Source of the DNA: Heptranchias perlo
Lineage: Eukaryota
Direction: 5' to 3'
NCBI RefSeq assembly: GCF_035084215.1
Contig: NW_027138483.1
Span: forward strand, 310,001 to 374,000
Length of the DNA: 64,000 nt
Below, one piece after another: positions 1 to 64,000 of this stretch; positions within the stretch are counted from its first letter, which is position 1, and each line of letters opens with the position of its first letter. The notes beneath the pieces were generated by a model, which worked only from the letters and a program-made list of their open reading frames with translations, was not told where the DNA came from and ran no database searches. A program made the position numbers and the translations under genes.

Positions 1-3000
1 TGGTGCTGGGGTCAAGGATGTCACGGAGCGGCTGCAGGGCATTCTGGAGGGGGAGGGTGAACAGCCAGTCGTCGTGGTCCATATTGGTACCTACGACATA
101 TTTAAAAAAGGGATGGGGTCCTGCAAGGTGAATTTAAGGAGTTAGGAGATAAATTAAAATGCAGGACTTCAAAGGTAGTGATCTCAGGATTACTACCGGT
201 GCCACATTATAGTGAGTATAGGAACATGAGAATAGACAGGATGAATGTGTGGCTGCAGGGATGGTGTAGGAGGGAGGGATTTAGATTCCTGGGACATTGG
301 GACCGCTTCTGGGGAAGGTGGGACCTGTACAAGCATGACGGGTTGAACCCGAGCAGGACCGGGACCAATGTCCTCGCGGGGGTGATGGCTAGTGCTGTTG
401 GAAAGGTTAAAACTAGAGTGGCAGGGGGATGGGAACCTGAGCGGGGAGTCACAAGGGAATGAAGTTGAGAGCAACAAGAGAGGGGAAATCTACAATACAA
501 ATAGTACAAACAGTTGTTCAGGAACAAGTGAAAGGGAAAAGCGTAGAGCAGCAGAAAAAAAGTGTACTCTTGGCACGACAGATAAAATAAAAACAAGGAG
601 GCGTAAGGCGATTAACCCAGCATCAAAGCTGTGGCAGGAGGTTGGGAACCTGAGCAGGGAGACAGAGGAAAGCGTGTCAGGAAGGGACAGAAGGTATGGA
701 GTAAAAGGTAAAGTGTTAAAAAAGGAAAAAGCAGGATCTAAGTCTCACAAAACATAATTGAAAGTTCTTTGTCTGAATGCAAGTCGAATTCGTAACAAAA
801 TGGACGAGTTAGCGGCACAAATATGGGTATGATCACGTGGCCAAAACAGAAACATGGCTGCAGGGTGACAACGACTGGGAATTAAATATGCCAGGGTATT
901 TAACAATCAGGAAGGACAGGCAGGAAGGAAGGGGAGGTGGGGTGGCTATGTTAATAAAGGAAGGAATCACTGTAATACAGAGAAATGATATTGGGACAAA
1001 GGATCAAGATAATGAAAAAATTTGGGTAGAGATAAGGAATAATAAGGGGAAAAAACACTAATGGGCGTAGTATATAGGCCTCCTAATAGTTGCAACTCTG
1101 CTGGAAGAAGTATTAATCAGGAAATAGTCGGGGCATGTAATAAGGGAACAGCTATAATTATGGGGGATTTTAACTATGATATTAACTGGACAAATCAAAT
1201 TGGGCACGGCAGCCTTGAGGAAGAGTTTATTGAATGTATTCGGGATGGATTTCTTGAGCAGTATGTAACTGATCCTACTAGGGGTAAAGCAACCGTCGAC
1301 CTGGTCTTGTGTAATGAGCCAGGATTAATAAATAATGTCACAATTATGGATCCCCTTGAAATGAGTGACCATAACATGGTTACATTCCATATACAATTAG
1401 AGGGTGAGAAGGTTGGTTCCCAAACAAGCGTACTGAGCTTGAATAAAGGAGACTATGATGGTATGAGAGCGGAATTGATTAAAGTGGACTGGGAAAATAG
1501 ATTAAAGGGTAAGACGGTACATGAACAGTAGTGTACATTTAAGGAGTTATTTTACAACTTTCAAAAAATATATATTCCACTGAGGAAAAAAGGGTGTAAA
1601 AGAAATGACAGACATCCGTGGCTAAGTTAAGAAATTAAGGATAGTATCCGACTAAAAACAAGGACATAAAAGGTAGCCAAACCTAGTGGGAGGAGAGAAG
1701 ATTGGGAAGTCTTCAAAAGACAGCAAAAAGTAACTATAGGATTGATTAAGAAAGGAAATATAGATTTTGAAAATAAATTAGCAAAAAATATAAAAACAGA
1801 TAGCAAGAGTTTCTACAGTTATATAAAAAGAAAAAGGGTGGATAAGGTAAACGTAGGTCCCTTCGAGGATGAGACCGGGAAATTAATGGTGGGAAACATG
1901 GAGATGGCAAAAATGCTGAACAAATATTTTGTTTCAGTCTTTATGGTAGAGGACACTAAGAATATCAAAACACTGGACAAACAGGGGACTCTGGGGAGGA
2001 GGAGCTAAATACGATTAAAATCACTAAGGAATTGGTACTCAGTAAATTAATGGGACTCAAGGCGTATAAATCCCCTGAGCCTGATGGCTTACATCCTGGG
2101 GTCTTGAGGGAAGTGGCAGTAGGGATTGTGGATGCTTTGGTAATAATTTTCCAAAATTCTCTGGACTCGGCAAAGGTCCCGGCAGATTGGAAAACTGCGA
2201 ATGTAACACCCTTATTTCAAAAGAGTATTAGGCAGAAGGCTGAAAATTATAGACCAGTTAGCCTAACATCTTTGGTGGGTAAAATTTTGGAGACAGTAGC
2301 AGAACATTTGGATCAACACAATTTAATAGGACAAAGTCAGCATGGCTTTACGAAGGGGAAGTCATGTCTGACAAATTTGCTTGAGTTCTTTGAAAACATA
2401 ACGTACAGGGTGGATGAAGGGGAACCAGTGGACGCAGTGTATTTAGACTTCCAGAAGACATTCGACAAGGTACCACATAAAAGATTATTGCTCAAGATTA
2501 ATAATCACTGGATTGGCGGTAATATTCTGGCATGGGTGGAGGATTGGTTTTCTAACAGGAAGCAGAGAGTAGGGATAAATGGTTCATTCTCGGACTGGCA
2601 ACCAGTAGCCAGTGGTGTTCCGCAGGGGTCGGTGCTGGGCCCCCAACTCTTTACAATTTATTTTAACGATTTGGAGGAGGGGACAGAGTATAATATATCA
2701 AAGTTTACAGATGATACAAAGATGGCAGGGAAAGTGGAGAGTGAGGAGGACATAAAAAACCTACTATGGGATCTCGACAGGCTTGGTGAGTGGGCGGAGA
2801 TTTGGCAGATGCAATACAATATTGGAAAATGTGAGGCAGGAAAAATCAGAGAGAAAGTTATTATCTTAAAGGCAAGAAACTGGAAAGTACTGCAGTTCAA
2901 AGGAATCTGGGATTCATTCCTACTGCAAGAAAATCAAAAAGATAGTATGCAGGTGCAGCAGGTGATCAAGAAGGCCAACGGAATGTTGGCTTTTATTGCT

Positions 3001-3641
3001 CGGGAGATAGAATATAAAAACAGGGAGGTATTGCTGCAGTTATTTAAGGTATTGGTGAGACCGCACCTGGAATACTGCATACAGTTTTGGTCTCCATACT
3101 TAAGAAAATACATACTTGCTCTCGAGGCAGTATAAAGAAGGTTCACTCGGTTAATCCCGGGGATGAGGGGGCGGACATATGAGTAGAGGTTGAGTAGATT
3201 GGGACTCTACTCATTGGAGTTCAGAAGAATGAGAGGCGATCTTATTGAAACATATAAGATTGTGAAGGGGCTTGATCGGGTGGATGCGGTAAGGATGTTC
3301 CCAAGGATGGGTGAAACTAGAACTAGGGGGCATAATCTTTGAATAAGGGGCTGCTCTTTCAAAACTGAGATGAGGAGAAACTTCTTCACTCAGAGGGTAG
3401 TAGGTCTGTGGAATTTGCTGCTCCAGCAAGCTGTGGAAGCGACATCATTAAATAAATTTAAAACATAAATAGACATTTTCCTAGAAGTAAAGGGAATTAG
3501 GGGTTACGGGGAGCGGGCGGGCAATTGGACATAAATTTAGATTTGAGATTAGCATCAGATCAGCCATGAACTTATTGAATGGCGGAGCAGGCTCGAAGGG
3601 CCTACTCCTGCTTCTATTTCTTCTGTCCTTATGTTCTTATG
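1..3641 (+). mobile_element. CR1-clade LINE, largely complete but disabled (end of ORF1 esterase, APE endonuclease, RT, 3' UTR and tail)
   Basis: ORF1 FRFLGHWDRFWGRWDLYKHDGL; endonuclease TETWL, VYRPP, MGDFN, SDHN; RT NYRPVSLTS, QHGF, GVPQGSVLGP, FTDD, RPHLEYC. Several stops and frameshifts. (TTCTTATG)n-like tail at ~3618-3641. Confidence 0.95.
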
Positions 3642-3944
3642 AACATCATTTTTGTCTCTATTAACTCCACTTTCTCTTCCCTGTCGTCCACTGAGGGAGA
3701 GGGGAGTTGGGTGGGGGAGGCAGCTGACAGAGTTTTTTTGAAAATTGTTCAATTTTCTTGTTTGCACTTTTCCAACGTTAAAATCTTGAAATAATTGTGT
3801 AATTTCGTTTTTTATTAACACTTCTGAATTGATGTTAGGATGTCGTGTTTGCACTTTTTCCAATGTTTATATGTGTGAATAATTATTGAGGTTTCGTCTT
3901 TTCACTTTCATAATGATTTTTAAATAAATTATGAAGTTTCACCT

Positions 3945-5985
3945 TTGCGACAGTTTTCTGGAACAATATGTTCTTGAACCAACAACGAAACGGGCCAGAT
4001 TCAGATCAGAGATTAGAAATAAGCTTGAATGAGTCAATAATCTTACGGTAAGGGAACACCTCGCTAACACTGACCTTTATATGATAGAATTCGATATTAG
4101 GCATGAAAATAAGAAAGGTGAGTCACGAACTAAGGTGATCCATTTAGTTAAGGCTGAATTTGGAGAGATGAAGTCGGAATTGAACACAATAGACTGGGCA
4201 AAACTATTAACGGAGAGAACTATGGATGAAAAGTGGAAGGCATTCACAGAAGCATTTGCTCGAATACAAAACCTGTACACCCCCGTCAGGGGCAACAGCT
4301 CTACGTGTGTAATTAAACAATCTTGGTCAGCAAGGGAAGTGAGATATGGAATGAAACTAAAAGTAAGGGCTTACATGAACGCAAAGCACAGTAAACATCC
4401 CGTGGACTGAGAGACATATAAAGAACAGCAAAGGGATACAAGGAAAGAGGTAAGGTTTGCAAAAAGGGAATGCAAGATAAAGCTTGCGAGGGATATCAAG
4501 GAAAACAATAACTGTTTTTACAAATCTATTAAGAGAAAGAGGGTGGCGAGTAGTAACATGGCCCATAATGACAGACGCAGGTGATAATGTAATTGGGAAT
4601 ATCGGATCAACGATACAAGGAAAATGGAAAATAAATCAACGGGAGGAAATTACTAGATCTAATATAAGTTCAAAAATGGTGATGGAGAAACTAATGTGAT
4701 TAAAGATAGACAAATCTCCAGGACCCTACGTATTAAAAGAAGTAGGCGAGGAAATTATTGATGTTCTCGATTCAAGAATTGTCCCCATGGATTGGAAAAC
4801 TGCCAATGCCACTCCATTATTTAAGTCGGGTAGGAGAGATAAATGACGAAATTACAGGCCTATTAATCAAACGTCAGTTGTGGAGCAGTTACTGGAATCT
4901 GGCATTCGGGAAGGAGTGACTGAGGATTTCGACAAATATGAGCGGATCAGAGAGAGACAACGTGGACTTGTAAAAGGTAAGTCATGTCTAACAAACCTAG
5001 CTGAATTTTTGAGGAGGTAACAAATGTGGTACAAAAGGGAGTGAATATGAATGTTATTTATATGGACTTACAGAAGGCATTTGGCAAGGCACAACATAAC
5101 AGACTGTTAACAATAATGAGAGTGCGTGAAATTGTAGTCAATTTATTCGCTGGATAGGGAATTGGATAGATGGTAGGAGGCAGAGATTAGGGACAATGGG
5201 TATGTGCTCAAATTGGCAAGAGATGGCTATTGTTGTCGCCCAGGGATCTGTAATGGAACCTTAGCGTTCCATTATATTTATAAATTACTTCGATGAAGGA
5301 ATAGCAAACCGTATATCTAAGTTTGTTGACGACACTACGTTAGGTGCCACATTAAACAGTGTGGATGGGAGCAGTACGTTGCAAAGGGACATTGATACAT
5401 TAAATGAGTGGGCAAAATGATGGCAGATGGAATTCAGGGTAGGAAAGTGTGAGGTCATCCACTTTGGACCTAAGAAAGAAAGAGCAGAGTATTTTTAACA
5501 TGGCAAGAAGCTAGGAACTGTGGATGAGCATAGAGATTTAGAGGCACACGTACAGAAATCACTTAAAACTAATGGACAAGTACAGATAAAAATAATTAAA
5601 ACGGAGAATGGAATGGTGGCCTTTATCTCAACAGGGCTGCAATACCAAGTGATGCAAGTTATGCTATTGCTCTCGTATAGAGCTCTGGTTAGACCCCATC
5701 TGGAGTATTGCATTCAGTTCAAGGCACTGCACCTCAGGAAGGCTATATTTCTCTTGGAGGCGGCGCAGTGCAGATTCAACAGAATGATAGCGGGACTTAA
5801 AGGGTTAAATTATGAGTACAGGTTATATAGACTAGGCTTGAATTGCCTTGAATATAGAAGATTAAAGTGTGATCTACTTGAGGTGTTTAAGATGATTAAA
5901 GGATTTGAGAGGGTAGGTGGAGAGAAACTATTTCCTCTGGTGGGGGAGTCCAGAAGAAGGCAGCATAACCTTAACATTAGGTTCC
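3945..5985 (+). mobile_element. Degenerate CR1 LINE ORF2 fragment
   Basis: Remnants of LEQYV, KSCLTNL, SKFVDDT, WQMEF and LVRPHLEYCIQF with many frameshifts. Confidence 0.88.
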
Positions 5986-6319
5986 CTTTTCAGGCGGGCT
6001 CCGGGTTCACTTCCAGGCATGTGTTCATTCTCGCTCGATTTTCCAATATGCGCTCTACCCATGTGAAATTTTGTGTCCGAGCGTGGAAGATCAGAGCCTG
6101 CAGCTCAATGAATTATAATTCAATAAATCAGAGGGCTCGGAATGAATGGATGGCTCCTCCAATGAGGCGGCACAGGGTTGATGGGCAAAATGGCTTCCTT
6201 CCGATTTGTAAAATTGAATACATTCGATCGGCCTGGCAGGGAATCAGTGATCAGAGGTAAAGAATGTGACACATGTTTGACCGCAATTTAATTTCATTTT
6301 TGGCCGGAGACTGTTCATA

Positions 6320-6590
6320 AAATCACAGAATCATAGAAACTTACAGCACAGTAGAAGACCCATCATGCCTGTGCCGGCTCGTTGAACGATCTGTCCAATT
6401 AGTCCCACTCCTCTGCTCTTCCTTCAGAGCCCTACATTTTTTTCAAGTATTTATCCAATTTCCTTTTGAGAGTTGTCATTGTATCTTCTTCCACCGCCCT
6501 TTCAGGCAGTGCATTCCAGAAAATAACAACTCCTTGCGTAAAATAAAGCTTTGTATCACCTATCTGGTTCTTTTGCAAATTACTTTAAAG
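6320..6590 (-). mobile_element. CR1 3'-end fragment
   Basis: Starts with tail-like atcacagaatcatagaa; resembles the CR1 3' ends at 17060-17375 and 22915-23150. Confidence 0.7.
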
Positions 6591-6609
6591 ATAAGACTTC
6601 CAGTCCACA

Positions 6610-8600
6610 GTAGCGTCAGCACTTGTGTCACAGTAGTAGGTATAACATCAGTGCGACAAAAGCAGAGTCAGCACTGGGGTACCAACAGTAGCTAGAACTA
6701 CATTGCTGCAAAAGTAGAGTCAGCACTGGTATCACAGCAGTAGGTATAACATCAGTGTGACACTAGTAGAGTGATCACTGGTGTCACAGCAGTAGGTTTA
6801 AATTAGTGCGACACGAGTAGAGTGATCACTAGTGTCACAGCAGTAGGTATAACATCAGTGTGACACGAGCAGATTGATCACTGCTGTCGCAGCAGTAGCT
6901 ATAACATTAGTGTGACACTAATGGAGTGATCAATCGTGTCACAGCAGCCGGTATAACATTCGTGCGACACTAGTGGAATGATCAATCGTGTCACATCAGC
7001 CAGTATAACATTAGTGCGACACTAGTAGAGTGATCAATCGTGTCACAGCAGCAGGTATAATATTAGTGCCACACTAGTCGAGTAATCACTCGTGTACAGC
7101 AGCAGGTATAACGTTAGTGCGACACTAGTAGGTTCATCATTACTGTCGCAGCAGTTGGTATAACATTAGTACGACAATAGTAGAGTGATGACTAGTGTCA
7201 CAGCAGTAGGTATAACATTAGTGCAACACGAGTAGAGTGATCACTGGTATCACAGCAGTAGGTAAAACATCAGTGTGACACTAGCAGATTGATCACTGCT
7301 GTCGCAGCAGTAGATTTAACATTAGTGCGACACGAGTGGAGTGATCAATCGTGTCACATCAGCCGGTATAACATTAGTGCGACACTAATAGATTGATCAA
7401 TCGTGTCACAGCAGCAGGTATAATATTAGTGCGACACTAGTCGAGTAATCACTCGTGTCACAGCAGCAGGTATAACATTAGTGCGACACGAGTACAGTGA
7501 TCACTGGTGTCACAGCAGTAGTTATATCATTAATGCGACACTAGTAGAGTGATCATTGGTGTCACAGCAGTAGGTTTAACATTAGTGCGACACTAGTAGA
7601 GTGATCACTAGTGTCACAGCAGTAGGTATAACATCAGTGTGACACTAGCATATTGATCACTGCTGTCGCAGCAGTAGGTATAACATTAGTGCGACACTAG
7701 TGGAGTGATCAATCGTGTCACATCAGCCGGTATAACATTAGTGCGACACTAGTAGAGTGATCAATCGTGTCACAGCAGCCGGTATAACATTAGTGCGACA
7801 CTGGTAGAGTGATCAATCGTGTCACAGCAGCAGGTATAATATTAGTGCGACACTAGTCGAGTAATCACTAGTGTCACAGCAGTAGGTATAACATTAGTGC
7901 GACACCAGTAGAGTTATCATTGGTGTCACAGCAGTAGGTATAACATTAATGCGACACTAGTAGAGTGATCATTGGTGTCACAGCAATAGGTATAACATTA
8001 GAACGACACTAGTAGAGTTATCACTGGTGTCACAGCAGTAGGTACAACATTAATGCGACACTGGTAGATTGATCATTGGTGTCACAGCAATAGGTATAAC
8101 ATTAGTACGACACTAGTAGAGTTATCACTGGTGTCACAGCAGTAGGTATAACATTAGTGCGACACTAGTAGAGTGATCACTAGTGTCACAGCAATAGGTA
8201 GAACATTAGTACGACACTAGTAGAGTTATCACTGGTGTAACAGCAGTCAGTATAACATTAATGCGACACTGGTAGAGTGATCATTGGTGTCACAGCAGTA
8301 GGTATAACATTAGTACGACACTAGTAGAGTGATCACTGGTGTCACAGCAGTAGGTATAACATTAGTACGACACTAGTGGAGTGATCATTGGTGTAACAGC
8401 AGTAGGTATAACATTAATGCGACACTGGTAGAGTGAGCACTGGTGTCACAGCAGTAGGTATACAACCAGTGCATCAAAAGTAGGGTCAGCCCTGGGGCGC
8501 CAGCAGTAGATATATCACGAGTGCTGCACATGTAGTATCAGCACTGGTTTCAAAGCAGTAGCTATTCCTCCAGTCCTGCAAAAGTAGAGTAAGCACGAGC
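6610..8600. repeat. 52-bp minisatellite (diverged 26+26 dimer), roughly 38 units
   Basis: Consensus gtgcgacactagtagagtgatcactggtgtcacagcagtaggtataacatta; taacatt recurs at 7681 and 7733. Confidence 0.95.
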
Positions 8601-8699
8601 GCCCAGTACTCGGTATATCAGCAGTTCTCCAACTGTAGCCTCATCGCCTGTACCAGAGGGGTTGAGACATCGGCAGTGCAGTAAGTGTAGCGCATCCAA

Positions 8700-10410
8700 G
8701 AGCATTGTAGCAATAGGATCAGCACTTTCGCAGTTAGAGCTTTGTGACCTCTGGTGCAAGTGTAGGGTAGCACAACACGGTCATCTCCAGCGTAAGTGTA
8801 CGGTACAGCTAGTACCAGAGGAGAACAGTCAGCCCTGGTGTGAATATAGAAGTAACACGAGTGCCGGAGGAGCAGGGTCACATCTAGCGTAAGTGTAGGA
8901 TACCACTAGTCCCGGAGCAGCACAGTCACCTCTAATGTAAGTGTAGGATAGCACTAGCACCGGTGGAGCATTTATCACCTCTACTATAATGTAGGGTATC
9001 ACTATTGCCGGTGAAGAACGTTCACCTTCTGTGTAACTTTACTGCATCACTAGTTCTGGAGGAGCACGGACAACTCTCCTGTAAGTCTAGGGTATCACTA
9101 GAGCCGGAGAAAGATCAGCTCTAGTATTACTGTAGGGTACTACTCACAACAGGCGAGAACAGACACCTCCAATGCAAGAGCATTGCACCACGAGTACCGG
9201 AGGAGCGCAGTCACCTCTCGTGTAAGTGCAGGCTACCACTAGTACAGGAGGAGCACAGTCACATCTAGTGTAAGTGCAGGATACCACTAGTATAGGAGGA
9301 GCGCAGCCACACCTAGTGTAAGTGCAGGATACCACTAGTCCAGGAGGAGCGGAGCCACATCTAGTGTAAGTGCAGGCTATCACTAGTACAGGAGGAGCGC
9401 AGCCACATCTAGTGTAAGTGCAAGCTCCCACTAGTATAGGAGGAGCGCAGCCACATCTAGTGTAAGTGCAGGCTATCACTAGTACAGGAGGAGCGCAGCC
9501 ATATCTAGTGTAGGTGCAGGCTATCACTAGTACAGGAGGAGCGCAGCCACATCTAGTGTAAGTGCAGGCTCCCACTAGTACCGGAGGAGCGCAGCCACAT
9601 CTAGTCTAGGTGCAGGCTATCACTAGTACAGGAGGAGCGCAGCCACATCTGGTGTAAGTGCAGGATACCACTAGTACAGGAGGAGCGCAGCCACATCTAG
9701 TGTAAGTGCAGGCTCCCACTAGTACCGGAGGAGCGCAGCCACATCTAGTGTAAGTGCAGGCTATCACTAGTACAGGAGGAGCGCAGCCACATCTAGTGTA
9801 AGTGCAGGCTCCCACTAGTACCGGAGGAGCGCAGCCACATCTAGTGTAAGTGCAGGCTATCACTAGTACAGGAGGAGCGCAGTCACATCTAGTGTAAGTG
9901 CAGGCTCCCACTAGTACCGGAGGAGCGCAGCCACATCTAGTGTAAGTGCAGGCTATCACTAGTACAGGAGGAGCGCAGCCACATCTAGTTTAAGTGCAGG
10001 CTCCCACTCGTACCGGAGGAGCACACTCACATCTAGTGTAAATGTGGGGTACCACCAGTATCGGAGGAGCATGGTCACCTTTAATCTAAATGCATGCTAC
10101 ACTAGTACAGGAGGATCACACTCACATTTACTGTAAATGTGGCGTGCGACCAGTACCGGAGGAGCACGGTCACCTATAATATAAATGCAGGCTGCACTAA
10201 TACAGGAGGCGCACACTCACATCTAGTGTAAGTTTGGGGTACCGCCAGTACCGGAGGAGCACGGTACCTCTATTGGACGTGCAGAGTTACCACTAGAACA
10301 GAGGAACAAGGTCATCCCTAGTGTAATTGTAGCTTTCCACTAATACCGGAGGAAAATGCTCACCTCTAGTTTAAGTCCAGGGGCAGCACTGGTACCGATG
10401 CAGCATGGTC
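8700..10410. repeat. 48-bp minisatellite with a homogeneous core at ~9200-10010 (VNTR)
   Basis: Unit ctagtgtaagtgcaggctatcactagtacaggaggagcgcagccacat at 9361 and 9409; gives 16-aa periodic spurious ORFs. Confidence 0.95.
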
Positions 10411-10411
10411 A

Positions 10412-12836
10412 ACTCGGGAACTATCTGGAACAGTGCGTTTTCAGCCCAACCAGAAAGGAGACGATGCTGGATCTAGTTCTGTGGAATGAAGCGGGGCCGG
10501 TGGAGTGTGTTTCAGTGGGGGAGTATTTAGGCATTAGTGATCATAATATAATTAGGTTGAGAATAGTTATGGTAAAGGACAAGAAACAATCAGGCGTAAA
10601 TATACTTAACTGCAGGAGGTTAATTTCAGTGAGTTAAAAAGGATTCATCCCCAGGTGGATTGGAATCAAAAATTGGCAGAACAGTAAATCAGCAATCATG
10701 TAAGAGTTAGTTCGGGTACAGAGTAGACACATTTTCACGGTGGTGGTGGTGGTGGCGAGGGGGATGGGTGGTGGTGGATGGGGTGGGTCGAAAGAAGGAC
10801 ATCGAAAACTACAGCTCCCTGGATTCCTAAAGATATGCAGATGAAAAGAAACAGAAAAATGAGGCGTATGGCGAATGTAAGGATAATATTGCAGTTGAGA
10901 ACCTGGCTGAATACAGAAAGCACAAAGAAGATCAAAACAAGGGAATAAGAGGGCCAAGGAGAGAGCATGAGAATACATTAGCGGCTAACATAAAAGGGCA
11001 ACCAAAAGTGCTTTATAATCATATAAATGGTGAAGGCTAGTCAAAGGAAGGGTGTGGCCGATTAGGGACAAAAAGGCGATATTCTTGTAGTGGCTGAGGG
11101 CATGGTTGAGGAACGAAATGGACAATTCGCATCCGTCTTCAATGGAGAAGAGGATGCTGCCATTGTAGCAGTAAATGTTGGGGGGGCGCGGGGGGAGGGG
11201 GTTAGTAGCGATATTGGATGCGATAAAAATAGACAAAGGGGAGATCCTTAAATGATTGGCACTCAAAGTAGAAAAGTCACCCGGTCCAGATGGGATGCAT
11301 CCTGGGTTTTGAAGGGAAGTGAGGGTGGAAATTGCGACGTGTCTGGGCAAAATCATCCAATCCTCCTTAAATATGGGGATGCTGCCGGAGGACCGGACGA
11401 TTGTGAATGTTACACCCCCGTTTACAAAGGGGAGAGGGCTAATCCCGTCATTTACAGGCAAGTCAGCCTAACGTTGGTGGTGGGGAATGTTTTAGCGTCA
11501 ATAACCCGGGACAAAATGAATTAGAGCTTGGAAAATGTTGGGCTAATAAATGAAAGTCATCACGGATTTACAATAGCTAAATCGCGTTTGATTAAATTGA
11601 ATGAGTTCTTTCATGAAATAACGGAGATAGTTGATGAGGGTTGTGCGTTTGATGTTGTGTGCTGGACTTTTAAAAAGCACCTGGAAAATATAACATTATC
11701 GAATTGTTAGCAAAATTGAAGCCCGTGGGATTACAGGAACAGTGGCAGCACGGATGCAACATTGGCAAGGGGACAGAAAGCAGAGAATAGTGGTGAATGG
11801 TTACTTTCAGACTGGAGGGACGTGAACAGTGGTGTTCCCCAGGGGTCGGTATTAGGATCACTGCTCATTTTGATATATATTAATGGCCTAGTCTTGAGTA
11901 TAGAGTACATAATTTCTAAGTTTGCAGATGACACAAAACTCGGAAATGTAGGAAACAATGTGGAGGATAGGAACAGACTTCAGAAGGAAATAGACAGACT
12001 GGTGAACTGCACAGAAACATGGCAAATGGTATTTGAAGCAGAGAAGTGTGGAGTGATACATTTTGGTAGGAAGAAGGAGGAGAGGGAATATATACTAAAT
12101 GGCACTATTTGATTGAGGGTGCAGGAACAGAGAGACCTGGGGTTGCACATATATCAAGCTTCATGATGGCAGGACAAGTTGAGAAGGCAGTTTAAAAAGT
12201 AAATGGGACGCTCGGCTTTATTAATAGAGACATAGCGTAAAAAAGCAAGGAAGTTATGGTAAACATTAATAAAACGTTCGTTAAGCCTCAGCTGGAGTAT
12301 TGTGTCCAATTCTGGGCACCACAATTTAGGAAGGATATCTCGGCCTTCGAGAGGGTACAGAAGAGATTTACTAGAATTGTACCAGGGATGAGGGACTTCA
12401 GTTATGTGGAGAGATTGGAGAAGCTGGGGTTATTCTCCGTGGAGCAGAGAAAATGAAGGGGAGATTTGATAGCGGTGTTCAAAATCATGAACGGTTTTGA
12501 TAGATTAAAGAAGGAGCAAATCTTTCCAGTGGTAGAAGGGTCGGTAGCCAGAAGGTGATCGGCAAAAGAGGCAGAAGCAGCATGAGGAATCATTTTCTTA
12601 CCCAGTGAGTTGTTATGATCTGGGATTCACTGCCTGAAAGGGTGGTGGAAGCAAGTTCAATAGTAACATTCAAAAGGGAATTGGAAAAATACTTGAAGTG
12701 GAAAATTACATTGCTCTGGTGAAAGAGCAGTGAAATGGGACCAATTGGGTAGCCCTTTCGGAGAGATGGCATACGTACGATGGACAGAATGAAATCATCC
12801 TTTACAGTACCTACCATGATAATATCATACTGTGAT
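10412..12836 (+). mobile_element. 5'-truncated degenerate CR1 LINE inserted in the 48-bp satellite
   Basis: LDLVL, SDHN, YRQVSLT, GVPQGSVLG, SKFADDTK, PQLEYCVQFWAP and a 3' UTR; satellite units on both sides. Confidence 0.9.
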
Positions 12837-13960
12837 ACCTCTAGTGTAAGTGTAGAGTGCTACTAGTACCGGAGGAGCACGATTATCTCTACTGTAAGTG
12901 CAGCATGCCACAAGTACTGGGGAAGCACAGTTTTCTCTAGTGTCAGTGTAGTGTACCACAAGTAACGTAAAGCACAGTTATCTCCAGTGTAAGTTTAGTA
13001 TACCACAAGTAATGTAAAGCACAGTTATCTCTAGTATAATTGTAGTATACCACAAGTAATGTAAAGCACATTTATCTCCAGTTTAAGTGTAGTACACCAC
13101 AAGCACCGGAAAGCACAATTATCTCCAGTGTAAGTGTAGTATACCACAAGTAATGTAAAGCAGTTATCTCCAGTGTAAGTGTAGTATAGCTCAAGTAAAG
13201 TAAAGCACATTTATCCCTAGTTTAAGTGTAGTATACCACAAGTACTGTAAAGCACAGTTATTACTAGTGTAAGTGTAGTGTACCTCAAGTGATGAAAAGC
13301 AAAGTTATCTACAGTGTAAGTGTAGTGTACCACAAGTAATGTAAAGCACATTTATCTCCAGGGTAAGTGTAGAATGCCACAAGTAATGTAAAGCACAGTT
13401 ATCTCCAGTGTAATAGCAGTACACCAGAAGAAATGTAAAGCACAGTTATCTCCAATGCAAATGTAGTATACTACAAGTGATGTAAAGCACAGTTATCTAA
13501 AGTGTAAGTGGAGTGTACCACAAATAATGTAAAGCACAGTTATCTCTAGTTCAAGTGTAGTAGGCCACAAGTACTGTGAAGCCAGGATATCTCTAGTGTA
13601 AGTGTAGTATACCACAAGTAATGTAAAGCACAGTAATTTCTAGTGTACGTGTAGGGTACCACGAGTACCGGAGGAGCACATTTATCTTTAGTGAAAGTGT
13701 TGGGGCACCACGAGAGCCAGAGGAGTACGGCAAATTCTGGCATTAGTGTAGGGTATCACCAAAGGAGCAATGTCACAACTAATGTAAGTATAGGGCACCA
13801 CTAGTATCGGAGAGCACGGTCACATCTAATGTAGGTACAGGGTATCACTAGTATCGGAGGAGCACATTCACATCTAATATAAGTATTGGGTATCACTAGT
13901 ACCAGCAGAGCACAGTTATCTCTCATGTAAGTGTAAGGTGCCACTAGTACCAGAGACGCG
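12837..13960. repeat. 47/48-bp satellite directly upstream of the gene A promoter
   Basis: Unit gtgtaagtgtagtataccacaagtaatgtaaagcacagttatctcca (agtaa at 12961 and 13008), followed by ccactagta-type units. Confidence 0.92.
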
Positions 13961-14302
13961 CGCTCAGGTCTAATGCTGCAAGACTGCGGTCATCTCCAAC
14001 ATTGCAGGATTAGTTTCCGCAACTGCACTGAGAGAGTTGGGGCACTCGGTGTGAGTCAAATGCAGCGTCAGCGTGATTACTTCAAAGGTAGCTGCCTCCA
14101 CCAGTCATGTAGTTATCGGGTCAGGACCGTTACTGGGAGATTCCACTTTCCATTTGTAAAGAATGTTTTAATTGTGTAATTTCTTAAAATGTCCAATAAC
14201 CGTTTCAACTATTTCTCTGAATTCAATGCCTCAGACCAAAAAATCAACTTCTCTGAGTCTATTTGTTAAATGACTGTAACTAATGCTAGTTATGGTGCAA
14301 CA

Positions 14303-14337
14303 TGATTGACTCCCTGGACGATTGATGTGTGTATAAA
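14303..14337 (+). promoter_or_regulatory. Putative core promoter of gene A (TATAAA 14332-14337 and a conserved TGATTGACTCCCTGG block)
   Basis: TATAAA starts 88 bp before the ATG, the same spacing as in paralog B. Confidence 0.55.
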
Positions 14338-14419
14338 TGTAGGAATCCCTTCCATTGCCTCAGCTGTACACTGGTCAGAGTCGTGTCAGGTCCTGGAGAT
14401 TTATCTATTCTCACAGAAA

Positions 14420-15731
14420 ATGGGGCAACCAACTATTCTGCTGATAAAACAGATTTACTACCCGATTCTCGCAGCCGTCCGTGTCCCAGGTGAGCCGTTG
14501 TAACCTGTTTCTTGTCAATCTGTGTTAACTGTATCACTGTTCTTATTGCATGATCGATAAGGTAACGTTTTTCCCAAACGTCAGCGTTTCAGTGGATTTC
14601 GTGACCGTCTTGTCTCCCCGTGCAGAGTGAGCGCTGCAGCAGCTCATTATAATGTGTGGGTCGGTTTCCAAAGGTAGTGACTCGAATATTAATCCTGCTC
14701 TCACACTGGTCCGTGTTGATAATCACACCGAATGGAGCAAAATGCTTTCAACAGGTATCTCCACATATATTTCAAACAGTGGAATATTATTTCTCTCCTC
14801 TCTCTTTCTTACAGCGAACTTGATGACAATTGTGATTCTCTCCCGAGAAAACTGCGGCCTTTCCAAGTGTATCTCTGTCTACATGGTGGCCATGGCAACA
14901 GGAGATCTACTGGTCATGATCATCAATATTATAGTTTATTATATTTTCAATTATCACTTCCCACTTTCATTCCTCTCCAACACTCCCGTGTGTAGGTTCA
15001 TTCTATACATGACTGTTATCGCCCTCGATTTGTCTGTTTGGTTCACCGTCTCCTTCACATTTGACCGTTTTGTTGCTCTCTGCTGCCAGAAGTTTAAAAA
15101 CAAGTATTGCAACGAGAGAACTGCGGCCGCGGTTATAACAACGGTCTCGTTTCTGATCTTTTTAAAGGACATCCCCTTTTTTTTTGCATTTGAGCCTCAC
15201 CACATAATTAACAAAGTGCAGTGGGGCTGCCGGCCAAGAGTGGCAATTTTCTCCTCCCCTCAAGGTGCAACGTACGTCTGGTTTCACGTCATCTCGCTCA
15301 TTTGTCTTCCTTTTTCATTGATTGCCTTGTTTAATTATTTGACCATCAGACGGATTTTAGTGGCTAATAGAAAGCGCAGGGGTCTGCGGGGACACAGCAG
15401 TGAGAATCAGTGTGATCCAGAGATGGAGAACCGAATGAAATCCATCATTTTACTCTTCACTGTGTCGGGCAGTTTTATACTGTTGTGGCTGACAGCTCTA
15501 GTGACTTTTGTAAGCACCGGACTGTCAAACCCCAATTATTACCGAGGTGACCACACAAACCCAGGATATATCGCCACCGAAGCCGGAGCTATGCTGAAGC
15601 ATTTGAGTTCCTGTCCAAACACCTGTATTTATGCAGCTACCCAGAGGAAATTGAGAGAAGAGCTGAAGAAGCTGCTGAAATCTCCCTGGACACTGATTCT
15701 AAGATTGGTTGGAACACGAACTCCGAACTAG
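14420..15731 (+). CDS. GPR139/GPR142-like class A orphan GPCR, copy A. Exon 1 14420-14489, exon 2 14815-15731, 328 aa
   Basis: Exon 1 MGQPTILLIKQIYYPILAAVRVP ends CAG|GTGAGC. A polypyrimidine tract and ACAG acceptor end at 14814. The phase-1 splice restores VP-ANLMTIVILS (TM1). Seven hydrophobic segments, AMATGD, DRF, Cys pair PVC/WGC, FILLW, NTCIY, helix 8. Confidence 0.92.
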
Positions 15732-17059
15732 ACCTCCCTTTGGAACATTAGAATTCAGTTTTAGCACCAATTCTATCTTAGACTGGGGTTCCCTCTCCTA
15801 ACAGATTATTTAATGACGGTTCTTGTAAAAACTCACAGGTACGCGATTATATTTCCTGCACTTTATAGAATCTAGCGCCAACTTTGACCGCGGGTTTCGA
15901 CAGTTCATTGGCCGACTGACTCCTGACAAATAAGGACAGTCCCCCTTAAGTATGAAAAGTGTCAGTGATGTAGTGAACTTTATTAGTGGAATAGAATATT
16001 TGATCAACGAGTTTAATATCACTGTGCGAGGAATGTAATTCAATTCTACCGTGTAATTGACAGGAAGATACATCAGTTTTCGGTAAAGATTCGATCGTTT
16101 CGAATTCCTGGTGAATTTACTTTTTCTCGGAGGTTTGATGAACACGGTGCTTGGACTGACGTCAGCTGCACCGACCGCTTCATCCTTCTCCAGTGAATAA
16201 GGAGCGGAGCCGCTGTCTCGTTCGCAGTGCTGCGAGGTTTCACCATTTTTGAATGTTAACAGTTGTTGCCTTGTTCGATCTGCTTTTTCTGAAATCTCGA
16301 TTAATGAGAAATATTTGAAGGCTGTCCAGCAACATTAAAAATAAAGTCTTTACCTGTTGTCACTAAATGTATCTGACTGTTACTAATCTGAATCAGCGAT
16401 CCGGTAAAACTGGTAAAATAATGTAAGAACCAAGAATGTAAAATAACCTTCATAATCAGGTAATTTGTTGCATCGTTCTGCAATGAATGCTCTCATATAT
16501 TGGAATGGAATAATCCGCTCTGTGTGTTGATGCACAGATGCACATGTAATATCCCCTGCCCTTGGATCAAATGGTGTTGTTTGGGCATCCCAGTGCGAGG
16601 CTGTGCATTCGGAGTTCCGACCGGTCACACTGCAGACCGGGGTTTGAGAGCGTTGCCCGGTGCAAAGGTATCAGATGAAGACTTGTGCCAATTAACTGGC
16701 AATTCGTCCGCCCGCCTGTTTCTGTGTCTCGGATGAAACTGTTTCCCGATTTATCCTAATTGGTGCAAATTTCAGGGATTCTGTGACGCGTCACCAATTC
16801 TATTCAGGAGCTCGTGCATCTTTCACTCCTTGAAGTTTGTTTGTTCAGCAGTTAGATTTTAATTTTACAGTTCAAAGATAACAAATAAATCGCTAATATT
16901 GATATTTACTATTTAATTGTTGTAGCTTTTATTAGTCTGCTGGGCGTCAGCGCTGGGCACTGATTTTCTTCCCTTTAATATAACGTAAAATTTTCCAGAC
17001 TGCGCTCCGCCCAGGCGAGGTTTAAAGACCAGGTGATAAATACAAACATTTCCCCCTCC

Positions 17060-20000
17060 ATTTTTAACCATTTTAATATTGTGGGGTAAGACTGCCCACC
17101 ATATCTTCCTCACATTAAAATCATAGTATCGTAGAATCATCGTATTGTACAGCACAGGTGGATGCCGTTCGGCCCATCCTGCCGGTTCTTTGAAAGAGCT
17201 ATCCAATAAGTCTCATTCCCCGGCTCTTTCCCCATACCACTGCACAATGTTCCCAGCAAGTATTTATCCAATTCCCTTTTGAAAGTTACCATTGAAGCTG
17301 TTTTCACCACCCTTTCATCCAGTGCATTCCAGATCATTACAATTCTCTGCGTAAATTTCTCATGTGTCGTCTGGTTACCCACCCTTTCCGGCCCAACGAG
17401 GAAGGAGGCATTGCTGGATCTGGTTCTGGGGAATGAGATGGGTCAAGTGGAGCAAGTGTCAGTGAGGGAACATTTAGGGAACAGTGATCATAGTATCATA
17501 AGGTTTAGATTAGTTATGGAAAAGGAAAAGGACCAATCTGGAAAAAAATACTTAATTGGAGGAGGGCAAAATTCAGTGGCTTGAGAAGGAACCTGGCCCG
17601 GGTAAATTGGAATCAAAGATTGGCAGGCAAATATGTAATCGAACAATGGGCGGCCCTTAAAGAGGAGATGATTCAGGTAGTCTAAGTACATTCCCACGAG
17701 GGGAGAAAGGTAGGGCAACTAAATCCGGAGCTCCCTGGAGGATGAATGAGATCGAGAGTAAGATGAAGCTGAAAAAAGTGGGCGTATGACAGATGTCAGG
17801 TTGATAATACAAGTGAGAACCAGGCTGAATATATAAAGTTCAGAGGAGAAGTGAAAATGGAAATAAGAGGGGCAAAGAGAGATTATGACAATAGACTGGC
17901 GGCTAACATAAAAGTGAATCCAAAAGACTTCTATCGGCATGTAAACATCAAACGGGTAGTAAGAGGAGGTGTGCGGCCAATTAAGAACCAAGTCTGTACT
18001 TTCCCTTCGATTTCATGGGCTTGAATCGTAGCTAACAGTCTCTTACGTGGGACCGTATCAAATGCCTTCTGGAAGTGCATACAAATTACATCCATTGACA
18101 TTCCCCTGTCCACTACTTTAGTCACCTCTTCAAAAAATTCAATCAGGTTTGTCAGGCACGATATACATTTCACAAATCCATGCTGGCTCCCTCTGATTAA
18201 CTGAAAATTCTCGAGGTGTTCAGTCGCCCTATCCTTAATTTTCAACTCCGGCATTTTCCCCACAACAGATGTTAGGCTAACTGGTCTATAATTTCCTGTT
18301 TTCCCTCTCTCTCCTTTCTTAAAAACCGGAGTGACATATGCAATTTTCCAATCTAGAGGGACATTTCCTGAATCTGGAGAACTTTGAAAGATTATAGTTA
18401 GGACATCTTCAATCTGCTCACCTATTCCCTTTAAAACCCTGGGATGGAAATCATCTGGTCCTGGGGATTTGTCACTCTTTAGTGATATTATTTTCTTAAT
18501 TTCTGTTGCTTTACTTATGTTAATTTTATCGAGTCCGTCTCCCCGATTCAATATAAGTTTTGTTGGGATTTCCGGCATGCTATCCTCTTTTACTACTCTA
18601 AATACTGATGCAAAGTAATTATTCATCATGTCTGCCATTTCCCCATTGTCAATGACAATATCCCCACTTTCAATTTTTAAGGGGCCAACACTGCTCCTGA
18701 TCACCTTATTTTTCATAATGTAACTATAAAGATTCTTTGTTTTGGTTTGATATCACTTGCAAGTTTCTTTTCATACTCTCTTTTTGTAGCTCTTACCATC
18801 TGTTTTGTGGCCCTTTGTTGATCTTTGTATCTTTCCCAATCGCCAGGATCTGTGCTATTTTTTGCCATTTATATGCCCTTTCCTTATGTCTTATACTGTC
18901 CCTCACCTCTTTAGTTGCCCATGGCTGTTTTATTTTGGCAAGTAGAGTTCTTGCCCCTCAGGGGTATAAACCGATTCTGTATCACGTTAAATGTGTCTTT
19001 AAACATTTCGCACTGATCATTGGTCGTTTTACCCATTAACAGATTTGCCCAGTTTACTGTGGACAGTCTCTCTCTCATCCCATTGAAATCGGCCTTACCC
19101 AAGTCTAGAATCTGAGCAGCTGATTCACTTTTTTCCCTTTCAAACACTACCTTGAACTCGATCATGTTATGATCGCTATTGGATAGATGTTCGCGTACAG
19201 TTAAGCCGTTAACTAAATTTGGTTCATTACTCATTACTAAATCTAGCATGGCTTGCCCCCTTGTTGCCTCTAGGACATACTGCACATGCACTCCAAGGCC
19301 TCTCACTTCCTCTAACCGTCTCAATATATTCCTGTTTACTGCGTATTCCCTTTTACTGTTTGCCCTCCCTAAGTGCATTACCTCACACTTCTCCGGGTTG
19401 AACTCCATTTGCCACTTTTCCACCCACTCCACCAACCCATTAATATCTTCTTGGATTCGACAGCTATCCTCTTCACTATCAACTGCAACGCCAATTTTTG
19501 TGTCTTCTGCCAATATTCCAACCGTGTCCTCTATATTCAAACCCAATTAATTAATATGTACCACAAACAGCAAGGAACACAAAACTGAGCCCCGTGGCAC
19601 ACCACTGGAAACGGATTCACATTCGCAAAGACATCCATCGACTTTTACCCTTTGTTTCCTGTTACTGAGCTAATTTTGCAACCAATTTGACACGTTTCCC
19701 TGTATCCCATGGGCTTTTACCTTTCTGACCAGTCTGCCATGTGGAACCTTGTGAAATGCCTTAGTAAAATCAATGTAGACAATATCCACTATACTACCGT
19801 CATCAATCCTCCTTGTCACTTCCTCAAATAATTCAATCAGGTTTGTAAGGCATGACCTTCCCTGAACAAATCCTTGCTGACTATCCCTGATTAAACCATG
19901 CCTTTCCAAGTGACAGTTTAACCTATCTCTCAGTATTGATTCTAATCGTTTGACCACCACCGAGGTAAGACTGACCGGCCTATAATTGTTGGCCTTTCCC

Positions 20001-21630
20001 TTGTACCCTTTTTAAACAATGGTACTACGTTTGCAGTCTTCCAGTCCTCCGGTACCTCCCCTGTATATAGTGAGGATTGGAAAATGATGCTCAGAGCATC
20101 TTTTATTTCCTGCCTGGTTTCCTTCAATAGCCTAGGAAACAATGCACCCGGACCTAGTGACTTATCAACTTGCAAGGATTCCAGTCCTTCTAGTGCTTTC
20201 TCTCTCGTTATGTTTACCTTATCCAATGTTTCATACCGCTCCTCTTTAACTTCTACGTCCGGATCATCCCTTTCTTTTGTGAATACGGAGACAACATATT
20301 CATTTAAAACCCTGCTCACATCTTCTGCGTCTGCACATACGTTACCCTTATCATCCCTGATAAGTTCCACCTTTTCCTTAGCTATCCTCTTGTTCTTAAT
20401 ATACTAATACAACATCTTTGGATTTTCTTTAATCTTACTAGCTAATATTTGTTCATGCCCTCTCTTTGCATTCCTTATTTCCCTTTTTACGTCATCCCTG
20501 TATTTTCTATGCTCCTCTCGGCTTTCCGCAGTATGAAGCTGTCATAAGCTTTCTTTTTCTGCTTTATCTTGCCCCGTATGCTTCCAGACAACTACACGGC
20601 TCTAAATTTGGCAGTGCCATACCTTTTCCTTTGAGGGGACGTGTCTGCATTGTACCCATAGAATTTCACTTTTTCGTGCCAACCACCGGCTTGCCACTGA
20701 GTTCTCCTCAAGTAGTTGTGTCCAGTCCACTTCTGCCAAATCACCTCTTAGTTCTGCAAAATTTGCCTTCCCCCCAATTTAAAACGTTTGCTTCTAATTT
20801 AACTCTGTCCTTTTCCATAATAATGCTAAAACTAACTGAATTTTCATCACTATCCCCAATATGGTCACCCAGTATCACTTCACCCACTTGCCTATCTTCA
20901 TTTCACAGGATTCAATCTAGAATTGCATCCCCTCTTGTTGGGCTTGTCACGTAGTGGCTAAAAAAAGTTCTCCTGGACACATATAAAGAATTTTAGGCCC
21001 TCTGTGCCCCTCACACTGTTTGAATCCAAATTGATGTTAGGGTAGTTGAAGTCCCCTACTATTATTGCCCTCTTATTTTTGAACTCAGTAATTTGCCTAT
21101 ATCTTTGTTTTTCTATCTCCCTTTCGCTATTCGGGGGTTGATAGCACACTCCTAGTGTTGTGACTGTAACCTTTCTTATTTCTTAGTTCAACCCATACGA
21201 CCTTGATTGATGATCCATTTCGCATATCAACCCTTCTCACAACTGTAATTGAATATTTAACCAATAATGCTGCCACCCCTCCTTTTTAATACCCACTCTA
21301 TCCTGCCTGAAAACTCGATATCCACAGATATTGAGCTGCCAATTATCCCCCTCTTTAAACCAGGTTATAGCAATGATATCATGCTGCCACGTGTCGATCT
21401 GTGCCCTTAGCTCGTCTGCTTTGTTTGTAATACTCATTGCATCGAAGTATATACCCTTTAACCCCGTCGAATTCCTGTGCTGAACACAATTTAAACTTTG
21501 CTTCCTCGGCCTTTCTGAGTCGCTGACGACGTCACTAACTGCTTTTCTACTGGTCTGAATTTGTCCTATTATTACCTGGCTTTGGTTCCCATCCCCCTGC
21601 TATACTAGTTTAAACCCTCCGCAAAATAAG
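17060..21630 (-). mobile_element. Cluster of nested or abutting CR1 fragments: - strand 3' end 17060-17375; + strand 17385-17990; - strand 17990-19285; - strand 19285-21630
   Basis: Repeated LDLV, SDH, GDFN, NYRPVSLTS, SCLTNLIE and WQMEFNPEKC motifs in different frames and orientations. Confidence 0.88.
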
Positions 21631-21639
21631 TAACAAATG

Positions 21640-22645
21640 CCCCCTATAGTAACTTCGCTGGTGGTGACGCGATACTAACTTCACAGTTAGTGGCCCGATA
21701 CTAACTTCATTGGTGATGACCCTATACTAAGTTCGCTGTTAGGGGCCCTATACTAACTTCATTGGTGGTGACCCTATACTAAATTCGCTGTTAGGGGCCC
21801 GATACTAACTTCATTGGTGGTGACCCTACATCAACTTCACTGGTGGTGACTATACTAAATTTACTGTTGGGGTCATATACTAACTTCACTGTTGGTGGCC
21901 CTATACTAACTTCATTGGTGATGACCCAATAGCAACTTCACTGGTGGTGACTCCATACAAAATTCACTGTTGGGGTCATATACTAACTTCACTGTTAGGG
22001 GCGCTATACTAACTTCACTAGTGGTGACCCTATACTATCTTCACTGGTGACCTTACACTAACTTCACTAGTGGTGACCCTATACTATCTTCACTGGTGAC
22101 CTTACACTAACTTCACTGGTGGTGACCCTATTCTAACTTCACTGGTGTTGACTCCAACGAACTTCCCTGGTGGTGATCCGATACTAACTTCCATATGGTA
22201 ACCCGACATTAACTTCACTGATATTCTCACCACACTAAATTCACTGGTGGTGACGTTATACTCAATACATTGGTGGTGAAACTATACTAAAGTCACTGGT
22301 GGAGATCCAATATTAAATTCACTGGTGGTCACCCCAGCCCAACTTCACTGGTGGTGACTCTGTACTAAATTCACTGTTAGGGGCCCTATACTATCTTCAC
22401 TGTTAGGGGCACTATCCCAAATTCACTGGTGGTGACCCTATACTCAATTCACTTGTGATGACCCTGCACTAAATTTACTGGTGGTGACCCGATACTCTCT
22501 TCACTGGTGGTGTCCCGATACTCTCTTCACTGGTGGTGACCGTATACTAACTTCACTGGTGGTGACCCTATACTAACTTCACTGGTGGTGACCCTATAGT
22601 AACTTCACTGGTGGTGACCCTATATTAACTTCACTGGTGGTGACG
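21640..22645. repeat. 26-bp minisatellite, roughly 38 units
   Basis: Unit ctatactaacttcactggtggtgacc; ggtgaccc at 22561 and 22587. Confidence 0.95.
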
Positions 22646-22914
22646 TTCTTCAAACATTACTGTTATTATTGCTTTCTCACATTGCTGCTGATTATTCCGT
22701 ATTCCCACTATATTCGTAATGACATTACTGCTGCTGATTATGATACAAGTTTCAACACCTGGTACCTCAAGCGTCCGCTGCTAAAAAAACACATAAATGC
22801 CTTTATTACTTGCTTGCTCGATTGAGACAAAGATGTCCTCGCCAACCCCCGTCACCCCATGAACTCAAGATCCTCAAAACCATTACTATTTGTAACATAT
22901 TCTGGCGAAAAGTG

Positions 22915-25280
22915 CTCATAGTATCATAATGTCATAGTAGGTCCAGCACAGAAGGAGGCCATTCAGCCCTTCGTCCCTGTGCTGGCGCTTTGAAAAAGCT
23001 ATCCAATTAATCCCATCCCTCTGATCTTTCCCCACAGCTCCGTATTTTTTTCCATTCAAGTATTTATCCAATTCCCTTTTAAAAGTTACTTCTGAATCTG
23101 TTTCCAGCACTCTTTCTGACAATGCATTCCAGATCATTACAACTTCCTGCAAAAAATATCCTCATTTCGCCTCTGGCTCTTTCACTGATCACCTTATAGC
23201 CGTGTCCTCTGTTTCCTAACCTTCTGCCACTGGAAACAGTTACACTTTATTTATTTAATCAAAACCGTTCATGATTTTGAACACCTCTACCAAATATCCC
23301 CTAACTTTCCCTGCTGTAAGGTGAGCAACCACAGATTCTCCAGTCTCCCCACATATATGAAGTCCCTCATCCCTGGAACCTTTCTTGTAAATCTCTTCTA
23401 TACCCATTCCAAGGCCTGACATCTTTCCTAAAGTGTGGTACCCAAAATTGAACACAATACTCCAGCTGAGGCCTAACCAGTGTTTTATAGAGGTTTAACA
23501 TAACTTCCCTGCTTTTGTACTCTATGCCTCTGTTGTTAACGTCCAGGATCCCGTATGCTTTTTAACAACCTTCTCAACTTGTCCTGCCGCGTTCAAAGAT
23601 ATTTATTCCCCGTTCTCTCTGCTCCTGCACCTTATTGGAGCTCCAGATTTTCACTTCGTAGGAACCTATCGACTCTGTACCCCAATCCATTCCTCCTTGA
23701 AGGCAGCCCTTTGTTCAATTGCTGCTTTGCCTCCCAATTTGTGATTCCAATCCACATCAACGAGATCGCTTTTCAACTCACTGAAATTTGTCTTCCTGCA
23801 GTTAAGTTTTTTTTTAGATTTGATTGTTCCTTGTCCTTTTCCATAACGATTCTAAACCTAAGGATATTATGATCACTGTTCCCCAAATGCTCCCCCACTG
23901 GGTTTGGCTGGAGACATATTGATCCAGAAGTTTCTCTTGTACACATTTCAGGAATTCCTCCCCCTCTTCGCCCTTTACACTTGTATTGTCCCAGTCTATA
24001 GTTGGATAATTGAAGTGCCCCATTATTATTACATAAGAACATAGCAACATAATAAATAGGAGCAGGAGTAGGCCATACGGCCCCTCAAGCCTGCTCCACA
24101 ATTGAGTAAGATCATGGTTAATCTTCGACCTCAACTCCACTTTCCCGCTCGATCTCCATATCCCTTGATTCCGCTAGAGTCCAAAAAGCTATCTCACTCA
24201 GCCTTGAATATCCGCAACGAGTGAGCATCCACAGCCCTCTGTGGTATAGAATTCCAAATGATCTCGATCCCCTGAGTGAAGAAATTGCTCCACAACTCAG
24301 TCCTAAACGTCCCACCCCTTATCTTGAGACTATGCCCTCTCGTTCTGGACTCTCCAGCCAGGGGAATCATTCTGTCTACCCTGTCAAGCTCTCTTAAAAT
24401 ATTATACGTTTCAAAGAGATCATTCTTCTAAACCCCAGAGAGTGTAGGCCAAATCGAGTCAATCTTTCTTCATAGGACAACACTCTCATCCCAGGAATTA
24501 ATCGAGTGAACCTTCGCTGCACCGCCTCTAAGGCTTCTATCCTTCCTTAGGTAAGGAAACTAAAACTGCCTACAATACTATAGGTGTGGTCTCAACAAAG
24601 CCTTGTACAATTGCAGCAAGACCTCCTTACTATTGTACTCCAAACCCCTTGCAATAAAAGCCCACATACTATTTGCCTTCCTAATTGCGTGCTGTACCTG
24701 CATGTTAAATTTCTGTGTTTCTTGTACCAGGACACCCAAATCCCGCTCAACACCAACATTTAATACTTTTCCACCATTTAACAAATATTCAGTTTTTCTC
24801 TTCTTACTACCAAAATGAATAACCTCACATTTCTCCACATTATACTCCATCTGCCAACTTCTTGCCCACTCACTTAACCTGCCGATATCCCTTTGCAGAC
24901 CATTTGCAGTCCTCCTCAAAGCTTACTTTCTCAGCTAGCTTTATATCGTCAGTAAACTTGGATACATTACTCTCGGTCCCTTTATCTGAGCTATTAATAT
25001 AAATTGTAAATAGCTGAGGCCCAAGCACTGATCCCTGCAGCCACCCATTAGTTACAGCCTGCCAACCTGAGAATGACCCGTTTATTCCTACTCTCTGTTT
25101 TCTCTCCTTTAATCAATCCTCTATCCATGCTAATATATTACCCCCAACCCCATGAGCCATTACCTTGTGTAACTACCCGTTGTGACTCACCTTATCGAAT
25201 GTCTTTTGAAAATTCATGTATACTACAATGGGCCGAATGGCATTCTCCTGTTCTGTACCTACTATCACACTAAGTCACTA
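22915..25280 (-). mobile_element. CR1 fragments: two - strand 3' ends with tails at ~22915 and ~24030, plus a short + strand tail at 25226-25280
   Basis: WQMEYNVEKCEVIHFG, LYKALLRPHL, NSDHNILRF and CR1-type 3' UTRs. Confidence 0.85.
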
Positions 25281-25284
25281 AAAT

Positions 25285-26095
25285 GCATCTAGTGTAATTG
25301 TAGGGTGCCACCAGTAACGGTGGAGCGAGGTTTTCTCTAGTGTATGTGTGGTATTCCATGAGTCTCAGAGGAGCACAGTTATCTGGTGTAAGTGTGGTAT
25401 ACCATGAGTACCTGAGGAGCGCGGATATCTCTCGTGTAAGCATGGTATACCATGAATACCTGATGAGCGCGGTTATCTCTCGTGTGTGTGTGGTATACCA
25501 TGAGTACCTGAGAAGCGCGGTTATCTCTCGTGTAAGTGTTGTATACCATGAGTACACGAGGAGCACAGTTATCACTAGTGTTTGTGTGGTATACCATGAG
25601 TACCTGAGGATCGCGGTTATCTCGAGTGTAAGTGTGGTATACCATGAGTATCTGAGGCACGCGGATATCTCTAGTGTAAGGGTTACCACAAGTACAGGAG
25701 GAGCACGGTCACATCTAATGTAAGTGTAGGGGCACCACTATTACCGGAGGAGCACGGTCACCTCTATTGTAAGTGTAGGGGACCCACTAGAACCGGAGTA
25801 GCACGGTCACCTCTATTGTAAGTGTAGGGGCACCACTAGTACAGGAGGAGCACGGTCATCTCTATTGTAAGTGTAGGGGTACCACTGGAACCGGAGGAGC
25901 ACGGTCACCTCTATTGTAAGTGTAGGGGACCCACTAGTACAGGAGGAGCACAGTCACCTCTATTGTAAGTGTAGGGGACCCACTAGTACAGGAGGAGCAC
26001 GGTCACCTCTATTGTAAGTGTAGGGGACCCACTAGTACAGGAGGAGCACGGTCACCTCTATTGTAAGTGTAGGGGCACCACTAGTACCGGAGAAG
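25285..26095. repeat. 48/49-bp satellite directly upstream of the gene B promoter
   Basis: 48-bp tataccatgagta units followed by 49-bp units (attgtaag at 25962, 26011, 26060). Confidence 0.92.
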
Positions 26096-26407
26096 GGTGA
26101 TCAGGTTTAATGCTGCAAGACTGAGGTCATCACCAGTATTGCAGGATTAGGTTCCGCACCTGTTGCTGGTGGAGTTGGGTCACCGGGAGTGAGTCTAAGG
26201 CAAGGTCAGGGCGATTACTTCAAATGTAGCTGCCTCCACCAGTCCTGTAGTTATAGGGTCAGGACGAGTATTGGGAGATTCACACTTTCCATTTGTAAAG
26301 AATGTTTTAAATGTGTGATTTTTTAAACTGTCCACTAATAATTCCAGACCAAAAAAGAACTTCCCTTAGTCTATTTGACTGTGAGCAATGTTAATTATGA
26401 TGTAACC

Positions 26408-26442
26408 TGATTGACTCCCTGGTGAATTGATATGGGTATAAA
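26408..26442 (+). promoter_or_regulatory. Putative core promoter of gene B (TATAAA 26437-26442)
   Basis: Same motif order and spacing as the gene A promoter. Confidence 0.55.
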
Positions 26443-26524
26443 TATAGTGATCCCTTCTCCCGTCTCAGCCAGGCACTAGTCAGAGACATTCAGCTCCGAC
26501 AGAATTCATCCATTCTCACAGAAA

Positions 26525-27962
26525 ATGGGGCAAATAACTACACTGCTGATAAAAGAGATTTACTACCCGATTCTCGCAGCCGTCGGTGTCCCAGGTGAGC
26601 TATTTTAACCTGTTAGTTGTTATTCGCTGTTAATTGTATCACTGTTCTTACCGCATGTTGGATAAGGTAACGTATTTCCCAGATGTCAGCATTACACAGT
26701 CAGTAGTTACCGGAACCAACTCGTGAACCATGAGTCTGCAATTTCTGCGTTCCCCTTAATCTGATCATTTCACTGATGTTACAATATTCTTTGAAGCTCC
26801 AATACAAGCGTTTTAGCGGAATTACGGACCGTTTCTTCACCCCGTGCAGAGTGAGCGCTGCAGCAGCTCATTCCACTGTGTGGGTCGGTTTCCCAGGCAG
26901 TGACTCGAATATTAATCCTGCTCTCACACTGCTCCGTGTTGATAATCACACTGAATGGAGCAAAATGCTTTCAACAGGTATCTGCAAATATATTTGCAAT
27001 TAGACACTGGAATATTATTTCTCTCCTCTCTCTTTCTTACAGCGAACTTGATGACAATTGTGATTCTCTCAAGAGGAAACTGCGGCCTTTCGAATTGTAT
27101 CTCTGTCTACATGGTGGCCATGGCAACAGCGGATCTCCTGGTCATGATCATCAATATAATCGTGTATTATATTTTCAGTTATCACTTCCCACTTTCATTC
27201 CTCTCCCACACTCCCGTGTGTAGGTTCATTTTATACATGGCCACTGTCACCCTCGATTTGTCTGTTTGGTTCACCGTCTCTTTCACATTTGACCGTTTTG
27301 TAGCTCTCTGCTGCCGGAAGTTTAAAACCAATTATTGCACCGAGAGAACTACGGCCGCGGTTATAACAACGGTCTCTGTCCTTATTTTTTTAAAGGGCAT
27401 CCCCATTTTGTTTGTATATTCACATGAACAAATAATTAACAAAGTTCAGTGGGGCTGCCGGTCTAGTGAGGCTTTTCTCTCCTCACCTCCAGCAATACCG
27501 TACGGCTGGTTTCACGGCATCTCGCTCATTTGGCTTCCTTTTACTTTAATTGCCTTGTTTAATTCTTTGACCATCAGACGGATTGCAATGGCGAATAGAA
27601 CCCGCAGGAGACTCCGGGATCACAACAGTGAGAATCAGAGTGATCCAGAAATAGGGAACCGAAGGAAATCCATCATTTTACTGTTCACTATATCGGGCAG
27701 TTTTATACTGTTATGGCTGACAACTTCTGTGAGTTTTGTAACTACCAGACTGACAAACACCAATTATTACCGAGGGGACCGCACAAACCCAGCATATATC
27801 GCCGCAGAAACCGGAGCGATGCTGAAGTATTTGAGTTGTTGTCCAAACACGTGTATTTATGCAGCTACCCAGAGGAAATTCAGAGAAGAGCTGAAGAAGC
27901 TGCTGAAATCTCCCTGGACACTGATTCTAAGATTGGTTAAAAATGAAAGAAATGCGAACTAG
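26525..27962 (+). CDS. GPR139/GPR142-like class A orphan GPCR, copy B. Exon 1 26525-26594, exon 2 27043-27962, 329 aa
   Basis: Exon 1 MGQITTLLIKEIYYPILAAVGVP, CAG|GTGAGC donor, acceptor AG at 27041-27042. Splicing gives GVPANL. 7TM motifs as in A; no stops or frameshifts. Confidence 0.93.
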
Positions 27963-28142
27963 AGCTCCCTTTGGGACATTAGATTTCACTTTCAGCCTCT
28001 ATTCCAGTTTAGACTGAGGTTCCCTCTCCTCACCGCTACATAAAGATGGTTCTTATAAAAACCCACAGGTCTGCGATTACATATGTGATTTCAATTCCAT
28101 TTCATGCTAACTTTGACCGATGGTTTCTAAAGTTCATTGGCC

Positions 28143-30040
28143 CACAGCACTAGTTAACCTTCCCGCTCGGAGATTGGTCCCAGCTCTGTTGAGGTGCAAC
28201 CCGTTCATCTTGAACAGATCCCTCCTTCCCCAGAACAGAACCCAATGCCCTTGGAATCTGAATCCGTCCCTCCCGCTCATTAACCTGTCTGAACCTAATA
28301 TTCCTATACTCACTAGCCCGTGGCACTGGGAGTAATCCAGAGATTACTTCATTTGAGGTCTCGTTTTTTGCTTCCTCCCTTGCTCCTGAAACTCTGAGTG
28401 CAGGACCTTGACCCTTTTCCTTCCTATGTCATTGGTTCCCACAGGAACCACAACTTCTGGCTGTTCCCCTCCCCCCTCAAAATGCTGTGCCCCCTCTCAG
28501 TGATGCACTTTACCCTGGCGCCATGGAGGCAACACACCACGCAAGACTCACGTCAGTGGTTACAGAAACGCCTGTCTATACCCGTGACTATTAAATTCGC
28601 TAACAACTGCATCTAAGTGTGGACTAACAAAGATTCTATACAGGTTTAACATAATTTCCCGGTTTTTCAGTTGTAATCCTCTAGAAATGAACCCCAGAGC
28701 TTTATTTGAATTTCATGCTGTATTTAATCTGAGTTTTCTCTGTTTTCGGTTTTGCAGCCAGCTTGCTACCGTTCTGTTACTTGTCCCCTGAATCCGCATG
28801 TTCTGACTTAAATCCTGAATCTATTAAGCGGTACTTTATCGAAGCCTTTTTGAAAATACAAGTGTATTATATCCACTGGATTACTCGGCCTACTCTTCCT
28901 TTTACTTCTTCAAAAAATTCAATTAGGTTGGTTAAGCGTGACCTTCCCTTTTGAAATCCGTGCTGATTATCCTTTATTATATTTTCGGTTTCCAGATGTT
29001 TTTCCATTATATTTACTGATGTGAAGTTCACTGGTCTATAATTGCCTGTATTGGTTCTATTTCTCTTTCTAAATATGAATAACATTAGCTGATCTCCAGC
29101 CATCTTGCACTATTCCCTTTTCTGCTGTTTCTTCTCTAGTTTCTTTTATTCTGCATGGATGCAATCCACCGAGACCCGACGTTTTATCCTCTCTCAGTTT
29201 GTTTAGTTTATCAATGATCTCCCCCATTCCAGCATTGGTGCCAAAGTCCCACGAAATGGAACCCCTCTTTTCCACACGACTCTTTCAACAACGCATTCAC
29301 CGTTCTGATCTGTTTATCCCCATTGCCAATTGGCACGTCTCTAGGGTAGTAATCCTCAGATTACCACCCTTGGGGTCCTACGTTTCTGATACTCCCTCTT
29401 GATACTCCCTTAACAGGACCGCCTCCTTGTTCTTCCCTGTGTCATTGGTCCCGATATGGACCACAAAAACCGTATCTTCCCCCTCCCTTTCCAAGTTCCT
29501 CTCCAGTTCCTTCAAGATACCATTTACCCTTGCATCAGGTAGGCGACCACCCTTTACACTCGGTGGTGGCAGCAGAGGGTGCTATCTAACCCCCTACATA
29601 TCGAATCTCCGATGATAACAATCCAAAACATTTCTTTTCTGCTCCTCCCCGCCCCCCCCCCCCCCCGTCCCCTTGGACTGCCTCCTACTCCACGGTGTCT
29701 TGGATGTGATTCTGGTCATTCTCCCTGCAAACTTTATCCTTATTCTCACAGGTAGCAATTAGATCGGGCACGTGCCTGTGGTATTTCCTTCTCTACCAAC
29801 CCTAAGCCCCGCCCCCCCCACACTGCTGACTGACAGTCTCACTCTGCCCTTCATGCACCTGTGTTTTACGATGAGGTGTGTCTGCACTTTGGAGTAAACT
29901 ATCCATATATTCCTTCCCCTCCCCTATCTGTCTCTCACTCGCACTCCAGCTCAATGACTCTGAGTCATAGTGTCTCAAGGCAGAGGCGTTTCCCACAGGT
30001 GTGGACAACCGGCTCAGTCTCGCTGTCTACAATTTCCCAC
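28143..30040 (-). mobile_element. Decayed CR1 fragments (ORF1-like 28143-28610, ORF2 pieces to ~29220, ORF1-like beyond)
   Basis: 28143-28270 aligns by eye to CR1 ORF1 at ~60597-60726; NYRPVNFTS and QHGFQKGRSRLTNLIEFFE in ORF 28867-29103. Confidence 0.8.
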
Positions 30041-30042
30041 TT

Positions 30043-30272
30043 ACTGCAGTCCCCACACACTGCCTGTGCTATCAGTTCATACTGCAATCCTCACACATTG
30101 CCTGTGCTATCAGTTCATACTGCAGTCCCCACACACTGCCTGTGCTATCAGTTCATACTGCAATCCTCACACATTGTCTGTGCTATCAGTTCATACTGTC
30201 GTCCTCACACACTGCCTGCGCTATCAGTTCATACTGAAGTCCTCACACACTGCCTGTGCTATCAGTTCATAC
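30043..30272. repeat. 38-bp tandem repeat, 6 copies
   Basis: Unit actgcagtccccacacactgcctgtgctatcagttcat; tgcctg at 30061 and 30099. Confidence 0.95.
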
Positions 30273-33176
30273 TTAACAGAAACTTTGAATGAGCTTTCCT
30301 CTGTTGACCAATGGATCCTTAACACTCTGTTGAAAGTTAATGGCCAATATTATGAGAATTTTATATCTTAATAAATGGGCACAAAATTTGAAAAATAAAG
30401 AAAATAAATATTCCAAGAAATGTAACCACTTTATCTCTATTGATGGAATTGTGACGATAATCGCTAGGAACCTGGGAAGGTTTTCCACTTTGCGGGGTTA
30501 CGGTATGTCATTTACTTTCGCAACCCTAGCCTGTGACATTGGACAGCTGAATATCGACACTCCAAGATATTCCCCAAACTCCGCTGTCTGGGCCTTAAGT
30601 GTGCAGCCGCTGCCTGGGGTCGTCAGTGATGCGGCTGATGGAAATGGCTAACAGAAAGGAACATTTTAACCGCTAAATAAATGCTGGAAATCCCCGCGTT
30701 TGTGGAACGTTTTCTTTCATTTCTCCCACTCTCTCTCCCTCTCTGCATTTCCTGGACTAACGTCGATTCTGATTCTTGCTTCTGCAAATTGAAATGTAAC
30801 ACGCGATAAATAGTCTCAGCACAGTCACAATATTAACAGAAAAGGTAGACGATGGAATGATGCATTTCTAAAAGCTTAGGGTTTGTTGCTGGCGAGAGGA
30901 TCTGTGAATGTTTATTATTAACTCTGTGGTGATCTTTTTCTCCTCTCCTGTGAAAAATAAGCGAAATAAAATACCACAGCTGAAGTGAATCAGCAAAAAT
31001 TGTTTCCCTGTCTCTGATCTCTCAATACCTGGGCAGCTGCTCATTCCCAGTCACTGACTTGCTGCACACGTGTAGTGCTTTTACAATCCGCACCTTTAAA
31101 AAGCATGAGATGAAATTATCTGTGGAGCCTTTTTCAGAGACCTGGTGTTCTGACCCTGCCTGTGCTCCTGGCAGGTGGAAGGAAAGGTGAAGCGAGTGTA
31201 ATTTCCTTTCACAGTCAGCAGGGGGCGCTGTATATCTGGTGAGCTGCGATTTCGCATTGCTGAGAGGATGAGCCTCAGCATGTTTTTACCGTTAGGTTTT
31301 TGCCCCTTAATAAACCAAATATACATTGGGCCGGATTTTGCTGTGAACGACGCCAGCCTTTCGTTAGACTTGCTCTTAGTTAAAGGCTTTCTCTGGGGTT
31401 TTGACGGCACGTTGCTGTCAACGGGGCAGCCAAATGGCGTTGCGCCCTCTAATAGACATCTGGTCGCTTTGTGAACAGCTCAAGCAACTTCGTATCTCCA
31501 TGACCAATCAGATTGAAGAATCGTTAATGATGAGCAGAACAGAGTCTCGACCAGGAAGTTTAAGTTGGAATAATGAATTCAATGTCAAATTAGGTGCAGT
31601 GAGTGAAGTAAAGAGAGGGATAGAAAAAGTCTTTTAAAATGTTTCAAAATACTTTTTAAATGTCCGACAATAATTAGAAGCTGAAGGAAAGAGACTCCAT
31701 ACTTGTAAACGTTAATTTTCAGGGCCAGAGAGATTGTTTGGCAGTAATTAAGACTTACCACGCTGTTAAAAAGGAACTTACACTGGAATGGACAAGCCCC
31801 AGCGTTTTGTGGCGAGTTTAGTCCCTATCTATGAGGTAAGTATAGAAATTTCACGCTGTTCAGCTGTCCAGCCGATGGAATGCATCTCGCTAAAATTATA
31901 AATCGGCAGACCAAAATAAAACACATGAATGTCAATAAATTTTAAAGGAAATTTGAAACAACACAGCAATCAATATTTGCGGTGCCCATCAATCACAGAG
32001 TTTGTAAAGATCGAACGAACACAAAGCGCTGTCTGTATGCCATGTGTAACCGCGTGTACTGAATAGAACAATGGAAGCAGTCAGAGACATCTCCTCTGAT
32101 GATCTCACACATGCTGCAGTGTGAACGGTGGATTTGACCATTCCCAGGGGCAGCCTCTCCTCGACATCTTCCAATCTGTAACCCCTATACTGCAGGATAA
32201 ATTCGGAAACAGTTTCATCCGAGGCACAAAAACTGGCGGGAGGACAAAGTTTTAGTTAATTGCCTCAGGTCGCCATCTGATGCCTTCGCACCGAGCAACG
32301 CTCTCAAACCCGGTCTGCAGTGTTACCGGACTGAACTCCGATGCACAGCCTTGGTAAAAGCGGAGGGGGCATTAGATGCTACTGTCTCTGCACCAACACA
32401 CACAGTGGATTAATCCTTCTCAATATCTGAAAGTATTGATTGCCTCAAATGTCCTGATTGTTATAAATTCCCACTTCTCACGTTACTTTATCATTTTTAC
32501 TGGGTCGTTGATTAAGATTAATAGCAGTCAGGATCCCTGTGTTACATTTAATAACAACAAATAAAAACGTTATGTTTGATGTTGCCAGACAGCCTACAAG
32601 TATTTCTAATTAATCGAGATCTCATAAAAAAGCAGATAAAACAAGGCAACAACTGTTAACATTAAATAAATGCTGAAACCTCGCAAGACTGCGAACGAGA
32701 CAGCGGCTCCTCCTTATTCCCTGGAGAAGGGATGAGACGGTCGGTGCAGCTGACACCAGTCCAAGAAATATTTTCATCATATTTCCCGGAAAAAGTAAAT
32801 TCACCAGGAGTTCTAAACGACCGAATCTTTACCTAAAACGGATGGATTTTCCTGTCAATTACACGGCAGAATTTAATTACCGTCCTCGCACAGTGATATT
32901 AAACTCGGTGATCAAATATTCTATTCCACTATTAAAGCTCACTTCATCTCTGAGACAGAAGTAACGGCTGATATCCTTACATTTTAGGAATCACTCGGCC
33001 AATGAACTTTAGAAACCATCGGTCAAAGTTAGCATGAAATGGAATTGAAATCACATATGTAATCGCAGACCTGTGGGTTTTTATAAGAACCATCTTTATG
33101 TAGCGGTGAGGAGAGGGAACCTCAGTCTAAACTGGAATAGAGGCTGAAAGTGAAATCTAATGTCCCAAAGGGAGCT

Positions 33177-34614
33177 CTAGTTCGCATTTCTTTCATTTTT
33201 AACCAATCTTAGAATCAGTGTCCAGGGAGATTTCAGCAGCTTCTTCAGCTCTTCTCTGAATTTCCTCTGGGTAGCTGCATAAATACACGTGTTTGGACAA
33301 CAACTCAAATACTTCAGCATCGCTCCGGTTTCTGCGGCGATATATGCTGGGTTTGTGCGGTCCCCTCGGTAATAATTGGTGTTTGTCAGTCTGGTAGTTA
33401 CAAAACTCACAGAAGTTGTCAGCCATAACAGTATAAAACTGCCCGATATAGTGAACAGTAAAATGATGGATTTCCTTCGGTTCCCTATTTCTGGATCACT
33501 CTGATTCTCACTGTTGTGATCCCGGAGTCTCCTGCGGGTTCTATTCGCCATTGCAATCCGTCTGATGGTCAAAGAATTAAACAAGGCAATTAAAGTAAAA
33601 GGAAGCCAAATGAGCGAGATGCCGTGAAACCAGCCGTACGGTATTGCTGGAGGTGAGGAGAGAAAAGCCTCACTAGACCGGCAGCCCCACTGAACTTTGT
33701 TAATTATTTGTTCATGTGAATATACAAACAAAATGGGGATGCCCTTTAAAAAAATAAGGACAGAGACCGTTGTTATAACCGCGGCCGTAGTTCTCTCGGT
33801 GCAATAATTGGTTTTAAACTTCCGGCAGCAGAGAGCTACAAAACGGTCAAATGTGAAAGAGACGGTGAACCAAACAGACAAATCGAGGGTGACAGTGGCC
33901 ATGTATAAAATGAACCTACACACGGGAGTGTGGGAGAGGAATGAAAGTGGGAAGTGATAACTGAAAATATAATACACGATTATATTGATGATCATGACCA
34001 GGAGATCCGCTGTTGCCATGGCCACCATGTAGACAGAGATACAATTCGAAAGGCCGCAGTTTCCTCTTGAGAGAATCACAATTGTCATCAAGTTCGCTGT
34101 AAGAAAGAGAGAGGAGAGAAATAATATTCCAGTGTCTAATTGCAAATATATTTGCAGATACCTGTTGAAAGCATTTTGCTCCATTCAGTGTGATTATCAA
34201 CACGGAGCAGTGTGAGAGCAGGATTAATATTCGAGTCACTGCCTGGGAAACCGACCCACACAGTGGAATGAGCTGCTGCAGCGCTCACTCTGCACGGGGT
34301 GAAGAAACGGTCCGTAATTCCGCTAAAACGCTTGTATTGGAGCTTCAAAGAATATTGTAACATCAGTGAAATGATCAGATTAAGGGGAACGCAGAAATTG
34401 CAGACCCATGGTTCACGAGTTGGTTCCGGTAACTACTGACTGTGTAATGCTGACATCTGGGAAATACGTTACCTTATCCAACATGCGGTAAGAACAGTGA
34501 TACAATTAACAGCGAATAACAACTAACAGGTTAAAATAGCTCACCTGGGACACCGACGGCTGCGAGAATCGGGTAGTAAATCTCTTTTATCAGCAGTGTA
34601 GTTATTTGCCCCAT
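33177..34614 (-). CDS. GPR139/GPR142-like GPCR, copy B'. Exon 1 34614-34545, exon 2 34096-33177, 329 aa
   Basis: Mirror of B. Line-by-line comparison of exon 2 showed no differences; splice sites intact. Confidence 0.93.
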
Positions 34615-34696
34615 TTTCTGTGAGAATGGATGAATTCTGTCGGAGCTGAATGTCTCTGACTAGTGCCTGGCTGAGACGGGAGAAGGGATCACTATA

Positions 34697-34731
34697 TTTA
34701 TACCCATATCAATTCACCAGGGAGTCAATCA
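34697..34731 (-). promoter_or_regulatory. Putative core promoter of B'
   Basis: tttata at 34697-34702; mirror of the B promoter. Confidence 0.55.
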
Positions 34732-35043
34732 GGTTACATCATAATTAACATTGCTCACAGTCAAATAGACTAAGGGAAGTTCTTTTTTGGTCTGGAATTA
34801 TTAGTGGACAGTTTAAAAAATCACACATTTAAAACATTCTTTACAAATGGAAAGTGTGAATCTCCCAATACTCGTCCTGACCCTATAACTACAGGACTGG
34901 TGGAGGCAGCTACATTTGAAGTAATCGCCCTGACCTTGCCTTAGACTCACTCCCGGTGACCCAACTCCACCAGCAACAGGTGCGGAACCTAATCCTGCAA
35001 TACTGGTGATGACCTCAGTCTTGCAGCATTAAACCTGATCACC

Positions 35044-35854
35044 CTTCTCCGGTACTAGTGGTGCCCCTACACTTACAATAGAGGTGACCGTGCTCCTCCT
35101 GTACTAGTGGGTCCCCTACACTTACAATAGAGGTGACCGTGCTCCTCCTGTACTAGTGGGTCCCCTACACTTACAATAGAGGTGACTGTGCTCCTCCTGT
35201 ACTAGTGGGTCCCCTACACTTACAATAGAGGTGACCGTGCTCCTCCGGTTCCAGTGGTACCCCTACACTTACAATAGAGATGACCGTGCTCCTCCTGTAC
35301 TAGTGGTGCCCCTACACTTACAATAGAGGTGACCGTGCTACTCCGGTTCTAGTGGGTCCCCTACACTTACAATAGAGGTGACCGTGCTCCTCCGGTAATA
35401 GTGGTGCCCCTACACTTACATTAGATGTGACCGTGCTCCTCCTGTACTTGTGGTAACCCTTACACTAGAGATATCCGCGTGCCTCAGATACTCATGGTAT
35501 ACCACACTTACACTCGAGATAACCGCGATCCTCAGGTACTCATGGTATACCACACAAACACTAGTGATAACTGTGCTCCTCGTGTACTCATGGTATACAA
35601 CACTTACACGAGAGATAACCGCGCTTCTCAGGTACTCATGGTATACCACACACACACGAGAGATAACCGCGCTCATCAGGTATTCATGGTATACCATGCT
35701 TACACGAGAGATATCCGCGCTCCTCAGGTACTCATGGTATACCACACTTACACCAGATAACTGTGCTCCTCTGAGACTCATGGAATACCACACATACACT
35801 AGAGAAAACCTCGCTCCACCGTTACTGGTGGCACCCTACAATTACACTAGATGC
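35044..35854. repeat. 48/49-bp satellite (mirror copy)
   Basis: Reverse complement of 25285-26095. Confidence 0.92.
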
Positions 35855-35858
35855 ATTT

Positions 35859-38224
35859 TAGTGACTTAGTGTGATAGTAGGTACAGAACAGGAGAATGCC
35901 ATTCGGCCCATTGTAGTATACATGAATTTTCAAAAGACATTCGATAAGGTGAGTCACAACGGGTAGTTACACAAGGTAATGGCTCATGGGGTTGGGGGTA
36001 ATATATTAGCATGGATAGAGGATTGATTAAAGGAGAGAAAACAGAGAGTAGGAATAAACGGGTCATTCTCAGGTTGGCAGGCTGTAACTAATGGGTGGCT
36101 GCAGGGATCAGTGCTTGGGCCTCAGCTATTTACAATTTATATTAATAGCTCAGATAAAGGGACCGAGAGTAATGTATCCAAGTTTACTGACGATATAAAG
36201 CTAGCTGAGAAAGTAAGCTTTGAGGAGGACTGCAAATGGTCTGCAAAGGGATATCGGCAGGTTAAGTGAGTGGGCAAGAAGTTGGCAGATGGAGTATAAT
36301 GTGGAGAAATGTGAGGTTATTCATTTTGGTAGTAAGAAGAGAAAAACTGAATATTTGTTAAATGGTGGAAAAGTATTAAATGTTGGTGTTGAGCGGGATT
36401 TGGGTGTCCTGGTACAAGAAACACAGAAATTTAACATGCAGGTACAGCACGCAATTAGGAAGGCAAATAGTATGTGGGCTTTTATTGCAAGGGGTTTGGA
36501 GTACAATAGTAAGGAGGTCTTGCTGCAATTGTACAAGGCTTTGTTGAGACCACACCTATAGTATTGTAGGCAGTTTTAGTTTCCTTACCTAAGGAAGGAT
36601 AGAAGCCTTAGAGGCGGTGCAGCGAAGGTTCACTCGATTAATTCCTGGGATGAGAGTGTTGTCCTATGAAGAAAGATTGACTCGATTTGGCCTACACTCT
36701 CTGGGGTTTAGAAGAATGATCTCTTTGAAACGTATAATATTTTAAGAGAGCTTGACAGGGTAGACAGAATGATTCCCCTGGCTGGAGAGTCCAGAACGAG
36801 AGGGCATAGTCTCAAGATAAGGGGTGGGACGTTTAGGACTGAGTTGTGGAGCAATTTCTTCACTCAGGGGATCGAGATCATTTGGAATTCTATACCACAG
36901 AGGGCTGTGGATGCTCACTCGTTGCGGATATTCAAGGCTGAGCGAGATAGCTTTTTGGACTCTAGCGGAATCAAGGGATATGGAGATCGAGCGGGAAAGT
37001 GGAGTTGAGGTCGAAGATTAACCATGATCTTACTCAATTGTGGAGCAGGCTTGAGGGGCCGTATGGCCTACTCCTGCTCCTATTTATTATGTTGCTATGT
37101 TCTTATGTAATAATAATGGGGCACTTCAATTATCCAACTATAGACTGGGACAATACAAGTGTAAAGGGCGAAGAGGGGGAGGAATTCCTGAAATGTGTAC
37201 AAGAGAAACTTCTGGATCAATATGTCTCCAGCCAAACCCAGTGGGGGAGCATTTGGGGAACAGTGATCATAATATCCTTAGGTTTAGAATCGTTATGGAA
37301 AAGGACAAGGAACAATCAAATCTAAAAAAAAACTTAACTGCAGGAAGACAAATTTCAGTGAGTTGAAAAGCGATCTCGTTGATGTGGATTGGAATCACAA
37401 ATTGGGAGGCAAAGCAGCAATTGAACAAAGGGCTGCCTTCAAGGAGGAATGGATTGGGGTACAGAGTCGATAGGTTCCTACGAAGTGAAAATCTGGAGCT
37501 CCAATAAGGTGCAGGAGCAGAGAGAACGGGGAATAAATATCTTTGAACGCGGCAGGACAAGTTGAGAAGGTTGTTAAAAAGCATACGGGATCCTGGACGT
37601 TAACAACAGAGGCATAGAGTACAAAAGCAGGGAAGTTATGTTAAACCTCTATAAAACACTGGTTAGGCCTCAGCTGGAGTATTGTGTTCAATTTTGGGTA
37701 CCACACTTTAGGAAAGATGTCAGGCCTTGGAATGGGTATAGAAGAGATTTACAAGAAAGGTTCCAGGGATGAGGGACTTCATATATGTGGGGAGACTGGA
37801 GAATCTGTGGTTGCTCACCTTACAGCAGGGAAAGTTAGGGGATATTTGGTAGAGGTGTTCAAAATCATGAACGGTTTTGATTAAATAAATAAAGTGTAAC
37901 TGTTTCCAGTGGCAGAAGGTTAGGAAACAGAGGACACGGCTATAAGGTGATCAGTGAAAGAGCCAGAGGCGAAATGAGGATATTTTTTGCAGGAAGTTGT
38001 AATGATCTGGAATGCATTGTCAGAAAGAGTGCTGGAAACAGATTCAGAAGTAACTTTTAAAAGGGAATTGGATAAATACTTGAATGGAAAAAAATACGGA
38101 GCTGTGGGGAAAGATCAGAGGGATGGGATTAATTGGATAGCTTTTTCAAAGCGCCAGCACAGGGACGAAGGGCTGAATGGCCTCCTTCTGTGCTGGACCT
38201 ACTATGACATTATGATACTATGAG
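35859..38224 (+). mobile_element. CR1 fragments (mirror copy)
   Basis: Reverse complement of 22915-25280. Confidence 0.85.
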
Positions 38225-38493
38225 CACTTTTCGCCAGAATATGTTACAAATAGTAATGGTTTTGAGGATCTTGAGTTCATGGGGTGACGGGGGTTGGCGA
38301 GGACATCTTTGTCTCAATCGAGCAAGCAAGTAATAAAGGCATTTATGTGTTTTTTTAGCAGCGGACGCTTGAGGTACCAGGTGTTGAAACTTGTATCATA
38401 ATCAGCAGCAGTAATGTCATTACGAATATAGTGGGAATACGGAATAATCAGCAGCAATGTGAGAAAGCAATAATAACAGTAATGTTTGAAGAA

Positions 38494-39499
38494 CGTCACC
38501 ACCAGTGAAGTTAATATAGGGTCACCACCAGTGAAGTTACTATAGGGTCACCACCAGTGAAGTTAGTATAGGGTCACCACCAGTGAAGTTAGTATACGGT
38601 CACCACCAGTGAAGAGAGTATCGGGACACCACCAGTGAAGAGAGTATCGGGTCACCACCAGTAAATTTAGTGCAGGGTCATCACAAGTGAATTGAGTATA
38701 GGGTCACCACCAGTGAATTTGGGATAGTGCCCCTAACAGTGAAGATAGTATAGGGCCCCTAACAGTGAATTTAGTACAGAGTCACCACCAGTGAAGTTGG
38801 GCTGGGGTGACCACCAGTGAATTTAATATTGGATCTCCACCAGTGACTTTAGTATAGTTTCACCACCAATGTATTGAGTATAACGTCACCACCAGTGAAT
38901 TTAGTGTGGTGAGAATATCAGTGAAGTTAATGTCGGGTTACCATATGGAAGTTAGTATCGGATCACCACCAGGGAAGTTCGTTGGAGTCAACACCAGTGA
39001 AGTTAGAATAGGGTCACCACCAGTGAAGTTAGTGTAAGGTCACCAGTGAAGATAGTATAGGGTCACCACTAGTGAAGTTAGTGTAAGGTCACCAGTGAAG
39101 ATAGTATAGGGTCACCACTAGTGAAGTTAGTATAGCGCCCCTAACAGTGAAGTTAGTATATGACCCCAACAGTGAATTTTGTATGGAGTCACCACCAGTG
39201 AAGTTGCTATTGGGTCATCACCAATGAAGTTAGTATAGGGCCACCAACAGTGAAGTTAGTATATGACCCCAACAGTAAATTTAGTATAGTCACCACCAGT
39301 GAAGTTGATGTAGGGTCACCACCAATGAAGTTAGTATCGGGCCCCTAACAGCGAATTTAGTATAGGGTCACCACCAATGAAGTTAGTATAGGGCCCCTAA
39401 CAGCGAACTTAGTATAGGGTCATCACCAATGAAGTTAGTATCGGGCCACTAACTGTGAAGTTAGTATCGCGTCACCACCAGCGAAGTTACTATAGGGGG
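38494..39499. repeat. 26-bp minisatellite (mirror copy)
   Basis: Unit ggtcaccaccagtgaagttagtatag. Confidence 0.95.
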
Positions 39500-39508
39500 C
39501 ATTTGTTA

Positions 39509-42500
39509 CTTATTTTGCGGAGGGTTTAAACTAGTATAGCAGGGGGATGGGAACCAAAGCCAGGTAATAATAGGACAAATTCAGACCAGTAGAAAAGCAG
39601 TTAGTGACGTCGTCAGCGACTCAGAAAGGCCGAGGAAGCAAAGTTTAAATTGTGTTCAGCACAGGAATTCGACGGGGTTAAAGGGTATATACTTCGATGC
39701 AATGAGTATTACAAACAAAGCAGACGAGCTAAGGGCACAGATCGACACGTGGCAGCATGATATCATTGCTATAACCTGGTTTAAAGAGGGGGATAATTGG
39801 CAGCTCAATATCTGTGGATATCGAGTTTTCAGGCAGGATAGAGTGGGTATTAAAAAGGAGGGGTGGCAGCATTATTGGTTAAATATTCAATTACAGTTGT
39901 GAGAAGGGTTGATATGCGAAATGGATCATCAATCAAGGTCGTATGGGTTGAACTAAGAAATAAGAAAGGTTACAGTCACAACACTAGGAGTGTGCTATCA
40001 ACCCCCGAATAGCGAAAGGGAGATAGAAAAACAAAGATATAGGCAAATTACTGAGTTCAAAAATAAGAGGGCAATAATAGTAGGGGACTTCAACTACCCT
40101 AACATCAATTTGGATTCAAACAGTGTGAGGGGCACAGAGGGCCTAAAATTCTTTATATGTGTCCAGGAGAACTTTTTTTAGCCACTACGTGACAAGCCCA
40201 ACAAGAGGGGATGCAATTCTAGATTGAATCCTGTGAAATGAAGATAGGCAAGTGGGTGAAGTGATACTGGGTGACCATATTGGGGATAGTGATGAAAATT
40301 CAGTTAGTTTTAGCATTATTATGGAAAAGGACAGAGTTAAATTAGAAGCAAACGTTTTAAATTGGGGGGAAGGCAAATTTTGCAGAACTAAGAGGTGATT
40401 TGGCAGAAGTGGACTGGACACAACTACTTGAGGAGAACTCAGTGGCAAGCCGGTGGTTGGCACGAAAAAGTGAAATTCTATGGGTACAATGCAGACACGT
40501 CCCCTCAAAGGAAAAGGTATGGCACTGCCAAATTTAGAGCCGTGTAGTTGTCTGGAAGCATACGGGGCAAGATAAAGCAGAAAAAGAAAGCTTATGACAG
40601 CTTCATACTGCGGAAAGCCGAGAGGAGCATAGAAAATACAGGGATGACGTAAAAAGGGAAATAAGGAATGCAAAGAGAGGGCATGAACAAATATTAGCTA
40701 GTAAGATTAAAGAAAATCCAAAGATGTTGTATTAGTATATTAAGAACAAGAGGATAGCTAAGGAAAAGGTGGAACTTATCAGGGATGATAAGGGTAACGT
40801 ATGTGCAGACGCAGAAGATGTGAGCAGGGTTTTAAATGAATATGTTGTCTCCGTATTCACAAAAGAAAGGGATGATCCGGACGTAGAAGTTAAAGAGGAG
40901 CGGTATGAAACATTGGATAAGGTAAACATAACGAGAGAGAAAGCACTAGAAGGACTGGAATCCTTGCAAGTTGATAAGTCACTAGGTCCGGGTGCATTGT
41001 TTCCTAGGCTATTGAAGGAAACCAGGCAGGAAATAAAAGATGCTCTGAGCATCATTTTCCAATCCTCACTATATACAGGGGAGGTACCGGAGGACTGGAA
41101 GACTGCAAACGTAGTACCATTGTTTAAAAAGGGTACAAGGGAAAGGCCAACAATTATAGGCCGGTCAGTCTTACCTCGGTGGTGGTCAAACGATTAGAAT
41201 CAATACTGAGAGATAGGTTAAACTGTCACTTGGAAAGGCATGGTTTAATCAGGGATAGTCAGCAAGGATTTGTTCAGGGAAGGTCATGCCTTACAAACCT
41301 GATTGAATTATTTGAGGAAGTGACAAGGAGGATTGATGACGGTAGTATAGTGGATATTGTCTACATTGATTTTAGTAAGGCATTTCACAAGGTTCCACAT
41401 GGCAGACTGGTCAGAAAGGTAAAAGCCCATGGGATACAGGGAAACGTGTCAAATTGGTTGCAAAATTAGCTCAGTAACAGGAAACAAAGGGTAAAAGTCG
41501 ATGGATGTCTTTGCGAATGTGAATCCGTTTCCAGTGGTGTGCCACGGGGCTCAGTTTTGTGTTCCTTGCTGTTTGTGGTACATATTAAGTAATTGGGTTT
41601 GAATATAGAGGACACGGTTGGAATATTGGCAGAAGACACAAAAATTGGCGTTGCAGTTGATAGTGAAGAGGATAGCTGTCGAATCCAAGAAGATATTAAT
41701 GGGTTGGTGGAGTGGGTGGAAAAGTGGCAAATGGAGTTCAACCCGGAGAAGTGTGAGGTAATGCACTTAGGGAGGGCAAACAGTAAAAGGGAATACGCAG
41801 TAAACAGGAATATATTGAGACGGTTAGAGGAAGTGAGAGGCCTTGGAGTGCATGTGCAGTATGTCCTAGAGGCAACAAGGGGGCAAGCCATGCTAGATTT
41901 AGTAATGAGTAATGAACCAAATTTAGTTAACGGCTTAACTGTACGCGAACATCTATCCAATAGCGATCATAACATGATCGAGTTCAAGGTAGTGTTTGAA
42001 AGGGAAAAAAGTGAATCAGCTGCTCAGATTCTAGACTTGGGTAAGGCCGATTTCAATGGGATGAGAGAGAGACTGTCCACAGTAAACTGGGCAAATCTGT
42101 TAATGGGTAAAACGACCAATGATCAGTGCGAAATGTTTAAAGACACATTTAACGTGATACAGAATCGGTTTATACCCCTGAGGGGCAAGAACTCTACTTG
42201 CCAAAATAAAACAGCCATGGGCAACTAAAGAGGTGAGGGACAGTATAAGACATAAGGAAAGGGCATATAAATGGCAAAAAATAGCACAGATCCTGGCGAT
42301 TGGGAAAGATACAAAGATCAACAAAGGGCCACAAAACAGATGGTAAGAGCTACAAAAAGAGAGTATGAAAAGAAACTTGCAAGTGATATCAAACCAAAAC
42401 AAAGAATCTTTATAGTTACATTATGAAAAATAAGGTGATCAGGAGCAGTGTTGGCCCCTTAAAAATTGAAAGTGGGGATATTGTCATTGACAATGGGGAA

Positions 42501-44079
42501 ATGGCAGACATGATGAATAATTACTTTGCATCAGTATTTAGAGTAGAAAAAGAGGATAGCATGCCGGAAATCCCAACAAAACTTATATTGAATCGGGGAG
42601 ACGGACTCGATAAAATTAACATAAGTAAAGCAACAGAAATGAAGAAAATAATATCACTAAAGAGTGACAAATCCCCAGGACCAGATGATTTCCATCCCAG
42701 GGTTTTAAAGGGAATAGGTGAGCAGATTGAAGATGTCCTAACTATAATCTTTCAAAGTTCTCCAGATTCAGGAAATGTCCCTCTAGATTGGAAAATTGCA
42801 TATGTCACTCCGGTTTTTAAGAAAGGAGAGAGAGGGAAAACAGGAAATTATAGACCAGTTAGCCTAACATCTGTTGTGGGGAAAATGCCGGAGTTGAAAA
42901 TTAAGGATAGGGCGACTGAACACCTCGAGAATTTTCAGTTAATCAGAGGGAGCCAGCATGGATTTGTGAAATGTATATCGTGCCTGACAAACCTGATTGA
43001 ATTTTTTGAAGAGGTGACTAAAGTAGTGGACAGGGGAATGTCAATGGATGTAATTTGTATGCACTTCCAGAAGGCATTTGATACGGTCCCACGTAAGAGA
43101 CTGTTAGCTACGATTCAAGCCCATGAAATCGAAGGGAAAGTACAGACTTGGTTCTTAATTGGCCGCACACCTCCTCTTACTACCCGTTTGATGTTTACAT
43201 GCCGATAGAAGTCTTTTGGATTCACTTTTATGTTAGCCGCCAGTCTATTGTCATAATCTCTCTTTGCCCCTCTTATTTCCATTTTCACTTCTCCTCTGAA
43301 CTTTATATATTCAGCCTGGTTCTCACTTGTATTATCAACCTGACATCTGTCATACGCCCACTTTTTTCAGCTTCATCTTACTCTCGATCTCATTCATCCT
43401 CCAGGGAGCTCCGGATTTAGTTGCCCTACCTTTCTCCCCTCGTGGGAATGTACTTAGACTACCTGAATCATCTCCTCTTTAAGGGCCGCCCATTGTTCGA
43501 TTACATATTTGCCTGCCAATCTTTGATTCCAATTTACCCGGGCCAGGTTCCTTCTCAAGCCACTGAATTTTGCCCTCCTCCAATTAAGTATTTTTTTCCA
43601 GATTGGTCCTTTTCCTTTTCCATAACTAATCTAAACCTTATGATACTATGATCACTGTTCCCTAAATGTTCCCTCACTGACACTTGCTCCACTTGACCCA
43701 TCTCATTCCCCAGAACCAGATCCAGCAATGCCTCCTTCCTCGTTGGGCCGGAAAGGGTGGGTAACCAGACGACACATGAGAAATTTACGCAGAGAATTGT
43801 AATGATCTGGAATGCACTGGATGAAAGGGTGGTGAAAACAGCTTCAATGGTAACTTTCAAAAGGGAATTGGATAAATACTTGCTGGGAACATTGTGCAGT
43901 GGTATGGGGAAAGAGCCGGGGAATGAGACTTATTGGATAGCTCTTTCAAAGAACCGGCAGGATGGGCCGAACGGCATCCACCTGTGCTGTACAATACGAT
44001 GATTCTACGATACTATGATTTTAATGTGAGGAAGATATGGTGGGCAGTCTTCCCCCACAATATTAAAATGGTTAAAAAT
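39509..44079 (+). mobile_element. Nested CR1 fragment cluster (mirror copy)
   Basis: Reverse complement of 17060-21630. Confidence 0.88.
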
Positions 44080-45407
44080 GGAGGGGGAAATGTTTGTATT
44101 TATCACCTGGTCTTTAAACCTCGCCTGGACGGAGCGCAGTCTGGAAAATTTTACGTTATATTAAAGGGAAGAAAATCAGTGCCCAGCGCTGACGCCCAGC
44201 AGACTAATAAAAGCTACAACAATTAAATAGTAAATATCAATATTAGCGATTTATTTGTTATCTTTGAACTGTAAAATTAAAATCTAACTGCTGAACAAAC
44301 AAACTTCAAGGAGTGAAAGATGCACGAGCTCCTGAATAGAATTGGTGACGCGTCACAGAATCCCTGAAATTTGCACCAATTAGGATAAATCGGGAAACAG
44401 TTTCATCCGAGACACAGAAACAGGCGGGCGGACGAATTGCCAGTTAATTGGCACAAGTCTTCATCTGATACCTTTGCACCGGGCAACGCTCTCAAACCCC
44501 GGTCTGCAGTGTGACCGGTCGGAACTCCGAATGCACAGCCTCGCACTGGGATGCCCAAACAACACCATTTGATCCAAGGGCAGGGGATATTACATGTGCA
44601 TCTGTGCATCAACACACAGAGCGGATTATTCCATTCCAATATATGAGAGCATTCATTGCAGAACGATGCAACAAATTACCTGATTATGAAGGTTATTTTA
44701 CATTCTTGGTTCTTACATTATTTTACCAGTTTTACCGGATCGCTGATTCAGATTAGTAACAGTCAGATACATTTAGTGACAACAGGTAAAGACTTTATTT
44801 TTAATGTTGCTGGACAGCCTTCAAATATTTCTCATTAATCGAGATTTCAGAAAAAGCAGATCGAACAAGGCAACAACTGTTAACATTCAAAAATGGTGAA
44901 ACCTCGCAGCACTGCGAACGAGACAGCGGCTCCGCTCCTTATTCACTGGAGAAGGATGAAGCGGTCGGTGCAGCTGACGTCAGTCCAAGCACCGTGTTCA
45001 TCAAACCTCCGAGAAAAAGTAAATTCACCAGGAATTCGAAACGATCGAATCTTTACCGAAAACTGATGTATCTTCCTGTCAATTACACGGTAGAATTGAA
45101 TTACATTCCTCGCACAGTGATATTAAACTCGTTGATCAAATATTCTATTCCACTAATAAAGTTCACTACATCACTGACACTTTTCATACTTAAGGGGGAC
45201 TGTCCTTATTTGTCAGGAGTCAGTCGGCCAATGAACTGTCGAAACCCGCGGTCAAAGTTGGCGCTAGATTCTATAAAGTGCAGGAAATATAATCGCGTAC
45301 CTGTGAGTTTTTACAAGAACCGTCATTAAATAATCTGTTAGGAGAGGGAACCCCAGTCTAAGATAGAATTGGTGCTAAAACTGAATTCTAATGTTCCAAA
45401 GGGAGGT

Positions 45408-46719
45408 CTAGTTCGGAGTTCGTGTTCCAACCAATCTTAGAATCAGTGTCCAGGGAGATTTCAGCAGCTTCTTCAGCTCTTCTCTCAATTTCCTCTGGGT
45501 AGCTGCATAAATACAGGTGTTTGGACAGGAACTCAAATGCTTCAGCATAGCTCCGGCTTCGGTGGCGATATATCCTGGGTTTGTGTGGTCACCTCGGTAA
45601 TAATTGGGGTTTGACAGTCCGGTGCTTACAAAAGTCACTAGAGCTGTCAGCCACAACAGTATAAAACTGCCCGACACAGTGAAGAGTAAAATGATGGATT
45701 TCATTCGGTTCTCCATCTCTGGATCACACTGATTCTCACTGCTGTGTCCCCGCAGACCCCTGCGCTTTCTATTAGCCACTAAAATCCGTCTGATGGTCAA
45801 ATAATTAAACAAGGCAATCAATGAAAAAGGAAGACAAATGAGCGAGATGACGTGAAACCAGACGTACGTTGCACCTTGAGGGGAGGAGAAAATTGCCACT
45901 CTTGGCCGGCAGCCCCACTGCACTTTGTTAATTATGTGGTGAGGCTCAAATGCAAAAAAAAAGGGGATGTCCTTTAAAAAGATCAGAAACGAGACCGTTG
46001 TTATAACCGCGGCCGCAGTTCTCTTGTTGCAATACTTGTTTTTAAACTTCTGGCAGCAGAGAGCAACAAAACGGTCAAATGTGAAGGAGACGGTGAACCA
46101 AACAGACAAATCGAGGGCGATAACAGTCATGTATAGAATGAACCTACACACGGGAGTGTTGGAGAGGAATGAAAGTGGGAAGTGATAACTGAAAATATAA
46201 TAAACTATAATATTGATGATCATGACCAGTAGATCTCCTGTTGCCATGGCCACCATGTAGACAGAGATAAACTTGGAAAGGCCGCAGTTTTCTCGGGAGA
46301 GAATCACAATTGTCATCAAGTTCGCTGTAAGAAAGAGAGAAGAGAGAAATAATATTCCACTGTTTGAAATATATGTGGAGATACCTGTTGAAAGCATTTT
46401 GCTCCATTCGGTGTGATTATCAACACGGACCAGTGTGAGAGCAGGATTAATATTCGAGTCACTACCTTTGGAAACCGACCCACACATTATAATGAGCTGC
46501 TGCAGCGCTCACTCTGCACGGGGAGACAAGACGGTCACGAAATCCACTGAAACGCTGACGTTTGGGAAAAACGTTACCTTATCGATCATGCAATAAGAAC
46601 AGTGATACAGTTAACACAGATTGACAAGAAACAGGTTACAACGGCTCACCTGGGACACGGACGGCTGCGAGAATCGGGTAGTAAATCTGTTTTATCAGCA
46701 GAATAGTTGGTTGCCCCAT
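45408..46719 (-). CDS. GPR139/GPR142-like GPCR, copy A'. Exon 1 46719-46650, exon 2 46324-45408, 328 aa
   Basis: Mirror of A with C42F, N69S and E124K; splice sites intact. Confidence 0.92.
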
Positions 46720-46801
46720 TTTCTGTGAGAATAGATAAATCTCCAGGACCTGACACGACTCTGACCAGTGTACAGCTGAGGCAATGGAAGGGATTCCTAC
46801 A

Positions 46802-46836
46802 TTTATACACACATCAATCGTCCAGGGAGTCAATCA
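46802..46836 (-). promoter_or_regulatory. Putative core promoter of A'
   Basis: tttata at 46802-46807; mirror of the A promoter. Confidence 0.55.
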
Positions 46837-47178
46837 TGTTGCACCATAACTAGCATTAGTTACAGTCATTTAACAAATAGACTCAGAGAAGTTGATTTTT
46901 TGGTCTGAGGCATTGAATTCAGAGAAATAGTTGAAACGGTTATTGGACATTTTAAGAAATTACACAATTAAAACATTCTTTACAAATGGAAAGTGGAATC
47001 TCCCAGTAACGGTCCTGACCCGATAACTACATGACTGGTGGAGGCAGCTACCCTTGAAGTAATCACGCTGACGCTGCATTTGACTCACACCGAGTGCCCC
47101 AACTCTCTCAGTGCAGTTGCGGAAACTAATCCTGCAATGTTGGAGATGACCGCAGTCTTGCAGCATTAGACCTGAGCG

Positions 47179-48302
47179 CGCGTCTTTGGTACTAGTGGCA
47201 CCTTACACTTACATGAGAGATAACTGTGCTCTGCTGGTACTAGTGATACCCAATACTTATATTAGATGTGAATGTGCTCCTCCGATACTAGTGATACCCT
47301 GTACCTACATTAGATGTGACCGTGCTCTCCGATACTAGTGGTGCCCTATACTTACATTAGTTGTGACATTGCTCCTTTGGTGATACCCTACACTAATGCC
47401 AGAATTTGCCGTACTCCTCTGGCTCTCGTGGTGCCCCAACACTTTCACTAAAGATAAATGTGCTCCTCCGGTACTCGTGGTACCCTACACGTACACTAGA
47501 AATTACTGTGCTTTACATTACTTGTGGTATACTACACTTACACTAGAGATATCCTGGCTTCACAGTACTTGTGGCCTACTACACTTGAACTAGAGATAAC
47601 TGTGCTTTACATTATTTGTGGTACACTCCACTTACACTTTAGATAACTGTGCTTTACATCACTTGTAGTATACTACATTTGCATTGGAGATAACTGTGCT
47701 TTACATTTCTTCTGGTGTACTGCTATTACACTGGAGATAACTGTGCTTTACATTACTTGTGGTATTCTACACTTACCCTGGAGATAAATGTGCTTTACAT
47801 TACTTGTGGTACACTACACTTACACTGTAGATAACTTTGCTTTTCATCACTTGAGGTACACTACACTTACACTAGTAATAACTGTGCTTTACAGTACTTG
47901 TGGTATACTACACTTAAACTAGGGATAAATGTGCTTTACTTTACTTGAGCTATACTACACTTACACTGGAGATAACTGCTTTACATTACTTGTGGTATAC
48001 TACACTTACACTGGAGATAATTGTGCTTTCCGGTGCTTGTGGTGTACTACACTTAAACTAGAGATAAATGTGCTTTACATTACTTGTGGTATACTACAAT
48101 TATACTAGAGATAACTGTGCTTTACATTACTTGTGGTATACTAAACTTACACTGGAGATAACTGTGCTTTACGTTACTTGTGGTACACTACACTGACACT
48201 AGAGAAAACTGTGCTTCCCCAGTACTTGTGGCATGCTGCACTTACAGTAGAGATAATCGTGCTCCTCCGGTACTAGTAGCACTCTACACTTACACTAGAG
48301 GT
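47179..48302. repeat. 47/48-bp satellite (mirror copy)
   Basis: Reverse complement of 12837-13960. Confidence 0.92.
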
Positions 48303-50727
48303 ATCACAGTATGATATTATCATGGTAGGTACTGTAAAGGATGATTTCATTCTGTCCATCGTACGTATGCCATCTCTCCGAAAGGGCTACCCAATTGGTC
48401 CCATTTCACTGCTCTTTCACCAGAGCAATGTAATTTTCCACTTCAAGTATTTTTCCAATTCCCTTTTGAATGTTACTATTGAACTTGCTTCCACCACCCT
48501 TTCAGGCAGTGAATCCCAGATCATAACAACTCACTGGGTAAGAAAATGATTCCTCATGCTGCTTCTGCCTCTTTTGCCGATCACCTTCTGGCTACCGACC
48601 CTTCTACCACTGGAAAGATTTGCTCCTTCTTTAATCTATCAAAACCGTTCATGATTTTGAACACCGCTATCAAATCTCCCCTTCATTTTCTCTGCTCCAC
48701 GGAGAATAACCCCAGCTTCTCCAATCTCTCCACATAACTGAAGTCCCTCATCCCTGGTACAATTCTAGTAAATCTCTTCTGTACCCTCTCGAAGGCCGAG
48801 ATATCCTTCCTAAATTGTGGTGCCCAGAATTGGACACAATACTCCAGCTGAGGCTTAACGAACGTTTTATTAATGTTTACCATAACTTCCTTGCTTTTTT
48901 ACGCTATGTCTCTATTAATAAAGCCGAGCGTCCCATTTACTTTTTAAACTGCCTTCTCAACTTGTCCTGCCATCATGAAGCTTGATATATGTGCAACCCC
49001 AGGTCTCTCTGTTCCTGCACCCTCAATCAAATAGTGCCATTTAGTATATATTCCCTCTCCTCCTTCTTCCTACCAAAATGTATCACTCCACACTTCTCTG
49101 CTTCAAATACCATCTGCCATGTTTCTGTGCAGTTCACCAGTCTGTCTATTTCCTTCTGAAGTCTGTTCCTATCCTCCACATTGTTTCCTACATTTCCGAG
49201 TTTTGTGTCATCTGCAAACTTAGAAATTATGTACTCTATACTCAAGACTAGGCCATTAATATATATCAAAATGAGCAGTGATCCTAATACCGACCCCTGG
49301 GGAACACCACTGTTCACGTCCCTCCAGTCTGAAAGTAACCATTCACCACTATTCTCTGCTTTCTGTCCCCTTGCCAATGTTGCATCCGTGCTGCCACTGT
49401 TCCTGTAATCCCACGGGCTTCAATTTTGCTAACAATTCGATAATGTTATATTTTCCAGGTGCTTTTTAAAAGTCCAGCACACAACATCAAACGCACAACC
49501 CTCATCAACTATCTCCGTTATTTCATGAAAGAACTCATTCAATTTAATCAAACGCGATTTAGCTATTGTAAATCCGTGATGACTTTCATTTATTAGCCCA
49601 ACATTTTCCAAGCTCTAATTCATTTTGTCCCGGGTTATTGACGCTAAAACATTCCCCACCACCAACGTTAGGCTGACTTGCCTGTAAATGACGGGATTAG
49701 CCCTCTCCCCTTTGTAAACGGGGGTGTAACATTCACAATCGTCCGGTCCTCCGGCAGCATCCCCATATTTAAGGAGGATTGGATGATTTTGCCCAGACAC
49801 GTCGCAATTTCCACCCTCACTTCCCTTCAAAACCCAGGATGCATCCCATCTGGACCGGGTGACTTTTCTACTTTGAGTGCCAATCATTTAAGGATCTCCC
49901 CTTTGTCTATTTTTATCGCATCCAATATCGCTACTAACCCCCTCCCCCCGCGCCCCCCCAACATTTACTGCTACAATGGCAGCATCCTCTTCTCCATTGA
50001 AGACGGATGCGAATTGTCCATTTCGTTCCTCAACCATGCCCTCAGCCACTACAAGAATATCGCCTTTTTGTCCCTAATCGGCCACACCCTTCCTTTGACT
50101 AGCCTTCACCATTTATATGATTATAAAGCACTTTTGGTTGCCCTTTTATGTTAGCCGCTAATGTATTCTCATGCTCTCTCCTTGGCCCTCTTATTCCCTT
50201 GTTTTGATCTTCTTTGTGCTTTCTGTATTCAGCCAGGTTCTCAACTGCAATATTATCCTTACATTCGCCATACGCCTCATTTTTCTGTTTCTTTTCATCT
50301 GCATATCTTTAGGAATCCAGGGAGCTGTAGTTTTCGATGTCCTTCTTTCGACCCACCCCATCCACCACCACCCATCCCCCTCGCCACCACCACCACCACC
50401 GTGAAAATGTGTCTACTCTGTACCCGAACTAACTCTTACATGATTGCTGATTTACTGTTCTGCCAATTTTTGATTCCAATCCACCTGGGGATGAATCCTT
50501 TTTAACTCACTGAAATTAACCTCCTGCAGTTAAGTATATTTACGCCTGATTGTTTCTTGTCCTTTACCATAACTATTCTCAACCTAATTATATTATGATC
50601 ACTAATGCCTAAATACTCCCCCACTGAAACACACTCCACCGGCCCCGCTTCATTCCACAGAACTAGATCCAGCATCGTCTCCTTTCTGGTTGGGCTGAAA
50701 ACGCACTGTTCCAGATAGTTCCCGAGT
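48303..50727 (-). mobile_element. Truncated CR1 LINE (mirror copy)
   Basis: Reverse complement of 10412-12836. Confidence 0.9.
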
Positions 50728-50728
50728 T

Positions 50729-52295
50729 GACCATGCTGCATCGGTACCAGTGCTGCCCCTGGACTTAAACTAGAGGTGAGCATTTTCCTCCGGTATTAGT
50801 GGAAAGCTACAATTACACTAGGGATGACCTTGTTCCTCTGTTCTAGTGGTAACTCTGCACGTCCAATAGAGGTACCGTGCTCCTCCGGTACTGGCGGTAC
50901 CCCAAACTTACACTAGATGTGAGTGTGCGCCTCCTGTATTAGTGCAGCCTGCATTTATATTATAGGTGACCGTGCTCCTCCGGTACTGGTCGCACGCCAC
51001 ATTTACAGTAAATGTGAGTGTGATCCTCCTGTACTAGTGTAGCATGCATTTAGATTAAAGGTGACCATGCTCCTCCGATACTGGTGGTACCCCACATTTA
51101 CACTAGATGTGAGTGTGCTCCTCCGGTACGAGTGGGAGCCTGCACTTAAACTAGATGTGGCTGCGCTCCTCCTGTACTAGTGATAGCCTGCACTTACACT
51201 AGATGTGGCTGCGCTCCTCCGGTACTAGTGGGAGCCTGCACTTACACTAGATGTGACTGCGCTCCTCCTGTACTAGTGATAGCCTGCACTTACACTAGAT
51301 GTGGCTGCGCTCCTCCGGTACTAGTGGGAGCCTGCACTTACACTAGATGTGGCTGCGCTCCTCCTGTACTAGTGGTATCCTGCACTTACACCAGATGTGG
51401 CTGCGCTCCTCCTGTACTAGTGATAGCCTGCACCTACACTAGATGTGGCTGCGCTCCTCCGGTACTAGTGGGAGCCTGCACTTACACTAGATGTGGCTGC
51501 GCTCCTCCTGTACTAGTGATAGCCTGCACCTACACTAGATATGGCTGCGCTCCTCCTGTACTAGTGATAGCCTGCACTTACACTAGATGTGGCTGCGCTC
51601 CTCCTATACTAGTGGGAGCTTGCACTTACACTAGATGTGGCTGCGCTCCTCCTGGACTAGTGGTATCCTGCACTTACACTAGGTGTGGCTGCGCTCCTCC
51701 TATACTGGTGGTATCCTGCACTTACACTAGATGTGACTGTGCTCCTCCTGTACTAGTGGTAGCCTGCACTTACACGAGAGGTGACTGCGCTCCTCCGGTA
51801 CTCGTGGTGCAATGCTCTTGCATTGGAGGTGTCTGTTCTCGCCTGTTGTTAGTAGTACCCTACAGTAATACTAGAGCTGATCTTTCTCCGGCTCTAGTGA
51901 TACCCTAGACTTACAGGAGAGTTGTCCGTGCTCCTCCAGAACTAGTGATGCAGTAAAGTTACACAGAAGGTGAACGTTCTTCACCGGCAATAGTGATACC
52001 CTACATTATAGTAGAGGTGATAAATGCTCCACCGGTGCTAGTGCTATCCTACACTTACATTAGAGGTGACTGTGCTGCTCCGGGACTAGTGGTATCCTAC
52101 ACTTACGCTAGATGTGACCCTGCTCCTCCGGCACTCGTGTTACTTCTATATTCACACCAGGGCTGACTGTTCTCCTCTGGTACTAGCTGTACCGTACACT
52201 TACGCTGGAGATGACCGTGTTGTGCTACCCTACACTTGCACCAGAGGTCACAAAGCTCTAACTGCGAAAGTGCTGATCCTATTGCTACAATGCTC
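50729..52295. repeat. 48-bp minisatellite (mirror copy, 3 units shorter)
   Basis: 13 units versus 16 on the left arm over the span of ORF 51180-51908. Confidence 0.95.
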
Positions 52296-52394
52296 TTGGA
52301 TGCGCTACACTTACTGCACTGCCGATGTCTCAACCCCTCTGGTACAGGCGATGAGGCTACAGTTGGAGAACTGCTGATATACCGAGTACTGGGC

Positions 52395-54385
52395 GCTCGT
52401 GCTTACTCTACTTTTGCAGGACTGGAGGAATAGCTACTGCTTTGAAACCAGTGCTGATACTACATGTGCAGCACTCGTGATATATCTACTGCTGGCGCAC
52501 CAGGGCTGACCCTACTTTTGATGCACTGGTTGTATACCTACTGCTGTGACACCAGTGCTCACTCTACCAGTGTCGCATTAATGTTATACCTACTGCTGTT
52601 ACACCAATGATCACTCCACTAGTGTCGTACTAATGTTATACCTACTGCTGTGACACCAGTGATCACTCTACTAGTGTCGTACTAATGTTATACCTACTGC
52701 TGTGACACCAATGATCACTCTACCAGTGTCGCATTAATGTTATACTGACTGCTGTTACACCAGTGATAACTCTACTAGTGTCGTACTAATGTTCTACCTA
52801 TTGCTGTGACACTAGTGATCACTCTACTAGTGTCGCACTAATGTTATACCTACTGCTGTGACACCAGTGATAACTCTACTAGTGTCGTACTAATGTTATA
52901 CCTATTGCTGTGACACCAATGATCAATCTACCAGTGTCGCATTAATGTTGTACCTACTGCTGTGACACCAGTGATAACTCTACTAGTGTGGTTCTAATGT
53001 TATACCTATTGCTGTGACACCAATGATCACTCTACTAGTGTCGCATTAATGTTATACCTACTGCTGTGACACCAATGATAACTCTACTGGTGTCGCACTA
53101 ATGTTATACCTACTGCTGTGACACTAGTGATTACTCGACTAGTGTCGCACTAATATTATACCTGCTGCTGTGACACGATTGATCACTCTACCAGTGTCGC
53201 ACTAATGTTATACCGGCTGCTGTGACACGATTGATCACTCTACTAGTGTCTCACTAATGTTATACCGGCTGATGTGACACGATTGATCACTCCACTAGTG
53301 TCGCACTAATGTTATACCTACTGCTGCGACAGCAGTGATCAATATGCTAGTGTCACACTGATGTTATACCTACTGCTGTGACACTAGTGATCACTCTACT
53401 AGTGTCGCACTAATGTTAAACCTACTGCTGTGACACCAATGATCACTCTACTAGTGTCGCATTAATGATATAACTACTGCTGTGACACCAGTGATCACTG
53501 TACTCGTGTCGCACTAATGTTATACCTGCTGCTGTGACACGAGTGATTACTCGACTAGTGTCGCACTAATATTATACCTGCTGCTGTGACACGATTGATC
53601 AATCTATTAGTGTCGCACTAATGTTATACCGGCTGATGTGACACGATTGATCACTCCACTCGTGTCGCACTAATGTTAAATCTACTGCTGCGACAGCAGT
53701 GATCAATCTGCTAGTGTCACACTGATGTTTTACCTACTGCTGTGATACCAGTGATCACTCTACTCGTGTTGCACTAATGTTATACCTACTGCTGTGACAC
53801 TAGTCATCACTCTACTATTGTCGTACTAATGTTATACCAACTGCTGCGACAGTAATGATGAACCTACTAGTGTCGCACTAACGTTATACCTGCTGCTGTA
53901 CACGAGTGATTACTCGACTAGTGTGGCACTAATATTATACCTGCTGCTGTGACACGATTGATCACTCTACTAGTGTCGCACTAATGTTATACTGGCTGAT
54001 GTGACACGATTGATCATTCCACTAGTGTCGCACGAATGTTATACCGGCTGCTGTGACACGATTGATCACTCCATTAGTGTCACACTAATGTTATAGCTAC
54101 TGCTGCGACAGCAGTGATCAATCTGCTCGTGTCACACTGATGTTATACCTACTGCTGTGACACTAGTGATCACTCTACTCGTGTCGCACTAATTTAAACC
54201 TACTGCTGTGACACCAGTGATCACTCTACTAGTGTCACACTGATGTTATACCTACTGCTGTGATACCAGTGCTGACTCTACTTTTGCAGCAATGTAGTTC
54301 TAGCTACTGTTGGTACCCCAGTGCTGACTCTGCTTTTGTCGCACTGATGTTATACCTACTACTGTGACACAAGTGCTGACGCTGC
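52395..54385. repeat. 52-bp minisatellite (mirror copy)
   Basis: Reverse complement of 6610-8600. Confidence 0.95.
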
Positions 54386-55009
54386 TGTGGACTGGAAGTC
54401 TTATCTTTAAAGTAATTTGCAAAAGAACCAGATAGGTGATACAAAGCTTTATTTTACGCAAGGAGTTGTTATTTTCTGGAATGCACTGCCTGAAAGGGCG
54501 GTGGAAGAAGATACAATGACAACTCTCAAAAGGAAATTGGATAAATACTTGAAAAAAATGTAGGGCTCTGAAGGAAGAGCAGAGGAGTGGGACTAATTGG
54601 ACAGATCGTTCAACGAGCCGGCACAGGCATGATGGGTCTTCTACTGTGCTGTAAGTTTCTATGATTCTGTGATTTTATGAACAGTCTCCGGCCAAAAATG
54701 AAATTAAATTGCGGTCAAACATGTGTCACATTCTTTACCTCTGATCACTGATTCCCTGCCAGGCCGATCGAATGTATTCAATTTTACAAATCGGAAGGAA
54801 GCCATTTTGCCCATCAACCCTGTGCCGCCTCATTGGAGGAGCCATCCATTCATTCCGAGCCCTCTGATTTATTGAATTATAATTCATTGAGCTGCAGGCT
54901 CTGATCTTCCACGCTCGGACACAAAATATCACATGGGTAGAGCGCATATTGGAAAATCGAGCGAGAATGAACACATGCCTGGAAGTGAACCCGGAGCCCG
55001 CCTGAAAAG

Positions 55010-57050
55010 GGAACCTAATGTTAAGGTTATGCTGCCTTCTTCTGGACTCCCCCACCAGAGGAAATAGTTTCTCTCTACCTACCCTCTCAAATCCTTTAAT
55101 CATCTTAAACACCTCAAGTAGATCACACTTTAATCTTCTATATTCAAGGCAATTCAAGCCTAGTCTATATAACCTGTACTCATAATTTAACCCTTTAAGT
55201 CCCGCTATCATTCTGTTGAATCTGCACTGCGCCGCCTCCAAGAGAAATATAGCCTTCCTGAGGTGCAGTGCCTTGAACTGAATGCAATACTCCAGATGGG
55301 GTCTAACCAGAGCTCTATACGAGAGCAATAGCATAATTTGCATCACTTGGTATTGCAGCCCTGTTGAGATAAAGGCCACCATTCCATTCTCCGTTTTAAT
55401 TATTTTTATCTGTACTTGTCCATTAGTTTTAAGTGATTTCTGTACGTGTGCCTCTAAATCTCTATGCTCATCCACAGTTCCTAGCTTCTTGCCATGTTAA
55501 AAATACTCTGCTCTTTCTTTCTTAGGTCCAAAGTGGATGACCTCACACTTTCCTACCCTGAATTCCATCTGCCATCATTTTGCCCACTCATTTAATGTAT
55601 CAATGTCCCTTTGCAACGTACTGCTCCCATCCACACTGTTTAATGTGGCACCTAACGTAGTGTCGTCAACAAACTTAGATATACGGTTTGCTATTCCTTC
55701 ATCGAAGTAATTTATAAATATAATGGAACGCTAAGGTTCCATTACAGATCCCTGGGCGACAACAATAGCCATCTCTTGCCAATTTGAGCACATACCCATT
55801 GTCCCTAATCTCTGCCTCCTACCATCTATCCAATTCCCTATCCAGCGAATAAATTGACTACAATTTCACGCACTCTCATTATTGTTAACAGTCTGTTATG
55901 TTGTGCCTTGCCAAATGCCTTCTGTAAGTCCATATAAATAACATTCATATTCACTCCCTTTTGTACCACATTTGTTACCTCCTCAAAAATTCAGCTAGGT
56001 TTGTTAGACATGACTTACCTTTTACAAGTCCACGTTGTCTCTCTCTGATCCGCTCATATTTGTCGAAATCCTCAGTCACTCCTTCCCGAATGCCAGATTC
56101 CAGTAACTGCTCCACAACTGACGTTTGATTAATAGGCCTGTAATTTCGTCATTTATCTCTCCTACCCGACTTAAATAATGGAGTGGCATTGGCAGTTTTC
56201 CAATCCATGGGGACAATTCTTGAATCGAGAACATCAATAATTTCCTCGCCTACTTCTTTTAATACGTAGGGTCCTGGAGATTTGTCTATCTTTAATCACA
56301 TTAGTTTCTCCATCACCATTTTTGAACTTATATTAGATCTAGTAATTTCCTCCCGTTGATTTATTTTCCATTTTCCTTGTATCGTTGATCCGATATTCCC
56401 AATTACATTATCACCTGCGTCTGTCATTATGGGCCATGTTACTACTCGCCACCCTCTTTCTCTTAATAGATTTGTAAAAACAGTTATTGTTTTCCTTGAT
56501 ATCCCTCGCAAGCTTTATCTTGCATTCCCTTTTTGCAAACCTTACCTCTTTCCTTGTATCCCTTTGCTGTTCTTTATATGTCTCTCAGTCCACGGGATGT
56601 TTACTGTGCTTTGCGTTCATGTAAGCCCTTACTTTTAGTTTCATTCCATATCTCACTTCCCTTGCTGACCAAGATTGTTTAATTACACACGTAGAGCTGT
56701 TGCCCCTGACGGGGGTGTACAGGTTTTGTATTCGAGCAAATGCTTCTGTGAATGCCTTCCACTTTTCATCCATAGTTCTCTCCGTTAATAGTTTTGCCCA
56801 GTCTATTGTGTTCAATTCCGACTTCATCTCTCCAAATTCAGCCTTAACTAAATGGATCACCTTAGTTCGTGACTCACCTTTCTTATTTTCATGCCTAATA
56901 TCGAATTCTATCATATAAAGGTCAGTGTTAGCGAGGTGTTCCCTTACCGTAAGATTATTGACTCATTCAAGCTTATTTCTAATCTCTGATCTGAATCTGG
57001 CCCGTTTCGTTGTTGGTTCAAGAACATATTGTTCCAGAAAACTGTCGCAA
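55010..57050 (-). mobile_element. Degenerate CR1 ORF2 fragment (mirror copy)
   Basis: Reverse complement of 3945-5985. Confidence 0.88.
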
Positions 57051-57353
57051 AGGTGAAACTTCATAATTTATTTAAAAATCATTATGAAAGTGAAAAGACG
57101 AAACCTCAATAATTATTCACACATATAAACATTGGAAAAAGTGCAAACACGACATCCTAACATCAATTCAGAAGTGTTAATAAAAAACGAAATTACACAA
57201 TTATTTCAAGATTTTAACGTTGGAAAAGTGCAAACAAGAAAATTGAACAATTTTCAAAAAAACTCTGTCAGCTGCCTCCCCCACCCAACTCCCCTCTCCC
57301 TCAGTGGACGACAGGGAAGAGAAAGTGGAGTTAATAGAGACAAAAATGATGTT

Positions 57354-60300
57354 CATAAGAACATAAGGACAGAAGAAATAGAAGCAGGAGTAGGCCCTTC
57401 GAGCCTGCTCCGCCATTCAATAAGTTCATGGCTGATCTGATGCTAATCTCAAATCTAAATTTATGTCCAATTGCCCGCCCGCTCCCCGTAACCCCTAATT
57501 CCCTTTACTTCTAGGAAAATGTCTATTTATGTTTTAAATTTATTTAATGATGTCGCTTCCACAGCTTGCTGGAGCAGCAAATTCCACAGACCTACTACCC
57601 TCTGAGTGAAGAAGTTTCTCCTCATCTCAGTTTTGAAAGAGCAGCCCCTTATTCAAAGATTATGCCCCCTAGTTCTAGTTTCACCCATCCTTGGGAACAT
57701 CCTTACCGCATCCACCCGATCAAGCCCCTTCACAATCTTATATGTTTCAATAAGATCGCCTCTCATTCTTCTGAACTCCAATGAGTAGAGTCCCAATCTA
57801 CTCAACCTCTACTCATATGTCCGCCCCCTCATCCCCGGGATTAACCGAGTGAACCTTCTTTATACTGCCTCGAGAGCAAGTATGTATTTTCTTAAGTATG
57901 GAGACCAAAACTGTATGCAGTATTCCAGGTGCGGTCTCACCAATACCTTAAATAACTGCAGCAATACCTCCCTGTTTTTATATTCTATCTCCCGAGCAAT
58001 AAAAGCCAACATTCCGTTGGCCTTCTTGATCACCTGCTGCACCTGCATACTATCTTTTTGATTTTCTTGCAGTAGGAATGAATCCCAGATTCCTTTGAAC
58101 TGCAGTACTTTCCAGTTTCTTGCCTTTAAGATAATAACTTTCTCTCTGATTTTTCCTGCCTCACATTTTCCAATATTGTATTGCATCTGCCAAATCTCCG
58201 CCCACTCACCAAGCCTGTCGAGATCCCATAGTAGGTTTTTTATGTCCTCCTCACTCTCCACTTTCCCTGCCATCTTTGTATCATCTGTAAACTTTGATAT
58301 ATTATACTCTGTCCCCTCCTCCAAATCGTTAAAATAAATTGTAAAGAGTTGGGGGCCCAGCACCGACCCCTGCGGAACACCACTGGCTACTGGTTGCCAG
58401 TCCGAGAATGAACCATTTATCCCTACTCTCTGCTTCCTGTTAGAAAACCAATCCTCCACCCATGCCAGAATATTACCGCCAATCCAGTGATTATTAATCT
58501 TGAGCAATAATCTTTTATGTGGTACCTTGTCGAATGTCTTCTGGAAGTCTAAATACACTGCGTCCACTGGTTCCCCTTCATCCACCCTGTACGTTATGTT
58601 TTCAAAGAACTCAAGCAAATTTGTCAGACATGACTTCCCCTTCGTAAAGCCATGCTGACTTTGTCCTATTAAATTGTGTTGATCCAAATGTTCTGCTACT
58701 GTCTCCAAAATTTTACCCACCAAAGATGTTAGGCTAACTGGTCTATAATTTTCAGCCTTCTGCCTAATACTCTTTTGAAATAAGGGTGTTACATTCGCAG
58801 TTTTCCAATCTGCCGGGACCTTTGCCGAGTCCAGAGAATTTTGGAAAATTATTACCAAAGCATCCACAATCCCTACTGCCACTTCCCTCAAGACCCCAGG
58901 ATGTAAGCCATCAGGCTCAGGGGATTTATACGCCTTGAGTCCCATTAATTTACTGAGTACCAATTCCTTAGTGATTTTAATCGTATTTAGCTCCTCCTCC
59001 CCAGAGTCCCCTGTTTGTCCAGTGTTTTGATATTCTTAGTGTCCTCTACCATAAAGACTGAAACAAAATATTTGTTCAGCATTTTTGCCATCTCCATGTT
59101 TCCCACCATTAATTTCCCGGTCTCATCCTCGAAGGGACCTACGTTTACCTTATCCACCCTTTTTCTTTTTATATAACTGTAGAAACTCTTGCTATCTGTT
59201 TTTATATTTTTTGCTAATTTATTTTCAAAATCTATATTTCCTTTCTTAATCAATCCTATAGTTACTTTTTGCTGTCTTTTGAAGACTTCCCAATCTTCTC
59301 TCCTCCCACTAGGTTTGGCTACCTTTTATGTCCTTGTTTTTAGTCGGATACTATCCTTAATTTCTTAACTTAGCCACGGATGTCTGTCATTTCTTTTACA
59401 CCCTTTTTTCCTCAGTGGAATATATATTTTTTGAAAGTTGTAAAATAACTCCTTAAATGTACACTACTGTTCATGTACCGTCTTACCCTTTAATCTATTT
59501 TCCCAGTCCACTTTAATCAATTCCGCTCTCATACCATCATAGTCTCCTTTATTCAAGCTCAGTACGCTTGTTTGGGAACCAACCTTCTCACCCTCTAATT
59601 GTATATGGAATGTAACCATGTTATGGTCACTCATTTCAAGGGGATCCATAATTGTGACATTATTTATTAATCCTGGCTCATTACACAAGACCAGGTCGAC
59701 GGTTGCTTTACCCCTAGTAGGATCAGTTACATACTGCTCAAGAAATCCATCCCGAATACATTCAATAAACTCTTCCTCAAGGCTGCCGTGCCCAATTTGA
59801 TTTGTCCAGTTAATATCATAGTTAAAATCCCCCATAATTATAGCTGTTCCCTTATTACATGCCCCGACTATTTCCTGATTAATACTTCTTCCAGCAGAGT
59901 TGCAACTATTAGGAGGCCTATATACTACGCCCATTAGTGTTTTTTCCCCTTATTATTCCTTATCTCTACCCAAATTTTTTCATTATCTTGATCCTTTGTC
60001 CCAATATCATTTCTCTGTATTACAGTGATTCCTTCCTTTATTAACATAGCCACCCCACCTCCCCTTCCTTCCTGCCTGTCCTTCCTGATTGTTAAATACC
60101 CTGGCATATTTAATTCCCAGTCGTTGTCACCCTGCAGCCATGTTTCTGTTTTGGCCACATGATCATACCCATATTTGTGCCGCTAACTCGTCCATTTTGT
60201 TACGAATTCGACTTGCATTCAGACAAAGAACTTTCAATTATGTTTTGTGAGACTTAGATCCTGCTTTTTCCTTTTTTAACACTTTACCTTTTACTCCATA

Positions 60301-61400
60301 CCTTCTGTCCCTTCCTGACACGCTTTCCTCTGTCTCCCTGCTCAGGTTCCCAACCTCCTGCCACAGCTTTGATGCTGGGTTAATCGCCTTACGCCTCCTT
60401 GTTTTTATTTTATCTGTCGTGCCAAGAGTACACTTTTTTTCTGCTGCTCTACGCTTTTCCCTTTCACTTGTTCCTGAACAACTGTTTGTACTATTTGTAT
60501 TGTAGATTTCCCCTCTCTTGTTGCTCTCAACTTCATTCCCTTGTGACTCCCCGCTCAGGTTCCCATCCCCCTGCCACTCTAGTTTTAACCTTTCCAACAG
60601 CACTAGCCATCACCCCCGCGAGGACATTGGTCCCGGTCCTGCTCGGGTTCAACCAGTCATGCTTGTACAGGTCCCACCTTCCCCAGAAGCGGTCCCAATG
60701 TCCCAGGAATCTAAATCCCTCCCTCCTACACCATCCCTGCAGCCACACATTCATCCTGTCTATTCTCATGTTCCTATACTCACTATAATGTGGCACCGGT
60801 AGTAATCCTGAGATCACTACCTTTGAAGTCCTGCATTTTAATTTATCTCCTAACTCCTTAAATTCACCTTGCAGGACCCCATCCCTTTTTTAAATATGTC
60901 GTAGGTACCAATATGGACCACGACGACTGGCTGTTCACCCTCCCCCTCCAGAATGCCCTGCAGCCGCTCCGTGACATCCTTGACCCCAGCACCAGGGAGG
61001 CAACATACCATCCTGGAGTCACGTTTGGGGCCGCAGAAACGCCTATCTGTTCCCCTTACAATTGAATCCTCCATCACTATAGCCCTGCCACTCTTCTTCC
61101 TCCCCTCCTGTGCAGCAGAGCCACCCGTGGTGCCACGAACGTGGCTCTTGCTGCTTTTCCCTGATAAGCCATCTCCCCCAACAGTATCTAAAGCAGAATA
61201 TCTGTTTGAGAGGGAGATGGCCCCTGGAGACTCCTGCTCTACCTGCCTTGTCCTTGTACTCTGCCTGGCGGTCACCCATTTACTTTCTGCCTGCGTAGTC
61301 CTTACCTGCGGTGTGACCACCTCACTGAACGTGCTATCCACGATAGTCTCAACATCGCGGATGCTCCACAGTGAATCCACCCGCAGCTCCAGCTCCTACT
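57354..61400 (-). mobile_element. CR1 LINE with most of ORF1 (SGNH esterase-like) and ORF2, disabled, apparently 5'-truncated near 61400
   Basis: ORF 60850-61380 has SNRYSAL, AIVMEDSIVRG, VCCLPGAGVKD and VVVHIGT; ORF2 motifs as in 1-3641. Confidence 0.95.
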
Positions 61401-62159
61401 CTCTCAAGGCACCCCACTTTCCCCAGTGCCCTGATGAACTCTTCTATCTGCTTCCCCCTGCACTGTCTGCCAGTCACTGTAGATTGCACGTCTACCAGCG
61501 GTGTGCTGGAGGAATGTAGGTCTGATGAGCCTTTGGCCTGTGACTTGCCGACTCTTATGGCCATCTGTCTCTGGAGCAGGGATGCTGCTGCCTGCATTCT
61601 AGGATTGAGGTCCTAAGCTGCTTCGTGCAGTGTGCCGTGTGTAGCTGACAACATGCCTGCTGCTGTAAAGATGTGTGATATTTACTCGGCAGCTGATTCG
61701 ATATCGCGCATTCTGAACTATTGCCCACAGATAGACTTAACCCCGGTGAACTGCAATAAGAATATCATTGGGAATCCGTCAACGCTTCAAACATGCAGCA
61801 ACAAAAGTGAGATTGTCTATGGTGGGTCTTGAAGCTCAACCCTTTTATCGAACTGGAGCACTCAGTAATAAATTCAGCTTTTATAATATCCGGCATTAGT
61901 TCCAGTCTATTAACCAGGAAGTAGCGATATTCCAGTTCAGCGCAATACTGGACCGCAAATGGAGCAATGACGCAACTCAGCCCATGAAATTTTGTCCATT
62001 CAAGTTAAGGAATGTGAAATCAGACCGTTCATTGTGCGCTCTGGGCTCTCCCGGGACCACTGAAGTGAACATCCTCCCCACTCATTTTGTAATTCTGTGG
62101 AACATTTATAAAGATTCAAACATTGTTTGCAACGTGAAAGTTGTATTCGTGTATCCCGG

Positions 62160-63080
62160 GTGCTGACCCTACTCGAGTATTTTGGTGGTGATCCTGCACT
62201 ACCGTTATCGGCGCAGATCCTTCTCGAAAATGACTGATCTTCACAAAACTCTTGCATTTCTGCAAGGCGACCTTCCTACTTCAGTACTGCTGATGACCAC
62301 ATACTTGCAGTGGAGCTCCTATCGATGTTCTTCAATGAACTGGTGGTGATCCTCCTCTTGTATTGTTGGTGGTGATTCGATTCCTGCGGAACTGGCGGTG
62401 ATCCTCCTCTTGTATTTTGGTGGTGATACGACTCCTGGAGTACTGGCGGTGGCCGCCGTCTAACATTAATAATGAAGGTTTTATTCTGACAGCGTTTGCC
62501 GGTCACAATACTCTGATAGAAGCTCTAATCATCTCCTCTTGCATGATTTGTGTTGAGATTACTCTTTCATTGGTCGTGGTGAAGATAACGTCACAGTGCT
62601 GATGATGACTCCACTCCACCAGTGCTAGTGGTCACCTTCGTGTTGCAGCATTATTGACGACCCTATTCTTACAGTAAAGGTGGTGCCTCCAATCTCGCTG
62701 TCGCTGTGGTCACTGTACTCTTCCAATCTGAGTGATAACCTTGCTTTTACAGTGTGGGCGGTGAGCCTAACTTACAACACTGCCGGTCGCCTTATTTTTG
62801 CAAACTGTTGTTGTTTCTATTAATACAGGTGGTATCAGTACACATGCACCATTGGAGGCGACAGTAACATTGCAGTACTGAAGGCAAATGAAATTTGCAG
62901 TATCCTTGGTGACAACACACATGCAGCACCGATGGTGACCCAACGGTGACATTAATTGTGCTCACCCTATTCGTACAGTAATAATACCCACACTGCTGCA
63001 AACGTAACGGTAGTGACCCTGCTCTCGAGATACAAGTGGTGATCTTACGTTCGCAGGGCAGCTGGTGACTCTACTCCCAG
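62160..63080. repeat. Highly degenerate ~26-bp (52-bp dimer) tandem repeat
   Basis: tggtggtgatcctcctcttgtatt recurs near 62341 and 62393; ggtggtga/ggtgacc cores recur throughout. Confidence 0.6.
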
Positions 63081-63674
63081 TCATGTCTAATCATGTCCAG
63101 CTTGTAGCCATGTCCCGATTTGCAGTCTGGTGCTCAGATATAGTAGGAATAAAATATCCGCATTGTCCAGTTAAGTTTTGAAACTACATTTAGCGACCAT
63201 CTTTTCTGACTCATTTGATCGTGCGGCCGCATAAATAACATGGGGGAATCTCTCCTGGTGCTTCCCAAGCCTAACTCCATTGGGGTTACTGCAGCCCCTG
63301 TGCCTGGCACGGCTTACTGTCACTTGCTGAGCGGTTTGGTCTTTAAGTTCAATTCCCACAATGCCCGAGTGATTCAGGCTTTGCACTCAAGGCCACATCT
63401 GCAACCAGTGTTTGTTCGACCAGCCTCGATGTATATCAGGAGTGAATATCTGAGAAACACTGACTCGGCCTGATTCCTCCCAGTATCGACGTTGGAAGCT
63501 GACTTGGGAAATGGCTCGGGTCACGTTTCTTCATTTTTTGTTCATTTCTTCATTTATTCGAAATGTCTCTTGATTATCAGGAATTCGTACAATTAAGGTT
63601 CTGTGACGTTGAAGCTGAACGAACAGTCTGATATATATATGGAACCTTCCCTTCCATTGAAGCACATGTGATTA

Positions 63675-64000
63675 AACGGACAGTGGTTTTTTGGGACCAC
63701 TGCTCTTTCTGATTTATATTAATGACCTGGACTTGGGTGTCGAGGGCATAATTTCAAAGTTTGCAGCTGACACGAAACTCGGAAATGCAGTAAACATTCA
63801 GGAGAACAGTAAAAGGCTTCAGGAGGATGTAGACAGATTGTTGAAATGGGCAGACACATGGCAGATGAAATTTAAGGTATGGAAGTGTGAAGTGATTCAC
63901 TTTGGGAGGAAGAATGAGGAGAGGCAATATAAACTAAATTTTAAACTCTTAATGGTGCCGCAGCAGCAGACAGATCTGGGGTATACGTACAAATGTCCTT
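63675..64000 (+). mobile_element. CR1 RT fragment
   Basis: Encodes LGPLLFLIYINDLD, ISKFAADTK, WADTWQMKF and CEVIHFG. Confidence 0.88.

Follow-up and report, generated by a model that had tools for sequence, protein, structure and literature searches.

The 64,000-nucleotide stretch of Heptranchias perlo DNA analysed here (the window) carries a gene-bearing palindrome that is probably a real, evolutionarily young inverted segmental duplication in a fast-turning-over cluster of shark orphan GPCR genes. Most likely it is one of many recent duplications in this receptor family rather than a special sex-chromosome structure.

Results

Self-BLAST of the window returned an inverted match between positions 1-28142 and 60994-32997, bearing out the reverse-complementary arms of at least 28 kb and the 4.85-kb spacer described in the first-pass annotation. 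Chance is excluded by far as the source of a 28-kb match at 99.9% identity. The arms measure 28,142 bp (left) and 27,998 bp (right) and are open-ended: since position 1 falls inside a LINE whose mirror copy runs unbroken past 60994, the outer arm ends lie outside the window, and the end piece lacks a partner simply because that partner would precede position 1. The window contains no N characters, and neither junction is gapped. Its main parts are:

1-28142, forward strand: left arm, putatively the derived copy, with a non-native inner end; its outer end lies beyond the window
28141-28143, no strand: new junction, where the gene B 3' flank meets a LINE whose ORF1 is cut off a few codons short of its end
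28143-32996, no strand: single-copy spacer, 4,854 bp
32997-60994, reverse strand: right arm, reverse complement of the left arm; putatively native and continuous with the native 3' flank of gene B
60995-64000, no strand: unpaired end piece; LINE ORF1 continues across 60994

Much of both arms consists of repeats:

1-6550, forward strand: two decayed LINEs with endonuclease and reverse-transcriptase pieces (Pfam Exo_endo_phos_2, RVT_1; tblastn map)
6609-8638, forward strand: 52-bp tandem array; mirror at 52357-54386
9187-10260, forward strand: 48-bp minisatellite; its mirror at 50834-51808 is short by one unit and, further on, by two more
about 10420-12835, forward strand: third decayed LINE (Pfam, tblastn map)
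12836-13975, forward strand: 47-48-bp minisatellite; gene A begins about 450 bp past its end; mirror at about 47164-48303
17900-25280, reverse strand: nested decayed LINEs between genes A and B (Pfam, tblastn)
21642-22644: 26-bp tandem array
25286-26100, forward strand: related 49-bp minisatellite; gene B begins about 430 bp past its end; mirror at about 35039-35853

We take the LINEs at 1-6550 and about 10420-12835 to be CR1-like, and no target-site duplication was evident for the latter. Repeats mask 74% of the left arm by a crude method that used the window only, and a proper library could raise this above the 80% threshold used for large palindromes.

Outside the 48-bp minisatellite the arms differ by 27 substitutions (15 transitions, 12 transversions) in 27,068 aligned columns, over which no small indel was found. 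The 38 mismatches that MAFFT placed within the minisatellite proved to be a register artefact, and a unit-aware alignment leaves two. In total, 29 substitutions in 27,998 columns give 99.90% identity, plus two minisatellite indels of 48 bp (about 9341-9388) and 96 bp (about 9669-9764), both absent from the right arm. The earlier estimate of near 99.9% identity with about 25 SNPs agrees with this measurement; all five SNPs offered as examples (340, 14869, 14950, 15114 and 26733) are in the substitution list, and the reported 144-bp VNTR difference is the sum of the two indels. Since the differences are substitutions and whole-unit minisatellite changes and small indels are absent, read errors are ruled out as their source.

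Only 2 of the 27 SNPs fall in the inner 8.4 kb near the spacer (p = 0.003, with a boundary chosen after the fact). Unbiased tests detected no clustering along the arms (Kolmogorov-Smirnov p = 0.08, largest gap p = 0.14, dispersion p = 0.24). For 17 of the 27, other copies in the window supplied an outgroup and placed derived alleles on both arms, a sample too thin for a bias test. Arm GC (43.1 and 43.0%) does not exceed spacer GC (44.0%), in a comparison that has low power with one palindrome, and the direction of GC differences between the paralogous flanks of arm and spacer is not skewed (58:46, p = 0.28).

Each arm holds one copy of each of two receptor genes:

14420-15731, forward strand: gene A-left, exon 1 14420-14489, exon 2 14815-15731; 328 aa; Pfam 7tm_1, 69.2 bits
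26525-27962, forward strand: gene B-left, exon 1 26525-26594, exon 2 27043-27962; 329 aa; Pfam 7tm_1, 71.4 bits
33177-34614, reverse strand: gene B-right, exon 1 34614-34545, exon 2 34096-33177; protein identical to B-left
45408-46719, reverse strand: gene A-right, exon 1 46719-46650, exon 2 46324-45408

The first-pass annotation had listed four intact orphan GPCR genes. Four open frames are indeed present, but the long ORFs start in the intron, and all four genes are two-exon with a 70-bp first exon. No further GPCR pseudogene was found in the window. A-left is identical over 302 aa to a H. perlo RefSeq protein (P0139), A-right is identical to XP_067833188.1/XP_067833190.1 and B-left, over 329 aa, to XP_067833185.1/XP_067833186.1, which confirms the earlier attribution to a cartilaginous fish. 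The A proteins differ by C42F, N69S and E124K (left to right); these are the only three coding differences between the arms, and all three change the protein. Genes A and B are separated by a dS of about 0.19, with a dN/dS of about 0.6 and many changes between TM4 and TM5.

Judged by sequence, A and B are rhodopsin-family GPCRs: they pass the 7tm_1 cut-off of 30.5 bits and match profile positions 2-260 of 260. RefSeq names both proteins 'probable GPR139', an automatic name taken from human GPR139, the best solved-structure match (PDB 7VUG and related; E = 3.8e-6). By the same kind of evidence they are not GPR139 orthologues. GPR139 is one gene in humans, whereas H. perlo has at least 85 family proteins, and the score of 29.7 bits is barely above that of the motilin receptor (27.6 bits), in a comparison made by bit score and shark copy number.

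The spacer holds no gene that we could find, and tblastn with the receptor detected no receptor-like sequence in it. Its recognizable contents are:

28143-29650, reverse strand: decayed non-LTR retroelement pieces, namely an ORF1 end, a reverse-transcriptase piece and a second ORF1 piece (blastn, tblastn, translation)
32194-32996, reverse strand: native gene B 3' flank, paralogous to the gene A flank at 15917-16757

The two flanks are 77% identical by blastn and 83% over 785 ungapped columns, and the right arm passes into the spacer as the native 3' flank of gene B. Both junctions are sharp to the base; one is native, the other new. The latter would have about 2 bp of microhomology, as reconstructed from a 70%-identical LINE copy (60594-61067) and the gene A flank; 134 of 1,000 random junctions had at least 2 bp. 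LINE insertions are typically 5'-truncated. An insertion was rejected as the cause of the left junction, as the element ends inside ORF1 and the gene B flank does not resume beyond it; a LINE cut inside ORF1 is no retrotransposition end. Within the spacer we found no decayed inverted arm homology, and its only inverted self-similarity is an imperfect 34-bp hairpin rich in AT, which scored 38 where 10 shuffles gave 26-34. No Rfam family matched the window at gathering score.

The source sequence (1,541,017 bp) also encodes XP_067833181.1, which lacks four residues of B and is otherwise identical to it; XP_067833182.1, an A copy at 98.8-99.1% identity; and a third gene, C, represented by one protein with two accessions. 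Gene C is absent from the window, where its best match reaches 66%. Two accessions for one protein, which may be transcript variants of one gene, occur in 11 of the 85 H. perlo family proteins looked up, eight of them away from the source sequence. If accession order equals position, the genes run B', A', C, B, B, A, C, A, an order that is symmetric about the B pair when A-left is counted.

Near-identical duplicates occur throughout the receptor family in H. perlo, whose members lie mostly on short sequences and are spread over many. Two sequences, of 4.35 Mb and 4.15 Mb, share three identical proteins and may be haplotype duplicates. A family search gave 1,609 matches at E ≤ 1e-10, and the best 120 are all from sharks. 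In the tree, 36 H. perlo sequences form a clade (SH-aLRT 92), and the clade of fetched A/B sequences contains H. perlo only. By sequence similarity, the closest branch to A/B is GPR139/GPR142 and FMRFamide/sex-peptide-receptor-like. Judging by titles and abstract openings, we found no publication on the shark 'probable GPR139' family.

Among the A copies, derived F42 is found only in A-right and XP_067833182.1, and derived L303 only in A-left and A-right. C42 is present in 139 and F303 in 143 of the 146 proteins fetched. In the larger comparison, L303 of the A copies stands against F in 213 of 214 others, F42 against C in 205 of 214, and H296 of XP_067833182.1 against Y in all 214. Incompatible site pairs appear in all five paralogue groups (22/36, 10/55, 9/171, 6/496 and 1/561). 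These patterns point to probable exchange that involved at least three A copies and was not specific to the two arms; the four-gamete signal among the A copies is one protein-level site pair, which reversion or recurrent change could explain.

Discussion

The junction anatomy bears out the inverted duplication that the first-pass annotation had put forward, and a route to it can be proposed. An older tandem duplication would have produced genes A and B. Some time afterwards, the DNA may have broken, or a replication fork stalled, within an old LINE lying about 4.85 kb downstream of gene B. Fold-back or template switching at about 2 bp of inverted microhomology would then have led to the backward copying of at least 28 kb, giving the left arm. 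A longer palindrome losing one side of its centre would leave the same anatomy. The spacer would have kept the structure stable, and the roughly 0.1% arm differences may since have accumulated through mutation together with exchange involving alleles and further A/B units nearby. We infer rather than observe that copying went by fold-back and in this direction, that copies exchanged sequence and that the whole structure sits on one molecule.

Human fold-back duplications provide the closest parallel. In the portion of Hermetz et al. 2014 (PMC3907307) available to us, these have a few-kb single-copy spacer (median 3,428 bp, range 766-70,466) and one native and one new junction, as in the shark. 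Their inverted microhomology is most commonly 2 bp (7 of 13); in the shark it would be about 2 bp, a figure that comes by way of the 70%-identical LINE copy. The cases covered there are de novo human rearrangements beside terminal deletions, with identical arms, whereas the shark palindrome is reference-type sequence in a multigene cluster with 0.1% arm divergence.

A very recent duplication was one of the two readings that the first-pass annotation offered. The arms are only about 0.1% apart, but at the mutation rate of the epaulette shark (7 x 10^-10 per generation) this corresponds to roughly 7-8 x 10^5 generations (with bounds of 3.8 x 10^5 and 3.8 x 10^6), or the difference of one allele pair, being below the nucleotide diversity of that species (0.002) as expected for two alleles. 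With so slow a mutation rate, 99.9% identity need imply neither an origin yesterday nor gene conversion.

An old palindrome or multi-arm amplicon, probably autosomal, whose near-identity is kept by arm-to-arm conversion as in primate X and Y chromosomes, is an unlikely alternative explanation that draws on several of these observations: the abrupt inner boundary, close to which SNPs are few, the four-gamete pattern and mosaic paralogue groups, an arm age that already amounts to some 7-8 x 10^5 generations at the epaulette-shark rate, and the two accessions of gene C, which lies outside the window on the source sequence and could mean that the arms are much longer. Geometrically the locus agrees with the definition of large palindromes in the available text of Makova et al. 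2024 (PMC11168930): arms of at least 8 kb, identity of at least 98% and a spacer of at most 500 kb. The definition also asks for less than 80% repeats, a limit close to the 74% that the crude masking gave for the left arm and that a proper library could exceed. Like the ape X/Y palindromes described in the accessible parts of that paper and of Jackson et al. 2021 (PMC8981503), it has arms above 8 kb, identity above 98%, a short spacer and genes in both arms. Unlike them, it has no GC-enriched arms, its arms are about three-quarters repeats, and its arm genes, of which more than two near-identical copies exist, come from a large receptor family. Against conversion stand also the flank test, the spacer free of decayed inverted homology, the absence of an arm-specific retroelement insertion, and the A copies altered at conserved positions, with all coding differences protein-changing, which is unlike purification by conversion. 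The analogy to a conversion-maintained X/Y amplicon drawn in the first-pass annotation is not supported: the arms are not GC-enriched, relatives lie on chromosomes of 215-376 Mb and near-identical family duplicates are widespread.

There is a similarly small chance that a much larger compound amplicon, built of alternating, self-converting inverted units, extends to both sides with the window at its centre.

An assembly artefact, in which the arms are two alleles and a heterozygous inversion of the 4.85-kb spacer led the graph backwards into the other haplotype, is distinctly improbable. It would predict the same pattern of one native and one new junction, and it agrees with the allele-level divergence and minisatellite length differences, with the shortness of the source sequence (1.54 Mb) and of most sequences that carry the family, and with the possible haplotype duplicates. 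The absence of N at the junctions, however, means that this is not a scaffolding join. Long accurate reads exceed 7.7 kb, the distance from SNP 26733 to its mirror at 34406, and assemblers should therefore be able to resolve this span. Chimeric fold-back reads would leave no spacer and would make the arms identical. Under either reading, the source sequence must still carry the additional A and B copies. A heterozygous spacer inversion would also yield reads across 28142/28143.

A sex-linked (X or Y) or otherwise non-recombining amplicon preserving multicopy genes, which has in its favour the geometric fit to ape sex-chromosome palindromes, the report that short unplaced shark sequences can be Y-derived (in the available part of bioRxiv 2025.02.26.637739) and more distant family members on 17.4-Mb (P0110) and 24.7-Mb (P0211) sequences in the size range of shark X chromosomes (16.4-28.8 Mb), is very improbable, given the spread of the family over many sequences, best foreign matches on chromosomes of 226 Mb (Scyliorhinus canicula), 215 Mb (Heterodontus francisci) and 376 Mb (S. 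torazame), an argument made indirect by the ambiguity of the orthologous foreign cluster in the tree, and the absence of the words palindrome and amplicon from the main text of the shark sex-chromosome papers searched. Judged by titles and abstract openings, no publication on shark palindromes was found. Arm genes of X/Y amplicons typically show testis-biased expression.

As a young inverted segmental duplication, the palindrome is of a known kind, with a readable birth junction, and represents one duplication step in a large shark GPCR family; its role would be that of a gene-copy-number step in receptor-family birth-and-death evolution, not that of a protective sex-chromosome amplicon. OR, TAAR and V1R arrays are birth-and-death clusters of rhodopsin-family chemosensory receptors. 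Like them, the shark cluster has species-specific paralogue clades, a short N-terminus, a nearly single-exon coding region, mosaic copies and an A/B dN/dS of about 0.6; unlike them, A and B are closest in sequence to the GPR139/GPR142 and FMRFamide/sex-peptide-receptor-like branch. If the compound amplicon were real, self-converting inverted arrays would expand and shuffle an unstudied elasmobranch repertoire in which each species has roughly 100 genes or more; the automatic name 'probable GPR139' might then be hiding another family of chemosensory receptors. The more promising lead is the receptor family itself, which would offer a testable candidate receptor repertoire if it is expressed in sensory organs.

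Structure of the palindrome

Self-BLAST of the window paired 1-28142, inverted, with 60994-32997, leaving a spacer of 4,854 bp (28143-32996), and the window contains no N. This confirms the palindrome with reverse-complement arms described in the first-pass annotation, which was also accurate about its 4.85-kb spacer, its 144-bp VNTR difference and its identity near 99.9% (29 differences in all over 27,998 columns, 99.90%). Outside the 48-bp minisatellite at 9187-10260, a global alignment contains 27 substitutions in 27,068 columns and no indels. Within it, unit-level comparison shows that the right arm is short by one 48-bp unit and then by two more, and leaves two true substitutions; the 38 mismatches of a MAFFT alignment were rejected as register slip. 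We found no decayed inverted homology within the spacer. The outer arm ends lie beyond the window, because position 1 is within a LINE whose mirror runs on past 60994.

Each arm carries two GPCR genes, A and B, each with a 70-bp exon 1, a long exon 2 and a GT-AG intron.

Features of the arms and spacer
14420-14489 and 14815-15731, left arm: gene A, 328 aa
26525-26594 and 27043-27962, left arm: gene B, 329 aa
46719-46650 and 46324-45408, right arm: gene A, mirror copy
34614-34545 and 34096-33177, right arm: gene B, mirror copy
30042-30273, spacer: 38-bp tandem array, 6 copies
31582-31615 region, about 31624-31657, spacer: short AT-rich imperfect hairpin

The second exons of both genes match the whole Pfam 7tm_1 profile. 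The A and B proteins are identical at 257 of 328 residues (dS 0.19, dN/dS 0.6), and the genes have their upstream minisatellite, promoter region, intron and 3' flank in common, so that they derive from an older tandem duplication. Gene B has no coding differences between arms and its two proteins are the same; the two A proteins differ by C42F, N69S and E124K. Four of the 29 arm differences fall in one 317-bp stretch of gene A (14798-15114), and the three coding ones are all non-synonymous.

By a crude mask of the window only, LINE pieces and tandem arrays make up about 74% of the left arm. The LINE pieces are sorted by strand, plus upstream of A (1-12835) and minus between A and B (17900-25280), which gives the window a mirror-image GC skew. 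Arrays of one 47-49-bp minisatellite family (12836-13975 and 25286-26100) precede the start codons of both receptors by about 430-450 bp. The arrays at 8776-10415 and 12836-13975 possibly represent one array interrupted by a LINE, for which we saw no clear target-site duplication. Arrays with a 26-bp or 51-52-bp period occur three times (6609-8638, 21642-22644, 62337-62451). RefSeq models of gene B (P0001, P0122) carry a 79-residue N-terminal extension from the upstream minisatellite (25442-25675), and other models of the family (P0002) have LINE-derived N-termini; both kinds are probably annotation artefacts.

Inner junctions and origin

The inner ends of the arms are not equivalent. The right arm runs into the spacer through gene B's own 3' flank, where 32996-32194 aligns with the A flank at 15917-16757 with no break at the arm boundary. 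The left arm ends at 28142 against a decayed LINE truncated a few codons short of its ORF1 end, which aligns with the LINE copy at 60594-61067 from 28141 onward, implying an overlap of about 2 bp. With native flank at the right and a cut LINE at the left, the right arm and spacer would therefore be original and the left arm the copy. In the human fold-back duplications described in PMC3907307, spacers range from 766 to 70,466 bp with a median of 3,428, and the commonest microhomology length is 2 bp (7 of 13), although an overlap of at least 2 bp arose by chance in 134 of 1,000 simulated junctions.

We consider that this is probably a real fold-back-type inverted duplication within a birth-and-death GPCR cluster; multigene clusters are already known to contain large inverted duplications. 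The same junctions would also result from a template switch, from a longer palindrome that lost its centre on one side, or from a heterozygous spacer inversion mis-walked by the assembler, so junction anatomy alone does not prove a palindrome. A contig-level mis-join is improbable, given that there is no scaffold gap, that the arm differences are not of error type and that the 7.7-kb span from SNP 26733 to its mirror should fit one long read.

Age and exchange among copies

With the epaulette shark mutation rate of 7 x 10^-10 per base per generation (95% CI 1.4-14.1 x 10^-10; PMC10587355), a rate from another species, and 30 differences, one more than the final 29, the arm difference corresponds to about 7.7 x 10^5 generations (3.8 x 10^5 to 3.8 x 10^6). 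Since nucleotide diversity in that shark is given as 0.002 (PMC10587355), the arms differ less than two of its alleles. Arm identity by itself cannot tell whether the duplication is young, is older and converted, or is a mis-join of two alleles.

SNPs are few near the spacer, where the innermost 8.4 kb holds 2 of the 27, but this count is significant only for a boundary set afterwards (p = 0.003); other spacing tests gave p = 0.08 (KS), 0.14 (largest gap), 0.24 (dispersion) and 0.03 (two largest gaps). Such a gradient would be expected both from conversion close to the loop and from crossing-over between alleles in the outer arm.

A single sequence of 1,541,017 bp carries gene B (XP_067833185.1/XP_067833186.1, identical over 329 residues) and right-arm A (XP_067833188.1/XP_067833190.1, likewise identical); left-arm A is P0139. 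The same sequence holds, outside the window, a copy of B lacking four residues and otherwise identical (XP_067833181.1, P0001), a copy of A at 98.8-99.1% (XP_067833182.1, P0140) and a third receptor gene, C (XP_067833183.1/XP_067833189.1), which is absent from the window. In the extra A copy a His (H296) replaces the TM7 tyrosine of 214/214 other family proteins, and the residues missing from the extra B copy belong to the second helix; judged by these changes, both copies are possibly decaying.

Derived F42 is common to right-arm A and XP_067833182.1 only (C42 in 139 of 146 fetched proteins) and derived L303 to the two arm copies only (F303 in 143 of 146). With the outgroup these make all four gametes, a pattern that requires conversion, recombination or recurrent change. 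Incompatible pairs among the informative sites number 1 of 561 in the A group and 22/36, 10/55, 9/171 and 6/496 in other paralogue groups. The group with 22/36, the P0064 cluster (ten paralogues, 92-99% identity, on an 8,228,298-bp sequence), gives the strongest sign of shuffling among the groups compared here. The site pairs are evidence at the protein level and do not point to arm-to-arm conversion in particular.

The A copies are altered at conserved positions: L303 replaces the F of 213/214 other proteins, F42 the C of 205/214, R21 in the first helix the G of 141/214 and, in the copy outside the window, H296 the Y of 214/214. This looks like relaxed constraint after duplication and counts against an X/Y-type amplicon, and the contrast with B is not strong, because B too departs at two conserved columns.

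Comparison with X/Y amplicons

The first-pass annotation had proposed either a very recent inverted duplication or a conversion-maintained amplicon, possibly sex-linked or in a low-recombination region, by analogy with mammalian X/Y palindromes. The geometry agrees with the palindrome definition of Makova et al. (PMC11168930), with an uncertain repeat fraction (about 74% of the left arm, crude mask). The GC enrichment does not: ape palindrome arms are reported as higher in GC than their spacers (PMC11168930; PMC8981503), whereas here the arms have 43.1 and 43.0% against 44.0% in the spacer (flank test 58:46, p = 0.28). In other species the best-matching relatives sit on 215-376-Mb chromosomes, against 16.4-28.8 Mb given for the X chromosomes of non-myliobatiform elasmobranchs (bioRxiv 2025.02.26.637739), an indirect argument against the X/Y reading, since the tree does not settle orthology and two of the more distant members are on sequences of 17.4 and 24.7 Mb. 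We found no paper on shark palindromes, including word searches of two shark sex-chromosome papers, with most subscription journals outside coverage.

The receptor family

Exon 2 of gene B gave 1,609 matches at E <= 1e-10 among 2,507 candidates, and the best 120 of these come only from sharks, 25 being Heptranchias perlo clusters. 'Probable GPR139' is an automatic name: the best of 19 PDB matches, human GPR139, reached only 29.7 bits (motilin receptor 27.6). Feature neighbours of the two genes are chordate 'probable GPR139' clusters and invertebrate FMRFamide-receptor-like clusters. In a quick tree of 149 rows both fall inside a 36-row clade of H. perlo only (SH-aLRT 92), and the horn shark, catsharks and sawshark have species-specific clades.

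This large elasmobranch family (P0001-P0219) has at least 85 distinct proteins in H. perlo, from the 17 of 25 clusters looked up. Eleven of the 85 carry two accessions (three on the 1.54-Mb sequence, five on other single sequences and three across the 4.35-Mb and 4.15-Mb sequences), an upper bound because transcript variants or, across sequences, haplotype duplicates are possible. The last three (P0132, P0170, P0171) are identical between the 4,347,460-bp and 4,146,100-bp sequences, which have similar gene sets, and reflect a larger amplicon or else the retention of both haplotypes in one assembly. We found no paper on this expansion, most subscription journals again being outside coverage. 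Even with the counts as upper bounds, recent duplication is the rule in this family in H. perlo, and the receptor family is a more promising lead than the palindrome.

Follow-up and report, generated by a model that had tools for sequence, protein, structure and literature searches.

Receptor genes on an assembled inverted repeat of Heptranchias perlo and a large GPR139-related family in cartilaginous fishes

Receptor genes on an inverted repeat

The window analysed here is a 64-kb stretch of the Heptranchias perlo assembly. It carries four receptor genes, two on each arm of an inverted repeat:

1 to 28142, forward strand: left arm of the inverted repeat, extending past the window edge
14332 to 14337, forward strand: TATAAA of gene A, 88 nt upstream of its ATG
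14420 to 15731, forward strand: gene A (exon 1 14420-14489, 325-nt GT-AG intron, exon 2 14815-15731), a 328-aa class A GPCR
26437 to 26442, forward strand: TATAAA of gene B, 88 nt upstream of its ATG
26525 to 27962, forward strand: gene B (exon 1 26525-26594, 448-nt intron, exon 2 27043-27962), 329 aa
28143 to 32996: spacer between the arms, 4.85 kb
32997 to 60994, reverse strand: right arm of the inverted repeat, over the length that pairs inside the window
33177 to 34614, reverse strand: gene B', the mirror of B, with identical coding sequence
45408 to 46719, reverse strand: gene A', the mirror of A, with C42F, N69S and E124K relative to A

All four genes are intact, with two exons, GT-AG phase-1 introns and products of 328-329 aa. 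The A and B proteins are 77% identical. Between A and A' there are 3 nucleotide differences, each of them non-synonymous, and between B and B' none; the arms are 99.9% identical, with 22 differences in ~24.4 kb when the 6.6-10.3 kb satellite is excluded. The genes are two paralogues, A and B, mirrored on the inverted repeat, and do not make four independent ones. The spliced product of 46719-45408 (A') is identical to RefSeq protein P0325. An in-frame ATG within the intron of B (335-aa ORF) was rejected as the start codon, being out of frame in A, with exon 1 conserved. Of the 13 genes shown, from two distant subfamilies, 9 have TATAAA between -88 and -91. At conserved sites, G21R in TM1 and F303L in helix 8 are private to the A copies, which may be in decay.

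The window is part of four alternating ~45-kb inverted units, and further inverted pairs of family genes were found on C23 and C38 of the assembly. No contig spanning either arm-spacer junction was seen among the sequencing-run contigs matched to the window, so the inverted orientation stands without independent confirmation. Exact-match contigs had a word depth of 46-52 in the flanks of B and of 5-7 in the core of the spacer (X1-X3), which is no more than a hint of genuinely multi-copy arms. A pure fold-back artefact was judged unlikely for the window because the four units are not identical to one another.

Family size and relationship to GPR139

Genes A and B matched Pfam 7tm_1 with E values of 5e-19 and 1e-19, respectively (69 and 71 bits versus a curated cut-off of 30.5). 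An AlphaFold model of A' showed seven helices, helix 8 and an ECL2 beta-hairpin (pLDDT 87.7); a model built from exon 2 with 32 sequences was discarded (pLDDT 51.5). Along with the 7tm_1 match and this fold, the core switch residues N1.50, D2.50, R3.50, P5.50, F6.44, W6.48, N7.49 and Y7.53 assign the genes to class A. Residues D2.50, S3.39, R3.50, P5.50 and F6.44 are invariant in 58/58 open copies, and 57/58 keep W6.48, N7.49 and Y7.53.

Genome-wide searches returned 2,270 matches to the TM3 motif (3,345 with 1 mismatch allowed) and 2,879 to the TM7 motif, with 0 matches for reversed-pattern controls; these controls and the 7tm_1 scores exclude chance for the receptor identity and the genome counts. 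On C2 the TM7 motif was present in 45 of the 52 TM3 matches, giving a union estimate of ~3,200. Exon 2 was open in 25/40 and 14/20 loci, or 65% (95% CI 52-77%), of a 60-locus sample drawn only from C2, C3, C4, C10 and C13; about one third (35%) were broken, and of the 39 open loci only 8 had an exon 1 that could be placed. In this assembly the family is put at ~3,000 related copies, and an estimated two thirds of them have their main exon open. These counts are inflated because a 4-Mb duplicate on C1317, showing 0 mismatches over 30 kb, looks like a false duplication, and because C1510/C1521 loci are 98.3-99.7% alike, as would fit haplotype copies. Family clusters are spread over many chromosomes and scaffolds, and sit at scaffold ends of C2, C3 and C13. 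At 50% identity, 133 clusters score E<1e-30, and subfamilies just 43-53% identical share switches and promoter spacing. Members also occur in a chimaera, skates, an electric ray and at least 10 sharks, and different shark orders have subfamilies in common. The paralogue count proposed in the first-pass annotation gave thousands of motif matches, not a few copies. Its lineage-expanded birth-and-death repertoire fits ~3,000 loci with about a third broken, but the expansion reaches chimaera, skates, electric ray and sharks. Such size, clustering and birth-and-death turnover are what is expected of a chemoreceptor repertoire.

A tree was rooted with two distant invertebrate-type outgroups (~21-22% identity) and built without loci L094 and L096 and without OR, TAAR, V1R, V2R, T1R and T2R sequences. 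The family formed one clade (98/91 and 95/89), with a single-copy gene of amphibians, sturgeon and reedfish as its sister (100/99), and the sequences place it as a clade of cartilaginous fishes. Grouping with GPR139 was rejected (AU test, p-AU 0.0001), which sets the family apart in the GPR139/GPR142 phylogeny that had been suggested as a check. True GPR139 lies at a single locus of this assembly (C25:31.07 Mb), with E 1.8e-163 to the human GPR139 structure chain versus 2.5e-6 for gene A; separate single loci were also found for one GPR142-like and two GPR210-like genes, the latter at C30:14.08 Mb and C5:114.75 Mb. The family neither forms one clade with GPR139 nor is its reciprocal best match, nor is it orthologous to GPR210A/B, since the coelacanth and teleost proteins group with single shark loci of their own. 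The earlier view that these genes are not the GPR139 ortholog is upheld, but GPR139 is not their nearest relative either, the single-copy amphibian, sturgeon and reedfish gene being closer. Their place in a wide GPR139/142/210-related clade is supported by the grouping and by shared non-W4.50, N5.58 and non-P7.50. No OR, TAAR, V1R, V2R, T1R or T2R Pfam family was matched at E<=0.01, and the best PDB matches were GPR139 and peptide/chemokine receptors.

Activation motifs, ligand pocket and selection

W4.50, P6.50, P7.50 and Y5.58 are absent from the family. The motifs DRF, FILLWLT and CPNTCIY and the lack of a TM4 tryptophan, reported at first reading, were all found in the window genes, with Ser at 4.50, as was the short N-terminus without a sequon (12 residues precede YYP of TM1, and the AlphaFold helix begins at residue 5). 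The reported G.PAN of the TM1-TM2 pattern was matched apart from the A copies, which read R.PAN (Arg for Gly). Most of these motifs are not distinctive, being inherited from the wider GPR139 clade: W4.50 and P7.50 are also missing from GPR139, GPR142-like, GPR210-like and amphioxus receptors, and F at 3.51 and a short sequon-free N-terminus are seen in single-copy relatives. As judged from these comparisons, the family's own derived traits are limited to having lost P6.50 and the basic residue at 6.51. GPR139 itself signals with F7.50, and mutation of F7.50 to Pro nearly abolishes coupling (PMC8807744).

The GPR139 ligand-pocket residues E3.32, F3.33 and R6.51 (PMC8807744) are replaced by T/A, V/T and A/T in genes A/B, and these sites are hypervariable in the 58 copies; position 6.51 is R/K in 9/9 single-copy relatives. 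The GPR139 Trp/Phe pocket is, by this alignment, not kept, and the amino-acid or small-molecule ligand first suggested is disfavoured by the loss of E3.32 and R6.51. The ligands are probably peptides, given the disulfide-tied ECL2 hairpin, the neuropeptide-receptor ancestry and the loss of the E3.32/R6.51 pair.

Among the 58 open copies, column entropy was 0.29-0.93 bits inside versus 1.34-2.02 bits outside, and pocket positions 3.32, 5.43, 6.51 and 6.58 reached 2.8-3.0 bits. Omega was 0.32 for the intracellular half versus 0.78 for the outward half. Purifying selection acts on the intracellular half (omega 0.32-0.35, close paralogues included; 2dlnL 333 and 49 against omega = 1). Adding a class with omega>1 gave a 2dlnL gain of 135, with ~12% of codons near omega 2. 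Outward-facing codons are flagged as positively selected under this simple site model, in which synonymous-rate variation and gene conversion are ignored: 21/21 flagged codons fall in the outer 137 of 294 codons. In a 22-sequence subfamily only 3/5 flagged codons were outward, and the mean omega of 28 hand-picked pocket codons was 0.70, not >1. A diversifying pocket on a conserved G-protein face, as obtained under the simple site model, is again what a chemoreceptor repertoire would show.

Interpretation and comparison with known systems

The family size, separate origin, segmental duplication, broken copies and purifying change inside with fast change outside are held with near certainty. A diversified ligand-detecting repertoire is the probable reading of these sequences. 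External chemosensation is a putative role with a little less than an even chance, and the chemoreceptor-repertoire explanation as a whole is evenly balanced. Under that explanation, one GPR139-related orphan receptor would have given rise to the ~3,000-locus cartilaginous-fish family through the segmental duplication, inverted in this window, of compact two-exon units that bear a TATA motif, the window genes being recent duplicates within it. Many different outward pockets would sit on one conserved G-protein face, each copy having its own ligand (peptides of the water or body surface are the likeliest) and signalling via Gq/Gi, as in GPR139, in putative olfactory or skin chemosensory cells.

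Contigs of four runs guessed to be RNA matched family members, mostly other paralogues. Family contigs were present in 3/3 guessed-RNA runs of one individual, so a nose-only family fits poorly if these runs represent different organs. No GPCR was among the 50 most specific brain/olfactory-epithelium genes of a catshark (PMC11979771), a weak indication as single receptors are lowly expressed, and no mention of the family was matched in 12 of the 24 whale-shark supplementary files.

The same selection pattern would arise from a host-pathogen arms race, and the family could instead comprise innate-immune or barrier sensors, carried by leukocytes, mast-like cells or epithelia and responding to microbial, parasite or damage peptides, like the mammalian MRGPR or FPR clusters. 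The 3/3 positive runs agree with this, as does the niche left open by the lack of MAS1-related receptors in cartilaginous fishes (PMC8455134). This reading is nonetheless rather unlikely, since the ancestry lies with neuropeptide-type and not chemoattractant receptors. The GPR139 label was also absent from one searched nurse-shark spleen single-cell supplementary file, which at 4,750 characters is nearly uninformative. Immune GPCR clusters are not known to come anywhere near ~2,000 germline loci. Mammalian palindromic ampliconic genes are often testis-expressed, and the four alternating inverted units and the inverted pairs on C23 and C38 recall them; MIP/sex-peptide receptors are also among the deep relatives (PMC8514136). 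Palindrome-borne receptors for gamete or mate recognition in testis, sperm or reproductive tract are still improbable, the clusters lying on many chromosomes and scaffolds and not on one sex chromosome.

A few functional receptors might also have been amplified passively in duplication-prone, satellite-rich subtelomeric DNA, with assembly errors and most copies idle. The broken third of sampled loci, the clusters at scaffold ends, the false-looking duplication on C1317 and the 3/3 non-synonymous A/A' differences speak for this. Such an origin has a low probability in view of the intracellular omega, low even in close paralogues, the switches and promoter spacing kept across divergent subfamilies, the 133 clusters and the subfamilies shared by shark orders. 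A reading of these genes as genuine (co-)orthologues of GPR139 that respond to L-Trp/L-Phe has next to no likelihood: GPR139 is the best PDB match (profile E 1e-15) and supplies the automatic RefSeq name, 'probable GPR139', but identity is 21%, E3.32 and R6.51 are lost, and a C3.25-ECL2 disulfide occurs where GPR139 has Asp. Orthology is refuted by the separate locus, the tree and the AU test.

With the chemoreceptor-repertoire explanation, it is tentatively proposed that this is the cartilaginous fishes' own main chemoreceptor family, derived from a GPR139-related neuropeptide-type receptor, with 1,000-2,000 functional genes in some sharks, and missed by surveys limited to OR, TAAR, V1R and V2R. 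Cartilaginous fishes have large olfactory organs and 10-50 olfactory receptors by one count (PMC10116579), or 20-62 by another (PMC10869828). If the proposal is true, the family equals the biggest mammalian odorant-receptor repertoires and explains a keen shark nose despite 20-62 known receptors; expression in nose or skin would answer that old puzzle, and expression in leukocytes would reveal an unusually large germline pattern-recognition repertoire. Whatever its job, a ~3,000-locus class A family with outward positive selection contradicts the 'relative paucity' of GPCRs described for cartilaginous fishes (PMC8455134). Literature searches found no earlier description, in agreement with the uncharacterised family of the first-pass annotation, and this large receptor set is apparently undescribed so far.

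GPR139 and GPR142, class A orphans activated by L-Trp, L-Phe and alpha-MSH (PDB 7VUG), belong to the same wider clade. They share with the family a TM1 intron at the same A/N position, the absence of W4.50 and P7.50, and N5.58, and give the best solved-structure match. They are 19-21% identical to it and single-copy at their own loci; unlike them, the family has the C3.25-ECL2 disulfide and DRF and lacks P6.50, E3.32, H3.37 and R6.51. The sister orphan of amphibians, sturgeon and reedfish (XP_031757816.1, XP_069092602.1; also auto-named 'probable GPR139') shares the short sequon-free N-terminus, the disulfide and DPEM..RR.SI.LL before TM6, and its best matches in this assembly are this family (35%). 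It differs in keeping P6.50 and K6.51, in being ~70% identical across amphibians, and in returning one cluster per species, with no expansion in the searches run; as a single-copy orthologue in amphibians it offers a tractable way to the ancestral ligand. GPR210A/B of coelacanth and ray-finned fishes (Rinne et al. 2019, PMC6504862; names matched by taxon range only) are the next-nearest clades; they also have a short N-terminus, and one GPR210 subgroup also lacks P6.50, but each has its own single orthologue here. The MIP/sex-peptide, FMRFamide, proctolin and myosuppressin receptors have a common origin with GPR139/142 (PMC8514136), and the invertebrate-type outgroups are distant from the family. 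The nearest Atlas clusters carry PF10324 Srw. The srw receptors are a chemoreceptor expansion from the GPR139-related clade, for which no paper was found in a literature search. Clustered birth and death, pseudogenes, a variable pocket and a conserved G-protein face are shared with OR, TAAR, V1R, V2R, T2R and MRGPR/FPR, and the family approaches the largest OR repertoires (2,278-2,399 complete genes; PMC10869828). It differs from all of these in its GPCR lineage, in having only 7tm_1 above the cut-off and in its coding intron in TM1.

Gene pairs, promoters and their inverted duplication

The window carries four intact genes, each of two exons with a phase-1 GT-AG intron within TM1, arranged as mirrored pairs about an axis at approximately 30,570.

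Receptor genes and inverted-repeat arms (window coordinates)
14420-15731, plus strand: gene A, 328 aa, paralogue of B, mirror copy A'
26525-27962, plus strand: gene B, 329 aa, 77% identity to A, mirror copy B'
34614-33177, minus strand: B', identical to B
45408-46719, minus strand: A', three changes from A, all non-synonymous
1-28,142: left arm of the inverted repeat
32,997-60,994: right arm of the inverted repeat

Each motif listed in the first-pass annotation was confirmed in these genes, and the spliced A' product matches a RefSeq protein letter for letter. A TATAAA box lies at -88 nt from the ATG in both A and B, with in-frame stops between or just upstream, and at -88 to -91 in 9/13 genes shown, drawn from two distant subfamilies. 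The short N-terminus is probably real because this spacing is conserved and the stops are in frame. RefSeq models P0011 and P0317 extend gene B by a 79-aa N-terminus spliced from a 48-49-bp satellite (25322-26070 and mirror). This extension is likely an artefact of annotation, since a TATA box and an in-frame stop precede the gene B ATG. Upstream of the TATA box (14300-14340, 26405-26445) is a TGATTGACTCCCTGG block, conserved in the window's subfamily, that presumably resembles TALE-homeodomain and EBF/Olf-1 sites; EBF is active in olfactory neurons and in B cells. AlphaFold, using a 146-sequence alignment, predicted seven helices, helix 8 and an ECL2 beta-hairpin (pLDDT 87.7).

The arms differ at 22 sites over ~24.4 kb, one satellite block excluded; this 99.9% identity is within the allelic range. 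The window lies in the middle of an array of four ~45-kb inverted units (C316:248,454-426,413, loci L034-L046 plus the window) that alternate head-to-head and tail-to-tail. Units are 0.1-0.4% apart, one being a 95-98% mosaic, and the outer gene copies bear a private deletion, frameshift or truncation. Because the units diverge and the outer copies carry their own lesions, recent segmental duplication appears to fit the array better than a single fold-back error. A third paralogue, with a partial inverted 3' fragment, occupies both outer axes (295,900-296,820 and 384,174-385,094), and the outer B copies have a 4-codon deletion or are truncated. Arg replaces the conserved TM1 Gly in all four A copies of this scaffold (window 14480-14482), helix-8 Phe is Leu in three (window 15651-15653) and Y7.53 is His in the fourth, changes that suggest possible early decay. 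Intergenic DNA (1-6300, 11000-12400, 17000-25000 and mirrors) is full of broken reverse-transcriptase/endonuclease ORFs, which we take to be of LINE type, and holds 26/52-bp and 47-49-bp satellites.

Family size and ancestry

A protein search of the shark assembly scored 130 of 4,546 candidates. Exact degenerate motifs gave 2,270 (TM3) and 2,879 (TM7) matches, and TM3 with one mismatch gave 3,345; controls gave 0 throughout. The TM7 motif was also present at 45/52 TM3 matches on scaffold C2, giving a union estimate of ~3,200 loci. Exon 2 was open in 25/40 TM3-picked and 14/20 TM7-picked loci (65%, 52-77%). Sampling covered five chromosome-scale scaffolds, and 8/39 open loci had an exon 1 that could be located. 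The open fraction corresponds to roughly 1,500-2,450 open-exon-2 loci, as assembly counts that duplicated blocks inflate; were the family count halved, roughly 1,000 open loci would remain. With thousands of motif loci and about one third of sampled loci broken, the lineage-expanded birth-and-death repertoire proposed from the sequence is upheld.

On scaffold C1317 (L130-L135), family matches repeat at a constant 3,999,424-bp offset with 0 mismatches in 30 kb (three 10-kb pairs), and this 4-Mb block is probably a false duplication in the assembly; loci on C1510/C1521 may be haplotype copies. Among the matches listed, those on chromosome-scale scaffolds sit at ends (C2:0.1-7.0 Mb, C3:137.8-142.1 Mb, C13:0.14 Mb), and at least 96 family loci fall within 7 Mb of the start of C2 (172 Mb in length).

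The best 120 of 879 homologues were all from sharks (ten species), nearly all labelled 'probable G-protein coupled receptor 139', those closest to the window genes being Heptranchias perlo proteins. Other members were found in Callorhinchus, Leucoraja, Rhinoraja, Narcine and Chiloscyllium. True GPR139 is a separate single gene on C25 (E 1.8e-163 against the human structure chain), and one GPR142-like gene lies on C26 (57%). Two further single loci match coelacanth/teleost orphan receptors and are probably the GPR210A/B of Rinne et al. (PMC6504862). Trees built from 49 and from 31 proteins both recovered the family as monophyletic (98/91; 95/89 under the mixture model). Sister to the family (100/99) is a gene of which amphibians, sturgeon and reedfish showed one copy per species and which lacks a one-to-one counterpart in the shark assembly. 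Grouping the family with GPR139 was rejected (p-AU 0.0001, under a constraint tree that also separates GPR139 from GPR142). The window genes are thus not GPR139 orthologues, as the first-pass annotation held, and the family is older and larger than it supposed. P0211, P0281, P0297 and P0328 represent a conserved, apparently single-copy orphan GPCR of amphibians, sturgeon and reedfish; no teleost or amniote member was among the matches listed by word-limited searches.

No description of the expansion was found in the full-text literature searched, which included few subscription papers, and there were no term matches in the accessible text of PMC10620051 or in one supplement of PMC10529500. Cartilaginous fishes have been credited with a "relative paucity" of GPCRs (PMC8455134) and with 20-62 olfactory receptor genes, the vertebrate maximum being ~2,400 (PMC10869828).

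Conserved core and divergent outer face

Several motifs first regarded as distinctive proved common to the wider clade: W4.50 and P7.50 are absent, and N occupies 5.58, in 14/14 aligned members (GPR139 and amphioxus included), while single-copy relatives, too, can have F3.51 and a short N-terminus free of sequons. GPR139 coupling depends on its F7.50 (PMC8807744). As judged from the alignments, what is derived in the family is that it has lost P6.50 and a basic residue at 6.51, a position that is R or K in 9/9 single-copy relatives and any of 11 residues within the family.

Conservation was scored on 58 distinct open copies. The starting set was 84 loci and gene B, of which 19 loci failed the open-frame filter and 8 were removed as duplicates. 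D2.50, S3.39, R3.50, P5.50 and F6.44 were invariant, and W6.48, N7.49 and Y7.53 nearly so. Column entropy was 0.29-0.93 bits in intracellular and 1.34-2.02 bits in extracellular segments, with omega 0.32 inside versus 0.78 outside; the window's subfamily gave 0.35 and 0.76, and 28 pocket codons gave 0.70. Permitting omega >1 improved a site-class model by 2dlnL 135, a signal that comes from a simple model and may be raised by gene conversion; all 21 codons with posterior >0.95 fell within the outer 137 of 294. In a 22-sequence subfamily, only 3/5 flagged codons were outside.

The contacts by which GPR139 binds its ligands (E3.32, F3.33 and R6.51; PMC8807744) are not retained by the family, which has a C3.25-ECL2 disulfide that GPR139 lacks; sensing of Trp/Phe is therefore not implied by these sequences. 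The hairpin ECL2, together with the kinship of GPR139-type receptors with MIP, FMRFamide and proctolin receptors (PMC8514136), points to peptides as candidate ligands.

Proposed function

Within clusters rich in satellites, compact units of a promoter and two exons have multiplied through segmental and inverted duplication, one third of copies decay, and selection keeps the G-protein face constant while the outer face diversifies. The family would thus form a repertoire of receptors, each with different ligands. Four runs presumed to be RNA yielded contigs that match the exon-2 region at >=80%, mostly as other paralogues, and none covers exon 1; these runs, of unrecorded tissue, hint at transcription of the family.

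The leading candidate, at an even chance or slightly less, is chemosensory detection of external peptides by olfactory or skin cells via Gq/Gi. An immune sensing repertoire, the other role raised by the first-pass annotation, ranks below it and is unlikely. A reproductive role is more improbable again, and passive amplification of the units is marginally less probable still. In its evolution the family works like the odorant-receptor and MRGPR repertoires, yet it belongs to none of those families.
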